From a virus (taxonomy: Duplodnaviria > Caudoviricetes): DNA of 64,000 nucleotides. Location: IMG/VR virus record IMGVR_UViG_3300036841_000085, positions 1,582 to 65,581 of that record. The stretch is one strand, 5' to 3'. Shown here in pieces: positions 1-64,000 of the stretch; position 1 is the first letter of the stretch; every line of letters starts with the position of its first letter. The translations under genes were made by a program, and so were the position numbers. Under the pieces are notes generated by a model. The model saw only the letters and a list, made by a program, of their open reading frames with translations. It made no database searches and had not been told where the DNA came from.

Positions 1-362
1 CGGCGCCGGGGCTGTCCAGGCGGCCAAGGAAGCCATGGCTCGCCTGCAGGCGGCCAAGGAGCCCACCACGACGGCGGCCGCTCCGGTGGCCGTCCCGGAG
101 GCCCCGGAGAGCATGGCCATCTTCGACCAGGACGGCAAGATGATCAACGAGCGCCGCTACCGCGAACTGTTCGGTGAGGATGCGGCGTAAGCCGCAGCCC
201 GCCACCAACTGAGAGAGGATTCGACCAATGACCCGAGTGACCCAAGCGATGCTGGCAGTCTCCCTGCTGGCATTCACCCTGTCGCCCTTCCGGGCGATCG
301 AGCCAGAGCCCATCCGGGTCAGTGGCCGAAACCACCCGCACCACCTGGTCGCCGGCGCCCGA

Positions 363-392
363 TTGCCGGCGGCACTCGACCTGTGATAAAAT
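363..392 (+). promoter_or_regulatory. sigma70-type promoter (TTGCCG-N18-TAAAAT, extended -10 TGTG)
   Basis: ttgccg at 363, tgtgataaaat at 382-392, followed by CAGGAGAAAC ribosome-binding motif. Confidence 0.6.
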
Positions 393-467
393 CGACGACT
401 GCAGGAGAAACGCGATGATACAAGACAGCGACCCACCGACCTTCCGCCCGCCAACCAGGAGAAACCC

Positions 468-668
468 ATGGCACAACTAAGCCCAACAGAGCGCCACCAG
501 GTCGAACAAGCCCTGGGCGTGCTCGCCAGCGTCAGGAGCGACCTGCTCAACGTTGAAGAGACCCCGGCGTCTACCTTCCGCCACATCGACGCGGTCATCG
601 ACGAGATCCGCAAAGCAACCAGCCTGGACGATGACCAGGCCGACTACCAGGACGACGAGCCCTTCTGA
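468..668 (+). CDS. hypothetical protein
   Basis: AGGAGAAAC RBS; TGATG coupling to next gene. Confidence 0.75.
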   Translation: MAQLSPTERHQVEQALGVLASVRSDLLNVEETPASTFRHIDAVIDEIRKATSLDDDQADYQDDEPF

Positions 669-1039
669 TGCTGCTCCACATACCCGACCTGACCGAGTCC
701 AAGTCCTGGGCGTGCCCTGAATGCTCAGCGACCCAGGACGACGAGCCCGACACCGACACCATCTACGAGTGCGGCAACTGCGGCAACTCATTCTCCCGCG
801 AGCAGAACGAAGGCACCAACCTCTGCCCTGACTGCCGCCACCGCGCCGCCACCAGGGAAAAGGGACCTGTCTGCCCGGAGTGCGGCGGTGGCATCATGGA
901 AGAGCAGACCTGCGACGGCTGCCCGGACTGTGACTGGAAGGGCGAGCCCGACGTGACCGACGCCCAGGCGTACCTCAAGCACTACCTGGAAGAGCACGCC
1001 GACGACATCGAAATCACAGAGGAAAAGGAAGATGCCTAG
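668..1039 (+). CDS. multi-CxxC zinc-ribbon protein
   Basis: Five CxxC motifs (CPEC, CGNC, CPDC, CPEC, CPDC). Confidence 0.75.
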   Translation: MLLHIPDLTESKSWACPECSATQDDEPDTDTIYECGNCGNSFSREQNEGTNLCPDCRHRAATREKGPVCPECGGGIMEEQTCDGCPDCDWKGEPDVTDAQAYLKHYLEEHADDIEITEEKEDA

Positions 1040-1403
1040 CCAACGCGAAACAGCCACCAGGGTCTACCAGACCCTGCGTGGCGGAGCCCTGGCAGCCGAC
1101 GCAGCCCCAGGCCAGTACACGCCACTGCAGCGAGCCCTGGCGCACGCCCAGGCAGTCGGCGCGGCCAAGGTGCTGCTGGCGCTGTCGGTCGACGGCTCAG
1201 CCCACTGGCTGGCCACCGAGCACCAGGCCGTGGTCAGCCTGAAAGAACGGGTCGAGATCCAGCTGGCCGGCGTCGAACTCGCCCTGGCTGACATGCCACG
1301 AGAGGCATCTCCGGAGCCCACCGGACGCGTCAAGCCCGGAACCCCTGAATATAGCTTGACGACGGCCAACACGCCAGGAGACGCTCCGGAGGGGCTCTCC
1401 TGA
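1032..1403 (+). CDS. hypothetical protein
   Basis: Overlapping operon arrangement. Confidence 0.65.
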   Translation: MPSQRETATRVYQTLRGGALAADAAPGQYTPLQRALAHAQAVGAAKVLLALSVDGSAHWLATEHQAVVSLKERVEIQLAGVELALADMPREASPEPTGRVKPGTPEYSLTTANTPGDAPEGLS

Positions 1404-1840
1404 TGCCTCTCGTCCAGATCGACCACCTGGAGCCCGCCCAGGCCGAGACCACCGCCATGGCCATGCTGCGGGAAGCCAGCGCCGGCGCCCTGGAAGCAGC
1501 CAGCTTGCTGGCCACCCACGACAAGGCCGGCTTCCACCAGGCTATGCAAGCGCTGGTCTCCAAGCTACACACCGTCAGCGAATATGGCAAGGTGGCTTTC
1601 CTGCGTCCAGACGTGACGCCCGAGTGGGTGGTGATGGCCTACATCCAGCACTACCCGGTCGGCTACTGGCACCCGCTGTTCACCGTCAGCCACGCGGCGA
1701 TGGGTATCGACCCACGCATCAGCGATGCCCAAATCATGACCGCCCTGACCCAGTTGACCAGCCAGGGCTACCTCAAAATGAGCCACCGTGGTGGTGGCCG
1801 AGCCCAGTATCAATGGCAAGGGAGAAAATATGCCAACTGA
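1403..1840 (+). CDS. hypothetical protein, possible C-terminal winged helix
   Basis: TGATG coupling; C-terminus ALTQLTSQGYLKMS...YQW resembles wHTH. Confidence 0.6.
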   Translation: MPLVQIDHLEPAQAETTAMAMLREASAGALEAASLLATHDKAGFHQAMQALVSKLHTVSEYGKVAFLRPDVTPEWVVMAYIQHYPVGYWHPLFTVSHAAMGIDPRISDAQIMTALTQLTSQGYLKMSHRGGGRAQYQWQGRKYAN

Positions 1841-2330
1841 CCACGACGACTACCGCTCCGGCGAGTGCGCCGGCTGCGGCAACACCATCTGGGAGGGTCA
1901 GTTCTACCAGGACGACGCCGGCCAGCGCTACCATCTGCAGTGCCAGCCTGGGACCACGCCGCCGCCCGTCGAAATCACGGTCGAACAGCTGATGGGCATG
2001 GCATTCCCGGCGCCCATCAAGTGCGCCAACCATTGCGACCACGGCTGCGAGATCCCGCTGCAGCCGGGCGACAACTGGGTCAAGGTGGCGCTGGCCGAAG
2101 GCTGGACTGTCATGCGCTGGACCACCGACCACAACTCCATCGACCCTGGCCACAACGACCACGTTATGGCATTCTGCGACCCTGGCTGCGCCTACACCCA
2201 CATGCGAGCCCGGATGCTGATCGACGATCACTGGCGACCGCTACTCAGTCGGATGGACTGGGACGCCATGGCCAAGGGTGACGAGATCCTGGAAGCCCGC
2301 GAGCAGCACACCCACGAGCATGGGCACTGA
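1830..2330 (+). CDS. Cys/His-rich hypothetical protein
   Basis: GGGAG RBS before ATG 1830; CAGC...YHLQC motif. Confidence 0.65.
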   Translation: MPTDHDDYRSGECAGCGNTIWEGQFYQDDAGQRYHLQCQPGTTPPPVEITVEQLMGMAFPAPIKCANHCDHGCEIPLQPGDNWVKVALAEGWTVMRWTTDHNSIDPGHNDHVMAFCDPGCAYTHMRARMLIDDHWRPLLSRMDWDAMAKGDEILEAREQHTHEHGH

Positions 2331-2482
2331 CCTGACGCCCGGTCAGCGCCTGGTCTGCCCCGTCTGCAACGCCGCCACCCTAATCAAGTGGCGGCCCAGG
2401 CGCCGCACCATACGCTGCCAGGGCTGCCAGGCCATCATCGCCATGCGTGCCAACGACGACGACCCCGGCCGCGCCGTGAAGA

Positions 2483-2537
2483 TTAACTAATTCTTAACAC
2501 CTGGCTAACCCGCGTTTACCCATCCATGTGATTTACT
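2483..2537 (+). promoter_or_regulatory. phased-YTAAY promoter 1 (leaderless)
   Basis: TTAAC 2483, TTAAC 2494, CTAAC 2505; TGTGATTTACT 2527-2537; ATG at 2544. Confidence 0.8.
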
Positions 2538-2543
2538 TTGGGT

Positions 2544-2771
2544 ATGGCAATCAACACCACCACCCGCAACCGAGTCGCCCAGGCCGCCGCTGGCCTGCCC
2601 ACCCTCCAGGCTTGGATCGACGCCGTCAGCGCAATCAGCCCGGAGGCCGCCCAAACCGTCGAAGGCATCTACTGCGGTCGCGATGGCCGGGGCTCGTTCG
2701 AGTTCGGCCCGAAGAACTACATCGTGGTCGGCTGGCACGACGGCCGCGTCGAGTACTCGTATGTCAGCTGA
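2544..2771 (+). CDS. hypothetical protein
   Basis: Directly downstream of promoter 1. Confidence 0.7.
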   Translation: MAINTTTRNRVAQAAAGLPTLQAWIDAVSAISPEAAQTVEGIYCGRDGRGSFEFGPKNYIVVGWHDGRVEYSYVS

Positions 2772-2956
2772 CCGCCTGGTCCATTGGAGCAGCACCCCGG
2801 CGGGTGCCTGCTCCCGTAAGGATTCCGGCCAGGACGCCCTGGTCGTGAGCCCGCAGATCACCTACCCTGGCGTGGCCGACTGGCCCGGTAACGTGACCTG
2901 CCCGACCTGCTGCCGCGTCATCCGCCAGGAGCGCCGCGCCAGGAGACAGCCAAGTG

Positions 2957-3020
2957 TTAACGGTAGTTAATCAGATGTTTACTGCCGTTTTACCACTCCA
3001 GGCCCACGGTGTGATTTAAT
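2957..3020 (+). promoter_or_regulatory. phased-YTAAY promoter 2
   Basis: TTAAC 2957, TTAAT 2967, TTTAC 2978, TTTAC 2989; TGTGATTTAAT 3010-3020. Confidence 0.8.
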
Positions 3021-3039
3021 CGTAGATGGAAAGCGAGAC

Positions 3040-3459
3040 ATGATGACCACGAAGATCGCCAGCGACGGCACCATCCGCCTGGACCTGACCAAGCGCCAGA
3101 CCACCGAGATTTGGTGCAGCGAGTACGACACCGCCTACGACCCAGGCTGCAGCGACGAGCACAACCTGCTGGCCGACCAACTCAAGGCCGGCACCGACCT
3201 GCCCAATCGCGGCCTGCGAGTGGCGCTCACGCCCGAGACCCTGCTCTACCTGGCAGAGAACATCCACTACCACATCGACCGCACGGCCAGCAACCTGGGC
3301 AGCACCAGCCCCAAGTACGACTGGGACAACTGGTCTAGCCTGGGCGCTGACCTGGCCGCCCTAAAGGGGCTCGACCAGCGGGTCAAGCGCATGTGCCGCG
3401 AGCTTGGCCTGCGCTACAAGGTCTGGTCATTCACCAAAGGCATGCACTATGCCGACTAG
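3040..3459 (+). CDS. hypothetical protein
   Basis: Downstream of promoter 2 with AAGCGAGA leader. Confidence 0.75.
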   Translation: MMTTKIASDGTIRLDLTKRQTTEIWCSEYDTAYDPGCSDEHNLLADQLKAGTDLPNRGLRVALTPETLLYLAENIHYHIDRTASNLGSTSPKYDWDNWSSLGADLAALKGLDQRVKRMCRELGLRYKVWSFTKGMHYAD

Positions 3460-3781
3460 CTGGCACGAGACCGAGCTACCAGGACACTGGGAATCGGCCC
3501 ACCACCGCGCCATCCGACGCAACATGGAGCAGGACATCATCCTGCTCCTGGTCTGGCGCAAGGATGACAAGCCGCTAGGCTCTGAGCACTTCTCTGTCAT
3601 GCAGTCAGCCAAGAACGCCCTGGTGGGTCGCGAGTACTATGGCTTTGAGGTCTACCCGGCCGAGAGCGAGCTACGCGACCGAGCCAACGTCTACTGGATG
3701 CATGTTTGCCCCAGGCCGAACGAAAAGCCGGACTGGGTGCGACCACAACGCAGGAGCGTAACCAATGGACTACCCAACTAA
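3449..3781 (+). CDS. conserved phage hypothetical protein
   Basis: MQSAKNALVG...EVYPAESELRDRANVYWMH motif typical of a widespread small phage protein family. Confidence 0.7.
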   Translation: MPTSWHETELPGHWESAHHRAIRRNMEQDIILLLVWRKDDKPLGSEHFSVMQSAKNALVGREYYGFEVYPAESELRDRANVYWMHVCPRPNEKPDWVRPQRRSVTNGLPN

Positions 3782-4334
3782 CCTGACCAGGGCGACGGCC
3801 GAGAACATGCTGGACGACGCCCAGCCCGGCCAGTACGTCCTGGCCACCTTCCCAGGCCGCGTCTGGATTCACTCCATCCGCCTGGACGCCAAGCAGCTGC
3901 CCAGGACCTACTGCGGCGTGCCTATTGGCGTGATCGGCAAATGGTCCCAGCAAGGATTCGGCACGGCCGACCAGGTAACCTGCGTGACCTGCTCGTCCGG
4001 CATCGCCAAGACCGAGCACGGCGAGTACATCAAGAGAGGCATTCCGGAGACCAAGGAAAGGCCATCTCGTCCTGCGGCGGTATGCTTCGCCGTCCTGGAC
4101 GACAGACGTGTTCCGAGTGCCACCGGACGCCACGTGCCAAATGTGCTCAAGAGCAACTACCACGGCGAGCCAGTCTCGCCATTCTGCACCTGGTGCGGCG
4201 CCAGCCTGACCGACCAGGAGCAGGCCGACGCCCAGGCTACCCGAGCCCTAGACGACTCGACCGTCCTGGTCGTGCGTGACGGCGACGTGGTGGTGACCAC
4301 CACCGGCGACACCGACGGTGTTAACGCTGATTAA
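3765..4334 (+). CDS. zinc-finger protein (H-xn-CG-xn-CxxC)
   Basis: HSIR...RTYCGVP...VTCVTC and CTWC. Confidence 0.7.
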   Translation: MDYPTNLTRATAENMLDDAQPGQYVLATFPGRVWIHSIRLDAKQLPRTYCGVPIGVIGKWSQQGFGTADQVTCVTCSSGIAKTEHGEYIKRGIPETKERPSRPAAVCFAVLDDRRVPSATGRHVPNVLKSNYHGEPVSPFCTWCGASLTDQEQADAQATRALDDSTVLVVRDGDVVVTTTGDTDGVNAD

Positions 4335-4384
4335 TCAACTGTTTACAGCCAGGTAACCCACTCCCGCCTCCGGTCTGATTTACT
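4321..4384 (+). promoter_or_regulatory. phased-YTAAY promoter 3 (leaderless)
   Basis: TTAAC 4321, TTAAT 4331, TTTAC 4342, GTAAC 4353; TGATTTACT; ATG at 4391. Confidence 0.8.
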
Positions 4385-4390
4385 TACGTC

Positions 4391-4579
4391 ATGGCACAGC
4401 CCACCACCGCCGCTCAGAAGCCCTGCTTCTACGGCCACCCCACTCATGCGGCGGATTACCGCCTCACCTATCGGCTCGCCGGGGCGAGCACCAATACCAA
4501 CTACTACCTGTGCGCGGAGCACCGCCCATCGTTCAGCCAGGACAACCTGGTCAAGGTCACGGCTCTTCGGAGCCGCTGA
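4391..4579 (+). CDS. small Cys/His protein
   Basis: Leaderless start after promoter 3; LCAEH motif. Confidence 0.7.
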   Translation: MAQPTTAAQKPCFYGHPTHAADYRLTYRLAGASTNTNYYLCAEHRPSFSQDNLVKVTALRSR

Positions 4580-4633
4580 CCCACTTGTGGGCTGAGCGAT
4601 CCGTCTGATAAACTCACCGTAGGAGAAACACCG

Positions 4634-5638
4634 ATGTCACCCACGATCGTCAAAGATCCGAAGCGCGAACAGTGCCAGCTATGTGGCAAAGAGGTCGCGC
4701 TGTTGCCCAACGGCAAGCTGCGCTATCATAGCTGCCAGCCGCAGCCATTACCCGAGAAGGAGGCCGAACCAGTGGCCGCAGCATCCACACCCGTACCCAC
4801 CGATCAGCCGGTCCCGCCCGAGCCCGACGACGACGACCAACCAGAGGCACCCGACGCCCCAGGCGCCGGCGAAGAGAGCCAGGACGACGACCCGGACGCC
4901 GGCGAAGAGTCGCAGGACGACGAGTCGGGCGAAGAGAGCCAGGAGCCAGCCGAAGAGGAAATCACCCTGGCAGGCCGCACCGTAGAGGATGCCGCCCCGG
5001 CCAAGCCAAAGGCCGAGCGCAAACCCAAGGAGCCCAAGGTGCCGACCGAGCCCAAGGTGCCTGAGTCAGTGCTCAAGGCTCGCGCCGAGCGGCAGGCCAT
5101 GATCGACCGCGCCAAGCCCATGACCAAGCTGAACGGCACCGGCGACAACGTGCGGGTCACCCTGCACATGTACGACCCGGAGGCCGACCGCACGCTCTGT
5201 GGCGCCGTGGTGCCTGGCAACGAAGAGGCACAGCATGCCCAGGGCTGGTACCTGGACGGAGCGCCGGTCAGCAAGGAACAGGCCGACGCCGCCACCAGCT
5301 GCAACACCTGCCAGGCACGCATGGCCAAGCTGAATGCAGGTGGCTCGATCCGCCGCCGCGTGGCCAGGAAGCCAGGCGATGTGGAGATCGGTACGCCGGT
5401 GGTCAAGGGCAGCAAGGATGGCACCGGCCAGGTTCACCTGACCAACGCCGCGTCCAGCAATCCAGTGCGCACGTTGTGCGGCGCCATCATCGGCACCGAG
5501 CAGGACGGCTGGATCCCGGCCGAAGATCCTGGCGTGGAAGTGGGCTGCCCGACCTGCCGCGCCAGGGAAGCCAAGATAGTGGCCGCCCAAGAGACCGACG
5601 CGGCCGTCGCGGAGGCCAGCGAAGCCGCCGCAGCTTAG
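4634..5638 (+). CDS. acidic-linker protein with three zinc fingers
   Basis: N-terminal CQLC...RYH finger, acidic repeats (AGEESQDD), two H...RTLCGA...CxTC fingers; own promoter TGATAAACT and AGGAGAAAC RBS. Confidence 0.85.
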   Translation: MSPTIVKDPKREQCQLCGKEVALLPNGKLRYHSCQPQPLPEKEAEPVAAASTPVPTDQPVPPEPDDDDQPEAPDAPGAGEESQDDDPDAGEESQDDESGEESQEPAEEEITLAGRTVEDAAPAKPKAERKPKEPKVPTEPKVPESVLKARAERQAMIDRAKPMTKLNGTGDNVRVTLHMYDPEADRTLCGAVVPGNEEAQHAQGWYLDGAPVSKEQADAATSCNTCQARMAKLNAGGSIRRRVARKPGDVEIGTPVVKGSKDGTGQVHLTNAASSNPVRTLCGAIIGTEQDGWIPAEDPGVEVGCPTCRAREAKIVAAQETDAAVAEASEAAAA

Positions 5639-5660
5639 TCTGATCGTCTCTCGCTTCCGC

Positions 5661-5700
5661 CCACGGCCCGCCCAGGACTGGTCATCCAGGCGGGCCGTGG
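5661..5700 (+). terminator. GC-rich hairpin, probable terminator
   Basis: CCACGGCCCGCC / GGCGGGCCGTGG 12-bp stem just after stop 5638; no U-tract. Confidence 0.5.
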
Positions 5701-5953
5701 TGTGCCCTGGAGACCTGCACTCATGCCAGAGCCACACCCGCTCGTCCTGGCTGCCTGCCAACGCTGCGGCCTGGTCATCCACCTGTTCACGTCGAGTCCG
5801 CTAGTTGACCTGGGCTGGGCATTCAGCGAATGGTACGGCTGGCGCTGCCCGCCATGCATGGCACTGATCGACGACTCGCCGCCGCGTCACCCTCTCGGAC
5901 GCCCACGCTTGCATCGCGGTACATCGATCTGATAAACTGAACTCCGGAGAAGC

Positions 5954-6436
5954 ATGCTTTATCTTCCTTGCCACATCTGGACGGGTGACCACCTGGCCGC
6001 TGGCTACGGCCGCATCACCATGCTTGACCCGGAGACAGGCAGACGCCGTCAATACCGCGTGTCCCACCTGATGGTGACCGAATGGTACGGCGTCGTACCC
6101 GACCTGGTCATGCATCTGTGCGACACGCCAGCTTGCTGGGAGCCCAGCCACCTACGATCAGCCACCGACGCCCAAAACACGGCCGACATGATCGCCAAGG
6201 GACGCTATCGCAACGGGCAATCACTCAAGACGCACTGCCCGGCCGGCCACCCATACGACGAGCTAAACACCAGGCTGACCAGGACCGGTGGGCGGGCGTG
6301 CCGTGCCTGCGCCAGGGCTCGCCAGCACAACCGTACCCACCGAACTAGTCTTAATCAAGCGTTAACACCGAGTTATTCACTCGGTAACCGTCCGTGTGAT
6401 TTAATTGTTGGTGGAAACGAGAGGAACACCCAATGA
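5954..6436 (+). CDS. HNH endonuclease with C-terminal Zn domain
   Basis: GYG..., VMHLCDTPACWEPSHL...QNTADM, KTHCPAGHPY...CRAC. Confidence 0.85.
   Translation: MLYLPCHIWTGDHLAAGYGRITMLDPETGRRRQYRVSHLMVTEWYGVVPDLVMHLCDTPACWEPSHLRSATDAQNTADMIAKGRYRNGQSLKTHCPAGHPYDELNTRLTRTGGRACRACARARQHNRTHRTSLNQALTPSYSLGNRPCDLIVGGNERNTQ
6351..6405 (+). promoter_or_regulatory. phased-YTAAY promoter 4
   Basis: TTAAT 6351, TTAAC 6362, TTATT 6373, GTAAC 6384; TGTGATTTAAT 6395-6405. Confidence 0.8.
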
Positions 6437-7551
6437 CCACCACCAACCAGTCAGCAGCCGACATCAGTGCCGAAACGCTCGACATGCTGAAGAAGTTATA
6501 CGACCGCAGCAAGCGCAGCGACAGCCACCTGGACACGCAGGCCGCCCGCGAGAGCGCCGAGCAGGAGGCCGCCCAGGCAGCCGAAATGCTCAGCCGACTG
6601 CTGGACAAGTACGGCCTGGCGCTGGCCGACGTAGACAGCAAGGGCAACAGCCACCAGATCAGCGCCGGTCACGTCCAGGAGCGCACCATCGATTTCGGCA
6701 AATCCAACTTCGCCTGGAAGATCGACCTGGCCAAGGCAGTGATCAAGCACAACAACTGCCAGATCCTCAAAGAGATCTACAGCCGCAACAAGATCAGTGG
6801 ATTCGTCCTGGTCGGCCTGACGCTGCACGTCGACGCCACCATGATGATGCTTGAATGGCTGTTCGCGCAGATCAAGGCCATCGCCAGCGCCGACTACAAG
6901 TCGTACAAGGCCGAGCACCCCAGCAAGTACGACCACATCGACCCGCTGCGCTGGCACACCAGCTTCGGCAAGGGCGCCGGCCAGCGCCTGGCATACCGCC
7001 TGCAAGAAATGCGGGACCAGCAAGCCGCCGCAGCCGCTGCCGCTGCCAGAGAAGCCAACGGCGAAGGCCCGGTGGTGACGCTGGCCGTCAACATTGGCAC
7101 CGCCATCCGCGACTACCTGGAGACCAAGGAGCCCTGGCGCAAAGAGCGCCGAGAGGCCGACGAAGCCTGGACGCGCCGGCGCGACATGGCAGCCAAGCTG
7201 AACCGCATTCAGCCGCGTGCCTGGTCGGTCTGGCTGGCCTGGCAGCAGCCCATGGTGCAGCTGGCGATCCTGGCCGCGATGGGCCGCCAGATGGACACCG
7301 ACGCCAAGGCTCGCGCCGAGCAGGAGAAGGAATGGGCGAAGGAGGATGCCAAGCGAGCCGCCTACCAGGAGCGCTACTACCGCACGCACGGCCACTATCC
7401 TGGCGAAGGCCGACGCCGTGGCCGCACGGTGGTCGACAACACTGACTACACCGCGTTTGACGCCGGCTATGACCGAGCGTCCGGGATCAACATGACGCCC
7501 TACCTCAATGAAGGTAGCAAGGGCACAGCGCCAGGAGCGCTGGGGGAGTAA
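6433..7551 (+). CDS. DUF2786-like protein
   Basis: N-terminal LKKL...EAAQA...RLLDKYGL helix motif; C-terminal AFDAGYDRA. Confidence 0.7.
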   Translation: MTTTNQSAADISAETLDMLKKLYDRSKRSDSHLDTQAARESAEQEAAQAAEMLSRLLDKYGLALADVDSKGNSHQISAGHVQERTIDFGKSNFAWKIDLAKAVIKHNNCQILKEIYSRNKISGFVLVGLTLHVDATMMMLEWLFAQIKAIASADYKSYKAEHPSKYDHIDPLRWHTSFGKGAGQRLAYRLQEMRDQQAAAAAAAAREANGEGPVVTLAVNIGTAIRDYLETKEPWRKERREADEAWTRRRDMAAKLNRIQPRAWSVWLAWQQPMVQLAILAAMGRQMDTDAKARAEQEKEWAKEDAKRAAYQERYYRTHGHYPGEGRRRGRTVVDNTDYTAFDAGYDRASGINMTPYLNEGSKGTAPGALGE

Positions 7552-7553
7552 CC

Positions 7554-7850
7554 ATGGCAGAGGCCGTCTTTCGACTCGCAGACACCTTCCTGGTCAGGCA
7601 ACTGGCCAGGGAGACCACGGTCTGTTCGCACCAGGGCTGCCCGCACATCGGCCCGGTGCATCGCTACTGGTGGACGGAAGATCAGTGCGGCGATCCGCCG
7701 GCCGGCCTGGGCGCCTACTGCAGCCAGGAATGCTGGACAGCCGACCAGGTGGGACCGGCGCCCAGCACCAGGCCACGCCGCTGGGCTGAGCGCAGCACGC
7801 CAGGACAATGGGACAGGGAAGGCATCCGACATGATCCAGTGCGAGCATAA
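7554..7850 (+). CDS. Cys-rich hypothetical protein
   Basis: GGGGAG RBS; YCSQEC motif. Confidence 0.55.
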   Translation: MAEAVFRLADTFLVRQLARETTVCSHQGCPHIGPVHRYWWTEDQCGDPPAGLGAYCSQECWTADQVGPAPSTRPRRWAERSTPGQWDREGIRHDPVRA

Positions 7851-8196
7851 CGCCAACGGCGAGTTCGCCTCCGAGACCAACGACCAGGAGCCGGGCGAGC
7901 GCTGCTCGAACCCGGCCAGCGTGGTCATTCACTGGACACATCCAGACACGCCCGACCAGCCCAACATCGAGTACCGCTGCGTGATCGACTCGGCGCACAT
8001 CTTGCTGCTCATGGACGAGCTAGACGCCAACAGCATCGACTACAAGGTGTTTCACCTGGTCGACGTAACCTCCGCAGCGCTGGGCGCCGACACGTCGATC
8101 ATCGACATCTTCAACGGACCAGGCAACCTGGCCTACAAGATCACCTGGGACGCCAGCAACGACGCCTACGGCCAGATGGACGTGTACCGTGGCTGA
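7831..8196 (+). CDS. hypothetical protein
   Basis: Operon position, codon pattern. Confidence 0.65.
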   Translation: MIQCEHNANGEFASETNDQEPGERCSNPASVVIHWTHPDTPDQPNIEYRCVIDSAHILLLMDELDANSIDYKVFHLVDVTSAALGADTSIIDIFNGPGNLAYKITWDASNDAYGQMDVYRG

Positions 8197-8569
8197 TCCA
8201 AGCAAGCCCAGGTGCGCCTGCGGCGCCGTGGCCAGCAATCTGGTGGCGTACCTGCTACCAGGTGGCGACACGCCTAGTCTACTGCCCACGTGCGATGCCA
8301 ACGGCTGCCTGGAAGCAGCCAGGAAAGTGGCCGCCTGCGACGACCGCGCCACGATCACTCGCGTGCGCAACTCGGCCGCCCTGTTCTACAAGCCCAAGCC
8401 CAGCGGCCCGCCTGATCACGAGCCGCCCTATGTCTGCGCCGCGTGCCGAGCCCACAAGCACCAACACTGCCCTGACCAGGTGCCGATCCGCAAAGACGGC
8501 AAGCTAGTCATCGTCCAGTGCGATTGCCTGATGAATCAGCACGCTCTCGACCCAGCGGCCAAGTTGTAA
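8189..8569 (+). CDS. zinc-binding hypothetical protein
   Basis: CACG, CAAC...H..C, CDC motifs. Confidence 0.65.
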   Translation: MADPSKPRCACGAVASNLVAYLLPGGDTPSLLPTCDANGCLEAARKVAACDDRATITRVRNSAALFYKPKPSGPPDHEPPYVCAACRAHKHQHCPDQVPIRKDGKLVIVQCDCLMNQHALDPAAKL

Positions 8570-8686
8570 CGGGGCTGTAATGGTCAACACCGGCGAACCG
8601 GATTGCGCAGCGACGCGCCGGTGTGATAAAGTTCTTGATGCAGCGGCAGACAGGCCGCTAGCGAGCGACACAGGAGAAACAGTGAC

Positions 8687-9796
8687 ATGACCGCATCGAT
8701 TTTCGGCGACAGATTCGCCGCGTTCCGGGAGCCGGCCTGGCATGGCCTGGGCACCGTGTTCCAGGAGCGAATGAGCGCGACCGACGCCGCGCTACTGGCC
8801 AAGTTGGACTACCAGATTGAGCAGGTCGGCCCGCTGTACGTGCCCAAGCCCGTCTGGATCAACGGCGCCATGCAGCTGGACAAGACCGCCCTGGTCAAGG
8901 TTGAGGGTAAGGCTCTCTTCCGCCAGCCAGTGCCGGATGACGACGTGCTGCGCTACCTGGGCACCGTCAGCGACGGCTACGAGATCCTGCAGAACATGGA
9001 CATCGCCAAGGTGCTGGATCCCATCACCAGCGAGTTCCCGGTGGAGACCGCCGGCGCCCTGCACGCAGGTGAGACCGTCTTTTTCGCCCTGGACGCCGGC
9101 ACCGAGCAGATCATCAGCGGCGACGAAGAGGTACGCAAGTATTTCGTGGTGACCGACCGGCGCGACGGCGGCCACGCCCTGCGCTGCCTGTTCACGGCGG
9201 TACGGGTAGTCTGCCAGAACACGCTGTCGGCCGCCATGAGCGAAGCCAGCGTCAACATCGCCATCCATCACCGTAAGGGCGTCAAAGAGGAACTCGACTT
9301 CCAGATTCGCACACTGGGCGACATGAAGCGAGCGATGGACAAGACTATGGCCATCTTCCGTGCCATGGCTGAGCGCCAGGCCGCTGTCGAAGAGGTCGAG
9401 CAGATCCTCAAGGCCGCCTACCCTGAGCCGACCAAGCCGCGTAAGGTGGCCATGCGCGAAGGGCTCGAACTGGACATCACCGCTCTCAAAGCACAGGCCG
9501 ATGGTGGTGACCGCGTGGCCGAGCTTTTCCTGCAGTCGACTCGCCAGTACGAACTGGCTCGCGACCGCCAGGACCAGTACCGCGTCGGCGCCATGGAACT
9601 GTTCGAGCGCATGAACGACGAGCACCCCAAGGTCGCCAACACGGTATGGGCCGCCTACAACGCCGTGGTCGAGACAGAGGATTACCGCCGTGGCACGACC
9701 AACCAGCCCGGCGAGAGCGTCCTGGAATCGATCGTCTTTGGCGACCGCGCCAAGACCAAGGTCAAGGCATACCGCGCATCGGTGGCTCTGCTCTGA
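8687..9796 (+). CDS. DUF932-family phage/plasmid protein
   Basis: REPAWHGLGTV, YEILQN, ETAGAL, VRVVCQNTL, WAAYNAVVE motifs; sigma70 promoter TTGCGC-N18-TAAAGT upstream. Confidence 0.9.
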   Translation: MTASIFGDRFAAFREPAWHGLGTVFQERMSATDAALLAKLDYQIEQVGPLYVPKPVWINGAMQLDKTALVKVEGKALFRQPVPDDDVLRYLGTVSDGYEILQNMDIAKVLDPITSEFPVETAGALHAGETVFFALDAGTEQIISGDEEVRKYFVVTDRRDGGHALRCLFTAVRVVCQNTLSAAMSEASVNIAIHHRKGVKEELDFQIRTLGDMKRAMDKTMAIFRAMAERQAAVEEVEQILKAAYPEPTKPRKVAMREGLELDITALKAQADGGDRVAELFLQSTRQYELARDRQDQYRVGAMELFERMNDEHPKVANTVWAAYNAVVETEDYRRGTTNQPGESVLESIVFGDRAKTKVKAYRASVALL

Positions 9797-9975
9797 TGCC
9801 GTACGATGGGCGCAGCCAGCGACAGACCACTGACCGGTGCCCAGGGAGGATGCCCAGCCGCATCCTCCCGAATCGCTACGGTATCTGCGGTATCTGCGGT
9901 CAGAAGGTCGGCCTGACATTCACTGATCTACTCTGGAAACACGGCTATAAAATGGCGAAACAGGAGAAACGCTGA
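9796..9975 (+). CDS. small zinc-finger protein
   Basis: TGATG coupling at both ends; CGICG...LWKH. Confidence 0.55.
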   Translation: MPYDGRSQRQTTDRCPGRMPSRILPNRYGICGICGQKVGLTFTDLLWKHGYKMAKQEKR

Positions 9976-10430
9976 TGCAATCATTCCAGACCGTGACCAT
10001 CGGCGGCCACCTGGGTAACGACGCTGAGCAGCGATACACCCAGGACGGCGTGATGGTTATCCGATTCAACGTGGCAGTCGGCTGGCGCCGGCCCAACCGC
10101 GACAACAAGGACGAATGGGAGGACAAAACGTCCTGGTATTCGGTCTCGCTGACCGGCCGCCGCGCCGAGAGCCAGGCACCCAGGCTGACCAAGGGTACCG
10201 CCGTGGTGGTCACCGGTCGGCTGCAGCCCGACATCTGGATAGACCGCAACAACGAGTCGCGCCTGGACCTGAACCTATTCGCGTTTGACGTGGTCATTGC
10301 CGACCGCAGCGAGCGCCAGGACGACGGCAACAACGGTGACCGACCCGCCCGCCGCCAGGAGCCAGCCGCCGCTCGCCAGGAGCGCCGCAGCAACGAGCGA
10401 GTCGATGACCTAGAGGATCTCCCGTTCTGA
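9975..10430 (+). CDS. ssb: single-stranded DNA-binding protein
   Basis: OB-fold motifs (IGGHLGNDAE, KGTAVVVTGRL) and C-terminal DLEDLPF. Confidence 0.95.
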   Translation: MQSFQTVTIGGHLGNDAEQRYTQDGVMVIRFNVAVGWRRPNRDNKDEWEDKTSWYSVSLTGRRAESQAPRLTKGTAVVVTGRLQPDIWIDRNNESRLDLNLFAFDVVIADRSERQDDGNNGDRPARRQEPAAARQERRSNERVDDLEDLPF

Positions 10431-10873
10431 TGTACTACAGCAACAAGCGACAGCTAGTGTTCACAGGGTTCCGCATCCCGGAGCCCGACCGTGATCTGGA
10501 CCAGGCCAGCGAGACCTGCGTCCTGGTCACCGCCACCTATCAGGTCGACGGGCAATGGGAAGCCCGCGACACCAGGCAGCTGCCCCACCTGTGCAAGCAG
10601 AACAGCCCACGTGCCCTGGCTTTCGTCCGTCGCTTTGGCTGCCACAGCCCGGACGGGTTCAACTGGGGCTACCACGGCAGCGGCCCGGCCGAACTCGCCC
10701 TGATGTTGCTATTGCAGATCGGCCTGCGTGACGAGACCGCCTGGGACCTGCACCAGCGATTCAAGGATGAAGTCATCGCCAAGCTGCCGCAGCTAGGACC
10801 ATGGGTGCTGCCCGAGTATGTGGTCCGTGATTGGGTGACCCTCAATGACCGAGCGACGGCCGACACGCACTGA
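10430..10873 (+). CDS. DUF6166-like protein
   Basis: HSPDGFNWGYHGSGPAELALMLL and LHQRFK motifs. Confidence 0.8.
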   Translation: MYYSNKRQLVFTGFRIPEPDRDLDQASETCVLVTATYQVDGQWEARDTRQLPHLCKQNSPRALAFVRRFGCHSPDGFNWGYHGSGPAELALMLLLQIGLRDETAWDLHQRFKDEVIAKLPQLGPWVLPEYVVRDWVTLNDRATADTH

Positions 10874-11195
10874 CCGGCACTCAGTCATTTGCACCAGCTG
10901 CAAGCGACTGATTGCCACGGTCGACGTACACGTCACCACCAACCGTCAGGGCGACTCGAACGCCAACACCATGGCTCGCATCCTGCGGGCCGTCAGGTGC
11001 TACGACTGCTTCCGCATCGCGCCCGACCTGCTACCCAGCGCCGCGCCGGAGGATGCCACGGCCAGTGACCCACTGACGCCAGAAGAGGAAGCGGCCAGGC
11101 ACCCGCTGTACTCGGAGGCCGACGAGCCAGACCCGGACGACGAACTGCGCGAGTTGGCTCGCCGCCTCAACCAGGCTCTGGGTAAGCGCCGCTGA
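10845..11195 (+). CDS. zinc-ribbon hypothetical protein
   Basis: CTSC...CYDC; last gene of + strand block. Confidence 0.6.
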   Translation: MTERRPTRTDRHSVICTSCKRLIATVDVHVTTNRQGDSNANTMARILRAVRCYDCFRIAPDLLPSAAPEDATASDPLTPEEEAARHPLYSEADEPDPDDELRELARRLNQALGKRR

Positions 11196-11219
11196 CACCA
11201 CCATCGAGCCCAGGCTTCA

Positions 11220-11301
11220 CCGGAGCCCTTCCGGACGGCCTCCCTTCGCAGACGGCTGCTTGGCCGCCCGGACGAACGGAGGCCGTTTCCTTGCCCTCCG
11301 G
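11220..11301. repeat. 82-bp dispersed CCGGA-N72-TCCGG element (intergenic copy)
   Basis: CCGGA 11220, CCGGA 11231, TCCGG 11297; shares GAGGCCGTTTCCTTGCCCTCCGGTG with the copy at 60838. Confidence 0.85.
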
Positions 11302-11334
11302 TGGGCCTCCCTTGTCAAGCCGGCCGCTATCGGC

Positions 11335-11559
11335 TCAGCGACGGATGCGGCCGACGCCATAGTCCACGCCGCGACCCAGCCAGACACCCACAATGAACAC
11401 CACGATGTTGAACGCCGTGGTGTTGACGATGGCTTCCGTGGGCGTGGCTATCAGCCAGAAACACAGCACCAGCGCCACTATTGATATGACAGCCTGGATG
11501 CCGAGCGAGTAATACGCGAATCGATCGTTCGATTTATCGTCCGACTCGTCGGTCGGCAT
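11335..11559 (-). CDS. holin-like membrane protein
   Basis: Two hydrophobic segments, basic C-terminus, end of lysis cassette. Confidence 0.7.
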   Translation of the reverse strand: MPTDESDDKSNDRFAYYSLGIQAVISIVALVLCFWLIATPTEAIVNTTAFNIVVFIVGVWLGRGVDYGVGRIRR

Positions 11560-11564
11560 GAATG

Positions 11565-11735
11565 CTACAGGAAGGAAGCCATGAACAGCGCCAGTCCCAG
11601 CGGCAGGAAGTCCAGCGGCAGACCGACTGCCACGTGCAGCGCTGCGATTACCTCACAGATGATAGCCAGGCAGACCAGGATGATGCGCCATGGATGGCCG
11701 ATGTAGTAGCGGACCGGTGCTGGTTGGATGCTCAT
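11565..11735 (-). CDS. small two-TM protein (second holin or antiholin candidate)
   Basis: Hand-translated MSIQPAPVRYYIGHPWRIILVCLAIICEVIAALHVAVGLPLDFLPLGLALFMASFL; below the ORF-track cutoff. Confidence 0.65.
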   Translation of the reverse strand: MSIQPAPVRYYIGHPWRIILVCLAIICEVIAALHVAVGLPLDFLPLGLALFMASFL

Positions 11736-11738
11736 GCT

Positions 11739-12293
11739 TTACCTCAGCAGAACGGCTTTCCAGGAGCCAGCCCACGCGTTCCACTGCCCACGGCTGACCA
11801 ACTCGTAGATGCCCTTGTAACCCTGGGCGCTGTTGGCTACCCAGATGCAGCCCTGGCTCACGCCACGGATGCCGACGAAGTGATACCAACGGGTCGAGTT
11901 GAGCACGCCGGCGGTCTCCTGCGCCAGGGCGTACATGCGGTCGAAGCTACCTGGCCATTCGGTGTAGGCGTCCACGCCGTACCGCTCGAACACCCGCTCC
12001 AGGCAGTTGGTGTCCATCAGGCCGACCTGCGGGTTGACGCACTGCGGGTAGCCAATATCGTAGGCGATCGACTCCCTGGCCGCGTTGATGTCCAGCCCGG
12101 TGGCCTGCAGTACCCAGGTCGTACTGGCGATGCTGCACGTCCAGTCGTACACCTGCGGCGCCATGTACAGCCAGCGATGCTCGTCAAAGTATAACCGCCA
12201 ACCGCTGGGACCGGGCGTGATCGGCTCAGGTAGTGGCTCTGGCTCTGGCTGCTTCTCGTAGCCAGGTGGCGCAAAGACCGCCGTGCTAACCAT
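11739..12293 (-). CDS. C39-like cysteine peptidase, putative endolysin catalytic unit
   Basis: Q-x4-C (QVYDWTCS), H (WYHFVG), N (VANS) papain-like residues; next to holins. Confidence 0.8.
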   Translation of the reverse strand: MVSTAVFAPPGYEKQPEPEPLPEPITPGPSGWRLYFDEHRWLYMAPQVYDWTCSIASTTWVLQATGLDINAARESIAYDIGYPQCVNPQVGLMDTNCLERVFERYGVDAYTEWPGSFDRMYALAQETAGVLNSTRWYHFVGIRGVSQGCIWVANSAQGYKGIYELVSRGQWNAWAGSWKAVLLR

Positions 12294-12528
12294 TCGCTAT
12301 ATACGCCCCGTCTGTCTCGTTCCAGCCCAGCACGATACCGCCCGAGAAGCCTTGCTGGACACCCGCTTCGGTCTCGGTCTCTTTGGTGCACGGCAGGCCT
12401 GGGTTCATAGTGGCCGGGTCGTTGCGAAGCTCGCGCCAGAACTTGTAGATGGCAGCGTCCGGGTTGAACTCCAGATCCGGCACGATGGCCACCCACAGCA
12501 GATGGTCGATGTAACTGCCAGGGCTCAT
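12286..12528 (-). CDS. single LGFP-like repeat protein, putative cell-wall-binding unit
   Basis: IYKFW...GLPCTKE....GVQQGFSGGIVLGW....GAY resembles the LGFP repeat; GGAGG RBS before ATG 12528. Confidence 0.65.
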   Translation of the reverse strand: MSPGSYIDHLLWVAIVPDLEFNPDAAIYKFWRELRNDPATMNPGLPCTKETETEAGVQQGFSGGIVLGWNETDGAYIANG

Positions 12529-12593
12529 GCAAACCCTCCCTTGCCAGCGTAGCAGGGCGACCGTGTCACGACAAGCCTGATACAATGGCGAGC

Positions 12594-13307
12594 ATGACGA
12601 GCAGCCCATCGCCGCCCATTGAGCGCACCTACGTGCCATCCTTCCAGCCCAGCTACAATGGCTACCAGTTCGCGGCCGACGCACTGCAGGTACCTGTGGT
12701 CCAGGTGTCGCTGGCGTCCGTGCAGCCCAGTGAAGCTGGCGACATCGGCATGACGCTGACGGTAGCCGACTATTTCGACGCCGGCCAGCAGCCACCGCAG
12801 GACACCGACGCGCCAGCGTCTGGCGATGACCTGTTCAACCTGATTGCCAATCGCCAGGCCGGCAGCGCCGAGCACGACCCACAACGGGCCGATTATATCC
12901 ACCAGATCATGAGTCCGCAGACACCCGACAGCGACCCAGCCGGCGACCTGTCGTACCTGGACACCGCCAGCCGCGCCAGGGCGATGCTAAGCTCGCTGCC
13001 CAGGATCGAGCAGGACCTGCGCCTGGGCATCCTGGTGCAGCTGACGCTGTGCTACGCCGTCGACATCGACCCACGCGTGGTGGATGCCAACAGCCGCAAC
13101 GTGCTCGCCTGGGCGTACGGCCTGCATACTGACCCTGACACCTTGTACTTGTGGGTATATGACCCGTATCAGCCAGGCCGCGATGACATGCGCTTGGACA
13201 TCCTGATCACGCCGCCCGCCCAGCCGCTGGTTATGAGCTACACCGACGCAACCATGCCGGTGCTGGGCTTCTTCCGCATGTCGTACTCGCCGCAGCCAGT
13301 CTCCTAA
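12594..13307 (+). CDS. antisense moron, papain-like fold with apparently lost catalytic residues
   Basis: Own extended -10 TGATACAAT 7 nt upstream (leaderless); FQPSYNGYQF, VLAWAY, WVYDP motifs. Confidence 0.7.
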   Translation: MTSSPSPPIERTYVPSFQPSYNGYQFAADALQVPVVQVSLASVQPSEAGDIGMTLTVADYFDAGQQPPQDTDAPASGDDLFNLIANRQAGSAEHDPQRADYIHQIMSPQTPDSDPAGDLSYLDTASRARAMLSSLPRIEQDLRLGILVQLTLCYAVDIDPRVVDANSRNVLAWAYGLHTDPDTLYLWVYDPYQPGRDDMRLDILITPPAQPLVMSYTDATMPVLGFFRMSYSPQPVS

Positions 13308-13756
13308 CTGGAGGCTTCTCCGGAGCCCACGGAGACCGCCTGGCCGTTCGAACGGCTGCTGGCAGCTTCGCTGGCGTCCAGGCCGTCCGGTGGGGCTCCG
13401 GAGGGGCTCTCCGTGGCTTCCGGCTCCAGCGGCTTGTCGCTGGGCTTGAGCACGGCATCGCAGAAGGTCAGTATGCGCCTATCGACCATCGCCCAGGGCA
13501 TCTTGTTGACCTTCTCTTTGAGGGTCTCCCAGTCGGCATCTTCCAGGGCGAGCACATCGCCACTGGCGGCGTCTAGCGCGTCCATGACCCGGATGCTCTT
13601 GCGCATCTCGTCGATGGTGGCACCTGCCTGGCGATCCAGCGGCGAGCGCAGCGCCGCCATGACCAGCTGGCGATAGTCGACCAGGTTGGCCACCGCTTCG
13701 GGCGTGCCTGGTTCGAAGCGAGTATCGGGCTCGACCAATAGTCGTATGTACTTCAT
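13304..13756 (-). CDS. tail-fibre-associated hypothetical protein
   Basis: Coupled to tail fibre gene (ATGA overlap). Confidence 0.75.
   Translation of the reverse strand: MKYIRLLVEPDTRFEPGTPEAVANLVDYRQLVMAALRSPLDRQAGATIDEMRKSIRVMDALDAASGDVLALEDADWETLKEKVNKMPWAMVDRRILTFCDAVLKPSDKPLEPEATESPSGAPPDGLDASEAASSRSNGQAVSVGSGEASS
13320..13401. repeat. 82-bp dispersed element inside 3' end of the 13304-13756 gene
   Basis: CCGGA 13320, TCCGG 13397, central ACGGCTGC. Confidence 0.8.
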
Positions 13757-15744
13757 CGAGTACCTCCTGCTAGCTGACTCTTGAGATCCGCCACCTGGCT
13801 GGTCAGGTTAGCCAGCGCCATGTCAGTCTCCGACACGTGCTGCTTGACCGCCTCCCACAGCACGGCCGTGACACGCGAGTAATCCATCGATTCGGCTCTG
13901 CCTTCGTGATCAGTATGCACGATGCCCATGTCCTGGACGTGCGGCAGCCAGTTATCAGCCACAAACCCCACCTGGCGAGAGCGCCGGCCGCTGGGTCGAT
14001 GCGGCCCGCCCTTGCGGTCCGGGTCTCCAATGTGGTCGATATTGTCGTACGACACACCGTGGAGGTCGTCGTGACGCACCAGGTCGAGCGCTCCATGTAG
14101 GTGGGCGACATTCTCCTTGAAACGGCTGGCGCTCCAGGTACGCCACGCGTTAGCCAGGCCAGAGCCGGTGTAGTCACCGTTGTTGGGCGCCAGGAATGCG
14201 TTCTGGTTGCCGCCGCTTGGTGCTCCGTTGTAGCTGTTGTACGCCGCGTGCTGGTAGTAGCCACGGAAGTTGGCGAAATGGCAGTCGGCGTTGCAGTACG
14301 TCTCGCCGCTGGGCGCCGCCACCTGAAAAATGATGTTGCTGCCGCTCCGGACATAGAACGTGGCAGACACGCTGAGGTCGCCAGCGATCGACGCACCGTA
14401 GGACAGGAACGACCGCGAGCAGGTGATGTTCGTGCCATCGAAGCTCAGATAGGTGTCGCCACGGTTGCCCAGGTACACGGTCGACGTCAGTACGTTGGGA
14501 TTCACGTGCAGGTAGGTGTTATCCCAGTTCAGACCGATGCCGGCATTATTGACCAGCCATATGGTGCTGCCCGACGTGCCGATGCCGGAGCCACCGGTAG
14601 ATCGAACCCAAGTACCATCCCAGGACCAGTACGCCGCCGCTCCTGCAAATATGAACATGTTGCCGTTAGACTGGACGCCGTGCGTGGCTGTGATGTAGCC
14701 GGTCCAAGTCCAGTTGATGCCGCCATTATGCGCGAAATAATATACGCCCGAGCCAGAGTCCACACCTTGACCGGCCGTGATCTGGCCGCCGCTGTTGATG
14801 GCAGCATTGACCTGCAGGTTGCCGGTGATGGTCGACGAGCCGTTGATAGTCTCGTTGCCATTGCAGGTGAAGCCAGCCGCCGCCAGGACGCCGGGCGTGA
14901 CGGTCAGCTGGTTGATCTGCACGTAGCCGCCGCCGTAGTCGCGGATGTAACTGCCACTTGGGTAGTTGATGATGCCACCGGTGCTAATGGTCAGCTGCAC
15001 GGACAAGGGCAGGGTACCCGAGCCCGCCGGCGCCGTCATGTACGTGATGCCGCTATTACTGGCGATCCAGATAGCTGACGGCGACGTGGCATCGTAGCGC
15101 TGCCAGTTACTACCGTCCCAGTAGGCATTGCCGGCCAGGTGGCTGCCCGCCCTGGACGACAGGAACACGTACTGATTGGGCGAGCCGACCACGATGCTGG
15201 ACGCCACGCCGGCCACACTAGAACCGCCCGACACGTTGTAGCTGGCCGCGTTGAGACTGCCACTGATAGTCCCGTTGCCGACCGTGACGGTATTACCCTG
15301 ATCATCGACCGACCACAGCGCGACGGGCGTTGACTGGGCGTCCAGTAGAGTGGCGATCTCATACACGCCAGCCCCAGCGTTGGTGGTGGTGCGAGCCCTG
15401 GCAATGAATGAGCGCTGGTGGTCACCAGTGTCATAGGCATGCGCCCGCAGCACCAGCCGCTCGCCAGTCTGCACGCCGGCCGCGCTGAGCGCTCCAGGGT
15501 CGAGCAGGAGGCCCGGCGTGTCGGTCGCCACACGCACCGTCTGCGTACCGGTGAAGGTGTTGGCTCCGAACAGGGCGTGGCCTGAGTGCGGCGCCGCCGC
15601 TGCCGCGTGCGCCGTCCAGCCATTGTGCTCCACCAGGACGCCAGCGTCCACCTTGGTAAAGCTGGAGTTGGTGTTGGCCTGCTCGTCGAATAGCTCGTTG
15701 TCGGCTGGCAGGTACAGCCCCAAGTAGCCGGTTATGGTGCCCAA
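13753..15744 (-). CDS. tail fibre with C-terminal intramolecular chaperone (peptidase S74-like)
   Basis: Gly/Ser/Thr beta-rich body; SASRFKENV...GFVAD...DYSRVTAVLWEAVK then coiled coil. Confidence 0.9.
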   Translation of the reverse strand: MGTITGYLGLYLPADNELFDEQANTNSSFTKVDAGVLVEHNGWTAHAAAAAPHSGHALFGANTFTGTQTVRVATDTPGLLLDPGALSAAGVQTGERLVLRAHAYDTGDHQRSFIARARTTTNAGAGVYEIATLLDAQSTPVALWSVDDQGNTVTVGNGTISGSLNAASYNVSGGSSVAGVASSIVVGSPNQYVFLSSRAGSHLAGNAYWDGSNWQRYDATSPSAIWIASNSGITYMTAPAGSGTLPLSVQLTISTGGIINYPSGSYIRDYGGGYVQINQLTVTPGVLAAAGFTCNGNETINGSSTITGNLQVNAAINSGGQITAGQGVDSGSGVYYFAHNGGINWTWTGYITATHGVQSNGNMFIFAGAAAYWSWDGTWVRSTGGSGIGTSGSTIWLVNNAGIGLNWDNTYLHVNPNVLTSTVYLGNRGDTYLSFDGTNITCSRSFLSYGASIAGDLSVSATFYVRSGSNIIFQVAAPSGETYCNADCHFANFRGYYQHAAYNSYNGAPSGGNQNAFLAPNNGDYTGSGLANAWRTWSASRFKENVAHLHGALDLVRHDDLHGVSYDNIDHIGDPDRKGGPHRPSGRRSRQVGFVADNWLPHVQDMGIVHTDHEGRAESMDYSRVTAVLWEAVKQHVSETDMALANLTSQVADLKSQLAGGTR

Positions 15745-15753
15745 GTCTGCCTC

Positions 15754-16365
15754 CTACATCGCTGTAGTCTTGATCTGGCCGTAGGTCAGGCCGAGCGCCT
15801 TCAGCTGGCCGTAAGTGTACGGATGGCGTTTGATGTCGGCGTACGTGGTGTACCTGTACACGTATTGTATGTCGTACGCCGTGGGTATGCGCTGACGGAT
15901 CTGATTTTGCACGTCGGTAGCGTTGGCCGGCACGCCACGCACACCCATGAACTGAATGATGATGACATACTTAGCGAAATCAGGCACGACCTGAATATCA
16001 CCGAACTGGAAGGCTGTGGCCGTCGACCTGATGCGCTGGATGGTGGACGTGCCCAGGTTGCGCTTCTGCGCCACCAGCCGGTCCTGGCGCTGGGCGATGG
16101 GCAGCGTGGGCGCCGGCACCAAGCCCCAGTCCTGCTCCTGCGTCTGCATTGTCCAGGTCGCCTGTCGAGCGAATGTTTGATTGACAGCGTCGGTCATCGC
16201 GTCCCGCAGTAGCTGGAACTCTTGGGTAAGCGTACCCACTATCCGCCGCATCATGGAGCCCGGCGCGTACGTGGTCCAGGGAATGTAGCGCTGTAGGCGC
16301 CGCCCAACCACCGTTGTCACCCACGGTGGCATGTCCGTACGCCAGTCCCAGGGCTGCTGGCTCAT
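15754..16365 (-). CDS. baseplate protein (XkdU/YmfQ, DUF2313-like)
   Basis: QTFARQATWTMQTQEQDWGL motif; follows baseplate J. Confidence 0.8.
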   Translation of the reverse strand: MSQQPWDWRTDMPPWVTTVVGRRLQRYIPWTTYAPGSMMRRIVGTLTQEFQLLRDAMTDAVNQTFARQATWTMQTQEQDWGLVPAPTLPIAQRQDRLVAQKRNLGTSTIQRIRSTATAFQFGDIQVVPDFAKYVIIIQFMGVRGVPANATDVQNQIRQRIPTAYDIQYVYRYTTYADIKRHPYTYGQLKALGLTYGQIKTTAM

Positions 16366-17996
16366 ACCGGCGTTCCAGAGATGGTGCAGTAGCGCAGCAC
16401 GGCGACCTGCTCAGGCAGGACGCTGATGTTGGCTTGGGCGCCGTTGATGGTCAAGCTCGAAAAAGTATAGCTGGCCACACCCGGCGTGCGGAAGACTACA
16501 TCGCCCATGGCGCCGGCTTGCACCAACTGACTCAGCCCGGTGCCGAACGGAATACCCGCCAGGTATGCCGTCAGGTTGGCTCGAATGGCGGCCCGCACCG
16601 CCGCCGGGTCGTAGCCTGGCAAGTACACCACGGTGACCACGAAATCGATGTTCAACTGCTGGGCCGCCTGGCAGCGCAGCCGCACGAAGCCAGGCATGAA
16701 GTTGTCGATATCCTCACGCTGAGTAGCCGAGCGCCAGTGTAGCGCGTCCAGGTACACGTCGGTGGTGGTGTCGTTGCCACCGCCCGACAGCCTGGTAATG
16801 CGTAGCTCCGTCTGATGCAGCATGTCCACCCAGGCATCGCCGGTGTATAGCTCCGTAAACAGGGTCGGCAACTGGGCGGCCGTCACCGTGACCAGGCTGG
16901 ACGCGGTACCCAGCGGCGTGGTCCACGCCCAGCCGCCGCTGGTGTAGTCCCATACACCGACAGTCAGCAGGTTGCCAGCGCCCGGAGCACCAACCAGCTT
17001 GAACACTGGTAGCAACTCCCAAATGGTGTTCTGCGGCAGCCAGGTCTGCAGCGTCGGCATGACTATCGACGCGGTCGAGCCCGGCGGCAGCCGTACGCTG
17101 GCTCCGAAGGCCGAGTCGGGCTGGTTGGTGACCACCACGGCGCCCGACGCCAGGGTGAGCAGCGAAGCCTGGAAGGTATAGCGCCAGGGCTGCGACAGGG
17201 CGTCCCTGACCGCCTCCCTGGTCACCGTTGACACCGGCAGGTGGTTGGTGTCGATCAGCGTCACCCGCACTTCGCCAGGCGGCACCGCTGTTGGTATGTT
17301 GCCCTGGTTGGCGTACATGATCTCGACGCCGCCCACGCCCGCCACGGTGAGCGCCTGGTTACGGATCTCCGCCCGGTTGCCAGACACGCTCTTCTGCGAG
17401 CGAGCTAGCTGAATCCGAGCCCGCAGGTGGTCGTCTGTCTCCTGGTCGGCGCCGCCAGCCATGGGCGTGGTGTTGATAACGGCACTGATGCCATTCACCT
17501 GGTCGATCAGACGGATGACCGCGCCGGTCGGCTGGTTGCCGGCCGAGCCCGCCACGGTCGCGGCGGCCAGTACCGAGAAGTTGTTTACGCCTGACGGAAT
17601 GGTGATAGCTGACAGCGTCGAATAGGTGACGCCGGTGGCCGTGCCCACCCTGGTACCGACAGGAATGACCGTACCGGCCGGACCGGTGAACTGCACCGTG
17701 CCCTGCGCCGCCACCGCCGCAATCCTGGGCGTGGCGCCCGACTCGTCAGCCAGGGCGTCCAGGTCGGAGCCGGTGGCCGTGTCCAGGAACACCCGCTGAT
17801 ACAGGCGCTGCGGCATGTAGGCGGCCTGCGCCAACTCCTGGGCCGCCACCGACAGTACGTCATCCTCCCACGACCCGGTGTCCAGGTCGAGCCCGCTGAT
17901 TACCAGGGCGTCGGCCACCAGCCGGTTCTTGATGGCCGCAGACGTCACCTGGGCTGGCTGTTGATAGAGTGGGCTCTGCGTGTCCGAGAAGGTCAT
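16362..17996 (-). CDS. baseplate J-like protein (XkdT) with internal insertion
   Basis: FLDTATGSDLD, GTVIPVGT, GGADQETDDHLRAR motifs. Confidence 0.92.
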   Translation of the reverse strand: MTFSDTQSPLYQQPAQVTSAAIKNRLVADALVISGLDLDTGSWEDDVLSVAAQELAQAAYMPQRLYQRVFLDTATGSDLDALADESGATPRIAAVAAQGTVQFTGPAGTVIPVGTRVGTATGVTYSTLSAITIPSGVNNFSVLAAATVAGSAGNQPTGAVIRLIDQVNGISAVINTTPMAGGADQETDDHLRARIQLARSQKSVSGNRAEIRNQALTVAGVGGVEIMYANQGNIPTAVPPGEVRVTLIDTNHLPVSTVTREAVRDALSQPWRYTFQASLLTLASGAVVVTNQPDSAFGASVRLPPGSTASIVMPTLQTWLPQNTIWELLPVFKLVGAPGAGNLLTVGVWDYTSGGWAWTTPLGTASSLVTVTAAQLPTLFTELYTGDAWVDMLHQTELRITRLSGGGNDTTTDVYLDALHWRSATQREDIDNFMPGFVRLRCQAAQQLNIDFVVTVVYLPGYDPAAVRAAIRANLTAYLAGIPFGTGLSQLVQAGAMGDVVFRTPGVASYTFSSLTINGAQANISVLPEQVAVLRYCTISGTPV

Positions 17997-18003
17997 ACCT
18001 GCC

Positions 18004-18453
18004 TCACGCGAAGTTGAACTTGGTCACTATGACGAACGGCGCACCACGCACCGGCACCGGCACGCAGGACACCGAACAGGTGCCAGCTACCGACCAGTCG
18101 AACACGAAGTTATCCACCCGCAGCGTGCGCCTGCTCCTGGTCAACGTGTAGTAGATGCGGTGGCGCAGGTCGGCCTCCGCTACCGCTCGCGGCCAGCTAT
18201 TCTTGAGCACGGCCAGGTGGATACCGTGGTTGCGCGGGTAGATCGGGTAGGCAGTCTGCTGGGTCTGCAGCGCCTTCAAACACCATTGCTGCCAGGCAGT
18301 GTAGCCGTCAGCCATAACCATGGCGCCGGTGTAGTCTCGCACGTGGTCGCCCAACTCGAAATCGAACAGCGGCGCCGGCGGAAAGGGTATGGGTTGCGAG
18401 CGGACCGGCGCCTGCTTGGGAATAGGGAATGTCGGGCTAATGAGCGTCGGCAC
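18004..18453 (-). CDS. baseplate wedge protein (XkdS/DUF2634, gp25-like)
   Basis: FDFELGD, QWCLKALQT..YPIY..HG motifs. Confidence 0.85.
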   Translation of the reverse strand: MPTLISPTFPIPKQAPVRSQPIPFPPAPLFDFELGDHVRDYTGAMVMADGYTAWQQWCLKALQTQQTAYPIYPRNHGIHLAVLKNSWPRAVAEADLRHRIYYTLTRSRRTLRVDNFVFDWSVAGTCSVSCVPVPVRGAPFVIVTKFNFA

Positions 18454-18766
18454 TGGTCACCATCCTGTCGTAGTCTTTAGCCCGGTGGCAGTTAGCACAC
18501 AGCAGCTGCACTTCCTCTATTTCCACCATGTCGAGCAGTGACTGCAGATACAGCAGGCGGTTACCGACGTGGCCCGGGTTCTTCTTCCACTGGCTGCCGC
18601 CTCCATTTACGTGGTCAAGGTCGAGCAGCGTCGGCTCTGACACCTGACAGACGCCCTGATGCCACACACAACCCGAACACGAGCACCGGCTACCCAACAA
18701 GTCCAACAGCTTAGCGCGTAGCTCCTGGCGACGCCTGCGTTTGTAGTCCGTCGACGCCGTAGTCAC
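18437..18766 (-). CDS. HNH-type homing endonuclease
   Basis: LGSRCSC...LDLDHVNGGG...QLLCANCHRAK; GTG start at 18766. Confidence 0.85.
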   Translation of the reverse strand: MTTASTDYKRRRRQELRAKLLDLLGSRCSCSGCVWHQGVCQVSEPTLLDLDHVNGGGSQWKKNPGHVGNRLLYLQSLLDMVEIEEVQLLCANCHRAKDYDRMVTSADAH

Positions 18767-18785
18767 GGATTGGCCAGGGTCGGCA

Positions 18786-19295
18786 TTAGACCACGTCCAC
18801 AATACGCAGCACCCTGGCCGCGTCTTTGTCCGTCCACACTGCCACCACCTGCTGTGGCGGCGTGAAGGCTGGTGTGTAGCTGCGGTGCCAGAACGACCGC
18901 GACACCTGGTCGGGCGGCACGGTGATGCCACGCGTGGTGGTAATCGAGCCGTCTGCGTTCCAGGTGCCGGTCTCGGCCGGCGGCACCAGGTCGTTGGCCA
19001 CCAGCACCACGTACGGCCGCCGGTTCTGGCCGGTGTCGGCCCAAATGATGACCACCACGTCGCCCGAGTCCAGCGTCGGCTTGTCGTAGGCCACCGATGG
19101 CGGCAGGTAGTACGAGCCCAGCGGTATGGCCACGCTGGACTGGCTCGGCCACAGCGCACCGAAGGTATCCACGGTAGCGGTCTCGATCACCGGGTCGCGC
19201 AGGTCGTGCGAGTCTTGGGTATCCTGCTTGATCCTGGCCACCAGCTTAGCGGCGGCCCGGTGCGTCAACTGCTCCGTGCGCAGGTCCATGCTCAT
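18786..19295 (-). CDS. baseplate spike/XkdR-like protein
   Basis: LDSGDVVVIIW OB-like motif; position after hub. Confidence 0.6.
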   Translation of the reverse strand: MSMDLRTEQLTHRAAAKLVARIKQDTQDSHDLRDPVIETATVDTFGALWPSQSSVAIPLGSYYLPPSVAYDKPTLDSGDVVVIIWADTGQNRRPYVVLVANDLVPPAETGTWNADGSITTTRGITVPPDQVSRSFWHRSYTPAFTPPQQVVAVWTDKDAARVLRIVDVV

Positions 19296-20890
19296 GAGTT
19301 CACCGCATTCGGGTCAATCCGCACCGCGTACCATGGCGCCCTGGCATTCCACTGCGCCCTGGTCATGGTGGTACCGCCGTAGTTGGGCGCTGGATTGGCT
19401 AGCTGCAGGGTATCACCGTCAGCGCCCGACACGCCCGTCCAATGGTCCCAGGCGCTGGAGCCGCACTGCAGCGGCTGCTTGCCGGCGATGCTCAGCGCTT
19501 CGTCGAAAGTGATCGGGCTGGACGTGGCCGCCACACCAAAAGTATTCTTGAGCGCCGACGCCAGGCCGGAGCCAGAGCCGTCCAGCAGTCCCTGGTCCGA
19601 GTTCACCCCGCCATGCAGCGCCGTCACCACGTCGTCGGCCGACGCCTGGATGCCCATGCTCTGCAACATCCAGGCAGCGCTGGCGCACGAGCAGGTCCAG
19701 CCATTGGTCTGGACTACGGCTGGCGTGTCCGGGTTGAAGTTGGCCGCCGAGTTGGGCGAGTCGTCTGCCTGGTTCTCCAGGCTGCCGCTGTCGTCCATAC
19801 TGTCGGTGTCAGACGTGCTGAATGAGTCCGTCCAGGTCAAGCTCATGGTTAGCCGCATAGTGCGAGCGCCGATGTCGGCCGCCAATCCCAGCACGTAGCC
19901 GTACGTGTCCAGCGGCCCGGCCACCACGTGGTGTCGATCTCCCTTAGCTACGTCAGCCAGTAGCGGTACTTCAAGGTCGATGGTGGTCGTGGGCTGCCCA
20001 TTGGTAGCCAGCAGCGCCTGCGCCTGGGCGGTGCCTGCCGCTTCGTCAGTATCCTTCTTGGCGTAGATCACGTCCTGGAAGATGCCGAACTCGGTATGCC
20101 CATCGACCGACACCAACTCCTGGGCAGGCTTGATAGCTGGCTTGGTCGGGCTGGCCACGAAGCGTCCCTTGGCATCGCGCTGAGTTGTGGTGTTGCTGGC
20201 GTCATCCACCGGCGCGTACACCTTGACCCTGGTGACCAGGCTCTCGGCCGACGAATCCAGCGAGCCGCCCAGGACAGAGTCGTTGTCAGTGAACAGGTAC
20301 ACATTAGGATTCGAGCCCGGCTTGACGCAGGCGAAACCATTCGCCGTCCACTTCATTACATACGGCGAGTCACCCTGCGCCTTGCCCCGCTTGAGTATTT
20401 CGGTGAAGATGTCGGCTATCTGTTTGCGGCGACCTGTCAGCGGCGCCACCACCACGCTCGGCCCGTCGAGCCGGTCCATGGGTATGTTCCACTGATTGCA
20501 CAGGTCGAACATGATGTCGGTGCCAGTCTGCCCTTCGTCGTAGTGGCAATCGATCCTGGATTTGAGCAGGGCGTACAACATGGAGAAACCACGCGGCTGG
20601 ATGGGCTCACCTTCCAGCAGGCCGAAGCCCAGCCCCAGGATAGTGCCACGGCAGATCTCCACCGGTGACGCCGGCGGCCCGCCCGACAGCACGAAGCTAG
20701 TGCCGATGGCCACCGACGATGGGTCCCAGTCATCCGTCGCCTGGTCTGGCACCTGCAGCCGTACCTTCATGCCCACTTCATTAGGGTCATCTTCGTAGCT
20801 GAGCCCGATATATGGCACGCTCAGGCTGCCGGCTGGCCCGCTGACGGTGAAGTCGAACTCGTGGTCAGAGATGTCTACTGGCAAGGACAC
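19292..20890 (-). CDS. baseplate hub (XkdQ-like) fused to C-terminal C39-like peptidase
   Basis: LVTRVKVY, FGIFQDV hub motifs; C-terminal QTNGWTCSCAS...WDHWTG...LANP. Confidence 0.85.
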   Translation of the reverse strand: MSLPVDISDHEFDFTVSGPAGSLSVPYIGLSYEDDPNEVGMKVRLQVPDQATDDWDPSSVAIGTSFVLSGGPPASPVEICRGTILGLGFGLLEGEPIQPRGFSMLYALLKSRIDCHYDEGQTGTDIMFDLCNQWNIPMDRLDGPSVVVAPLTGRRKQIADIFTEILKRGKAQGDSPYVMKWTANGFACVKPGSNPNVYLFTDNDSVLGGSLDSSAESLVTRVKVYAPVDDASNTTTQRDAKGRFVASPTKPAIKPAQELVSVDGHTEFGIFQDVIYAKKDTDEAAGTAQAQALLATNGQPTTTIDLEVPLLADVAKGDRHHVVAGPLDTYGYVLGLAADIGARTMRLTMSLTWTDSFSTSDTDSMDDSGSLENQADDSPNSAANFNPDTPAVVQTNGWTCSCASAAWMLQSMGIQASADDVVTALHGGVNSDQGLLDGSGSGLASALKNTFGVAATSSPITFDEALSIAGKQPLQCGSSAWDHWTGVSGADGDTLQLANPAPNYGGTTMTRAQWNARAPWYAVRIDPNAVNS

Positions 20891-20932
20891 TCTCCATACC
20901 GAACTCCGCAGTGACGTATCAGGCTCATGGCA

Positions 20933-21640
20933 TCAGGACTCCTGGTCGGCATCGTTGGTGTCTGCCTCACCGGGGCTGGAGGATGGCAGCTGCAATACCG
21001 TGCCGATCTGCAGGTTTTCTGGATCGTCTATACCGTTCAGGTCGGCTATCTCAGGCCAGCGCTCGCCGTCGCCCAGTTGACTGGCAGCGATGTCGTACAG
21101 AGTGTCGCCATCCTGCACCGCGTACTGGTCTGGCGTGTCCGGCGGCGCCGGCTCCGACTCAGCCAGGTTCGAGTCACCCTCCGTGGTCGCCTGGTCCTGC
21201 TCGCCGTCCAGCAGCACCACCATGGTGCGCCACTCGGTCAAGCCCAGGCTGACCACGTAGCCGCCTCTCACGTCGGGTGTCGCCTTCAAGGTGTCGATGT
21301 ACACCGTCTGGTCCTGCACTTCGTGCTCACGCTGGATCACCAGCCGCAGCTTGGTACCCTGCTTGGCGACCGGCGCGTGCCAGTCACGTAGCTGAGCCAG
21401 GATATCCTCCGGGTGCTGGTAGTACGCCGTATAGGGCTGGTAAGCATCAGCCCAGCCTGGCAGCAGGGCGTCGAAAGTGTACGTACGCTCGTTCCGACCG
21501 TGCGGCCGCGAGATACCGCCGCGCCTGGCCACCGACCAGGACAGCTTGACCGACGCGTCGTTGACCTGTGGGCTGGGCGTGACCGGGAAGATGACGAAGG
21601 TGCCAGGATCGCTGGCGTCGTATAGCGTCACCTGCGCCAT
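20933..21640 (-). CDS. tail tube initiator with LysM domain (XkdP-like)
   Basis: YAVQDGDTLYDIAASQLGDGERWPEIADLNGIDDPENLQIGTVLQLP. Confidence 0.92.
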   Translation of the reverse strand: MAQVTLYDASDPGTFVIFPVTPSPQVNDASVKLSWSVARRGGISRPHGRNERTYTFDALLPGWADAYQPYTAYYQHPEDILAQLRDWHAPVAKQGTKLRLVIQREHEVQDQTVYIDTLKATPDVRGGYVVSLGLTEWRTMVVLLDGEQDQATTEGDSNLAESEPAPPDTPDQYAVQDGDTLYDIAASQLGDGERWPEIADLNGIDDPENLQIGTVLQLPSSSPGEADTNDADQES

Positions 21641-24600
21641 CAGCCAAACGCTCCATTAGGCATCGAATCGAAAGCCTCAGTGACGTGATTGGAGAAGTTG
21701 TCCAGGTGAGCGGTCACGATCTGCCCGACCCGCTGGGCGAAAGACTCGCCATCTTCGCCCGGTTGCTGCACGATCTGTCCGATTGACACGAGAGGCCCAC
21801 CGGAGCCGCTCCGGACGGCCTGAGCGCCAGCGGCGCTACTCTGAGCCCTGCGAGCCGGGATAACGGCTTCCGGGGCTCCGGTGTTGTTCACCGCCATGGT
21901 GACGCCAGGCATGAGCAAGCCGCCCTGGTCGTATGGTTTGTAGGCACCACCAGCTGCCACGCTCTTGACACCAGGCACGTTGCTGATGTCGCCATACGCC
22001 GCCTTGATATAGGCGATGCCAGCCATGATTTGTGCCACCGGGTCCATGGGGTCCATACCCTGCGGCGTGTACTTGGAGCGATTGCTACCGGTCAGCTGCA
22101 TTAGACCCACGCTGGCGTTGCCCGCCTGGGCGTTCACGTCAGTCATGTTGGCCGCGCCTGGATTGCCGCCCGACTCATGCATCACGATGGTATTCAGGCC
22201 GCCGGCCCAGGACGCGTCCACGCCCGATGCCTTGATCGCCTGGTCGATCCAGGAGCCCACGTCACCGGTGCCGCCTGGCAGACGGCCAGATATATTGGAG
22301 CCCAGGCTGGAAAATGCCGAGCCCACCGAACTGGCGATGGTGCCCAGTACGCCTTTCAGGTCGTCACTCTTGGACTGAATGCCGGTGATCAGACCGTCCA
22401 TCATGTTGACACCGATCTGATCGCGCATATAGGTCGACGGCGAGTTGATGCCCAGTTGCTGCTTCACGAACTTGAGCCCGTCATCGACCGCGCCCCAAAT
22501 GGCGTTGCCGATAGTGGGACCTGCCGTCGACCACCAGGCAGCCACACCCTGCCACATGTTGTTCATGACACCGATCATCTCGGCGCCGAACTGACCGCCC
22601 ACCGTGGTCACGCCTTCGTGGATGGCTGAGCCCATGGCATCCATCATGTTACCGACGCCGGTGACCATCGGCGCCACCCACTCGGCCGCTCGCTGCTCCA
22701 GGGCGTTCAAGATGTCGCCCAGGTCGTCGCGCACGTTCTGCGGTATCATCTGCCAGACGTTCTGGATGGCCTGCCCGATACCCTCCAGGGCACCACCGAA
22801 GCGCCGCGCCACGTCGTCACCGTTGGTCCATAGCTCGGTCAGCCCGACGAACGGAATCGCCAGGTCGAGCGCATCGTGTGCCAGGTCGCGGATAGTGTCC
22901 CGGTTGTCGATCAGCATTTGGAAGAACGGCCGCGTCTTGTCGCCCATCTCCGGGCCAAACGTGGTCTCGATCTGATGCTGCAGGATACCGAAGGCACCGG
23001 GGTCGCCGGTCAGTCCCTCCTTGATGGCTCGGAAGCTATCCATCACGCCCGACTGGTCTATCATCGAACCCAGGTGGTCGAAGGCATCCGCCATCTTGAG
23101 GATCACATCGATGGCACCATTCAGCGGCCCGACGAACAGGCCACCGATGTCACGACTGAGCCCCTGCATACGCTGCTGCAGGATGGACATCTGCGTCTCA
23201 GGATCTTTTTGCGCCTTCGCCCAGGCTTGAGACACGTACTGACCTGTCAGCTGGTCATCATTCAGGTCTTTGAGGATCTGGTCGTAGTCGTCAGCACCCT
23301 TACCCATCAACAGCGCCGCACCGATGCCGCCGCGCTGAGCGTTGAGTAGCTTTAGGGTCTCGTCCGTGGCCTGCGCCTGGGTCAAGCCCATCTTCTGGTA
23401 GGCGTCGGTGGTCTTGGCGAAGATGCCAGTGAAGCCCAGTTGCGACACGCCGGTGGCGGTGTATGCGTCTTTCAGGTCGACGCCGGTGGTGTTGGTCAGC
23501 TTCTCAATCTCTTTTTGGGCAGCCGACGCTGGCTTGATGATGTGCGTCAGCATGTTGACCACCTGCGTCTGGCTCTCGGCCGCGTCGTAGCCATTTCTGG
23601 TCAAGGCAGCCATGGACGCGCCCACCTGGTCGAGCGGTACTCCAAGCTGGGCGGCGAAAGCCACCGCTCGCCCGCTGTTCTCAGCGAACTGCTCCATGGT
23701 CATGTTGCCTTCGGCAGCCGACACGTGCAGCACGCCCATGGCATGCGCCGCGTTCTGCGTCACCGTGGCCACGTCGCCCTGGTCCTGCTTGTACTGGTGC
23801 AGCGTCGACGCCAGGATAGTGCCTGTCTGCGCCACGTCAGCACCGGTGGACGCCGCCGCCTCCGCAGCCACTTTCATGACACCATTCATGGCGTCGGTAT
23901 TCTGCGTCAGGTCCATGATATTGCGGCTGGCTTCGATCAGCGGCGTGGTGGCGATGCCGAACTCCTGGCTGGTGTCACTGACGTTCTTGGCCAACGTAGC
24001 CATGTCCTCATTGGTCAGCGTGGTGTTGTTCTGCAGGATCATTAGCTCGTGGTTGAAGTCGGCCGCGTTCTTCGTCGCGGCACTGGCTCCGACCGCCACG
24101 GCACCTACGGCCGCTCCCACACCAGTAGCAGCACCAAGACCGCCAAGAGCCCCCAAACCGGCAACTCCACCAAGCTCTGGGGCAATGCCACTAACAACAT
24201 CTTCGCCAACTCCCAGGCTGGTCCTGGCCGCGCCACCCAGCCGACTGGCCAAGCTGGACGCGCCAGATGAGACCGTGCTGGCTGCTCGGCTGGCAGCGCT
24301 ACTGGCTTTGGCCGTGGCCGTGCCGCCGGTGCCCACCTTGACGTTGGCGCCCTTGCTCAGCTTGTCGACCTCAGTCTGGATCTGCTTTAGCCTGGTCGAT
24401 GCCTGGTCGGTCACGCCCACGCGGATGGTGGTGCGGCTGGTCTGGCTGAGCTTGGATACCTCCGTCTGAATAGCCTTCATCTTGGAAGATGCCTGGTCAT
24501 TCATGGTCAGCTTGATCTGCATGGCCTGCATCTTGGCCATGCGCTCGATCGCCTGCTGGTACTGCTTCTCTATCTGCGACAGCTGCGTCTGGAAGCGCCG

Positions 24601-24684
24601 CTCGTCAATGTTGATGACGATAGTTTCCTGGTAGCTGACCCCGGCAGCGGCGCCTCCGCCGCCAGCGCTCATTACCACGAACAC
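21640..24684 (-). CDS. tape measure protein with C-terminal SLT transglycosylase
   Basis: TP901-type TMP region; HESGGNPGA...GLMQL...YIKAAYG SLT motif. Confidence 0.92.
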   Translation of the reverse strand: MFVVMSAGGGGAAAGVSYQETIVINIDERRFQTQLSQIEKQYQQAIERMAKMQAMQIKLTMNDQASSKMKAIQTEVSKLSQTSRTTIRVGVTDQASTRLKQIQTEVDKLSKGANVKVGTGGTATAKASSAASRAASTVSSGASSLASRLGGAARTSLGVGEDVVSGIAPELGGVAGLGALGGLGAATGVGAAVGAVAVGASAATKNAADFNHELMILQNNTTLTNEDMATLAKNVSDTSQEFGIATTPLIEASRNIMDLTQNTDAMNGVMKVAAEAAASTGADVAQTGTILASTLHQYKQDQGDVATVTQNAAHAMGVLHVSAAEGNMTMEQFAENSGRAVAFAAQLGVPLDQVGASMAALTRNGYDAAESQTQVVNMLTHIIKPASAAQKEIEKLTNTTGVDLKDAYTATGVSQLGFTGIFAKTTDAYQKMGLTQAQATDETLKLLNAQRGGIGAALLMGKGADDYDQILKDLNDDQLTGQYVSQAWAKAQKDPETQMSILQQRMQGLSRDIGGLFVGPLNGAIDVILKMADAFDHLGSMIDQSGVMDSFRAIKEGLTGDPGAFGILQHQIETTFGPEMGDKTRPFFQMLIDNRDTIRDLAHDALDLAIPFVGLTELWTNGDDVARRFGGALEGIGQAIQNVWQMIPQNVRDDLGDILNALEQRAAEWVAPMVTGVGNMMDAMGSAIHEGVTTVGGQFGAEMIGVMNNMWQGVAAWWSTAGPTIGNAIWGAVDDGLKFVKQQLGINSPSTYMRDQIGVNMMDGLITGIQSKSDDLKGVLGTIASSVGSAFSSLGSNISGRLPGGTGDVGSWIDQAIKASGVDASWAGGLNTIVMHESGGNPGAANMTDVNAQAGNASVGLMQLTGSNRSKYTPQGMDPMDPVAQIMAGIAYIKAAYGDISNVPGVKSVAAGGAYKPYDQGGLLMPGVTMAVNNTGAPEAVIPARRAQSSAAGAQAVRSGSGGPLVSIGQIVQQPGEDGESFAQRVGQIVTAHLDNFSNHVTEAFDSMPNGAFG
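21800..21881. repeat. 82-bp dispersed element inside tape measure gene
   Basis: CCGGA 21800, CCGGA 21811, GCTAC core, TCCGG 21877. Confidence 0.8.
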
Positions 24685-24716
24685 GCCTCCAGGCGAGCAT
24701 ACCCAAGAGAGGCTAT

Positions 24717-24798
24717 CCGGAGACCAAGGAGACCGCCTCTGCCCGTCAGGACGGCCCGGTAGCCGTCCAGCGCCCCGCAGCGTCCGGACGGCCTCCGG
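24717..24798. repeat. 82-bp dispersed element, reverse orientation, upstream of tape measure
   Basis: CCGGA 24717, TCCGG 24794; reverse complement shares ACGGCTACCGGGCCGTCC with the 60838 copy. Confidence 0.8.
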
Positions 24799-24822
24799 AA
24801 CAGCCTGGGCCGGGAGGGTAGC

Positions 24823-24999
24823 TCAGGCACGGTTCCGATCATTCTCCTGCTCGACATGGAACTCGGCCGACACCTGCAACCAGGTGAACTGGAAGTCTGA
24901 CAGTTGCTCCAGGTCCCACGGCGTGAAGCGACCGCCGGTGAGCCAGAATAACTCGTGAGCCCAGCGCATGAAGCCATGCTCGGCCCGCGTTATTTTTCC
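24823..24999 (-). CDS. -1 frameshift extension of tail assembly chaperone (gpGT-like)
   Basis: G GAA AAA slippery site before TAA; -1 frame reads ITRAEHGFMRWAHELFWLTGGRFTPWDLEQLSDFQFTWLQVSAEFHVEQENDRNRA. Confidence 0.75.
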   Translation of the reverse strand, partial: GKITRAEHGFMRWAHELFWLTGGRFTPWDLEQLSDFQFTWLQVSAEFHVEQENDRNRA

Positions 25000-25601
25000 A
25001 GTATCTCCCGCTGCTCGACCTGCGCCTCTGAGCCCAGGTCATACAGCGCCAGGATAGCGGTAATCTGCTCAGTGTCGGTCAACATTTTGCCGATCAACTC
25101 CCAGCCTTCGCCCACCTGGTAGCGCCGACGCAGCGCCGCTGAGTCCCAGAACCTGTCCCTATCCTCGCGCACCGTGGCCGTGTATAGCATACGCAACTCG
25201 GCCTCATTTACATCTACTTCACGGTCAGTGATGTTGCGCCGCAGGCCGCGCTGTGGTGACTCGTCCCTGGCCAGCCGCTCGCACTGCAGACGCTCCCTGC
25301 GTTGCAGCGCCCTAATCCTGATGCTGAACTGCTCCAGGACGGGCAGGCCACCCTCATCCTTGACAGGCCGCCACTTGTCGCCCACCTGCTCCACCTTGGG
25401 CACCTTGATGCGTGGGAAGTTGAGCCGCGTCACCGGAATGATGCTGGACAGGTTATCGGCCTGGTCAACCAGGGCAGCCACCACCGGGTCTTCCATATCC
25501 AGGAAATCATCCACCGGCGCCGGCCGCTGGCGGGTGACCCAATCGTTGCCACCCTCAGCGACGGTACCGGCGGTCAGCGGCCCGTTATGCGTCGACTCCA
25601 T
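24990..25601 (-). CDS. tail assembly chaperone (XkdN-like)
   Basis: Between tube and tape measure; FSIRIRAL, FWDSAAL motifs. Confidence 0.85.
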   Translation of the reverse strand: MESTHNGPLTAGTVAEGGNDWVTRQRPAPVDDFLDMEDPVVAALVDQADNLSSIIPVTRLNFPRIKVPKVEQVGDKWRPVKDEGGLPVLEQFSIRIRALQRRERLQCERLARDESPQRGLRRNITDREVDVNEAELRMLYTATVREDRDRFWDSAALRRRYQVGEGWELIGKMLTDTEQITAILALYDLGSEAQVEQREILEK

Positions 25602-25622
25602 AGAGTCGCTCCCTTCTGCTGG

Positions 25623-26066
25623 TTACAGATCCCAGCCCTGGTCGAGTACCGGTCGGGTGTTCATCCGAAATGAGTACGTCCTGGTCTTGGCTCGCCCGGT
25701 CTGGCTGCCGCCCAACTCCAGGTCGCCGTCAGAGTAGGCGTCGGTGACCACCCAGCGAGACACCGCGCCGTCGCCGCGCTCCTGCTCACCGATGAAGCTG
25801 AATGCGATATCGTCGCCCGAGTTGTCGGCCGCAATAAGCTGCGACGGCAAGCGGTCGCTGATGGATAGCTCGTCGAAGGCCAGGGCATACGCCACGCTGG
25901 TCAGCTTGCTGTACTGCATCACGTCGTCGAGCACCTGCACGTCATCACGGCGGGCCGTCCTGGTGACAGCCCACCTGGTGCAGGTGGCTACTTTGGCGCC
26001 ATTCCAGTAGAAGCGACCACGGTAACCTTCCGCGATCTTTTGAATATCCGATGGTGCAGCGGTCAT
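25623..26066 (-). CDS. tail tube protein (XkdM-like)
   Basis: 147 aa beta-rich protein after sheath; GYRGRFYWNG. Confidence 0.8.
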   Translation of the reverse strand: MTAAPSDIQKIAEGYRGRFYWNGAKVATCTRWAVTRTARRDDVQVLDDVMQYSKLTSVAYALAFDELSISDRLPSQLIAADNSGDDIAFSFIGEQERGDGAVSRWVVTDAYSDGDLELGGSQTGRAKTRTYSFRMNTRPVLDQGWDL

Positions 26067-26086
26067 AGGTTCGATTCAACCTCCCT

Positions 26087-27556
26087 CTACTGGCTGGTGT
26101 TGAGCTTGATGATGATGGTGTCGACACCACCCACGTCCATGAACGGATCGATCTTGAATGCGTAAGTGCCGGCCGGCGCCGCGTTTTGGACTGTCTGGTC
26201 GAGCACCAGCTTGCTGGACGGGTCGAGTGCCGCCGGCATGTACGCCGCCAGGCACCGTTGCCCGGTCGCTAGCAGATCCAGAAGGCCCACCTGGTTCTGC
26301 AGCGGCCGGGCATCCGGGTCAGGGTCCATGATGCGATCCAACAGGGTCTGCATCAGGTCATCCACGATGGTGAACACGCGTACCGACCTGTCGACCATCT
26401 TCCAGGCCGGGTCGATGTTCTCTGCCCATAGCGGCGGAATACCTACGTTGACCACGCTGGTCACGCCCTTGCTGGTCACCACGCGACCACGGTGGTCATG
26501 CGTGGCATAAATCATACCCGCTTGCTGGGCGTACGCCGAGTCGCTCCTGGACAGGTCGTGCGGGATGGCCGTGGCGTCTGGAATAGCTCGGCCGGTCATA
26601 GTGTGCGTCGGCCGCATGGTGCTGATAATACCAGCTACTCTGGCGGCGAAGTTGGCTCCCGCCACCGCGCCGTTGGCTGTCTGGAAATCATTGGCCACGT
26701 ACACCATGGCTGGATCGTTGATGGCGGCCACGGTCGGCGCCGCCTGCTGCACGCTGACGGTGTTGATGTTCTGGCCAGCCACCGCCATGCGCCGCAGACC
26801 CTGCATGATGGCTTGGTCAATGAAGCCCTGCAGCGCCACGTGCTCGACCGGATCTTCGCTATCCTCACACAGCGCGAACCAGGGATAGCTGAGCAGCATC
26901 TGCCTGGCCGCGTCCATGCCTGCCGCAGTCACCACCGGGTCGGAGCCGCCCGACACCGGCACCTGCGTGACCAGCCCCAGGTTGTCGCCGGCCGCGCCGC
27001 TGCCCGAGTACGCCGCGCTGAAGTACACCGAGCCACCCACGCTGGCGTTGAGCGCATTCATCAGGTCGCCGGCGGTATGCGTGGCGCCGATGTTCTTGGT
27101 CTCCAACGGCAGGCCGCCGTAGAAGGTGACGAACTCGTAGGTGCCTGGCAGCGCCGGGCTCTGGCGCAGGCTGACCTGCATGGCCATGGCACCTGGATTC
27201 TTGGCCGTCAGTTGCACACTGGGCGTAACTGGCGCCACGGTGCTAAGGATCAAGGTGGCCGCCGCACCACCGGTGCCACCCGCTCGAACGCAGTAGGCTG
27301 CCTGGGCGCCGCCAGCCAGTGCCTGCGCCATCAGCGAGTTGATGGTCGACGACGCACCAAAGTACCTGGTGGTGTCGTCCACGCCATAGCACAACTGCGG
27401 TACGTTGAGCGGTCCCCAGGAGGCACGACCTACCAGGGCGACCACGCCGCGCACCGTAGACGGCGTCGGCACACTGCTGGTCAGCCGTAAATAGCCGCCT
27501 GGCAGGATGGGAAAGACGCCTGGGCGAATAATCTGACCGAAGGCTAGGGTAGCCAC
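26087..27556 (-). CDS. contractile tail sheath protein
   Basis: RPGVF/PGGY N-terminus, GVVALVGRASWGP, ARVAG motifs. Confidence 0.92.
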   Translation of the reverse strand: MATLAFGQIIRPGVFPILPGGYLRLTSSVPTPSTVRGVVALVGRASWGPLNVPQLCYGVDDTTRYFGASSTINSLMAQALAGGAQAAYCVRAGGTGGAAATLILSTVAPVTPSVQLTAKNPGAMAMQVSLRQSPALPGTYEFVTFYGGLPLETKNIGATHTAGDLMNALNASVGGSVYFSAAYSGSGAAGDNLGLVTQVPVSGGSDPVVTAAGMDAARQMLLSYPWFALCEDSEDPVEHVALQGFIDQAIMQGLRRMAVAGQNINTVSVQQAAPTVAAINDPAMVYVANDFQTANGAVAGANFAARVAGIISTMRPTHTMTGRAIPDATAIPHDLSRSDSAYAQQAGMIYATHDHRGRVVTSKGVTSVVNVGIPPLWAENIDPAWKMVDRSVRVFTIVDDLMQTLLDRIMDPDPDARPLQNQVGLLDLLATGQRCLAAYMPAALDPSSKLVLDQTVQNAAPAGTYAFKIDPFMDVGGVDTIIIKLNTSQ

Positions 27557-27562
27557 TTCGTG

Positions 27563-27913
27563 CTATACCTCCCGATTGCTTACTTCGTCCAGAGCGGCCC
27601 GCATCTCATCCTCACTAAGCCGCATCCGGCCGCGCATCACGAAGGCAGCCCGCACCAGGCTCTCCGGTTGATTAAAGGCAGCCGCCGCCACTTCGGGCTC
27701 GGTCACCAAGAATCCCTGGCCAGCGCTGGCCAGTAGTTCATCCTCATGCACCGCCCGCTCGTGATCGACGGCGGGCGTGACAGGTCCAGGGTTGACCGGC
27801 TGGTGCGTGGTATCATTGGCCGGTGGTGTCTGGACCGGGTTATCGCTGACAGGCGGTACGTTCGTCACGACCTGCTCTGATTTGCTGGACGACGATGGCT
27901 TGTCTTGAGTCAT
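27563..27913 (-). CDS. hypothetical protein
   Basis: Operon position before sheath; ends NREV. Confidence 0.7.
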   Translation of the reverse strand: MTQDKPSSSSKSEQVVTNVPPVSDNPVQTPPANDTTHQPVNPGPVTPAVDHERAVHEDELLASAGQGFLVTEPEVAAAAFNQPESLVRAAFVMRGRMRLSEDEMRAALDEVSNREV

Positions 27914-28866
27914 GGTATCGGTGCCCTTGCCTTCATGGGTTGAGTAAGCACGACATGATCGACCGGGACAGCATCTTCGTCCGGCGTGTCGGTCTGGATG
28001 TACCTGGCTCGCAGCGTCAGCTGACCATCATGGAATGCGTCGGCCGTGGCGTCGCCGCGTATCACAGACACCTGCAGTGGGCTGGCACCGGTCGAGTCGT
28101 GCATCACGCACCAGCCTTCGGTGGTGTTGGGCGTCAGTGCCTGGGCGAGATCCGTCAACCTCCCGACTCGCGAAATAGGGTCTGGCGTGATCACGTGCAC
28201 ACCTACCTGCGCCTCCATCCACCATACCTCCAGGGCGGCCTGCTCCATGGGTATCGGTGGCTGCGCGAAGCGAGAGTACACGAACGGCGTAGTGGGCGTG
28301 GGCGTGGCCAGCGCCGGGTCGGTCTGCACACCTGGCAACATCTGCTCTATATTCCAGGCGATCTCTTCCAGTACCCAGTGCTGCTGGTGGCGGAAGTTGG
28401 TGGCCGACAGGTTGAACTCGACCGGTCGGGCGATGGCCATCAGGGTCTCGTCCCTGGTGTCTTGCACGGCCACGCCGATATACTCGACCAGGTAGCGGCT
28501 ACCCAGCACGCCGGGCTGCTCCGTGACCGGCTCGCCCAGCGCCGCAGCTTCGTCAATCCAGGCCGACTGACCGTCTGGCGTCAGGGCGTTGACTACCTCA
28601 GAGTTGATCTGGTCGAGCAGGCGGTACGACGCTACCTCATCCTCCATGCCGACGAACGACCACACGAACACTGGCGTAGCTTTGGCACCCCAGCCGCTGA
28701 TGATGCTGTCGTTGCTGAACCGCAGGACGATAAACGGCGTCTGCGTGGTTGCCAGCGGCATATCCGACTCGAACACGCGGCCGTCTACCTCAGGCACGCC
28801 GCCAGACACCAGGCGCCGCACAAGCTCGCGAGCGGTGGTCGGCACCGGTGACGGCGGCCAGGTCAC
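27910..28866 (-). CDS. tail terminator/completion protein
   Basis: VDGRVFE...TPFIVLRF motif; position after gp10-like gene. Confidence 0.7.
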   Translation of the reverse strand: MTWPPSPVPTTARELVRRLVSGGVPEVDGRVFESDMPLATTQTPFIVLRFSNDSIISGWGAKATPVFVWSFVGMEDEVASYRLLDQINSEVVNALTPDGQSAWIDEAAALGEPVTEQPGVLGSRYLVEYIGVAVQDTRDETLMAIARPVEFNLSATNFRHQQHWVLEEIAWNIEQMLPGVQTDPALATPTPTTPFVYSRFAQPPIPMEQAALEVWWMEAQVGVHVITPDPISRVGRLTDLAQALTPNTTEGWCVMHDSTGASPLQVSVIRGDATADAFHDGQLTLRARYIQTDTPDEDAVPVDHVVLTQPMKARAPIP

Positions 28867-29270
28867 AGTGCTACACCAAGCCGCCTGGCAGCACGTGCAT
28901 GCGTGCCGACTGTCTTAGCCATCTTGCTGACGGTAGGCTGGACGATGGCGAAGCGCTGGCCGTGCGCCTTCTCCAGGAAAATGCCGTAGTGCACCATTGG
29001 GTCGCTCTTGACAGGCGCACCGCTAACAGGGATATGATTGTAGCCCACGCGCATGTTGACCTGCGTGACCAGGCTGCTGATCCTGGGCGGATCGACAATG
29101 GCGCCCAGGCTCTTCTCGGCATTGTGCGTGCGATTGGTCCATGGATGGCTGGATTTCATGCGCTGTTCCATGGATTGCCCGTCTTGTTGCATCGCCCTGA
29201 CCATCCTGGTCAGCTGCTGCCTGGCGATGGTCTGGTGGTGCCTGGTTATCGCCTGCGCCAGTTTACCCAT
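28863..29270 (-). CDS. HK97 gp10-like neck/tail completion protein
   Basis: HPWTNRTHNA, HYGIFLEKAHGQRFAIVQPT. Confidence 0.85.
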   Translation of the reverse strand: MGKLAQAITRHHQTIARQQLTRMVRAMQQDGQSMEQRMKSSHPWTNRTHNAEKSLGAIVDPPRISSLVTQVNMRVGYNHIPVSGAPVKSDPMVHYGIFLEKAHGQRFAIVQPTVSKMAKTVGTHARAARRLGVAL

Positions 29271-29272
29271 TT

Positions 29273-29683
29273 TTACGTGTACTTCTCCAGGATAGCACGG
29301 AAGCCGCCAGGCGCAACAGCCCCACCGAGTGGCGTTACCTTCAAGATGCGAAATCTGGCATGGTCGTAGCCGCCCGAGTATGGGTCGGTGAACAGCACGC
29401 TGTCGCGCTCAAGCTCCGAGTCGACCAGGACGATGTCGGGTAGTGGCGCGAAGTTGAGCCGCCAGCCGCTGTCCGTCCTGACATCCTCTATGTCCGTGTT
29501 TGGACCACCTGGCGCGGTCATGCTCGGATCGAACAGGGCGCCGGTGTACGGCCCGTAGATGCTGGTCAGATTCTCCAAGTGGCCCTCTTCCGACGAGCGC
29601 TCGTGACGCACCACCCAGAAGGTCTGCGGCCGGAGAGCCACCAGGCGCTGCATGGTCGACAGGATGCTCACCAGGCGCTCCAA
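29273..29683 (-). CDS. head closure (stopper) protein
   Basis: Synteny between adaptor and gp10-like gene; exact start uncertain. Confidence 0.6.
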   Translation of the reverse strand: MERLVSILSTMQRLVALRPQTFWVVRHERSSEEGHLENLTSIYGPYTGALFDPSMTAPGGPNTDIEDVRTDSGWRLNFAPLPDIVLVDSELERDSVLFTDPYSGGYDHARFRILKVTPLGGAVAPGGFRAILEKYT

Positions 29684-30195
29684 GGATACTGCAGCGGGTA
29701 GACACCGGTGCCGTAGCGAGCGCCCACCAGCCAGCCGCGCCGACCGGACGCCACGCCGAAGGTAGGAGGCTGCGGGTAGTTGTCCACGCCGCTGGCGTCC
29801 ATGACCAGCGACATAGCGCTTTCGGCCAGATCCATGGCGATCTGCGCCGGGTCGCTCTTGCTGGCTTGTGCCTGGTAGCTGTAGTCGGGCAGCTTCTCCG
29901 ACAGCAGGATGGGCACCTGGCGCACCAGGAAGGCCGCCGTGAGCATGACGGCGGCCCGGTGTAGCTTGATGTCGTCGAGTGGCACGTCGGCGCCGAGAGA
30001 TGCCACCCAGGACGCCACCATGTCGCAGGCGCGAACTCCGAACATGTCAGACAGGATGGTCGCGTCGGTCAGATCAGCCGACGACAGGTTGGTACTGATC
30101 AGCGCCCTGACCGCGTCGGTGTCGGCCGGCGCGTACAGGGTCGGCCCACTACCTGCTTGGCCGGTGGTCTCCGGGCTAGTGATGATGATAGGCAT
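29668..30195 (-). CDS. head-tail adaptor
   Basis: DAVRALI, SEKLPDYSYQ adaptor-like motif. Confidence 0.7.
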   Translation of the reverse strand: MPIIITSPETTGQAGSGPTLYAPADTDAVRALISTNLSSADLTDATILSDMFGVRACDMVASWVASLGADVPLDDIKLHRAAVMLTAAFLVRQVPILLSEKLPDYSYQAQASKSDPAQIAMDLAESAMSLVMDASGVDNYPQPPTFGVASGRRGWLVGARYGTGVYPLQYPWSAW

Positions 30196-30252
30196 CGATC
30201 GTCAATCAACCCGCTGGCTGCAGCGTATCACGGCCTGCTGGCGCTCTTCAAG

Positions 30253-30543
30253 CTACATGCCAATGATGCGCGAGATAAACGTCATGTCGATGCCCTGCAG
30301 CGCCTGGTCCAGCTGGCTGATGGCTGTCTTGATGTCGGTCTCCTGAGTATCGCTGAACCAGTACGGCGCCGCTTTCAGGTCGGTGGCTGCCATGAAGTTC
30401 TGGTCCTGCTGGATGGTGGCTTTGGTGGCCACGAAGCCACGCAGATGCGTACCCACCAGGCCGTTCACTTCGTCGGCGCTCTTCGGGTTAGTGCCGATCG
30501 TTGACGGTGGCGGATTGGTTGGCTCGGTAGGCTCGTCAGTCAT
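30253..30543 (-). CDS. hypothetical protein coupled to giant fibre
   Basis: ATGA overlap with fibre stop; GGAGGG RBS. Confidence 0.7.
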
Positions 30544-33500
30544 GTTGCACCCTCCAGAGCTTGTAATCTGGCTGATAACTCGCGCACCGCGCCCCACAGG
30601 ACTGGAACCAGGGCGCTGTAGTTGATAGCGTAGGGTTCACCGGCATCGTTGTGCCACACCGCTTCTGGCACCACACTGACCATATCCTCAGCGGTGAAAC
30701 CTATGTCTGGCTTGGATTCAGCGGTCAGTACGTAGCTGTACGGCGTGGCGCGTGTATCCAGCACCTTCGACAGCGGGCTCTCCAGCGGTACCAGACTATC
30801 TTTGAAGCGCCGAGATGACGCGACGTTGAATGCCGAAGCATTGAGTGGCGCCAGCTGGACACCACCAGGACCCTCAAACGAGTGCACGTTACCTGCCGCC
30901 GGCGTAGCATAACGCATCGCATTGCCGAGACCCTGGATGTAACAAGTATTGGCCGCGTTGAAGTAGACGAGATTGTTCGAGCCAGCCAGCTGCAGAGTGC
31001 CATTGATGCTCATATTACCGTTGGCATCCAGCGACATCGCGTTGGCCAGTGAATGACTCGACGAGCGGAACTGCCATGATCCGTACTCGTCCCAGTGCGC
31101 CACGTTATTGCCGGTGTCTACGTTGATGCTGTGGTTGCTGTCATTGTTCCACTTGATCTGAGACGTCGACAGCATGGTGATGCCCTGGTCGACGCTGAGG
31201 TTGCCGCCAGTCACGATGTACTGGCCGCTTAGCTGGCCGCCCGCGTTGATCTGGCCATTGGTACTGAAGTTGCCGCTGAAGTTGATGTTGCCGCCCACGT
31301 ACATGCTGCCGTTGACCCGCAGGTCGTAAGCTGGATCGGTGCCGGCGCCAGCGCCCAGGCGCAGGAAGGTGGCATCGCCGGATGTCTGGCGCACATTGGT
31401 GGCGAACGTCACCTGGCCGGAGACCGGCGCCGTGCCGAAGCCTACAGCACCCTGCACCTGCATGGAGCTTGCATTGTACAGGCCGATATTGGTTGTAGAC
31501 GCGCCAGATATTGAGGAGATATAGACGCCGTACGCGTTGGTGACGCCATTATTGGCAGCTATGTTTCCGACATAGAAGCCATACATGTTGGTGATCACCG
31601 AGCCGGCGGACTGGCTGGACGGGTAGGTCGCGCAGAAAATGTACGCGTTGGTAACCGTGAAGTTCGACCCAGGACGTACGGCCGCGAAGATGCCGTAGTA
31701 GCCAGTCGCGCCAGACGTAACGTACGGCACCAGCTGTATGCCATACTGAGTCGTGCCAGTAATGTAGCTGTTGCCTGGCTGCATACTGATACCGGTCGAC
31801 GCTAGCGGAGCACTGCCGAGACCGACAGTGCCCATGGTTTGCTCGGAGCCACCATTGTACAGACCCATATTGGTGGTGGCCGCGCCGCTCTGCGCCGCAA
31901 TATATACGCCATAGGCGTTGATGTTGCGGCCGCTGCCCTGGTTGGCCACGTACAGGCCGTACATACTGGTTACGGTAACGCTGGAGCCGATGGACGGCGT
32001 GTCTGCATAAATGTTCGCCCCTGAGGTCACCGTACGCGAACTATTAGCGAACGTGGCGAGCAGATACACCACGTAGTTGTTGCCAGTGCCGGTGGTCGAG
32101 AAGGTCAGCGGTGCATAAAACGCGAACTGGTTGGCGCCTGCCAGCGTCGGCTGGAAGTACAGCCCAGCGTACGCCACCGGCGCCACGCCGATGCCCACGT
32201 TCACGCTGGACGCGAACTGCACGCCCGACGTGCTCAGGATCACCTGCTGCACGGCGCTCAGCGATAGGCTCAGGTTGCCGGCGCCAGTGCTGTAGATGCC
32301 GGTGGTGTTGGCGTTAGTGAAGCTGTAGCTCGGCGCTCCCGCCGTGCCGTTAGGTGCCAGGAGCGGCCAGGACAGGGCGCCGCCGCTGGGCGTCACCCAG
32401 GCCACGTCGTAGTTGGTGGCGCTGTTCTTGGTTAGTACCTGGTTAGCGGCACCGCCGGTCGGCACTGATCCGTTACCGCTGATCGCGCCAGCCACGTACA
32501 CGTTCCTGGGCCGGTTGGCTCCTGCCGCACCGATATCGTAGCTATTGTCCGTAGTGAAAATGATGCCTTGGGTCGACAAGGTGGTGCCGATGGCGACCTG
32601 CGTCGACTGCATCAATATGACTGAGGCATTGCCGGCCGACAGCGCCATGATGGTCGCCGTCACCATGAACAGGCCATAGGTCGGGCTGCCCGAGAAACTG
32701 TAGCTCGGAGCGCCGCTGGTGCCGTTGGGCGCCAGGAACACGCCGCTGTTCAGCGTCAGGCCGAAAGCGAAGCCAGACGGCCCGCCAGTCGCATTGATGT
32801 TGCCGCCCACGTTCAGGCTGCCCAACGTAGTCGCCGCAGCGGTGAGCGTCCCGACCACATTCAGGTTGCGACCCAGCCACATGTCACGCGGCCGGTTGCC
32901 GTACTGCGAGCCGATGTCCGACGAGTTGTCGTAGTCAGCCAACAGGTGGCCGGTGCCGACCTGAATATACCACAGGTCCTGGTCGGTCGCCGTACCCAGG
33001 CCGATATTCTGGCCAGATGGCGCCCACACGTGCTGGGTGATCACGTGACCCTGGAAGGTGGCGTCTCCGACAAAGGTACTGGTGCCCGCGTTGTACAGCC
33101 CCACGTTGGTGGTGGCCGCGCCCGATTGATTGGCAATGTACAGACCGTAGGCGTTGGTCACGCCGCTGACGCCCTGGTTGGCCACGTACAAGCCGTATAG
33201 CGACGTGACCGTAGTGCCTGAGCCCAGCGACGGAGCGAGCAAGTTCAGGCCATAGCCGCTCGGCATGGTGAAAGTGCCGGCGGCAGTCTTGAATAGCATC
33301 GTCGCCACCGCGCCCGCGACAGTGGTCGTATTGCCGATAGTAGGATCGATGTACAGCCCATACTGCGTCGTCGCGCCCGCCAGGGCAATGCCGATCTGTA
33401 GCCCATAGTACGTCGCTGGCGCGGCACCGATACCCACCGCGCCAACAAACTGGCCGGTGTTGGCGACGTACATTGCGCCGTCGCTCCTGATCCAGCCGAC

Positions 33501-36500
33501 GCTACTGCCGCCCGAATTGGCACACACCAGCGGGTAGCTACTACCGTCAGAGGTTGCGCCGGAAACGAACAGGCGATAGGTACTGCCTGGCTGCACGGTA
33601 CCAATGTTGAGATTATTCGGCACGGCCAGCCCAGCCGTCGAACTGGCGTAATACAGCCCCCAGGCGGCATTACTGGCGAACGAGTACGACGGAGCACCTG
33701 CGCTACCGTTGGGCGCCAGAACCGGGAAGGTAGGCACGCCGTCCAGCGAGAGCCAGGCGCCGGCAGACTTGATGTAGATGCGCTGGCCGGCCACGGCTGG
33801 CGTGTCCGTCCTGTGATACTGGTCGCCGTTCGCGCCCAGGCCAGCCGCCGGCGCTCCTGAGCCGCTCCACATGCTGCCGCCCAGGACGCTATTGTTGCCC
33901 GCCTGGAGGCCACCGTAGGCACTGACGTTATTGCTGGCAGTCAGACTGCCGTTACCCAGCTGTACATTGCCGCTGTTGACGGTGATACCGTTGCTCACGC
34001 TCACGGCGGCGTTGAGAGCAATGATGCCGTTGCCCTTCGGGTTGATGCCCAGTGATATATTGGCGTCGCTGCCCTGGACGAATACCGCTGGAGCACCGCC
34101 TGCGGCGGCCGCCTGCATCTGCCAATAGTTGACGGACGATGCCACCGGCAACAACTGCAGCAAGTAGTTGCCCACAGTATTGGACAGGAAACTGACCTGG
34201 CCTGATCCCTTGCTGGACAGGCTCACGCTCACGTTGGTGTCGGCGCCCGCTGCGTACATGCCCACCGAACCGCTGGCGGTGGCGAAGATGTACGGGTAGT
34301 CGACAGGGTCATTCCCGAAAGCTGGGCCGAACACCGCCAATATGTGGCCGCCAGTACCGACCGCGCTGATGGATTGATGAGCGCCGCGAGTAAAGCCAGT
34401 GCCTGACTCACTATAGAAACCGTACCCCGGCACCGTCGTGCTGCCGTCGATGGCCAGGATTTGCCCCTGCGTGGCCTGCAGCCCGCCGGTGTACACGGTA
34501 TTGGCCACGTACACGTTCTGTGGTCGGCTGGCACCAGCGGCACCGATGTCGTGCGCGTTGTCGGTATTCCACAACAGACTACCGAACATATTGATACCGC
34601 CGGTAGTACCGCCGATCTGCGAGTACGGATCATTGCCGATAAATACCGACGTGGCCGCGTATATATTCCGGGGCCTATTGACACCCACCGCACCGATGTC
34701 ATAGGCATTGTCGTTGGTGAAGCGCAGCCAGGTCTGCACCATCTGACCGCCGTACGCGTACGACACGCCATCGCTGATCAACGAGTTGGCTCGCACGTTA
34801 CTGGCGGCGAAGATATTCTGCGGTCGATTATCGCTGCCCGCGCCGATGTTGTAGGTATTGTCAGTGCTAAACAGTAGGTCCTGGCCGAATGGTAGCGTCA
34901 GCGGCGTGATCCACAACAGGTCATAATCAGTGACCGACGCCTTGCCCAGTACCTGGCCGGCATCGCCTCCGACCGGCACCGCGCCGCTGCCCAGGAAAGC
35001 TGAGCCAGCCGAAATACCGCCGCTCACGGCCAGGTCACCGGTGACGGCCGCGCCGGCGCTGGCCGTCAGAGCGCCACCCACCGTCAGCGGGCCGTCAAGC
35101 TCGCCGCCCGTCAGCGGCAGATATAGCGCGTCAGCCAGCGCCTGGGTAAACGGCGAGACCCACTGCGTATTGTAGTCGGTGGCATCGACCTTGGCCAGTA
35201 CCTGAGCGACAGCGCCGCCTGGCGCCACGCCTGGGCCGGCAGGACCAACCGGCCCGATGTCGCCCTTCTGCGCCATGAGCACCCACACCGCGCCATTGGT
35301 GCCCGGCGTGACGCCCATGCTCTGCGCCACGGCGCGATAGCTCGACCCAGCGTAGTACACGCCGTCATTGGGCTCATACGTGGTGGTGGCGACCCAGGTG
35401 CCTTCCCACACCACACCTGGCGGGCCGATAGGACCTTGCGCACCCTGCGGGCCGACCGGTCCCTGGACGCCGTTAGTACCTGGCGGGCCGACAGGACCGG
35501 TAGCGCCAGTCGCGCCCACGTCACCCTTGGGACCTGTAGCACCGGTCGGCCCCGGAAGACCCTGCGGACCGGCCGGACCCTGTTGACCGTTCGTACCAGG
35601 CGGCCCAGCCGCTCCTGTGGCTCCGGTGGCCCCCGGAGCGCCATCCTTGCCATCCTTGCCCGCCGCGCCCGTCGCGCCCTGCGGCCCAGGTATCCCCTGC
35701 GGGCCGTTGACGCCGTCTTTGCCTGGCGAGCCAGTGTCGCCCTTCGGCCCGGCTGGACCAACCGCGCCGGGAGTCCCGCTCGGTCCGGCCGGCCCAGCCG
35801 GGCCAGTAGATCCATCCTTGCCGTTGGTACCTGGCGCACCCGGCGCACCGTCCTGCCCGGTCGCGCCAGTATCACCCTTGGGACCAGCCGGGCCGGTCGC
35901 TCCTGGCGTACCTTGCGGCCCGGCAGGTCCCTGCTGACCATTCTGACCAGGCGGCCCGGTCAGCCCTGTGGGACCTTGACTGCCTGTGGCACCAGTCAGC
36001 CCGGTATCTCCCTTGGGACCAGCCGGGCCGGTCGCGCCGACAGCACCTGGGCTGCCAGTCGGTCCCATGTCACCCTTAGGACCTGCAGGTCCGGCCGGAC
36101 CAGCCGACCCAGTGACGCCGGGCGGCCCAACCGGACCAGCAGGTCCCTGGTCACCAGTGTCACCCTTGGCACCGTTCAGACCGTTGGTGCCTGGCACGCC
36201 CTGCGGTCCCTGCGGCCCGGTCTGACCCACCGCGCCGGCTGGCCCGGCGGCACCCACCGGACCAGCCACGCCCTGTGGTCCTATGGGACCCGCCGCACCA
36301 TTGGTGCCTGGCGTCCCCGGTGGACCAGTAGGACCTACTGCGCCGGCCGGACCGGCAGCACCCTGCGGGCCGACCACACCTTGCGGCCCAGTAGGACCGG
36401 CCGCGCCCTGGATGCCCTGCGGGCCGGCCGGACCAACTGGTCCAGGCTGATCGAGCATGGACTCGGCGCCTGTCGAGTCCAGCATGTACACATGCCCGTC

Positions 36501-36965
36501 AGCCTTGGTGTACACCAAAACCTGGCCGGCAGGTGGTGCTACGGGAGGCACTCCCTGCTCGGCCAGACCCAACCAGCCAGCGACGTAGACCGCCCTGGGC
36601 CGGTTGTCAGTGGGCTCGCCTATGTCCTGCGTGCCGTCTGGCGCGAAGAGTAGTGGATCGCTGGTAGTTGGACCGGTGGCGCTGTCGGTAGTCACCGTCA
36701 CCCGCATCGGGTCCCAACCTGGGAAGTTGATAACCAGGTCGAGTTCGCGCTCTTCGGTCAGCCAGAAATCCACGCTGCCGCCAGGTCCCAGCGTCAGCGG
36801 GTTGGTCAGCAGGCTATCGCTGGACTCGTCAGCGTAGATCGGCTCCTGGATGCCGGTGGACGTGTTAACGTCGACCAGGGTAACCAGTGAGCCGATCGGT
36901 GCCGTAGAGAGGTTACCGCTCGGTGACTGCAGCAGTACCGAGTCGCGGAACTGCGCTCGCGGCAT
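30540..36965 (-). CDS. giant fibre protein with collagen-like region, repeated beta modules and S74-like chaperone
   Basis: About 340 aa of G-X-Y; repeats DN.YDIG...NRP.N.Y and LAPNG..GAPSYSF; C-terminal SSRRFKDSL...GFTAED...[10 protein letters not shown]. Confidence 0.92.
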
Positions 36966-36976
36966 CTAGCCGCCTC

Positions 36977-37414
36977 CTATTTAGCGTCTACCTTCTTGAT
37001 CTGGTGTTCCAAGATGGCTCGCTCGGCGCCCGGCGTGTCACCAATCAGCTGCGGTGGCGAATCCTGGCCGGCCACGTAAGCGAAGCCACCAGGATGCGCC
37101 GGGTCCTGCTCCGAGAAGGCCACCTTGTCGTCATTGCGAGCGCTCACCACGGTGATCAGGTCGCCCAGCTTGGACGCCCGCTCGACTTCGTCGTTGATGT
37201 GCTGCAGGTGGGCTGCCTCTGCTCGCTGCCACAACTCCTGCTCGGTCATGGGCTCGTCGCCCTGGAGAGGCCCAAGGGACGTTGCCGGAGACGCCTTGAC
37301 GCTCTCGACGGGCTCTTGGGCCGCCTGCTGCGCCGACGCGTCCGGAGGGGCTCCGGAAGCGTCAGCTGAGCCAGTGGTGCTGGCGCTGCTCGTGCTACTG
37401 GTCGATTCGGCCAC
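36977..37414 (-). CDS. hypothetical capsid-associated protein
   Basis: AGGAGG RBS directly after major capsid gene. Confidence 0.75.
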   Translation of the reverse strand: MAESTSSTSSASTTGSADASGAPPDASAQQAAQEPVESVKASPATSLGPLQGDEPMTEQELWQRAEAAHLQHINDEVERASKLGDLITVVSARNDDKVAFSEQDPAHPGGFAYVAGQDSPPQLIGDTPGAERAILEHQIKKVDAK

Positions 37415-37424
37415 GCTATACCTC

Positions 37425-38711
37425 CTACGCCGTCAGATTCATGACGGCCACGGCCAGGCCGCTGATGTCCAGGATATCATAGCCTTCGGTCTCTGTGAAG
37501 ACCATATCCTGTGTCTGGGTAGTCGCGTGCCGCTCTACCTCCTGGATATCGGAGCCGATCTCGGTGACTCGCTCCACCGCCCGCCTGGAATCGAAGCCAA
37601 TGATCTTGTTGGGTAGGGCGTCGGGCGTCCAGCCCAGCGCCACGTTGTCCCGCAGCGACGGGTTGATCGCTTCGAAGCCACCGAAGCCCGACGCCGCCTG
37701 GATGTACACCAGCGGGATATTGGCAGAGCCGGTGTTGAGCAACTGCAAGGCCACCGCCGTGTCTGCGGTGACAATGGCTGTCGTCAGCATGTACGGATTG
37801 ACGAACTTGCTCTTGAAGTTGAGCCAGGCACGCAGCGTGATGTTGTACGGTGGCGTCGGCGTGCTGGTACTAGCGGTCGGGTCGAGCGCCGTCAGGTTGT
37901 AGTTGGTGGCCGCCGTGTTCGGGTTGCCGTCGCCGTTGACCAGGATGTCGTAGACAGTGGCTGCCTTGTCAACCTCCGCCTGGATCGCCATAAGCGCAAT
38001 CTCCATGGCGATGCGGTCCAGGCGCTGACGCCGCAGTACCTCATACGACGCTTCCAGGATGCGCCCGTACTTGCTCAGCTGGATAGTGTGCGAACTGGTG
38101 GTCAGCTTCATCCGGGGTGGTTCGGTAGACTCACCTACGCGCACCATACGTTTGAGGTTCGGGTCGACATTCTGCAAGTAGATCGACCGGTAGTCGATGC
38201 CCTGGATGGGCGTGGTCATGGCCAGCAGCCGCTCAAGCGGGATAGCTGGCTGTAGCTGCGTCCACCTGGGCGCCGCCGCGTCGATGTACGGCCGCATGTA
38301 CGTGCCTGGCGGATAGTCAGTGGCCATGTAGATGTCACGAGCGCCAGCCCCAGCGAACTGGGCCGGCTTTCGGAACTTGGCCTCCCGCCAGCGCCGGTTG
38401 ATCCACTCCAGGCCAAGCAGCCTGTCCTGGGCGGTGTCGGTGAACACGTCATCATACACATCGGCCCACACGCCCGCCTCAGGCATGGAGTTGGTGTAGA
38501 TGTCTTTCGCCTCCATGACCCTGGAGAAGGCATCGTAGCCACGCCGCAGATCTTCGTCAGTGGATGGATTCAGCCGCTCCATCCAGGCCGACAGACCCAT
38601 GCCTGCTTCGTAGGCGTCCCTGAACATGTCCGGGCTGATGTGCGCGGCGATATCCTGCGGATTGGTCGCCTTGACCCGGATACTGGCCGTGCTGCGTCGT
38701 TTGTTCGGCAT
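37425..38711 (-). CDS. major capsid protein
   Basis: MVRVGESTEPP, KYGRILEASYEVLRR, ILVNGDGN motifs; synteny. Confidence 0.9.
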   Translation of the reverse strand: MPNKRRSTASIRVKATNPQDIAAHISPDMFRDAYEAGMGLSAWMERLNPSTDEDLRRGYDAFSRVMEAKDIYTNSMPEAGVWADVYDDVFTDTAQDRLLGLEWINRRWREAKFRKPAQFAGAGARDIYMATDYPPGTYMRPYIDAAAPRWTQLQPAIPLERLLAMTTPIQGIDYRSIYLQNVDPNLKRMVRVGESTEPPRMKLTTSSHTIQLSKYGRILEASYEVLRRQRLDRIAMEIALMAIQAEVDKAATVYDILVNGDGNPNTAATNYNLTALDPTASTSTPTPPYNITLRAWLNFKSKFVNPYMLTTAIVTADTAVALQLLNTGSANIPLVYIQAASGFGGFEAINPSLRDNVALGWTPDALPNKIIGFDSRRAVERVTEIGSDIQEVERHATTQTQDMVFTETEGYDILDISGLAVAVMNLTA

Positions 38712-38729
38712 GACTAGCTCCAGCCCTCC

Positions 38730-39182
38730 TTATGGCAACCATACCCACGGATTGACGTTATCCGTGATATCGACCGTGACGCCATACTGCTGCGCCACGT
38801 CAGCCAGGGTCGCCGGCGCCGCCGCTCGCACGTAGCCCTTTACCGCGCCGTTGACCGCGCCCACCACGGCCACACCAGCGGCCACGGCCGGGTTGGCTCG
38901 AAACTGGGCGAAGCCACCTACTTCGACGATAGCGACCGTGACGCCACCCACCGGCTGCTCGACGGCGTACAGGGCGCCAATGACCCGCTGGCCATCCGCC
39001 GCCAGGCCGACCGTCTTGTTGCCAGTGATAGTGACCGACGCTTTGCCGGTGGTACCGTTGACGATAGCCGCAGGAATGCCATTCGGCTGCGAGCTATCGT
39101 ACGTGATGGAGGCATCAGCCTGGAAGCTGACACGCTCGATCAGTACCTCATTGAAAAGGACCATAGCCCTTGGGTTCGGCAT
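38730..39182 (-). CDS. head decoration (cement) protein
   Basis: Ala/Gly/Val-rich 150 aa between protease and capsid. Confidence 0.7.
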   Translation of the reverse strand: MPNPRAMVLFNEVLIERVSFQADASITYDSSQPNGIPAAIVNGTTGKASVTITGNKTVGLAADGQRVIGALYAVEQPVGGVTVAIVEVGGFAQFRANPAVAAGVAVVGAVNGAVKGYVRAAAPATLADVAQQYGVTVDITDNVNPWVWLP

Positions 39183-39204
39183 GCCTTACTCCATAGCCTC
39201 CTGA

Positions 39205-40857
39205 CTAGCCGGCGTGAACTGCTCGCGGTGGCCGGAAGCCGTTAGTGCCGTGGTCGCCGCTGCCAGCGTCATCGGCCGTGGCTCGTCCAGGAGCAAGCTC
39301 CTTGTCGGCCACACTCTTCCAGTCGTCCCGCATGCGCTTGATTACTTCGATGCTGGCGCCTTTCAGCACCGGCTCGTATGCCTCCCTGCTGAACGCATTA
39401 CCCAGCGCCCGCACTCCCTCAGCCAGGGCGTCGTTGATGAGATCCTGGCGATACGTCTCGCCGTCGACCGCCAGTGGCCGCAGGCGCACCAGGTCAGCGC
39501 CGGTCTCGCGGATGACGCGCTCGACATTCCTGTCCCAGGCACCGGTCGGTGCGAGCCCCGCCTCAACCAGCCAACCGCGCACTTGATCCATGGCACCCTG
39601 CGTGCCTTGGGCTCGTGCCGTGTCCAGAGCCGCAGTATCGCGCTCGTCGTCCATCACGTCGCCAGTCCCTCCTGGGTGATTAGGTGGCACCGCCGGTGCC
39701 TCTGGAGTAAAGCCCGGTACCACCATCGACCGGTTCGGTAGCTTGATACGATAATGCGACTCGACCAGCCGCGCCTTCTCGGGCGACAGCGTGCCCTCCT
39801 GGGTCAGCATGGTCATCGCCCTGGTGATGCCTACCACGGCCGCGCCCGGCGTGGCTCCGTCGTACACCGCTGATACCTCCGCCAGGTGAGCGCCATGAAT
39901 GTCACCGCTCGCCATGACCTTGGTATCTGAGTCGGAGCCGTCGGCATTCTGCTTGTAATACATCAGGCCAGGTACGTGGTCGCAGCGGCTGAACAGGTGA
40001 CCCAGGAATGGCATCATTTCCGAGTCGCACACTGAGCAGCGAATACTACCACCATAGAAGCCCACGCTGACATCATGGATGATGCCTGAGCGCACGCCAC
40101 GGATGAAGTCATCGGTGTTGACCGCGCCCAGGTTGAGCCCAGGAATGGTGTAGAAGTCGGCCTCCATCCGATTGCCGGTCGACGAACGCCCGTCGTAATA
40201 CTTGCCGCTGACGCTGCGGCCCAGCGGCAGGGTATTGGTGTCGTGCGCAGCCATGAAGCTAACACCATTATCGGCATCCTGCGCGAAGTTGCGCAGCGTA
40301 TCTGGCATCATGCGCGTGCCATAGGCGTCCAGGTTCATGTTGGACGCCTGGGCTCGCCAGAAGAACGGCGGCGACTCGTCGAAGATGGAATCGTCGAACG
40401 CGTGCTTATCTTTGGCCAGCTGCGATAGCTCGTCCTGGTTGACCCGCACCAGCGGCGTCCTGGCCACCCACAGCGCCCGGTCGTCGGCCTCCCGCATCTT
40501 CTCCTGGATCTTGCTCATATAGCCGTCCAGGAAGCTCTCGGCCGCCTGCTTGGTCTCGGCGCTGAGCCCATCCGTCTGCGGCAGCCTGGATTTGGCGTTG
40601 CGCACTCCGTTGGCGACCGCGTGCAGCGAGCCATTGACTGGCTTGGCGAAGGGCAACTTGTAGCCAGCCTTCTGGTTCGGATTGTCGGCATCGTATACTA
40701 CGAAGCCCTGCCTGGTCTTGCCGCCGCTGGCGCTGGGTGGTGCGTTACCGTGCCAGCCGGCCCACGACCAAATAGCAGCTTGAGCCTCCCCACCATCCCA
40801 GCTACTATTCATGTCTATTGGCAAGTCGCTGGCACCACCAACCTTCCAGTTGCTCAC
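39205..40857 (-). CDS. prohead protease/scaffold fusion
   Basis: AAHDTNTLPLGR, DVSVGF..CSVC...CDHVPG, AEVSAVYDGA; helical C-terminal scaffold-like region. Confidence 0.85.
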   Translation of the reverse strand: MSNWKVGGASDLPIDMNSSWDGGEAQAAIWSWAGWHGNAPPSASGGKTRQGFVVYDADNPNQKAGYKLPFAKPVNGSLHAVANGVRNAKSRLPQTDGLSAETKQAAESFLDGYMSKIQEKMREADDRALWVARTPLVRVNQDELSQLAKDKHAFDDSIFDESPPFFWRAQASNMNLDAYGTRMMPDTLRNFAQDADNGVSFMAAHDTNTLPLGRSVSGKYYDGRSSTGNRMEADFYTIPGLNLGAVNTDDFIRGVRSGIIHDVSVGFYGGSIRCSVCDSEMMPFLGHLFSRCDHVPGLMYYKQNADGSDSDTKVMASGDIHGAHLAEVSAVYDGATPGAAVVGITRAMTMLTQEGTLSPEKARLVESHYRIKLPNRSMVVPGFTPEAPAVPPNHPGGTGDVMDDERDTAALDTARAQGTQGAMDQVRGWLVEAGLAPTGAWDRNVERVIRETGADLVRLRPLAVDGETYRQDLINDALAEGVRALGNAFSREAYEPVLKGASIEVIKRMRDDWKSVADKELAPGRATADDAGSGDHGTNGFRPPRAVHAG

Positions 40858-41306
40858 GAGACAGCCTCTCGTACCAACGGATCGTCATCGACAGGACCGG
40901 CCACTGACGCGAGCTTAGCACCGCTAGGAAGCTGCAACAAGTCGCCGTCACTGACTCGCCACTCATTCACGCTCTTAAATCGATGACAATTGGAACACAG
41001 CAACTGCAAGAGACCGGCCTCCATGTCACGCAAGAGCCGAGAATAATGCTCGTCGCCGTCAACTCGACCGGCCGCGCCGGTGGGTACCACGTGATCACAC
41101 TCAAGCACATCAGGATGGTCGACAAAGCACTCGCCAGTGTGCCACCCACAACCGTGACAAGCACACTTGCCACCCAGACAATCAATCAACTGTTGACGCC
41201 GCCGCGCCCGTAGCTTAGCCCGTCGCGCCCGCTCCATCTCCCTAACTTGCTCCGGGTGTGCAGCCCTCCAGCGATTGACACTGGCTCGCTTCGCATCACT
41301 AACCAC
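40854..41306 (-). CDS. HNH-type homing endonuclease
   Basis: LGGKCAC...LECDHV...QLLCSNCHRFK. Confidence 0.85.
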   Translation of the reverse strand: MVSDAKRASVNRWRAAHPEQVREMERARRAKLRARRRQQLIDCLGGKCACHGCGWHTGECFVDHPDVLECDHVVPTGAAGRVDGDEHYSRLLRDMEAGLLQLLCSNCHRFKSVNEWRVSDGDLLQLPSGAKLASVAGPVDDDPLVREAVS

Positions 41307-41607
41307 GGCGAGCGCCCCTTTCCTCTATCTTTCCATTGGATTTCCTGTACGACCCGAAATAGATGGTCCTGTTCTTACCGCAGGACCCACAGCGTATGTG
41401 CGCCACGCCGTACGGTGCGTTGGATGCGCACAACTCCTGCTGACAGTACGTGCCGTTGCGCTGACGCGCACCGCACGTGTACCTCTCGACCGGCGCTCCT
41501 GGCGAGACCATGGTAGCGACCATATGCTCGCGGATAGCGCCCATCTCCAGGGCAGTAATCGAGCCGCCGGCGGCCAGCCGCTGGAAGAGTTCGGCTAGGT
41601 CACTCAC
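41299..41607 (-). CDS. Com-like zinc-ribbon protein
   Basis: YTCG...CQQEL...IRCGSCGKNRTI resembles the Mu Com zinc ribbon. Confidence 0.55.
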   Translation of the reverse strand: MSDLAELFQRLAAGGSITALEMGAIREHMVATMVSPGAPVERYTCGARQRNGTYCQQELCASNAPYGVAHIRCGSCGKNRTIYFGSYRKSNGKIEERGARRG

Positions 41608-41816
41608 ATCGGCCCATGCTGGCGATTATCGACCGCATGGGATCGACGAACATGGCTGGCCGCGTCGTGCGCTCGCCGCGTATCTACCCAGGCTCGCCTG
41701 GTGGCGCGGTCAAGCTCGCAGCACGGCCCACGGTCGCACTTCCAGACCGCTGGATGGAAGCCGCCGCAGCGCTCGCACAGGATATGCGGCTGACCCTTGC
41801 AGTCATGCGCGATCAC
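41604..41816 (-). CDS. small Cys/His-rich protein
   Basis: Coupled overlaps at both ends; CERCGGFH. Confidence 0.5.
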   Translation of the reverse strand: MIAHDCKGQPHILCERCGGFHPAVWKCDRGPCCELDRATRRAWVDTRRAHDAASHVRRSHAVDNRQHGPM

Positions 41817-42499
41817 GCGGCATCCTCCTGCACCTGGGCGGCAGTCTTTAGCTGCGTCCAGGGCGAGTAATCCGACGAGCGCTGATCGCAGTCATCACAG
41901 GTGCTCGGATCGTTCATACAGATCCAGTAGCAGTCCCAGCGGTCCGGGAACTCGTTGATGTCCCAGTAGCAGCGGCAGCGGCTACCGCAGGCGCAGCCGA
42001 AGCCGGGCTCGGCCGGCAAGTCTAGGTCGTCGAAGGTGTCGGTGCGGCCACGCTCGAATGCCTGCTTGCCGGCGGCGATATACTGCTTGGCTCGCGCCAG
42101 CAGTGCCTGCGGCGTCAGTCCACCCTGGCTCAGGTCGCGGGCGAAGCCATCCAGCCATTGGAACTGCCCGCTGATGATGCTGCCCAGCTTGCCCTTGGCC
42201 GCGTCATCCATCTGTTTGCGCCCGCCGCGACCGGCCAGGAAGCTGGCGCCCAGGGTCAGAGTGAGCAGACTCTTGAACCTGGACTGCCAGCTGGGTAGCG
42301 ACAGACCGCCGCCCGACAGCCGATTGCTGAGTCGGTCGCTGGCCTGCGCCTGTTCCTCCAAGTAGCTGTCCATGGCATCGCGCAGACTGTCGTCGTTGAC
42401 CACGTTGCCCTGGCCGTCGACGTACTTGCGGATGTCCGGGTCCCAGGTGAAGCCACCATCCGGGTCGACAAGCTGGCGAATGGTGACCGCACTGCTCAT
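41813..42499 (-). CDS. head morphogenesis protein (Mu gpF/minor capsid-like)
   Basis: Follows portal; PG...CGSRCRC and CDDC motifs. Confidence 0.75.
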   Translation of the reverse strand: MSSAVTIRQLVDPDGGFTWDPDIRKYVDGQGNVVNDDSLRDAMDSYLEEQAQASDRLSNRLSGGGLSLPSWQSRFKSLLTLTLGASFLAGRGGRKQMDDAAKGKLGSIISGQFQWLDGFARDLSQGGLTPQALLARAKQYIAAGKQAFERGRTDTFDDLDLPAEPGFGCACGSRCRCYWDINEFPDRWDCYWICMNDPSTCDDCDQRSSDYSPWTQLKTAAQVQEDAA

Positions 42500-42657
42500 T
42501 GACTGGCTGGCGCCTCCGCAGGCGTGCCTGGTGCCGGTGGTGCCGGCTCCGGCTCGGGTTCTGGCACTGGCGGCAGCGGTCCGGGCTCAGGTCCCGGCTC
42601 CGGGTGCTCGTGCTCGTCTTCGTCGTCTTCTGGCTGGGTCGGTGGTGTCTCAGTCAT
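42496..42657 (-). CDS. small Pro/Glu-rich peptide
   Basis: Hand-translated MTETPPTQPEDDEDEHEHPEPGPEPG...; GAGGT RBS and ATGA coupling. Confidence 0.55.
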   Translation of the reverse strand: MTETPPTQPEDDEDEHEHPEPGPEPGPLPPVPEPEPEPAPPAPGTPAEAPASQ

Positions 42658-42663
42658 GATACC

Positions 42664-44574
42664 TCAATCAGTGGTGGCTTCCAGCAGACCAGTGTAGGCC
42701 GCCGGCGCCTGGTTGTCCCAACTCGCACTCATGCGCCGCAGGTCGGCCGCTCCTATCTCGACCGTGCCCTGGTGTTCTGGCAGCGGGTCACCCTCCGGTG
42801 TGAATGCCTCTTCCGGAGCCCTTCCGGATGGCCTGTTGTCGCGCACGGCTACTCCGCCGTTGAGAGAGCCAGAGGCCGTCCGGTGCGCTTCCGGTGGGCC
42901 TCCGTGGGTATCGCGCCGATAGCGTAGCGCCGGACCACGCTGGGTGAGCACGCGCAGCCAGCGACCGGGTATGCCGATCTGCCTGTCGTTGCGGCTGGCG
43001 TGCAGGTCGCTCACCTTGAGGATACCTGCCTTGACCCAGCGCTCGGCACCTTCGTCGGCCGACTCGCCGCCAGATCCCTGACCTTCGCCGTCACCCTCCT
43101 GGTCCGGCTCCTGCTCCTGGTCGCTGGTGGGCGGTGGTACTTCGGTGTACATGGGCGGCAGAATGGGCGGGAAGTCCATTAGCGCCGGGTGACCAGTGAT
43201 GGCCACCGCCGCCGCGTCGTTGTCCTGCCAGCCGTACAGCACCTTGCTGATCTCGTTCAGGATCAAGGTGGCTTCGGTCTTGGCGTCACGGTCCATCTCG
43301 CTGGCTCGTAGCTCGGCGTAACGGAACTGTACCTCCGCCTGCATACCCTGCGCCCGCAGCGCCAGGCCAAGCTGTCGCTCCCACACCGACTCGGCATAGT
43401 GCTGTATGCTCTTGAAGCCGGCCGACATAATCTCCCACTCACGATTGGCCTGCGTTTCAGTGTTGCCCTGCCTGGTGCCCATCAGCACCGGCATGGTCTT
43501 GAGCGCACGTACTGTCCAGCGCTCAATGATCTCAATAATGGCAGGCAGGGCACCCAAGCTCTGCGGCGAGACCGTGCCTACCGGCCGGTTCACCTTGACG
43601 GCGCTGGTATGCACGTAGGCGTCGTCCGGCTCCAACGTGGCGTACACCTGGCGCACTTCGTCGAACACTTTGCTGACCCAGTCGCGGTACTTGATCGGAT
43701 CGGCCAGTACCGACTTGGGCGCCTCCTTCGCCACCGCCTCCAGGTCGATCTCCAGGTCGATACGTGGCATGCCCTGCTGCGCCAGGACGCGGCGCAGGTC
43801 GTGCAGCACGCCCAGTAGGAACAGTGACGAGAACAGCGCCGGCGAGACCATGGCTCGTCCGTATGGCGTGCCCATGGCCGGATCAACCGGCACGTAGCTG
43901 ATAGTCGGCCGCTGCGACAGGTCAACCCAGCCCTTGCCTTGCTGCCACTGCCCCAGCACATCCACGGTGCCGCGTACCTGGTCAACCTCCCGCTTGAACC
44001 TGACCGTGACCGGGTCTGGCACCACCAGGTCGGCGCAGTCTCGGCCGTTCTGCGCCAGGACCAACTCGCACAACAGGGCGCCACGCATGAAAAACGACAT
44101 GGCCATACGACCGTGCACCACGTCCACCGTGCCGTACAGACCGTCCAGCAGCGCCATAATCGACTCACAGTATTGCTGGGCTGCTTCGTTCTGATTGTCA
44201 GTGCCTGGCTGCAGGCAGATAAGCTCCCAGCCAGGATTGAACAAGCGCAGGAAATCCCACAGCGCCCGGCTCACGTCCGGGCTGATGTCGGCCAGGATGT
44301 TGAGCAACTGCGACGGCGACAGCTTGGCGAAGGTGTCGGCGTCCAGGTTGAAGGTCTGCCACTCCTGCTCGTAGTCGCTGGGCGGCAGGATGGCCGGCGT
44401 CGAGCCCCAGTAGCCAGGCACATAGTCCTGGGTAAGCCGGCCACGTGGCCTGGACACGCTCGCCTGGGTAATCCAGGGCTGGTCGGGCGTGTTGCTGGTG
44501 ACCGTGGCTCGCTTGGCGTACCGCCCAAGCTCGTCCCTGGCGCGGCCGTTACGGTGCGCGACCGCCTCAGCCAC
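42664..44574 (-). CDS. portal protein
   Basis: Follows terminase; PYGRAMVSPA motif; long low-complexity C-terminal tail. Confidence 0.88.
   Translation of the reverse strand: MAEAVAHRNGRARDELGRYAKRATVTSNTPDQPWITQASVSRPRGRLTQDYVPGYWGSTPAILPPSDYEQEWQTFNLDADTFAKLSPSQLLNILADISPDVSRALWDFLRLFNPGWELICLQPGTDNQNEAAQQYCESIMALLDGLYGTVDVVHGRMAMSFFMRGALLCELVLAQNGRDCADLVVPDPVTVRFKREVDQVRGTVDVLGQWQQGKGWVDLSQRPTISYVPVDPAMGTPYGRAMVSPALFSSLFLLGVLHDLRRVLAQQGMPRIDLEIDLEAVAKEAPKSVLADPIKYRDWVSKVFDEVRQVYATLEPDDAYVHTSAVKVNRPVGTVSPQSLGALPAIIEIIERWTVRALKTMPVLMGTRQGNTETQANREWEIMSAGFKSIQHYAESVWERQLGLALRAQGMQAEVQFRYAELRASEMDRDAKTEATLILNEISKVLYGWQDNDAAAVAITGHPALMDFPPILPPMYTEVPPPTSDQEQEPDQEGDGEGQGSGGESADEGAERWVKAGILKVSDLHASRNDRQIGIPGRWLRVLTQRGPALRYRRDTHGGPPEAHRTASGSLNGGVAVRDNRPSGRAPEEAFTPEGDPLPEHQGTVEIGAADLRRMSASWDNQAPAAYTGLLEATTD
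42813..42894. repeat. 82-bp dispersed element inside portal C-terminal tail
   Basis: CCGGAGCCCTTCCGGATGGC at 42813, ACGGCTAC core, TCCGG 42890. Confidence 0.85.
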
Positions 44575-44665
44575 CGTAGTTAACCCAGATCCAATGCAGA
44601 CCGAATACTGCCAGGGCGACTACAATCAGCAGCCATAAGATGAACTCCCACCTGTCATCCGACAT
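44567..44665 (-). CDS. small single-TM protein
   Basis: MSDDRWEFILWLLIVVALAVFGLHWIWVNYGG overlapping portal start. Confidence 0.5.
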   Translation of the reverse strand: MSDDRWEFILWLLIVVALAVFGLHWIWVNYGG

Positions 44666-44815
44666 ATAACGCTGTCCACGCGGCCTCCAGAGTGACATCA
44701 GCGTCTGCGGCGTGGTGTCGCCGCTCCCGGCATCCAACCAGACGCCGCGCCTGTCAGCAAGATGCACTGCGGTAGCCTTATGGCGCATGGACGAATACGC
44801 GTGCTATCGTCAAGC

Positions 44816-45334
44816 ATGAGCAGTCAACGGTACTTCCACGACTACCACGAGCGTAACAAGGAACGAATCAACGCTGCCAGGCGAGCACTGTATGCAGCTG
44901 ACCCATCGCAACGTGCCGAACATGCCAGGGTAATACACTGGCGCCTCAAGCTAGCAGCCATCCAAGCGCTGGGCGGGCGCTGCATCGGCTGCGGCGAGAC
45001 AAACCCGCTGGTTCTGTCTATCAACCATATCAACGGCACCGGTGTACCTCATGGCAAGCGACACGGACCGCTACACGCGCTGACCATATTCCGGGCCATC
45101 CGCGACGGCAAGATGGATATGACCAGCATCGACCTGCGCTGCATGAACTGCCAGGTATTGTACGAGTACGAACGCGGCGTGCTGCGTCTGCCAGAGTCGG
45201 AAGAGCACGACGAGCTATGGGCATCTCTAGCGCCTGCGCTTCAAGGTGTTGCTGGGTGCCCAGCCTGCGGCAGCACCCGTCAGCAGAATGCCATGTCCTG
45301 GCTCAACGACAGGTTCGTAATAAGCCATCAGTAG
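44816..45334 (+). CDS. HNH-type endonuclease, antisense insertion
   Basis: LGGRCIGCG...LSINHING...LRCMNCQ; extended -10 TGCTATCGT immediately upstream. Confidence 0.8.
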   Translation: MSSQRYFHDYHERNKERINAARRALYAADPSQRAEHARVIHWRLKLAAIQALGGRCIGCGETNPLVLSINHINGTGVPHGKRHGPLHALTIFRAIRDGKMDMTSIDLRCMNCQVLYEYERGVLRLPESEEHDELWASLAPALQGVAGCPACGSTRQQNAMSWLNDRFVISHQ

Positions 45335-46738
45335 CGCATCGGCATCGTCAGGACTGTGATGCAGCCGCTTGATAGTCTCGGCTTTCGACTCCACGTGAAT
45401 CCTGTTGGCTGAGTCCCTAACATATTTTGGCGAAGATAGTTCATGGCAGGTACGATCGTCCAGGCCGTCGAGACACCAGCCGGCGTCCAGGGTAAGCTCG
45501 CGGCCGATCTGCCACCACATCTGGTCGCGCAGCTTGGGGAACCTGGACGGATCACTGCTAGACGAGCCAGCGTTGACACTGATCACCACCGCGTCGTGCT
45601 CGCCGGCAGAGCGTAGCTCGTCCAGGCGCGACCAGATGCCCCAGCCGACGCCGTTACTGTCCACCTTCACCCGCTTGGCACCGGTCTGCCTGATCGCCGT
45701 CAGCACCAGGTCGGTGGCTTCTTCTGCCCTGGGCGTCTGCGCTCCCCAGCGCCGGCCTACCTTGTGACCGCGCCGCTCCCTGATAGTCGTCAGGTCGCCG
45801 CCGGCGCCCACGTCCACGCCCAGGTCCACATCGCCGTCGTCGTCCCTGTCCTGGTGCTCGCAGCCCTGCATACACGCCCGTATGTTGGAAAGCGGCACCA
45901 CGGAGCCAGGACTGTCCAGGGCGAAGCGACCGCGCACCTTGGACTGGTAGACGGCCGACTCGATACCTGCCTCTTCACGTAGCTCCCGCTCGTACTCCTT
46001 GCCGATCAACTGCTTGGAGACTATCTCCGGCACCCACTCGCCGGTGAAGTTGGGTGATTCCAGGCCGTCTACGTGCACCGTGGCCCAGCCGCTGCCGGGT
46101 CGACACACCGTGGCGAAGTGACTATGCGGGAAGTCTGGATTACCGATGGCCAGGATACGTGACGAGTCGTTGGCTGCCAGCGAGCCCGCCGCGTCGAAGA
46201 TCTCCTTGGGTACGCCGCCGGCTTCGTCAATGATGACCAGCACGTACGGCGCATGGATGCCCTGTAGGGCGGATGGGTCGTAGTCGCTGGGCTTCCGTCC
46301 CATGGCCACCATCTCGCCGTTGAGCCACCATTCGGTCTGATTAGTATGCCCACGCAGGCCGCCACGGTTGTGCGCCCGGTTGATCTCACGCCACAGGATG
46401 GCTCGCACCTGGGCCGCCGTGGGCGCCGTGGTCAGTACGAACGCTTCGCCGGCCGGGTGGGTCTCGATCCAGGCCGCTGCCAGACGACCGGCCAGGAACG
46501 ACTTGCCTACCTCATGAGCGCTGGGTACCGCCGTGCGGCGATTATCCCACACCGTCTGCGCTATCTCGCGTTGCTTGGACCACAGGTGCTCGCCCAGCAC
46601 ATGCTCGATCCAGTCGGCCGGCGTCGATGCGTATGCCTGGCGGCCAAGTACCCGCTGGCGCTTGGCCTGCATTAGCGCCGCCGCTAAGGGCAGCGCTTCC
46701 AGGACGGCCGGGCTGGTCTTGGGCCGTGGCTGCGGCAC
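45227..46738 (-). CDS. terL: terminase large subunit
   Basis: HEVGKS Walker A variant, VIIDEAGG Walker B, GVDVG and SPDDADAL nuclease motifs. Confidence 0.95.
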   Translation of the reverse strand: MPQPRPKTSPAVLEALPLAAALMQAKRQRVLGRQAYASTPADWIEHVLGEHLWSKQREIAQTVWDNRRTAVPSAHEVGKSFLAGRLAAAWIETHPAGEAFVLTTAPTAAQVRAILWREINRAHNRGGLRGHTNQTEWWLNGEMVAMGRKPSDYDPSALQGIHAPYVLVIIDEAGGVPKEIFDAAGSLAANDSSRILAIGNPDFPHSHFATVCRPGSGWATVHVDGLESPNFTGEWVPEIVSKQLIGKEYERELREEAGIESAVYQSKVRGRFALDSPGSVVPLSNIRACMQGCEHQDRDDDGDVDLGVDVGAGGDLTTIRERRGHKVGRRWGAQTPRAEEATDLVLTAIRQTGAKRVKVDSNGVGWGIWSRLDELRSAGEHDAVVISVNAGSSSSDPSRFPKLRDQMWWQIGRELTLDAGWCLDGLDDRTCHELSSPKYVRDSANRIHVESKAETIKRLHHSPDDADALLMAYYEPVVEPGHGILLTGAAAGWAPSNTLKRRR

Positions 46739-47271
46739 TACGACACCAGCTGGTCGCTGTGCCCGCTGGCGATATCCGCCGCCGTCTGCAGTAGCTCCTG
46801 CGGATCGAGCCCAAGCTGGGCTGCCAGATCCTTAGCTGCCTCCTGCGCTTTGAACGAGAAGTCCACCCGCTCGCGGTACTTGTCTGGCCGGTTGGCTTTC
46901 AGTAGGAAGATCAGCAGCGTGTCGCTGTACTCACGGATGAAGCCCACCCGAATGCCCGCCTGGTACACCGGCTTGAGATTACCGTGCCAAGCTCGCCTGA
47001 CCGCCTCCTGCTCTAGCTGGTCAGCGAATGACTCCTTAGCCTGCTGCTCCCTGACGCAGAACTCGCCATCCTCCCGCCACAGGTACACCGTATTGGTGCT
47101 CACCTTGGCTGCCTTGGCACCCGCTGTCAGCGTGCCGACCATGGACAATGCCCGCAAATACCGTACCTTTTTGCGCTCTATCTCGTCTATCTTGTCCTGG
47201 TCGGCACCTGGTCCTGGTGGCAGCGCTTGGGTCACCCTGGCAGCGTATCCGACGCCCAGGCGCGGCGTCAA
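46738..47271 (-). CDS. terS: terminase small subunit
   Basis: HTH (AAKVSTNTVYLWR), EAVRRA, YSDTLLIFLLKANRPDKYRE. Confidence 0.9.
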   Translation of the reverse strand: MTPRLGVGYAARVTQALPPGPGADQDKIDEIERKKVRYLRALSMVGTLTAGAKAAKVSTNTVYLWREDGEFCVREQQAKESFADQLEQEAVRRAWHGNLKPVYQAGIRVGFIREYSDTLLIFLLKANRPDKYRERVDFSFKAQEAAKDLAAQLGLDPQELLQTAADIASGHSDQLVS

Positions 47272-47280
47272 GAGCCATTG

Positions 47281-47345
47281 TTAACTACTGTTAATAAACT
47301 GTTACCACCTACTTAGTCACACGCGGCCATTCCATGTGATTTAAT
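47281..47345 (+). promoter_or_regulatory. phased-YTAAY promoter 5
   Basis: TTAAC 47281, TTAAT 47291, TTACC 47302, TTAGT 47313; TGTGATTTAAT 47335-47345. Confidence 0.85.
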
Positions 47346-47376
47346 TGTACCAACAAGCGAGAAACGAGACACACCA

Positions 47377-47976
47377 ATGACCACCCTCACCGCTACCACC
47401 CCGTTCGGCACCTTCACCCGCGACACGCACACCGCCTACACCCACGTCGCGATCTTCTCGGGCGACATCCGCCTGGTCGGATCGGCTGGCATCGCCGCCC
47501 GCCGCAAGGGACTGCCCACCACGGTCGAGTTCGGCGCGGTCTGGAGCCGCAGCGAGCGCAACGCCCGCAAGGCCAAGATCGGCTACAGCCCCAATGCCAA
47601 GCTGGAAGGCGTCTTCCCGGTCGACGCCCTGGCGCCCGCCGTCGCCGCGATGTTCGTCGTCCCGGAGCCCACGCCCGAGCCGGAGCCCGAACCAGTCGTC
47701 GAGCAGACCCACGTCGAGTCGGTGCTGACCCGCGAAGAGGCACTCTGGATGATCAACACCAGCTACACCGCCCGACAGGTCGGCAAGAGCTACACGCACC
47801 AACTCAAGCACGACCGCAAAGACGAGACCCTGGCTCGCACCTACTGCGGCGTGCCGGTCAAGGGCGCCAGCCAGAACTGGCTCCGCACCAGCGACAGCCT
47901 CAGCTGCCCGACCTGCGTGGCGACCAAAGCCAAGCTCGCCCGCAAGAGCGCCAAGATCCTGGCGAAGGCGGCCTAA
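47377..47976 (+). CDS. zinc-finger protein, paralogue A
   Basis: GTFTRDT..AYTH N-terminus; THQLK...RTYCGVPV...CPTC. Confidence 0.85.
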   Translation: MTTLTATTPFGTFTRDTHTAYTHVAIFSGDIRLVGSAGIAARRKGLPTTVEFGAVWSRSERNARKAKIGYSPNAKLEGVFPVDALAPAVAAMFVVPEPTPEPEPEPVVEQTHVESVLTREEALWMINTSYTARQVGKSYTHQLKHDRKDETLARTYCGVPVKGASQNWLRTSDSLSCPTCVATKAKLARKSAKILAKAA

Positions 47977-47994
47977 CCAGCCGCCCGCCTGGGC

Positions 47995-48070
47995 CTAACT
48001 GAGTGCTAACGGTACCTAATCAACTGTTAACACTCAGTTAGTCCCACGAGCCCATCCGATGTGATTTAAT
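47995..48070 (+). promoter_or_regulatory. phased-YTAAY promoter 6
   Basis: CTAAC 47995, CTAAC 48006, CTAAT 48016, TTAAC 48027, TTAGT 48038; TGTGATTTAAT 48060-48070. Confidence 0.85.
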
Positions 48071-48102
48071 TGTACCAACAAGCGAGAAACGGAACCCCAC
48101 CA

Positions 48103-48933
48103 ATGACCAAGCCAATCCTCACCGCCCACACCGCCTACGGCACCTTCACCCGCCAGACCGACCGCCCGTACACCCACCTGGTGATCTTCCTCCCGGCCGA
48201 AGGCCAGGGCGAAGCCGAGCAGTGCTCCTGGCACCTGACCGAGTCGGCCGCGTTCGCGCAGAGCCGCAAACTGGCCAAGTTGAACAGCGACCGCAACCTG
48301 GTCCCCGGCCAGTACGCCGTGGCCGCAATCGAGCACCCGGCCCCCTCACAGGAAGTAGTGCCCAGCACTACCGTCATGGACACTGAGCCAGGCAGCCCAG
48401 CCGCCGCGCTCAAGGCCGAACTCGCCGCCGCCAGCGAGACCGAGACCACCCCGGTTGACACGGAGACCACTCCGGAGCCCCAGGAGACCACGGAAGCCGT
48501 CGCCACGGCTGACGAGCCCACCGACAACCTGAGCGACTACGTGACGCCCGGAGAGGTCCTGACGCGAGAAAATGCCGTGGGGCTGGTCGACACCGACTGG
48601 CTAGTGCGGCAGGTCGGCAAGGCGCTGACCCACAAGGTGAAGCTCGACAAGAAGGATCCCACCCTGGCACGGACGCTGTGCGGCGTGCCGGTCCACGGCG
48701 CCAGCCAGAACTGGCTCGCCATCCAGCCGGTCGACGGCCTGACCTGCCCCACCTGCCGAGCGGCCGCCGCCAAGGTCGCTCCGGCGACTACCCCGGCCGG
48801 CCAGGAGACCGTCACCGACCAGGGCGGCGTCACCTGGGTACCAGTGGGCTGCGACCGCTGCGGCCGCACCGGGTTCGCCACCAACCGCAAGATGATGAAC
48901 CACCGGGCGCAGTGCCGGGCGCTGGGCCGGTAA
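48103..48933 (+). CDS. zinc-finger protein, paralogue B
   Basis: Same N- and C-domains as 47377 plus extra CDRC...H finger. Confidence 0.85.
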   Translation: MTKPILTAHTAYGTFTRQTDRPYTHLVIFLPAEGQGEAEQCSWHLTESAAFAQSRKLAKLNSDRNLVPGQYAVAAIEHPAPSQEVVPSTTVMDTEPGSPAAALKAELAAASETETTPVDTETTPEPQETTEAVATADEPTDNLSDYVTPGEVLTRENAVGLVDTDWLVRQVGKALTHKVKLDKKDPTLARTLCGVPVHGASQNWLAIQPVDGLTCPTCRAAAAKVAPATTPAGQETVTDQGGVTWVPVGCDRCGRTGFATNRKMMNHRAQCRALGR

Positions 48934-48935
48934 TC

Positions 48936-49169
48936 ATGCACACAATAGCAGTAGGATCGAGCGCCGGCTGGCACCTGGCCGGCTGCTCGTGCGGCTGGGT
49001 CGCCCCAGCGCCGCGCAACTTGAAGGTGGTCGCCCAGGCCGACGCCGCCAAGCACCGTAACGACAACCTGGCCGTCGCAGACTGGCGGCCGACACCCTGC
49101 ACCGAGCCCGACTGCCCGGTGTGCCAAGAGAACCACTCCGGAGCCCTTCCGGATGGCATCACCCGCTAG
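48936..49169 (+). CDS. small zinc-binding protein
   Basis: CSCGW...AAKH and CTEPDCPVC. Confidence 0.6.
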   Translation: MHTIAVGSSAGWHLAGCSCGWVAPAPRNLKVVAQADAAKHRNDNLAVADWRPTPCTEPDCPVCQENHSGALPDGITR

Positions 49170-49219
49170 CAAGCTACACTCAGCCGTCCGGAGGCAGAGG
49201 CCATCTCCTTGGCCTCCGG
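49138..49219. repeat. 82-bp dispersed element
   Basis: CCGGAGCCCTTCCGGATGGC at 49138, GCTAC core, TCCGGTGAAG 49215. Confidence 0.85.
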
Positions 49220-49242
49220 TGAAGTCACGAAAGGACAATCCA

Positions 49243-49467
49243 GTGAAAGCAACCATCACCGCCTCCGATTTTCTCGTCATCCACGGCGGCACCTGGGTCG
49301 CAGAAGCCAGCGACCTGGGCTTCCCAGTCGGGCTGCCCATGCCCGCCAGCCTGGTCATTGACGGCCAGGACTACCGCTTCGCCGCCGCCCGCCGTGACCG
49401 CGACGGCGAAATCCAGGGCTGGCTGTACCGCCGTGACGATCAGATGGTGGTGATCTACAATGATTAA
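49243..49467 (+). CDS. conserved small phage protein
   Basis: AAGGA RBS; EASDLG...DGEIQGWLY...VIYND motif. Confidence 0.7.
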   Translation: MKATITASDFLVIHGGTWVAEASDLGFPVGLPMPASLVIDGQDYRFAAARRDRDGEIQGWLYRRDDQMVVIYND

Positions 49468-49527
49468 CAAGATCTAACTGACCGTTAACACTCCCCTAAC
49501 CACCGGGCGGCGCCCATGTGATTTAAT
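49464..49527 (+). promoter_or_regulatory. phased-YTAAY promoter 7
   Basis: TTAAC 49464, CTAAC 49474, TTAAC 49485, CTAAC 49496; TGTGATTTAAT 49517-49527. Confidence 0.85.
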
Positions 49528-49553
49528 AGTGGTGGAAGCGAGAGAACGGACCA

Positions 49554-49832
49554 ATGAGCAAGACCAACCGCACCAATGGCGCCCTGGGCGCCGCGCTCAC
49601 CAACGGCACGCGCCGCCTGATCAAGGATTTCCTCCGCCAGGAATGCTGCGGCCAGCCAATGCAGACCGGCTACGACGCGGTCACAGTCCACCACTTCGAA
49701 GGCACCACGTTCGAGAACGCCTACTATGCGATGTGCGACGTCTGCGGCAACGAAGAGACCGCCACCCACGACATGCTCAAGGAGCAGGTTCGCGACGAGA
49801 TCCGCCGCAACAATGAGGCAGGCGTCTGGTGA
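49554..49832 (+). CDS. zinc-ribbon protein
   Basis: CCGQPM...CDVCG. Confidence 0.75.
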   Translation: MSKTNRTNGALGAALTNGTRRLIKDFLRQECCGQPMQTGYDAVTVHHFEGTTFENAYYAMCDVCGNEETATHDMLKEQVRDEIRRNNEAGVW

Positions 49833-50134
49833 GCCAGGATCGACTCGACCACATGCTATATCACCAGCGCTCGCCGCGCCCGGACTGCCAGCAGTGCCGC
49901 GACCAGCGCCTGGGACTGCCCAGCTACTACGCCGACAAGGGCTTCTGCCCGTCCAGTGCCCAGCCCGCCACCAGCTACGAGCGAGCCGCCGGCAACGGCA
50001 CCTGGGCTCGCACCACCTGCCCTGACTGCGGGCGCCGCGTCAACGTCAGCCGCGCCACCAAGGGCTGCCCTTGGAACCTGATCGCCCGCCACCAGCCGCT
50101 CAAGGCCAACCAGCCAAGTGCTAACGCATCCTAA
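49829..50134 (+). CDS. zinc-finger protein
   Basis: CQQC, CPDCGRRV...IARH. Confidence 0.65.
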   Translation: MSQDRLDHMLYHQRSPRPDCQQCRDQRLGLPSYYADKGFCPSSAQPATSYERAAGNGTWARTTCPDCGRRVNVSRATKGCPWNLIARHQPLKANQPSANAS

Positions 50135-50184
50135 CTAACCGTTAACACTCCCCTAACCACCGGGCGCCCTGGGCGTGATTTAAT
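50121..50184 (+). promoter_or_regulatory. phased-YTAAY promoter 8
   Basis: CTAAC 50121, CTAAC 50131, TTAAC 50142, CTAAC 50153; GTGATTTAAT 50175-50184. Confidence 0.85.
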
Positions 50185-50209
50185 AGTGGTGAAAGCGAGA
50201 AACAGACCG

Positions 50210-50431
50210 ATGAATCGACCAGCCACCCGCCCGAGCAGCACCTGGGGCAAGTTCGCGACCAGCCAATGGAATCGAGCCCACGCCGGCGAGATCGCCATCG
50301 CCCGCAGCGACAGCCGCACCACCAATCGCGTCCAGGAGCCCTGGATGGCCTACGAGTCCCAGGCGCCGGCCGAACTGACCGGCCTGGCTCGCCGCCGCTG
50401 GTGCCAGCAGCGCCTGGCGGAGGCCAACTGA
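50210..50431 (+). CDS. hypothetical protein
   Basis: ATG after AAGCGAGAAAC leader. Confidence 0.65.
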   Translation: MNRPATRPSSTWGKFATSQWNRAHAGEIAIARSDSRTTNRVQEPWMAYESQAPAELTGLARRRWCQQRLAEAN

Positions 50432-50634
50432 TGAACTACGCAGGACTGACCGCCGTCAACGCCCGCTCGAACCAGGCGCGAACCCGCCCGAGCTTCAACA
50501 CCAGCCACCTGACCCGCGACGGGCAGACCACCCTCTGCGGCCTGCAGGTCGCCCACGCCATCCGCCACCTATGCCGAGTCGAGCAGGCGTACTCCTGCCG
50601 CAACTGCCGGCGGGCGCTGGAGACAGGCCGCTAA
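50431..50634 (+). CDS. small zinc-finger protein (H-xn-CG-xn-CxxC)
   Basis: SHLTRDGQTTLCG...SCRNC; TGATG coupling. Confidence 0.65.
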   Translation: MNYAGLTAVNARSNQARTRPSFNTSHLTRDGQTTLCGLQVAHAIRHLCRVEQAYSCRNCRRALETGR

Positions 50635-50652
50635 GCATGAACCAGGGGAGTA

Positions 50653-50716
50653 TTAACAGATCGCAACCAACTGTTAACACTCCCCTAACCATCGCGATGC
50701 CTCCGTGTGATTTAAT
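50653..50716 (+). promoter_or_regulatory. phased-YTAAY promoter 9
   Basis: TTAAC 50653, TTAAC 50674, CTAAC 50685; TGTGATTTAAT 50706-50716. Confidence 0.85.
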
Positions 50717-50741
50717 TTTAGGTGGAAGCGAGAACAGACCA

Positions 50742-51029
50742 ATGATCACGATCAACACCACGACCATCACCGCCCGCGCCGGCCGCGTCCAGATCCGCAA
50801 CAGCGGCCTCACCCTTGGCCAACTCCGCAGCCTCTTCGCCCGCGACCTGCACGCCACCAACCCGCTGGACGTGCCAACCGACCTGCTCATGGCGCCCCGC
50901 AAGACCGCCAGCGTCCTGCGCACGATGCGCGGCCTGGAGACCACCTACGGCCCGCAGGCCCAGCAGCTGGCCGTGACCATCGCCAGCGGCCACCGCGCCC
51001 ACCAGCGAGTCATGGGCGTCCGGGGCTAA
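50742..51029 (+). CDS. hypothetical protein
   Basis: ATG after AAGCGAGAAC leader. Confidence 0.7.
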   Translation: MITINTTTITARAGRVQIRNSGLTLGQLRSLFARDLHATNPLDVPTDLLMAPRKTASVLRTMRGLETTYGPQAQQLAVTIASGHRAHQRVMGVRG

Positions 51030-51031
51030 CC

Positions 51032-51247
51032 ATGGCCAAGCACCCGATCTGCCACACCCACGGCGACCTGCTCACCGCCTGCCGTGACCTGCACTCCCGC
51101 ACCGTATGGTGCGACGGCCAGGGCGCCGAGCCCGCCTGGGTGAGCAAGTACAGCGACAAGCCCAAGGGCGCCTGCCGCGCCTGCGGATCGATCCAACCAC
51201 TACGAGCCGATGGCACCGTGCGTGCCCACAACGGCAAAGGGAAGTAA
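51032..51247 (+). CDS. small zinc-finger protein
   Basis: CRACG...DGTVRAH. Confidence 0.65.
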   Translation: MAKHPICHTHGDLLTACRDLHSRTVWCDGQGAEPAWVSKYSDKPKGACRACGSIQPLRADGTVRAHNGKGK

Positions 51248-51251
51248 TCCA

Positions 51252-51551
51252 GTGACCACCCGAATCCCACACCCGTCCTACCGCCGCCAGCCTGGGCTGA
51301 TCGAGTGCCCAGGCGTCTACATGGGCAACCACACCGACAAGCGCTACGAACCCGGCCAGGGTCAGGTAGCCAAGTGCCGCTACTGCAAGTTCACCCTGCG
51401 CACCACCAGCTACGGCCGCTCGCTGCGCCAGCATTTCGTTGCAGAAGGCCGATGCAACGCCGCCCTGCGCGGACCACTCGGCTACACAAGCTGCGACATC
51501 AAGACCTATGACGGCGCCGCCCACGACGGCCCGCACCACGGAGCCTACTGA
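51252..51551 (+). CDS. zinc-finger protein
   Basis: CRYC...LRQH; C...C...HDGPH. Confidence 0.6.
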   Translation: MTTRIPHPSYRRQPGLIECPGVYMGNHTDKRYEPGQGQVAKCRYCKFTLRTTSYGRSLRQHFVAEGRCNAALRGPLGYTSCDIKTYDGAAHDGPHHGAY

Positions 51552-51553
51552 TC

Positions 51554-51772
51554 ATGCGACAAGACTACCAGGACGGGCAGGCCATGGGTCTGACCATCTG
51601 GCGCCCCGGCCTGGCCGTGGGCATCGGTGACATCCAGGCCATCGTCGAGACCAACTGCGCCGGCTGCGGCGTCCACCTGGCGGCCCGCTCCTTCATCGAC
51701 AACATCACCGGGCTCACCTGGTGCAGCAACTGCGGCGACGCCCGCAATCCTGGCGCGGCCGTCCACCCATGA
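51554..51772 (+). CDS. small zinc-ribbon protein
   Basis: CAGC...CSNC. Confidence 0.6.
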   Translation: MRQDYQDGQAMGLTIWRPGLAVGIGDIQAIVETNCAGCGVHLAARSFIDNITGLTWCSNCGDARNPGAAVHP

Positions 51773-52017
51773 CCAAGCACGCCAAGCCAACCCGCTGGAT
51801 ATGCGGCCTGTGCTTGAAGTCATTCAGCGTGCCACTTGGCCAGCCGCCCGACGTGTACGTCACCGGCCACCTGGTCGGCTTCCACCGCATCGAGTTGGAG
51901 ACCGAGTCGCAGGTCGAGTTCGACGCCAGGACTGCCAGCCTCCGCGAGCCCAGGCAGCCGCTCACCCCGGACGAGCAAGCCGCCAGGGACGCCCTGTTCG
52001 ACCGCTTCAAAGACTAG
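51769..52017 (+). CDS. small C2H2-like protein
   Basis: CGLCLKSF...HLVGFH; ATGA coupling. Confidence 0.6.
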   Translation: MTKHAKPTRWICGLCLKSFSVPLGQPPDVYVTGHLVGFHRIELETESQVEFDARTASLREPRQPLTPDEQAARDALFDRFKD

Positions 52018-52499
52018 GTTCACTCACGGTCGTGACGGTAGTTGTCACGGCCGCCCTGGTGTACCAAGATGGCGCCCAGGGCGAACACCAGCACCACGCC
52101 GCTGATCACGCCCATCAGGTAACTGATGATGTCCACGGTGTACGTAGGCAGGATTAGTTCTGCGCCTCCCACTGCCACTTGACGAACCAGCAGTCTCCCT
52201 GCGGGCAGATGATGCGCACGCCCTGGTTGGCTGCCTGCGTCGGGCCGCCTCCATGCGGGCAGGGCGCCAGCAGCGGCACCTGGACGAACACGTTGTAGTA
52301 ATGCAGGATAGTCGCGCCGGGCGGTGGCTGTGGCTGCGTCATTCCCAGTCCCAGCGGCTAGCGTGCAGCCGCTGCTCCTTGGCTCGCAGGTAGCGGTACC
52401 ACCTACTAAAGCCCCAGGCCAGTAGCCCCATGGCGACGAGCCAGCAGCCGATGCCGGCCAGCCCCAGAGTGTATAGCAATGGCATCCTGTTACCTCCGG

Positions 52500-52787
52500 T
52501 CATGGTCCTGGCGCCACGGCCCGTCGAGTCCTGCGGATGGGTGCGTGCCGCTCACGCCAGTGTAGCACGGCCTGGCGCTCAGTAGAGATGGGCGTGTTGC
52601 ACTCTGGGCAGGAATGGTGACGAGCCCAGGCCAGCTGCCCATCACGACAGGCGTCATCGAAGCCGGCCGGTCGCTGACCGCTGAGCCACAAGCTGGCAGG
52701 CAGGCCACGCCTGCCCCAGTCATAACCGATGCGGCGGTCATACTCCTGCGCTTTGAGGTCTATGTCGTGACGGTCTGCCAGGGTCAT
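52500..52787 (-). CDS. hypothetical protein
   Basis: CPEC...HW..H motif. Confidence 0.5.
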   Translation of the reverse strand: MTLADRHDIDLKAQEYDRRIGYDWGRRGLPASLWLSGQRPAGFDDACRDGQLAWARHHSCPECNTPISTERQAVLHWRERHAPIRRTRRAVAPGP

Positions 52788-53056
52788 AGCGGGTGAGATC
52801 CTGGCAGACGTGATTCAGGTCGGCCACGACCTGCTCGCAATCGAAACACCAATGGTGACGCCCTCCGTGCAACTCCCGGATGCAGGACGACGCCCCGTCT
52901 GAGTGCTCACGCTGCCGCCGCTCGACCGGCACCAGTCGATTGTCAGATCGGTAGTGGCAGACTATGCACATATCACTGGTGATTGTATTGACCATGCGTC
53001 GTCTTGCATCGTTGGCTGCAAGGAGCGTACCAGCCAGCAAGGTGGCGCGGCAAGTA

Positions 53057-53767
53057 TTAGCACTTTTTGCCGTTCCGAATGATCACGAAGAAACAGTGCA
53101 CTTTGTCGGCGTGGTACTGCGTCCTGTGCTTTGGGTCGATGCGCTTGGCCTCCCGCCGTACCTTGACCAGCAGGTCACACGGCCGCATGCCTAGCTCCTG
53201 GCTCATTGCCCACAGGTGACAGTGCTCGAACTGTTGCTCGGCACCGTGCGTCTGGTCACCCAGCTTGGCCAACAGGATGCCGTCCGGCACCAGCACCTTG
53301 GCCGCCGCCTGGAGGAACTCTTCGAACGTCCAGGCGATGCTGAGCCGGTGTGCCTTTCCGGCGCCACCGGAGCCATTCCGGGACCATCTTGTCACTTCGG
53401 TAAGCGTACCATAGCGGTCGGCCCAGCCATGCTCTCCCATGCCTCCGGAGTGGCCTCCGTCCATGGCATGCGGCGGGTCGAACACCAGCAGGTCGACGCT
53501 GGACGCGGCGTAGTGCTCGTCCAGGCGCCGGTAGTCGACCTGCTCCACGTCCGGGCCGCGTGGTCGGATGTCAGCTTTGAACGTGGGCTGCAGATCCAAG
53601 CCGCGCCACATGGCGCCGCGCTCGTACGTACAATCCAGGATGACGGGCGGCCAGGGTCTCGTCCTGTCCAGGTGAAGCTCGACCGCTATATTGATAGCCT
53701 CCTGGTCCAGGGCGATCACCGACGTGAGCCGATCACGCCCGGTGAACTGGCTGCCCGTCCTGGTCAC
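53057..53767 (-). CDS. amino-type (N6-A/N4-C) DNA methyltransferase-like protein
   Basis: ILDCTY.RG SAM-binding variant, LLVFDPPH motif IV, VLVPDGILLAK. Confidence 0.75.
   Translation of the reverse strand: MTRTGSQFTGRDRLTSVIALDQEAINIAVELHLDRTRPWPPVILDCTYERGAMWRGLDLQPTFKADIRPRGPDVEQVDYRRLDEHYAASSVDLLVFDPPHAMDGGHSGGMGEHGWADRYGTLTEVTRWSRNGSGGAGKAHRLSIAWTFEEFLQAAAKVLVPDGILLAKLGDQTHGAEQQFEHCHLWAMSQELGMRPCDLLVKVRREAKRIDPKHRTQYHADKVHCFFVIIRNGKKC
53367..53448. repeat. 82-bp dispersed element inside methyltransferase gene
   Basis: CCGGAGCCATTCCGG 53367, TCCGG 53444. Confidence 0.7.
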
Positions 53768-53937
53768 TATTCCGTGCCCTGCTCCTGGTGCCAGGCCAGG
53801 AGCATCCGATAAAGCTCGCGCAGTGCCTCTACATCTTCGGGCGTCAAATCTTCCCGCTTGAGCCCGCAGATCACCACCTGGAAGTGCTCGACAGCGCTTT
53901 TCAGGTCGTCATCTTCGTCACTGGTGTCGACTATCAT
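53767..53937 (-). CDS. small hypothetical protein
   Basis: ATGA coupling to the Rpf gene. Confidence 0.55.
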   Translation of the reverse strand: MIVDTSDEDDDLKSAVEHFQVVICGLKREDLTPEDVEALRELYRMLLAWHQEQGTE

Positions 53938-54404
53938 CGCAGCCCGAGTATACGCGAGCAGGTCGGCCAGGCGCCCCATCCTTGGACTGCCTGGCCGGTG
54001 ACAGCTACGGCGATCTGCGCCTCCCTGGACGCCAGGTCAGGCCGGCTGGCGTACTTGAGCCCACCATGATTGCGCCAGAAGGTCATATCCTCCTGCAGCC
54101 CGCCATAGTAACCATTGCCGGTATTGATCGACCAGATGCCTCTGGACTCGCACTGCGCCAGCCGGTCCCACACGCCCGACACTGCTGGCTTGGGCGCCGG
54201 CACTGGCACCGGTGGCGGCACAGCTACTTCGATCACCACGTCGGGCGTCTCCACCGCAGCGTCGTCATCTACTGCCTGTGCCGCCGTGTCATCCGTCTGG
54301 ACGGCTGGCTCGTCGCCAGTGTCCTGGGCGTGTATGCCAGCCGCAGCACCCAGGCCGACGCCCACAAGCAGGCCGAACACCACGCCCGCCATGAGCCGCG
54401 CCAT
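53934..54404 (-). CDS. rpf: secreted resuscitation-promoting factor (Rpf) transglycosylase
   Basis: Signal-peptide-like N-terminus; WDRLAQCES..WSINTGNGYYGGLQ...ASREAQIAVA...QGWGAWPTCS; GGAGG RBS before ATG 54404. Confidence 0.93.
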   Translation of the reverse strand: MARLMAGVVFGLLVGVGLGAAAGIHAQDTGDEPAVQTDDTAAQAVDDDAAVETPDVVIEVAVPPPVPVPAPKPAVSGVWDRLAQCESRGIWSINTGNGYYGGLQEDMTFWRNHGGLKYASRPDLASREAQIAVAVTGQAVQGWGAWPTCSRILGLR

Positions 54405-54426
54405 CAGGAACGACCTCCGGGCTGCA

Positions 54427-54509
54427 CCGGACGGCCTCCGGACGGCCTCCGGCGCTCGCAAGCTACCAGCAGCCGTCCGGAGCGCCAAGGCGTCACGAGA
54501 TGCCTCCGG
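54427..54509. repeat. dispersed element (78-bp spacing) upstream of rpf
   Basis: CCGGA 54427, CCGGA 54438, GCTAC core, TCCGGTGAAGCC 54505. Confidence 0.8.
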
Positions 54510-54780
54510 TGAAGCCGTAGTCCACAGGACTACCGGCGTCCGAGTGCGAAGCACTCTCCCGCCCAACGGTGACGTTAAGCTCGCCAATATCTTCAAGCAA
54601 CTCGACAGACTCGGCCGCCACATCAGCGCAGCTATCCTCTAGGACCATCAGGTCGTCGAGCCCACCGCTGCGGGCTTCCATGCAGGCTAGCTCCCTAGCC
54701 TGGTTATCCGTATCAGCGTTGACGTCGGCCCAGGCGCTATATTCCTTGAGCAGGCGTACCTTGACGCGGTAACTCTTCAC
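54493..54780 (-). CDS. hypothetical protein
   Basis: AGGAGGG RBS before GTG 54780. Confidence 0.6.
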   Translation of the reverse strand: MKSYRVKVRLLKEYSAWADVNADTDNQARELACMEARSGGLDDLMVLEDSCADVAAESVELLEDIGELNVTVGRESASHSDAGSPVDYGFTGGIS

Positions 54781-55273
54781 TATCACCCTCCTGTATAGCC
54801 AGGTTCGCCTCCACGCCGGCGACAAATCGCTCGACGATGGCGCGTATCCTGGCGTGGTCCGCCCAGAACTCCATCTGCTCGCTTGGGTCGCCTGCTATTT
54901 TGGCGACCACCAGGTCGTGCAGCGCCACTGTCGGCGCCAGTCCATCAGGAAGGATGGCCATGACTGGCAGTAACAGTGATCTGGCGAACTCTATTTCGCG
55001 TATGGTGCCCAGCCCACGGCCAGGTCCAGCAAGGTTGGCTATGACCGCGCAGCAATCCTGCAGCACAGCCCGGTTGCCGGCGTCTATAGCGGCCGCAAAC
55101 ACCGCCAACTGATTGGTCTGAACCAACCAGGGCGCCGCAGGGTCGAAGCCAATGTAGCCTAGCTCGTTGAGCACCGCTCCCAGGCTAGCACGCCAGCCAC
55201 GCGCCTGGGCAGTTGTCACGTCGTCGATTGGGCCGGCCAGATACACGACTGGCGACAGACCCAGGCCGCGCAC
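54737..55273 (-). CDS. nucleoside 2-deoxyribosyltransferase / nucleotide N-hydrolase family protein
   Basis: VYLAGPID, FDPA, GTIREIEFA motifs of the NDT fold. Confidence 0.85.
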   Translation of the reverse strand: MRGLGLSPVVYLAGPIDDVTTAQARGWRASLGAVLNELGYIGFDPAAPWLVQTNQLAVFAAAIDAGNRAVLQDCCAVIANLAGPGRGLGTIREIEFARSLLLPVMAILPDGLAPTVALHDLVVAKIAGDPSEQMEFWADHARIRAIVERFVAGVEANLAIQEGDSEELPRQGTPAQGI

Positions 55274-55654
55274 TCAGAACCTCACCACCACCGGCGCGTT
55301 GATCACCTGCTCGTAGTACACCTGCTGGCGGATGGGCTTACCTTCCGCCTCCCTGATCACCTGTATCGCGCCGTCGACCAGGTCGCGTGGCAGCGTGTTA
55401 CGGTCCAGGTACGCGGAGCATAGTACGCGTAACGCGTGCAGTACGTGACCGCTGGTACCGGTCTTGGACAGGCTGCCTATCAGCTTGACCAGGCTGGTGT
55501 AGCACTCCAGGCAGACAGCCCACTGCGAGATGTCCTGGTCGGGCGCTGGCGTGCCGGTCACGAACGACATACGCGGCGGCCCAACCGGGTTGACCACTTC
55601 CACGCCGCACCATTCACACACCCGATGGTATGCCCCGTCATCGCCTGGTTGCAC
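55274..55654 (-). CDS. zinc-binding hypothetical protein
   Basis: CEWC...CLEC. Confidence 0.6.
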   Translation of the reverse strand: MQPGDDGAYHRVCEWCGVEVVNPVGPPRMSFVTGTPAPDQDISQWAVCLECYTSLVKLIGSLSKTGTSGHVLHALRVLCSAYLDRNTLPRDLVDGAIQVIREAEGKPIRQQVYYEQVINAPVVVRF

Positions 55655-56120
55655 GTTTCACCCTCACCTTCGGCTGAGTCGGCACTTCCGAGTACGCCGC
55701 GTCAATGATATCACGAATCGGCCCGCCACGTTTAGCCAGCTGGTTGGCAACCGTTTTGTTGGGCCGGCGCTCGGGCTGCGGTGGCTGCGGCGCCACCCTG
55801 TCCCACTCTTCTGGCGTCAGGTAGGCTTGCAGGTCGGCTAGTACCTCCAGGTTACACACCCACTCCCGCCCGACATCCAGCGCCGCCACCAGGCCGAACC
55901 CGTCCACCATCTCGCTACCGCCGCGCCGCCGCAGTCGGTCGATAATCTCCAGGGTCAGCGTTGTCTCGGCCTGGCGAAGCTGACCCAATAGCGTCTGGAC
56001 GCGCTCCAATGCCTGAACCAGGATTGGGTCTGATTCCCAATCCTTCAAGTTGGCCAGGTCGTCGTACTCCCGGCCGGTCTCGGCCCAGCCGCCCAGCAAC
56101 AGTACCGCTCCGTCAGGCAT
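55638..56120 (-). CDS. hypothetical protein, possibly Gam/gp157-like
   Basis: Helical N-half and KVRVK C-terminus; weak similarity only. Confidence 0.5.
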   Translation of the reverse strand: MPDGAVLLLGGWAETGREYDDLANLKDWESDPILVQALERVQTLLGQLRQAETTLTLEIIDRLRRRGGSEMVDGFGLVAALDVGREWVCNLEVLADLQAYLTPEEWDRVAPQPPQPERRPNKTVANQLAKRGGPIRDIIDAAYSEVPTQPKVRVKRATRR

Positions 56121-56511
56121 CGTCGACCGTGACCACCACGGCATTCCCCGCAGACGATTGCTGATGCCTAATGCGTTCCTCAAGATGCAGGTCGTCCGAC
56201 GCACTCACCATCAAGGTAGCCATTTCTCTCGCCCAGTCGTGCCAAAACTGATTGTCTCGCCAGGTCGTACACCATTGAGAATCGGCAGTATCTCTGTAGT
56301 GCGGCAACGACACTTGCTTGAATTGCACTAACAGGTTGTAAGCCAAAGCCTCCACCCGGCGCATCTTCCTGCGCATCTCTGGCTGATGCCCAGGACTATT
56401 GTCCTGCTTGAAACTGGTCAAGTGCTCTTGGATACTGCCTAGGTGCCACGTGAACCCGTAGATGTCCGTCTGTGCCGGCCTAATCAGCGGCGCGGTCTGT
56501 CTGTCGTCCAT
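56113..56511 (-). CDS. hypothetical protein
   Basis: GGAGAAAC RBS. Confidence 0.65.
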   Translation of the reverse strand: MDDRQTAPLIRPAQTDIYGFTWHLGSIQEHLTSFKQDNSPGHQPEMRRKMRRVEALAYNLLVQFKQVSLPHYRDTADSQWCTTWRDNQFWHDWAREMATLMVSASDDLHLEERIRHQQSSAGNAVVVTVDDA

Positions 56512-56525
56512 TGTTTCTCCCTCAG

Positions 56526-56951
56526 CTATGTTAGTTCGTCGCTGTCAGGCAAGGTCAGCCAGCCCTGGCGCAACAGCAGGTCAAGAATGGCGTAGTTTAC
56601 GATATCGCGCAGGTCATCCTCCACGCTCTCGGTAGCCTCATAGCCAGTCGGCAGGTGCTGGCTCAGGATCTCAGCCGGAATGCCGTACTGCGTAGCCTGG
56701 GCGACAAAGCTGGCCAGCTGCGCCGCTGCCAGGACCCGCTCGCCCTTGTCGCGCACCAGGCGATTGATAATGCCTGGCTCGCCCTGCTCCACCAGGTTGG
56801 CCACGCCACGCATACGGTGTTTCTGCAACAGGATCGCCCAACAGCGCGAGATCTCCAGGGCTGCCGCCGCCTCAAAGGTGGTGGGCGGCCCGCTGCCCAG
56901 GCCGTCGATAATCGCCCGCAGGTCCACCGCCGCCCGCAGGTCGTCAGGCAT
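56526..56951 (-). CDS. MazG-like all-alpha NTP pyrophosphatase (DUF1599/Nmad1-like)
   Basis: LLQKH...ANL, DKGER, ESVEDDLRDIVNYAIL. Confidence 0.75.
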   Translation of the reverse strand: MPDDLRAAVDLRAIIDGLGSGPPTTFEAAAALEISRCWAILLQKHRMRGVANLVEQGEPGIINRLVRDKGERVLAAAQLASFVAQATQYGIPAEILSQHLPTGYEATESVEDDLRDIVNYAILDLLLRQGWLTLPDSDELT

Positions 56952-57465
56952 CCGACGAGCCGAACCCTGACGTACCGCGCACGGTCTCGGGCAGCTTATC
57001 CACTTCCACCCAGGGCGGCGTCAGCGCTGGGAAAATAAGCACCTGCTTGAGTCGGGCGTCGGGCTCGACAAACACTGGCTCGTCGCCAGGATTGAACACG
57101 CCCGACAGTAGCTCGCCGGTGTACTCCGTGTCGATGATGCCCTGCATGCTGATCAGACCACGGTTGCGCCAGGTCGACGAGCGGCCAGTGATCATTGCCC
57201 ACAGCCCGGCCGGCAGCTTGATGGCGATACCGCTGTGAAAGCTGACGTAGCTGTGCGGCGGCACGAAGCCTCCGTCCAGGCAGACCAGGTCGAAACCCAC
57301 GTCTCCTGGCTTGGCCAGCTTGGGCGTGACCGCCTCCGGCCGCAACTTGACGAACTGTATCGGTCGCTCCATGGCCTGCCGCCACTGATCCATCTGTGAC
57401 TCGGCCCAGTGCTGCTCCATCACCTGTCGAACATGCCCCACGTCGGGCGGCCGTCTGTCAGGCAT
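56944..57465 (-). CDS. dut: trimeric dUTPase
   Basis: All five motifs: GFDL, GRSS, GIIDTEYTGE, RLKQ, RGTSGFGSS. Confidence 0.92.
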   Translation of the reverse strand: MPDRRPPDVGHVRQVMEQHWAESQMDQWRQAMERPIQFVKLRPEAVTPKLAKPGDVGFDLVCLDGGFVPPHSYVSFHSGIAIKLPAGLWAMITGRSSTWRNRGLISMQGIIDTEYTGELLSGVFNPGDEPVFVEPDARLKQVLIFPALTPPWVEVDKLPETVRGTSGFGSSDA

Positions 57466-57512
57466 AGCGTCTCCGTCTGCATCGTGATTGTTTCTCCTGT
57501 ATTGTTAGCTTA

Positions 57513-58718
57513 TCAGGCCGTAGCTGTCTTTGGCAAGTCCAGCCGGCCGCGCCGGCGCAGGGACGAGACCCAGGCGTCATGGTTCCAGCGGTCTGGCCGC
57601 TGCATGGACGGGCGCCGATCGATCAGTATGTCAGGACCGGTACCAACGAACCAGATCCTCACGCCCAGGTGGTGCTCCATCTTAGAGACCCACTCGGCAG
57701 CCTTCGGGTGATTGTCGCACAGGTCGGCCCAGGTGGTCACGCCGGCCGCGTCCGGGAACAGATAGTCCAGGAAGGTGACGGCCAGGCCGTCTGGCGCATT
57801 CAGATCAATGGCTTGCTTGGCCAGGTCGCCGTCCCAGGCGCCGATACGTCGTGGCTTCCTGGTCACCGTGGTGAACTCGACCAGGTCTTTGATACCGGTC
57901 ATGCGCTGCATGGTCGCCCAGTCCACTTCGCCCTTCATCGGCCCGCTGTTGCCAGCCACCCGGATCGGGCAGGTACGGAACACCACGATGACGGACGACA
58001 CATGCTGCGGTGCCAGGCCAGCGTCGGCCGCCATCTGCGCCGCATTAGTGTCGTGGTTGGTAGTGAACGGCCAGGTGCCATGAATGACCGACAAGCCGGT
58101 GCCCTGCGTACCTTCCAGCAGGATGGGCATTCCGCCAGACCTGACCGCGTCGGCCAGGAACCCGGCCGTGTTGGGCCGCAGGATGGGCTCCAGCCAGGGC
58201 TCGCTGTCCAGCATATTCTCGGCCCGCTCGAACATCAGCGTGTTGCGCTGCAGTCGGGCGATGCGTGCCACGCCAACTCCCTCACCGGTCGAGCCATAGC
58301 GCCGGTGGGCTTCGCCGTGTACGCCGCCCGCTTCGTCACGGTGTTCCGGGCTGATGATGCCAGCGTGCGTGTCTAGCCAGATGCGCTGTTCGATGGGCTC
58401 ACGCAGCGTCATCTGCTTGGTCTCCATCATGGTCTGCTCAAAGGCACGGATGGCGTCCATCTCCCGCTTGAGCACTTCCAGGCTGACCAGGGCTCCTGGC
58501 GTCAGGATCAGGCGGCCTACCGGGTTGGTCCAGCCGACCGGCACCTGTTGCATCGGCCACTTTTTGCCCAGGTAACTGAAAGTATGCCCAGCGTTCGGCC
58601 CGCCCGACCTGACGTGCACGGCGAACTCGTCGGCCAGATAGTGGGCGATAGAGCCCTTGCCTTCCGAGCCGTACTGACCGCCCACCAGGGCGACCACGGC
58701 GCTCCTGCTGTCAGGCAC
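57513..58718 (-). CDS. purZ: PurA-family synthetase with PurZ/PurZ0 signature (2-aminoadenine pathway)
   Basis: GGQYGSEGKG (Ser where PurA has the catalytic Asp), GGPNAGH, EGTQG, PIRVAGNSGP, TTVTRKPRR, TFLD. Confidence 0.85.
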   Translation of the reverse strand: MPDSRSAVVALVGGQYGSEGKGSIAHYLADEFAVHVRSGGPNAGHTFSYLGKKWPMQQVPVGWTNPVGRLILTPGALVSLEVLKREMDAIRAFEQTMMETKQMTLREPIEQRIWLDTHAGIISPEHRDEAGGVHGEAHRRYGSTGEGVGVARIARLQRNTLMFERAENMLDSEPWLEPILRPNTAGFLADAVRSGGMPILLEGTQGTGLSVIHGTWPFTTNHDTNAAQMAADAGLAPQHVSSVIVVFRTCPIRVAGNSGPMKGEVDWATMQRMTGIKDLVEFTTVTRKPRRIGAWDGDLAKQAIDLNAPDGLAVTFLDYLFPDAAGVTTWADLCDNHPKAAEWVSKMEHHLGVRIWFVGTGPDILIDRRPSMQRPDRWNHDAWVSSLRRRGRLDLPKTATA

Positions 58719-58917
58719 TGGCCACTTCCTTCTCCAATGACTGCAGGTAGGCTTCGATGTCGGCCACCCTGATCAGGCGCCGGTTGCCATCCTTGACCGA
58801 CCGCAGCTTGCCGTCGCGCACCATGCGGTACACCAGCAGCCGACTGCAGCCCAGCATCTGCGCTGCCTCCGCCGGTCGAACCACTATGCGATTGTCCGTG
58901 ACCTGGTCTTTTGCCAT
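58711..58917 (-). CDS. excisionase-like HTH DNA-binding protein
   Basis: EAAQMLGCSRLLVYRMVRDGKLRSVKDGNRRLI; promoter TGTGTTAAAAT upstream. Confidence 0.85.
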   Translation of the reverse strand: MAKDQVTDNRIVVRPAEAAQMLGCSRLLVYRMVRDGKLRSVKDGNRRLIRVADIEAYLQSLEKEVASA

Positions 58918-58965
58918 ACGTCTTTCCTCATGCTCCCGATTTTAACACAGGCGATACAGCGCGAG

Positions 58966-59373
58966 CTAAAAGGGCTCAACCTGACGCAGATCGATCGCCC
59001 GTTTGATCTGCTGCAATGCCTGGCCGCTGATTATCTGTGAGCCGGTGACCCGTACACCCAGCCAGCCCAGCATGGCGGCTTCGGTGTGCTTCTCCAGATC
59101 CTCTGCCAGGCTGTCCACCGTACCCACCTTCACTTTGTGCGTCCGGCCATACACATCCTTGATTGGTTTGTATAACGTACGTATACCACGGTGGCGCATT
59201 TGCGCACCCATGCCACCCTCTACCGATAGGTACACCATGAGCTTCGGCCAGGCGAAGTCCAACTCCCACTTGCGAGCAGTATGAAAGCGGTAATCCCGCG
59301 TCCAGGCCGGCAGCTTGGCCAACCGCATCTGCGTGGCCATGGCGGTCTCCAGGCCACTAGGCGGTCCCGGCAT
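58966..59373 (-). CDS. Vsr/DUF559-like PD-(D/E)XK endonuclease
   Basis: YRFHTARKWELDFAWP...VEGG...AAMLGW. Confidence 0.8.
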   Translation of the reverse strand: MPGPPSGLETAMATQMRLAKLPAWTRDYRFHTARKWELDFAWPKLMVYLSVEGGMGAQMRHRGIRTLYKPIKDVYGRTHKVKVGTVDSLAEDLEKHTEAAMLGWLGVRVTGSQIISGQALQQIKRAIDLRQVEPF

Positions 59374-59584
59374 GCTCACAGTCCACGTAGTGCAACACGG
59401 CGCTGGCGTACCACGGAGGATCACCACGCTCGCCAGATTCCCAGATCGACACGTTCCGACCGGTCATGCCCAGCAACACCGCCATCTGACGAATGGACAG
59501 GCCGTGCTCCTGGCGCCAGCGGCGCACATCCTCCGACCGCCACTGCGGTATCTTATTGATTGGACCGGCCAACTTGCTCGGCAT
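59357..59584 (-). CDS. XRE-type HTH protein
   Basis: RRWRQEHGLSIRQMAVLLGMTGRNVSIWESG. Confidence 0.8.
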   Translation of the reverse strand: MPSKLAGPINKIPQWRSEDVRRWRQEHGLSIRQMAVLLGMTGRNVSIWESGERGDPPWYASAVLHYVDCEHAGTA

Positions 59585-60173
59585 ACTTAACCTCACGAAT
59601 CCTGGCGATGTACCACTCGACCATCCTGACGCACTCCCTGTCGCACCAGTGCTGATGGGCACTGACCGGCTGACCGTCCGGGCGCTGGCCGCGCCGCAGG
59701 TCTGCCCTGGTCGGATGCCCCTTGACATGGGAATACTCGAGCCGTCCAACTCCATGCAGGGCTTCCACCACGCGACCGACCATCCACAGCGGTATGGTCT
59801 TTGGATCGAGCAGCACCCTACCCGACAGACGAGCGATGGTCACGCTGGAATCCGTCACCACCTGGCCGCTCCACCCAGGCGGGCGGTGCTCCAGGCCGCA
59901 AGTGACCGCCATAAGCTCGGCATGATTGTTACTGACCAGGACACCATCGTCCGGACCGACGAACTCAACCACGTCAATCTTGAGGATATCCAACGAAGCC
60001 TCAAGCTGTCTAGCCGCCCTGACGAGCAGCCGGTCGGCCACCGGCACCAGCACGCCGCGCCCTTCGTCCAGGACACGGTGGTCGGCCACCAGGCGCCAGG
60101 CGAACACGCCGCCGTAGCTGGATGGGTTCTTGCCCACCACGCCGCCGTCAGCGTACAAGATCTCAACCGGCAT
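59553..60173 (-). CDS. ribonuclease H-like protein
   Basis: YADGG, NNHAELMA, TDS, HVKGH, CDR motifs. Confidence 0.88.
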   Translation of the reverse strand: MPVEILYADGGVVGKNPSSYGGVFAWRLVADHRVLDEGRGVLVPVADRLLVRAARQLEASLDILKIDVVEFVGPDDGVLVSNNHAELMAVTCGLEHRPPGWSGQVVTDSSVTIARLSGRVLLDPKTIPLWMVGRVVEALHGVGRLEYSHVKGHPTRADLRRGQRPDGQPVSAHQHWCDRECVRMVEWYIARIREVKYAEQVGRSNQ

Positions 60174-60360
60174 CGCTCTTGATGATAGCTGCCAGGCGCT
60201 CCAGGCAGCGCCGACAGACCCAGCAGCCGTGGCAGCGTAGCTGGATGCACATTTGGGTCTGGCCGCACTCGGAGCATTTGGCGCTGACCGCCCTGAAATG
60301 CGCCTGGTCCACGTCGGGCTCGGCCGGCCGGGTGCTACTGGCGGTGAAGCTGACCGTCAC
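60163..60360 (-). CDS. small zinc-finger protein
   Basis: CSEC...CRRC. Confidence 0.5.
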   Translation of the reverse strand: MTVSFTASSTRPAEPDVDQAHFRAVSAKCSECGQTQMCIQLRCHGCWVCRRCLERLAAIIKSDAG

Positions 60361-60607
60361 GCCTGCGTCATGCCAGGGTTGATCGGCCGCAGTACCTCTT
60401 CGAAGAACGCGTCCCAGGCTTGCCCGAGATAGTTGCTCACCGGCCGCTCACCTTACCCCAGTCCACTGTCTTGCCCCGCTTCTTGGCCTCTTTCGCCTGC
60501 TCTGCCTCCTGGCGCTGCGCCTGCCGCTTGGCGAGTACCTCCCTGGCGTGAGCGAACAGGCCGATCTGCTGCATGTAGTCGTTCATCGTTGGAGCACTGG
60601 CCACTGA

Positions 60608-60931
60608 CTAGCGCATGCCGGACTGGGTCGGCAGGCGCTGCCGCTTGTAGGTCATCTTGCAGGCCGGGCATAGCGCTATCTCGGGCGTCACCCATACCAA
60701 CTCGTGGTCGTCGCCCTTGGCACGGCCTGGTTCCATATCCAATGTTGCCATCTGTCGCTCGGCCTCCTGGTCGGCTCGTCGTCTACGCTCTGTCTCCTGG
60801 TCGAACGCCCGGTCCCAGGCGTTGCTCCGGCCGTATTCCGGACGGCCACCGGATGGCCTCTGTCTCTTTGAACGGCTACCGGGCCGTCCGGAGCCAGAGG
60901 CCGTTTCCTTGCCCTCCGGTGAAGCCGTCAC
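60608..60931 (-). CDS. hypothetical protein
   Basis: Coupled to DnaC-like gene; CPAC motif. Confidence 0.5.
   Translation of the reverse strand: MTASPEGKETASGSGRPGSRSKRQRPSGGRPEYGRSNAWDRAFDQETERRRRADQEAERQMATLDMEPGRAKGDDHELVWVTPEIALCPACKMTYKRQRLPTQSGMR
60838..60919. repeat. 82-bp dispersed element
   Basis: CCGGA 60838, CCGGA 60849, ACGGCTACC core, TCCGGTGAAGCC 60915. Confidence 0.85.
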
Positions 60932-61941
60932 GACACAGGGTCGCGAAGGTTCGGCAACCTGCTGGTGTCGATGACCACGGCAAGCTCGCTGATACGACTG
61001 GTGGTACGCGGGTGACCCAGGATCTCCGTAAGTTCGTCCATAGCCAGGTTACTGGTAAAAATGGTCCGTCGCCGCTCACGGTGCCTGGTGGCAATCAGGT
61101 CCCACAGCGTCTCTGTCGCCCAGTCCACGTTGGCATCAGCACGGTGACGCTCGGCACCGATATCGTCGACTAGCAGCACCTGCACACCGACCAGGGCTTC
61201 CCAGGCCACGTCCAGGCTATCGGTCATGGCCTGACGGTTGCCGTACGACGAGCGCAGACGCCGCAGCATGTCGGATACCTCAACAAACAAGCTGGTCTGA
61301 CCACGCTCCGCCAACTCTCGCAGGGCGCCCACCGCCGCGCCGGTCTTGCCGGTTCCGACAGGCCCATACAGGTATAACCAGCGATCCTCTTCGTCGATCC
61401 ATAACTGGATGCGAGCAGCTAGCCGCTGGTGGCGATCCGACTGGGCTGCCAAGCTGATCAACGACCAGTCTTTATAGGAACCGGGCAGGCTACCATACAT
61501 GCGCTCGATCACAGCCTGGACGCGGTCACGTTCCATGGCCTCCGCCGCTGCCTGCACCTTAGCCTTCATCAGAGCCCCGTCTTGACAATCGCAGTATACC
61601 TGCCAACCGTAGATGGGCTCGCCATCTGAACCCAGGCCGTGCGCCGTTCGATGATGACCACCCATGCCCAGGCACCAGCAACCAGCAGATCGACCGACCG
61701 CTAGTGCCTCATACCACCTGGCCAACTCCAGGTCGTGCTCCAGGCGGGTCCTGGCGCCGCGAGCGTCACGACTATCTTCGCCAGCCAGCGCTGCCAGGTC
61801 AGCCTCCAGACGAGCCACCGACCAAGGCGGCCTGGCAGCGTCCAGCAACATGCGGTCCACCCATTCCGGGTCGCGGTCTGGCCCGGCGTCCTGGATACGC
61901 TGCCGGCGCAGGCGTCCTAGTACGTCTCCCAACGATTCCAT
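60928..61941 (-). CDS. DnaC/IstB-like AAA+ helicase loader
   Basis: GPVGTGKT Walker A, LLVDDIGAE Walker B, TIFTSNL, RTTSRI. Confidence 0.92.
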   Translation of the reverse strand: MESLGDVLGRLRRQRIQDAGPDRDPEWVDRMLLDAARPPWSVARLEADLAALAGEDSRDARGARTRLEHDLELARWYEALAVGRSAGCWCLGMGGHHRTAHGLGSDGEPIYGWQVYCDCQDGALMKAKVQAAAEAMERDRVQAVIERMYGSLPGSYKDWSLISLAAQSDRHQRLAARIQLWIDEEDRWLYLYGPVGTGKTGAAVGALRELAERGQTSLFVEVSDMLRRLRSSYGNRQAMTDSLDVAWEALVGVQVLLVDDIGAERHRADANVDWATETLWDLIATRHRERRRTIFTSNLAMDELTEILGHPRTTSRISELAVVIDTSRLPNLRDPVS

Positions 61942-62654
61942 TAGATAACCTCCACTCTCTTGTTGCTCACCTGGGACTGCCAGGCACTGTCGCGACCCTT
62001 CCGATTGAACCAGGCACCCATGGCCGGAATAATATTGCGCAGCGGCTGGCGCCGCATGTAATCATCACCCCACTTCCTAGCCATCAGCGCCGCCACTGCC
62101 TCCGCGATCTCTTCGGCGCTGGCATCCGTATCGTTGACTGCCTTGGCATCGGTTGGCGTAGTACGGTAGTTGAGCCCCAGTCGGCGTACTTCGTCGATGA
62201 AGGCCGCATATTTGTTCTGTTTGGGTGGTGACACGCTGTCACCATGCGCCCCCGGACCCGGTGACGGTTCCGGTGACGGTTCCGGAGAGAGGTCCACGCG
62301 CGACGGTGTCACCGGCGTCACCCCTTTGGTGTCACCGGCGTCACCGTTTGATGGTGTCACCGGCGTCACCGGTGACACGTTGTCACCATGTCCAGAGATG
62401 GTGACACGGTACAGGTTAACCATACTTGGTCCTGCATTGCGTTCCACCTTTAGCTCGCCACGGTCCATGATCGAGACCAGGCAGCGCTGCACCTGGCGCT
62501 CGCTCAGTCGCGATTTGGCAGCCAGGTTCTTTACCTTGGGATATGCTACACCGCTGTCGTCAGCCCAGTCTGCTATGGCCAGGAGCACCAGCAACTCGCT
62601 GGAATCGGTCACGGTCGAGTGCGACCACACCCTGGCCATCATCGCGATGCTCAT
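61941..62654 (-). CDS. replication initiator with N-terminal HTH
   Basis: LVLLAIADWADDSGVAYPKVKNLAAKSRLSERQVQR; iterons inside the gene; precedes loader. Confidence 0.88.
   Translation of the reverse strand: MSIAMMARVWSHSTVTDSSELLVLLAIADWADDSGVAYPKVKNLAAKSRLSERQVQRCLVSIMDRGELKVERNAGPSMVNLYRVTISGHGDNVSPVTPVTPSNGDAGDTKGVTPVTPSRVDLSPEPSPEPSPGPGAHGDSVSPPKQNKYAAFIDEVRRLGLNYRTTPTDAKAVNDTDASAEEIAEAVAALMARKWGDDYMRRQPLRNIIPAMGAWFNRKGRDSAWQSQVSNKRVEVI
62227..62407. repeat. iterons, putative replication origin
   Basis: GGTGTCACCGGCGTCACC at 62305, 62328, 62353; GGTGACACGYTGTCACCATG at 62227 and 62371. Confidence 0.8.
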
Positions 62655-63223
62655 ACTTCGCCCCGCTCCATACGCTCCAGGAAATCATCCATGGGTACCC
62701 GGCCGACATTCTGCCGCCGGCGCCTGATCAGCGAGATAGTGCGCAGCATCGACATCGACCGGCCGCGCAGGTTCTGCTCCAGGATGTCCCATTCCTCTGG
62801 ATTGGTGCTGTACCAGTAGCCAGCTTCGCCGCTGGACGATATGATTGGCCAGCCCGCCCGCCGTAGCTCCATGATACCGGTCATCACGTCGCGCCTGGAC
62901 GCCCGGCCCAGGCTGGTCTTGACCATGAATATCAAGGTGTCACGTGAAACATGCTCATTCGGATGGTGCTCGAACCAGTCGTGCATCACATTCTCTGGCG
63001 TGCCCAGCGGGAATGACTCCGGCACCCATGGCAGGCTGGTGTCCAGGGTCAGCTGCCTGGCCGGCAGTGTCACCTGGCGCTCGGGCGCCGCCGCAGTGCG
63101 TCGGTCGGCAGCCTCCTGCATCTGTTCGTGCTCAGTCGAGCAGAACGGGTACCACGGCCCGGTGGCGAACACCACCCGGTAGCAGTTGTTCCAAGGGCAG
63201 ATGGTGTCAGTCGGCGTTACCAT
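62651..63223 (-). CDS. winged-helix protein with N-terminal Cys motif
   Basis: SRRDV...IMELRRAGWPIISSSGEAGYW. Confidence 0.75.
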   Translation of the reverse strand: MVTPTDTICPWNNCYRVVFATGPWYPFCSTEHEQMQEAADRRTAAAPERQVTLPARQLTLDTSLPWVPESFPLGTPENVMHDWFEHHPNEHVSRDTLIFMVKTSLGRASRRDVMTGIMELRRAGWPIISSSGEAGYWYSTNPEEWDILEQNLRGRSMSMLRTISLIRRRRQNVGRVPMDDFLERMERGEV

Positions 63224-63677
63224 TGGTCCTGGGCTCCGCCTCTTCCGCCCAACGCAGGATGTCCTGCGCCCAGGCTTTGGCGATACGCATGGTCACCACG
63301 CTCGCCTTGGGCTGCTCACCCTCTGTCTCGGGCAGACCCAGCCCAGCCACCAGTTGAGCCGCAGAACGCAGCGTCGAGCACAACGTGACCCGCCTGGTGT
63401 CGGCTAACGTCCACGACCGGCCAGCATTGGCACCATTGCCACCACCACCTGCACCGCTACCCAGCTTATTGCCATCTTTATCAGTGATCTCACGCAGGAA
63501 CCCTTTATTGTCCAGGCCGACTTTAACCTTGTCGCCCCGCTTGGGCACCGGCCGCTCCGACTCGGGCGGCGTGCCGTAGTTCGACCAGTTGTGGTAGTCA
63601 TCTTCGCCCTGCAGCTTGACGCCGCGAGCGTTGGCGCTGGCTACCACGCCCAGCATCCATTCTAATGCTTCAGCCAT
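63207..63677 (-). CDS. OB-fold protein, possible ssDNA binder
   Basis: KRGDKVKVGLDNKGF beta motif with Gly linker. Confidence 0.5.
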   Translation of the reverse strand: MAEALEWMLGVVASANARGVKLQGEDDYHNWSNYGTPPESERPVPKRGDKVKVGLDNKGFLREITDKDGNKLGSGAGGGGNGANAGRSWTLADTRRVTLCSTLRSAAQLVAGLGLPETEGEQPKASVVTMRIAKAWAQDILRWAEEAEPRTNGNAD

Positions 63678-63896
63678 CTATCGGCCTCCATCCATGATTA
63701 TTGTGAACAGCAGAACAATCATGATCAAGACCGCCAGCGGCAGGACAATGACCAGCCAGGGTCGGATACTCGGATCCGGTACGGCCTGCGCCCGGATGCG
63801 CTGCCTGGGCATCCATGGGCGCTGGAATAGCTCGTCATCTTCATTTAGAGGCACCCGTAAGGGCTTTGGCTCTGCGTCGTCATCAGCTTCCGGCAT
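63678..63896 (-). CDS. small membrane protein
   Basis: C-terminal hydrophobic helix; GGAG before ATG. Confidence 0.5.
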   Translation of the reverse strand: MPEADDDAEPKPLRVPLNEDDELFQRPWMPRQRIRAQAVPDPSIRPWLVIVLPLAVLIMIVLLFTIIMDGGR

Positions 63897-64000
63897 AGCT
63901 CCATCACAGTCGGGCTTGCTCCTGGCGACGGACGTTGTGTACAATGCCAGGCGCGGTCCCTCCAGGGTCCGTTGTTTCTCCTGTAGCCCCCGGTCGCTGG

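Follow-up and report, generated by a model that had tools for sequence, protein, structure and literature searches.

Imperfect palindromes are scattered through the genome of an uncultivated soil phage, forming a lineage-specific family built on a fixed-length element that protein sequence does not explain. That this family is real and prefers the ends of genes we regard as nearly certain. The element is a small interspersed repeat; bacterial chromosomes and some actinobacteriophages harbour others of this kind, but its sequence family is new. As to its role, we tentatively favour an intercistronic hairpin, resembling the REP/BIME repeats, that punctuates transcripts and is probably recognised by some protein.

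A family of fixed-length imperfect palindromes

The phage genome is 65.6 kb long, has 64% G+C and was assembled from soil metagenomes; the window analysed here is a stretch of 64,000 nucleotides. A sequence-only reading of this DNA had reported inverted CCGGA...TCCGG pairs with a start-to-start spacing of 77 bp, and exact CCGGA-N72-TCCGG matches indeed number 8 in the window (at 11220, 13320, 21800, 24717, 42813, 49138, 53367 and 60838) compared with 0.07 on average over 100 dinucleotide shuffles, not one of which gave as many. A stricter signature matched 7 copies and found none in 100 shuffles, and the distribution of CCGGA-to-TCCGG distances, measured start to start, has sharp peaks at 10, 49, 66 and 77. 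Codon-preserving shuffling, the control that the same reading had proposed, gave 0.09 in-ORF matches over 300 shuffles (maximum 2) against 4 observed. The family comprises 9-12 copies, 7 strong, 2 supported by a profile search and 3 marginal:

11211..11310, + strand: strong copy between convergent genes (+ stop 11195, - stop 11335); predicted fold -55.7 kcal/mol, z -4.75
13311..13410, - strand: strong copy where two genes converge, 4-13 nt past the + gene stop at 13307; z -3.99
24708..24807, - strand: strong intergenic copy, 16 nt past the stop (24823) of a 48-aa ORF and ending 24 nt ahead of the tape-measure start at 24684; z -4.16
42804..42903, + strand: strong copy within the - strand portal ORF 42664-44574, where it occupies a variable linker towards the C-terminus, 150 nt ahead of the stop; codon periodicity lost; z -2.11
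49129..49228, + strand: strong copy separating two + strand genes; the small ORF upstream of it, 48937-49169, terminates 31 nt into the element and the next start, GTG 49244, lies 16 nt beyond it; z -2.65
54418..54518, + strand: strong copy with an 83-nt core, between two - strand genes; contains the upstream ORF stop 54493 and adjoins the GGAGG ribosome-binding site of the downstream ATG 54404; z -5.43
60829..60928, + strand: strong copy beginning 1-9 nt past the stop of the DnaC-like loader (60928), with the next ATG at 60749; z -4.56
21791..21890, + strand: degenerate copy in the tape-measure ORF (residues about 935-962), right arm over a conserved TGAPE motif and left arm in a length-variable Gly/Ser linker; nhmmer 17.3 bits, E 1.8e-4, obtained outside the training set
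37289..37359, - strand: shortened copy with 72 nt between end boxes, located 66 nt past the stop of the major head gene (37425), where the next ORF encodes its low-complexity N-terminus; nhmmer 15.7 bits, E 5.6e-4
1298..1413, no strand assigned: marginal copy with 79 nt between end boxes, at the 3' end of ORF 1032-1403 and extending over the next start at 1403; no inverted repeat in the window is longer (34-nt arms, 74% complementary); nhmmer E 0.36
4036..4136, no strand assigned: marginal, rearranged copy within ORF 3765-4334; nhmmer E 0.25-0.39
53358..53457, no strand assigned: doubtful copy within a DNA methyltransferase ORF, with exact 77-bp spacing and an interior coding for conserved residues (W-ADRYG); nhmmer E 1.9

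The profile search revised the earlier inventory at its weaker end. Among the looser copies proposed there, the one at 37289..37359 has profile support and those at 1304 and 4036 are marginal; none was found at 6-86, and 48466-48489, at E=7, has no profile support. The copy at 53367, previously counted among the good ones, is marginal at the E value listed above.

The repeat unit spans about 100-116 bp and is imperfectly palindromic. Its core measures 82 nt in 8 copies and, as had been noticed before, one base more in the copy at 54427. An outer inverted repeat, GAGAGGC-NNN-CCGGAG ... CTCCGG-NNN-GCCTCTC, surrounds a core in which the 10-mer CCGGAYGGCC recurs in inverted orientation and GCTRC marks the centre, and the left arm has a second CCGG 11 bp further in; this inner CCGG and the central motif were both part of the original description. 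Perfect copies of the 10-mer occur 11 times, every one within an element, and 22 of the 27 TCCGGA sites fall in the 12 copies. Conservation is limited to four short CCGG-containing blocks, with 4 runs of at least 4 invariant columns compared with 0.38 in shuffles (P<1e-4). Pairwise identity between copies is ~63-73% in a star-like pattern, against 52 +/- 2.7% for random windows. The exact blocks reported earlier are all real (25 nt common to the 11220 and 60838 copies, one 16-mer common to 11220, 42813 and 49138, and one 15-mer common to 4043 and 24716), and they are distributed mosaic-wise among different pairs of copies.

Elements are present in both orientations, as first described, and are read in differing frames and on both strands. 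Codon periodicity collapses in every copy and codon-preserving shuffling removes the in-ORF copies, so an explanation from protein sequence fails, in line with the initial view that selection acts on the DNA. The proposal that the strongest copies recur every 5-6.5 kb did not survive: the placement is not significant with 9 copies (P=0.08) or with 7 (P=0.15), and reaches P=0.03 only with all 12.

Rfam returned 0 matches at gathering thresholds and 0 at E<=0.5, agreeing with the sequence-only reading, which had recognised no named element. Elsewhere, the family was not found in IMG/VR, JGI metagenomes or GenBank phages, 401 host-like genomes of Mycobacteriales gave 1 single chance-like match, and it was also absent from the two closest relatives that could be retrieved, whose hallmark proteins have 55-59% identity.

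Gene ends, hairpins and transcript punctuation

In an automatic set of 99 genes, a gene 3' end lies inside or at most 30 nt from 5 of the 7 strong copies (random expectation 0.23, P=0.009). Hand annotation places 6 of the 7 at gene 3' ends or between genes, the sixth gene-end case depending on a hand-called small ORF, 54493-54780. The element had been characterised as written through genes; copies within ORFs do exist, but these strong copies sit mainly at gene boundaries, preferentially just behind a stop codon or straddling it. Both convergent gene junctions of the region bear a copy, with no other terminator-like site there, and a terminator scanner flagged no site in 10800-13800 or at any element. 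Canonical terminator-like sites over 60 kb number 18 compared with 24.5 expected, and recognisable hairpin-plus-U terminators were not found in the genome. No T-run or U-tract follows the hairpin at any element, which means that the elements do not qualify as canonical intrinsic terminators. In four cases with co-directional genes, the hairpin foot is followed at 0-24 nt by the next ribosome-binding site or start.

RNA folding gave z scores of -2.1 to -5.4 for all 7 strong copies, and a G+C-rich hairpin of -41 to -67 kcal/mol is predicted whichever orientation is transcribed, with preferred pairings that differ from copy to copy. Covariation analysis, of low power with 7 sequences, found that 80% of cells pair compared with 79.1% after shuffling and that double changes affect 4 pairs compared with 3.9, so that selection for RNA structure is not demonstrated. 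Orientation relative to transcription is mixed, with 4 copies sense and 3 antisense, which argues against a sequence-dependent RNA function.

Gene-end position and hairpin potential suit REP-like punctuation at least as well as block-wise conservation, lack of covariation and fixed length suit a DNA-binding site. Transcription in either orientation would produce a long G+C-rich hairpin that may form or protect transcript 3' ends and separate adjacent cistrons, and at convergent junctions the element could halt or pause opposing transcription. Block-wise conservation together with fixed length suggests that the CCGGA boxes are recognised by a protein, putatively of phage or host origin. Where ORFs enter the element, its sequence would merely be translated as a low-complexity tail or linker. 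The - strand ORF 13304-13756, for example, reads through the 13311..13410 copy and acquires a 33-aa tail missing from homologues; because these end at about residue 105-125, the element-encoded tail is an extension. The portal copy is the only full copy deep within a conserved ORF. At the portal, tape-measure and methyltransferase copies, homologues have segments of equal or nearly equal length, and the presence of copies in these conserved ORFs makes a pure gene-end role insufficient.

Several known systems share parts of this architecture. Phage T7 has about ten long imperfect intercistronic RNase III hairpins with internal loops, which shape mRNA ends and stability and are all known to face the direction of transcription; the present element is likewise predicted to form long imperfect hairpins between genes, of unrelated sequence. 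Integron attC sites are imperfect palindromes at gene 3' ends with conserved end boxes and a variable centre, whereas the phage element has other end boxes and a mixed orientation to the adjacent gene, in a genome with 0 matches to the tyrosine recombinase family PF00589. REPs are linked to Y1 (RAYT) transposases, and Y1 transposase PF01797 also has 0 matches in the 65.6-kb genome, in a search that detected it in control genomes. REPs and BIMEs are described as interspersed imperfect palindromes found mostly just past genes or between convergent genes, in both orientations and with the potential to form mRNA hairpins, all as seen here, and their hypothesised roles are termination, mRNA stabilisation and supercoiling (PMC3733652). 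REPs are outlined in the same source as 20-40 bp sequences with a GTAG or CGTC tag and high copy number in cellular genomes (PMC3733652), whereas the present element is ~100 bp long, occurs in 9-12 copies in a phage without a Y1 transposase, and has no GTAG/CGTC tag conserved at its ends, which carry CCGGAG/CTCCGG and GAGAGGC flanks.

Alternative origins and functions

Possible, if on balance doubtful, is a composite double-stranded DNA site at which a phage or host protein binds CCGGA or CCGGAYGGCC boxes at fixed distances. Such a site could be a roadblock or operator like stoperators, or be related to gyrase, the nucleoid or packaging, which was the idea of the sequence-only reading; gene ends would tolerate it, and in-ORF copies would have arisen by tolerated linker substitutions. 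Consistent with binding to DNA, the conserved positions form sequence-specific blocks and show no covariation, the length never departs from 82 bp except for 83 bp in a single copy, the orientation of the elements does not follow transcription, the perfect 10-mer is found in elements only, and in-ORF copies overlie ancestral segments of similar length and are not clean insertions. However, no candidate binding protein was identified, the numerous small CxxC proteins of the phage having no specific link to the elements, and at 10.5 bp per turn the boxes, 11, 66 and 77 bp apart, are not separated by whole helical turns. The lack of significant genome-wide periodicity also counts against this reading, as does the absence of a copy at or beside the terminase small subunit gene 46738-47271. 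No observation speaks for DNA wrapping of the small-terminase, gyrase or nucleoid-organiser type suggested by the sequence-only reading.

A precedent for such sites comes from other actinobacteriophages, in which short dyad-symmetric boundary repeats are known. In the published accounts, the 17-bp dyad repeat of Cluster O and the SAS/ESAS of Cluster K resemble the present element in being dyad-symmetric, confined to a single lineage, located between ORFs or near ORF ends and absent from the host genomes examined, and the Cluster O repeat also has no meaningful orientation relative to transcription; these accounts assign them no function (PMC4351075, PMC3203893). The repeats described there are motifs of 13-17 bp or paired 17-bp half-sites that lie upstream of starts and are separated by a variable spacer, with >30 copies in each Cluster O phage (PMC4351075, PMC3203893), whereas the present element is a 100-bp fixed-length composite after stop codons with far fewer copies. 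As a lineage-restricted dyad repeat at gene boundaries that was not found elsewhere, the element belongs with these actinobacteriophage repeats in a class that is descriptive and not a homologous family.

We consider it unlikely that the copies are the decaying, functionless remnants of a MITE- or REP-like element, selfish, mobile and non-autonomous, that spread through the phage lineage and persists where its insertions were not lethal, at gene ends and in tolerant linkers. MITE-like small repeats of bacteria include Correia/NEMIS, ERIC, RUP and the Rickettsia RPE. The phage element shares with MITEs its terminal inverted repeats (the outer repeat spans 13-34 nt) and long-hairpin architecture, occurs in both orientations, extends or ends ORFs within the copies at 13320, 49138 and 54427, grades from full to degenerate copies and is absent from the relatives at 55-59% hallmark-protein identity. 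In bacteria, mobile repeats of similarly small size (~100-150 bp), likewise with terminal inverted repeats and long hairpins, are described as intergenic and at times in-frame intragenic, and as able to alter ORF 3' ends (PMC2229807). The phage family differs from them in several respects. By eye, no direct repeat marks a target-site duplication at the borders of 9 aligned copies, and comparison with homologues shows that the in-ORF copies are no clean insertions. Copies are 63-73% alike with a fixed core length, and no pair is >73% identical, which means that no recent transposition has occurred; the invariant blocks have been kept, like the length, despite about 30% divergence. Between two DNA runs no presence/absence difference was seen. 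Neither a Y1 transposase nor a tyrosine recombinase, the two families searched, is encoded in the genome, and the 401 host-like genomes hold no copy apart from the chance-like match.

Recombination linkers, short conserved sequences at module boundaries that would promote cassette exchange between related phages, are a very improbable explanation. The gene-boundary location fits them, the mosaic of exact blocks suggests recombination or gene conversion among copies, and the inverted copies 11220 and 13320 flank a 2-kb lysis block; dispersed repeats in one genome, however, would mainly yield deletions and inversions, and in-ORF copies would be left unexplained. Least credible by far is an artefact of chance or composition, in which Pro-Glu, Ser-Gly and Gly-Ser-Gly codons of a G+C-rich genome make CCGGA motifs: the dinucleotide, codon-preserving and strict-signature controls reject it for the family as a whole, four copies are non-coding, and it could still account for the copy at 53367 only. 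The two weakest in-ORF copies do have one end on conserved residues, namely TGAPE for the tape-measure copy and SGG for the methyltransferase copy.

Structure and reality of the element family

The exact arrangement CCGGA-N72-TCCGG occurs eight times in the window, compared with a mean of 0.07 in dinucleotide shuffles, and eight was reached in none of 100 shuffles, which bears out the fixed 82-bp geometry proposed in the sequence-only reading. Start-to-start distances from CCGGA to TCCGG form isolated peaks at 10, 49, 66 and 77, demonstrating that these motif pairs are parts of one repeated unit. A strict signature including the central GCTRC matched all seven strong copies and nothing in 100 shuffles. 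We trained a profile on these seven oriented copies, which it recovers at 63–82 bits, as expected by construction. Outside the training set, the profile supports copies at 21800 (17.3 bits, E = 1.8e-4) and 37289–37359 (15.7 bits, E = 5.6e-4) and gives marginal scores at 4036 (E = 0.25), 1304 (E = 0.36) and 53367 (E = 1.9); two more sites listed in the earlier reading, at about 6–86 and at 48472, receive no support. The claim that the pattern belongs to the DNA and not to the encoded proteins also held: codon-preserving shuffling (81-gene set, 300 shuffles) left a mean of 0.09 and a maximum of 2 in-ORF matches against 4 observed, so that protein sequence and codon usage do not create the pattern. 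The elements are almost certainly a genuine interspersed family of imperfect palindromes with a preference for gene 3′ ends.

Beyond the 82-bp core the inverted repeat continues as flanks patterned GAGAGGC-NNN-CCGGAG ... CTCCGG-NNN-GCCTCTC, and the whole unit spans about 100–116 bp. Core length is exactly 82 bp in eight copies and 83 bp in one, and two weak copies are shorter (79 and 72 nt). The seven strong copies are 63–73% identical and all roughly equidistant, compared with 52 ± 2.7% for random 100-nt windows, and exact blocks of 14–25 nt are common to different copy pairs at different parts of the element, forming a mosaic pattern. Invariant columns, 29 in all, are clustered: runs of 4 or more such columns number four, where 0.38 would be expected (P < 1e-4). 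The four consist of two CCGGA boxes, GCCG and TCCGG, and a broken GCT.C block is invariant too. All 11 occurrences in the window of the perfect 10-mer CCGGAYGGCC or its complement fall inside elements. Likewise, 22 of the 27 TCCGGA sites lie within the 12 strong, profile-supported and marginal copies; by a rough hand estimate that bears on restriction avoidance, the five sites outside are not clearly below expectation. Insertion by cutting and ligation at CCGG sites was rejected, as 77 bp does not divide by 3 and no gap of about 26 amino acids is seen in homologues.

Placement at gene ends and inside genes

Strong copies and their surroundings, each copy named by the first base of its core in the window, with junctions checked base by base
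11220: between the stop of a + strand gene at 11195 and the stop of a − strand gene at 11335
13320: at the next convergent junction, 4–13 nt past the + strand stop at 13307; the − strand ORF 13304–13756 reads through
24717: 16 nt past the stop of a 48-codon ORF and 24 nt ahead of the tape-measure start
42813: a full copy within the real coding region of the portal
49138: stop of the upstream ORF inside the element; ribosome-binding site of the next gene within 14–16 nt
54427: stop of the upstream ORF inside the element; ribosome-binding site of the next gene within 14–16 nt
60838: begins directly after the stop of a DnaC-like gene

Placed by hand, six of the seven strong copies lie at gene 3′ ends. 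An automatic test gave three of seven (P = 0.17) with a first gene set that was missing three of the genes concerned, and five of seven with an improved 99-gene set, with 0.23 expected at random (P = 0.009); in the automatic sets some elements were crossed by spurious long ORFs, which are common in G+C-rich DNA. The periodicity of G+C by codon position collapses within every copy. A search of 1.84 billion representatives found that homologues of ORF 13304–13756 are mostly 95–120 residues long and match its first 105–125 residues only, and the 33-residue tail encoded by the element is therefore an extension. Orientation relative to transcription is mixed (four sense, three antisense). The regular spacing along the genome suggested in the sequence-only reading did not reach significance, with uncorrected P values of 0.08 (9 copies), 0.15 (7 copies) and 0.03 (12 copies). 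Inversion of the segment bounded by the 11220 and 13320 copies was considered and rejected, as it would not make the gene map simpler. No specific link of the elements to zinc-finger genes emerged, although small CxxC ORFs are numerous.

In two portal relatives (71% and 68% identical), both flanks of the 42813 copy are conserved and the segment in its place is of exactly equal length with almost no residue identity; more distant relatives lack 24 residues in this region, at a gap that is not placeable. For the 21800 copy, in the tape measure (71% identity to the nearest relative), the right arm codes for a conserved TGAPE motif and the left arm falls within a Gly/Ser linker 5–12 residues longer than that of homologues. 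The interior of the 53367 copy in the methyltransferase (55% identity to the nearest relative) encodes invariant residues, with only a 3–10-residue loop as extra sequence, and its membership of the family is doubtful. None of the portal, tape-measure and methyltransferase copies looks like a clean insertion of about 27 codons relative to homologues. Reading frame and strand differ from copy to copy, so that a shared peptide explains none of them.

Hairpin potential and readings of function

The transcribed strand of all seven strong copies folds into long hairpins (−41 to −67 kcal/mol, z −2.1 to −5.4), and hairpin folding is seen for both strands. No single fold is common to the copies, the left 10-mer finding its partner near position 45 in some and near position 62 in others. 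A three-helix consensus of the seven sequences, a comparison of low power, revealed no covariation: 80% of cells pair compared with 79% after shuffling, and there are 4 double-change pairs compared with 3.9. The pairing is explained by the palindromic consensus, and selection on RNA structure is not demonstrated with seven sequences. ARAGORN found no tRNA genes, and no Rfam family matched the elements. Canonical hairpin-plus-T terminators are not enriched over positions 1–60000 of the window (18 compared with 24.5 expected in shuffled sequence), and neither convergent junction carrying an element has a terminator-like site. The phage seems to be without ordinary intrinsic terminators, and the elements are placed where terminators would be expected.

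On positional and thermodynamic evidence, we tentatively favour a REP/BIME-like role for a transcribed hairpin. The 3′ ends of transcripts would be formed or protected by the hairpin, which would also insulate cistrons from their neighbours and halt opposing transcription at convergent junctions; a putative protein would read the CCGGA boxes. This reading is weakened by the lack of covariation and of a U-tract, by the mixed orientation and by the copies inside ORFs. A double-stranded DNA binding site accounts better than a REP/BIME-like role for the conservation in blocks, the constant length and the copies inside ORFs. We consider it somewhat unlikely; it comes with no candidate protein, and the specific partners named in the sequence-only reading (a small-terminase ring, a gyrase-type site or a nucleoid organiser) are without support. 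A decaying MITE would account for the repeats at the termini, for ORFs ending within copies and for the series of copies from full to degenerate. However, no target duplications are visible, the copies are old and equidistant yet retain their boxes, and homologues have segments of the same length, so that such an origin is unlikely; no Y1 transposase or tyrosine recombinase is present in the genome. Improbable, finally, is a nucleoprotein site of fixed geometry: a protein would read four CCGGA boxes kept at an exact 82-bp distance, and selection would have put such sites at chosen genome points and, where intergenic space is lacking, would have written them into tolerant linker-coding parts of essential genes (portal, tape measure) with length unchanged. 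If true, it would amount to a phage-wide DNA-level code laid over the protein code, serving as transcription roadblocks, to compact the genome or to control ejection.

Should the element mark transcript ends, as a REP/BIME-like role implies, it would offer a handle on operon punctuation in G+C-rich actinobacterial-type phages with long operons; should a protein-binding site instead have been written into the ORFs, the element would be a case of DNA and protein codes that overlap. For a phage known from metagenomes only, practical value is limited.

Occurrence, known repeats and the carrier phage

Interspersed small palindromes are well known in bacterial chromosomes, and the REP/BIME (PMC3733652) and MITE-like repeats (PMC2229807) of bacteria are the closest in kind to the element. 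Within phages, where a few actinobacteriophage clusters are known to carry short dyad repeats, the closest are the 17-bp dyad repeat of mycobacteriophage Cluster O and the SAS/ESAS motifs of Cluster K, which sit at gene boundaries, as the element does, and are described as functionally unexplained (PMC4351075, PMC3203893). The element is unusually large for a phage repeat, of fixed length and with a 10-mer that is confined to it within the window. Keyword searches of the literature found no phage repeat of its size and architecture, and one may still be in print.

The family is lineage-specific in the sense that it was not found in the collections searched. In IMG/VR, a 16-mer scan gave 22 loci and a gapped pattern 38 loose matches, none confirmed by the profile, and a strict pattern gave no match; JGI metagenomes gave three single matches, at chance level. 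No match was obtained at 25 terminase-relative loci (profile), at 80 portal-relative loci (1 Mb) or among GenBank phages (blastn with two copies, megablast with 8 kb of the window). In the complete records of the two nearest relatives, the profile gave no match below E = 0.1, and a loose pattern gave chance-like matches only, of variable span. Among host-like genomes, five actinobacterial genomes had no match and 401 Mycobacteriales genomes one isolated match.

The record is a single-contig virus of 65,581 bases, of which the window covers 64,000, classed as linear and about 78% complete, with a G+C content of 62–66%. Family searches identified a tail sheath, XkdN-like tail protein, tape measure, major head protein and portal, together with small and large terminase subunits, a DnaC-like loader and a DNA methyltransferase; this set of genes marks a tailed phage with a contractile tail. 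Its nearest retrievable relatives share only 55–59% identity, in terminase or portal. The phage is present nearly in full in four soil-metagenome DNA runs and in small shares in two soil metatranscriptome runs, in which short contigs match at 99% or more at 42000–47363, 52334–53931 and 59010–61064 (portal, terminase and replication regions). Phage sequence is thus present in soil RNA libraries, where DNA carry-over is possible. RNA contigs are sparse; one ends at 42893 and one begins at 60903, in or at the edge of elements, and these single, low-depth ends are not evidence. An apparent contig joint from 42834 to 60897 proved to be the 11220 copy mapping onto two other copies. Five elements covered by read-derived contigs contain no sequence variants, with only about 0.5 expected.

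Three paralogous ORFs (3765–4334, 47377–47976 and 48070–48933) share 35–39% identity over 49–225 residues, and many more small CxxC ORFs lie in both accessory regions. The lysis-region ORF 11739–12293 and the C terminus of the 532-residue structural ORF 19292–20890 have a domain in common (33% identity, 140 residues). A 48-codon ORF with good codon periodicity (24823–24969) separates the XkdN-like gene from the tape measure, the expected position of a second tail chaperone product or of an extension by frameshifting. The 2141-codon ORF 30540–36965 contains, at 35746–36443, a cluster of short repeats of GGACCAGCCGGGCCG type, inverted as well as direct, in what looks like a repetitive coding region. 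Well-matched palindromes with TTAACACTC, unrelated to the element, occupy intergenic spots of the rightward accessory region (47990–48046, 49476–49500 and 50644–50686). Their arms are 88% complementary over 24 nt and 94% over 16 nt, and the palindromes may represent operator- or promoter-like sites.
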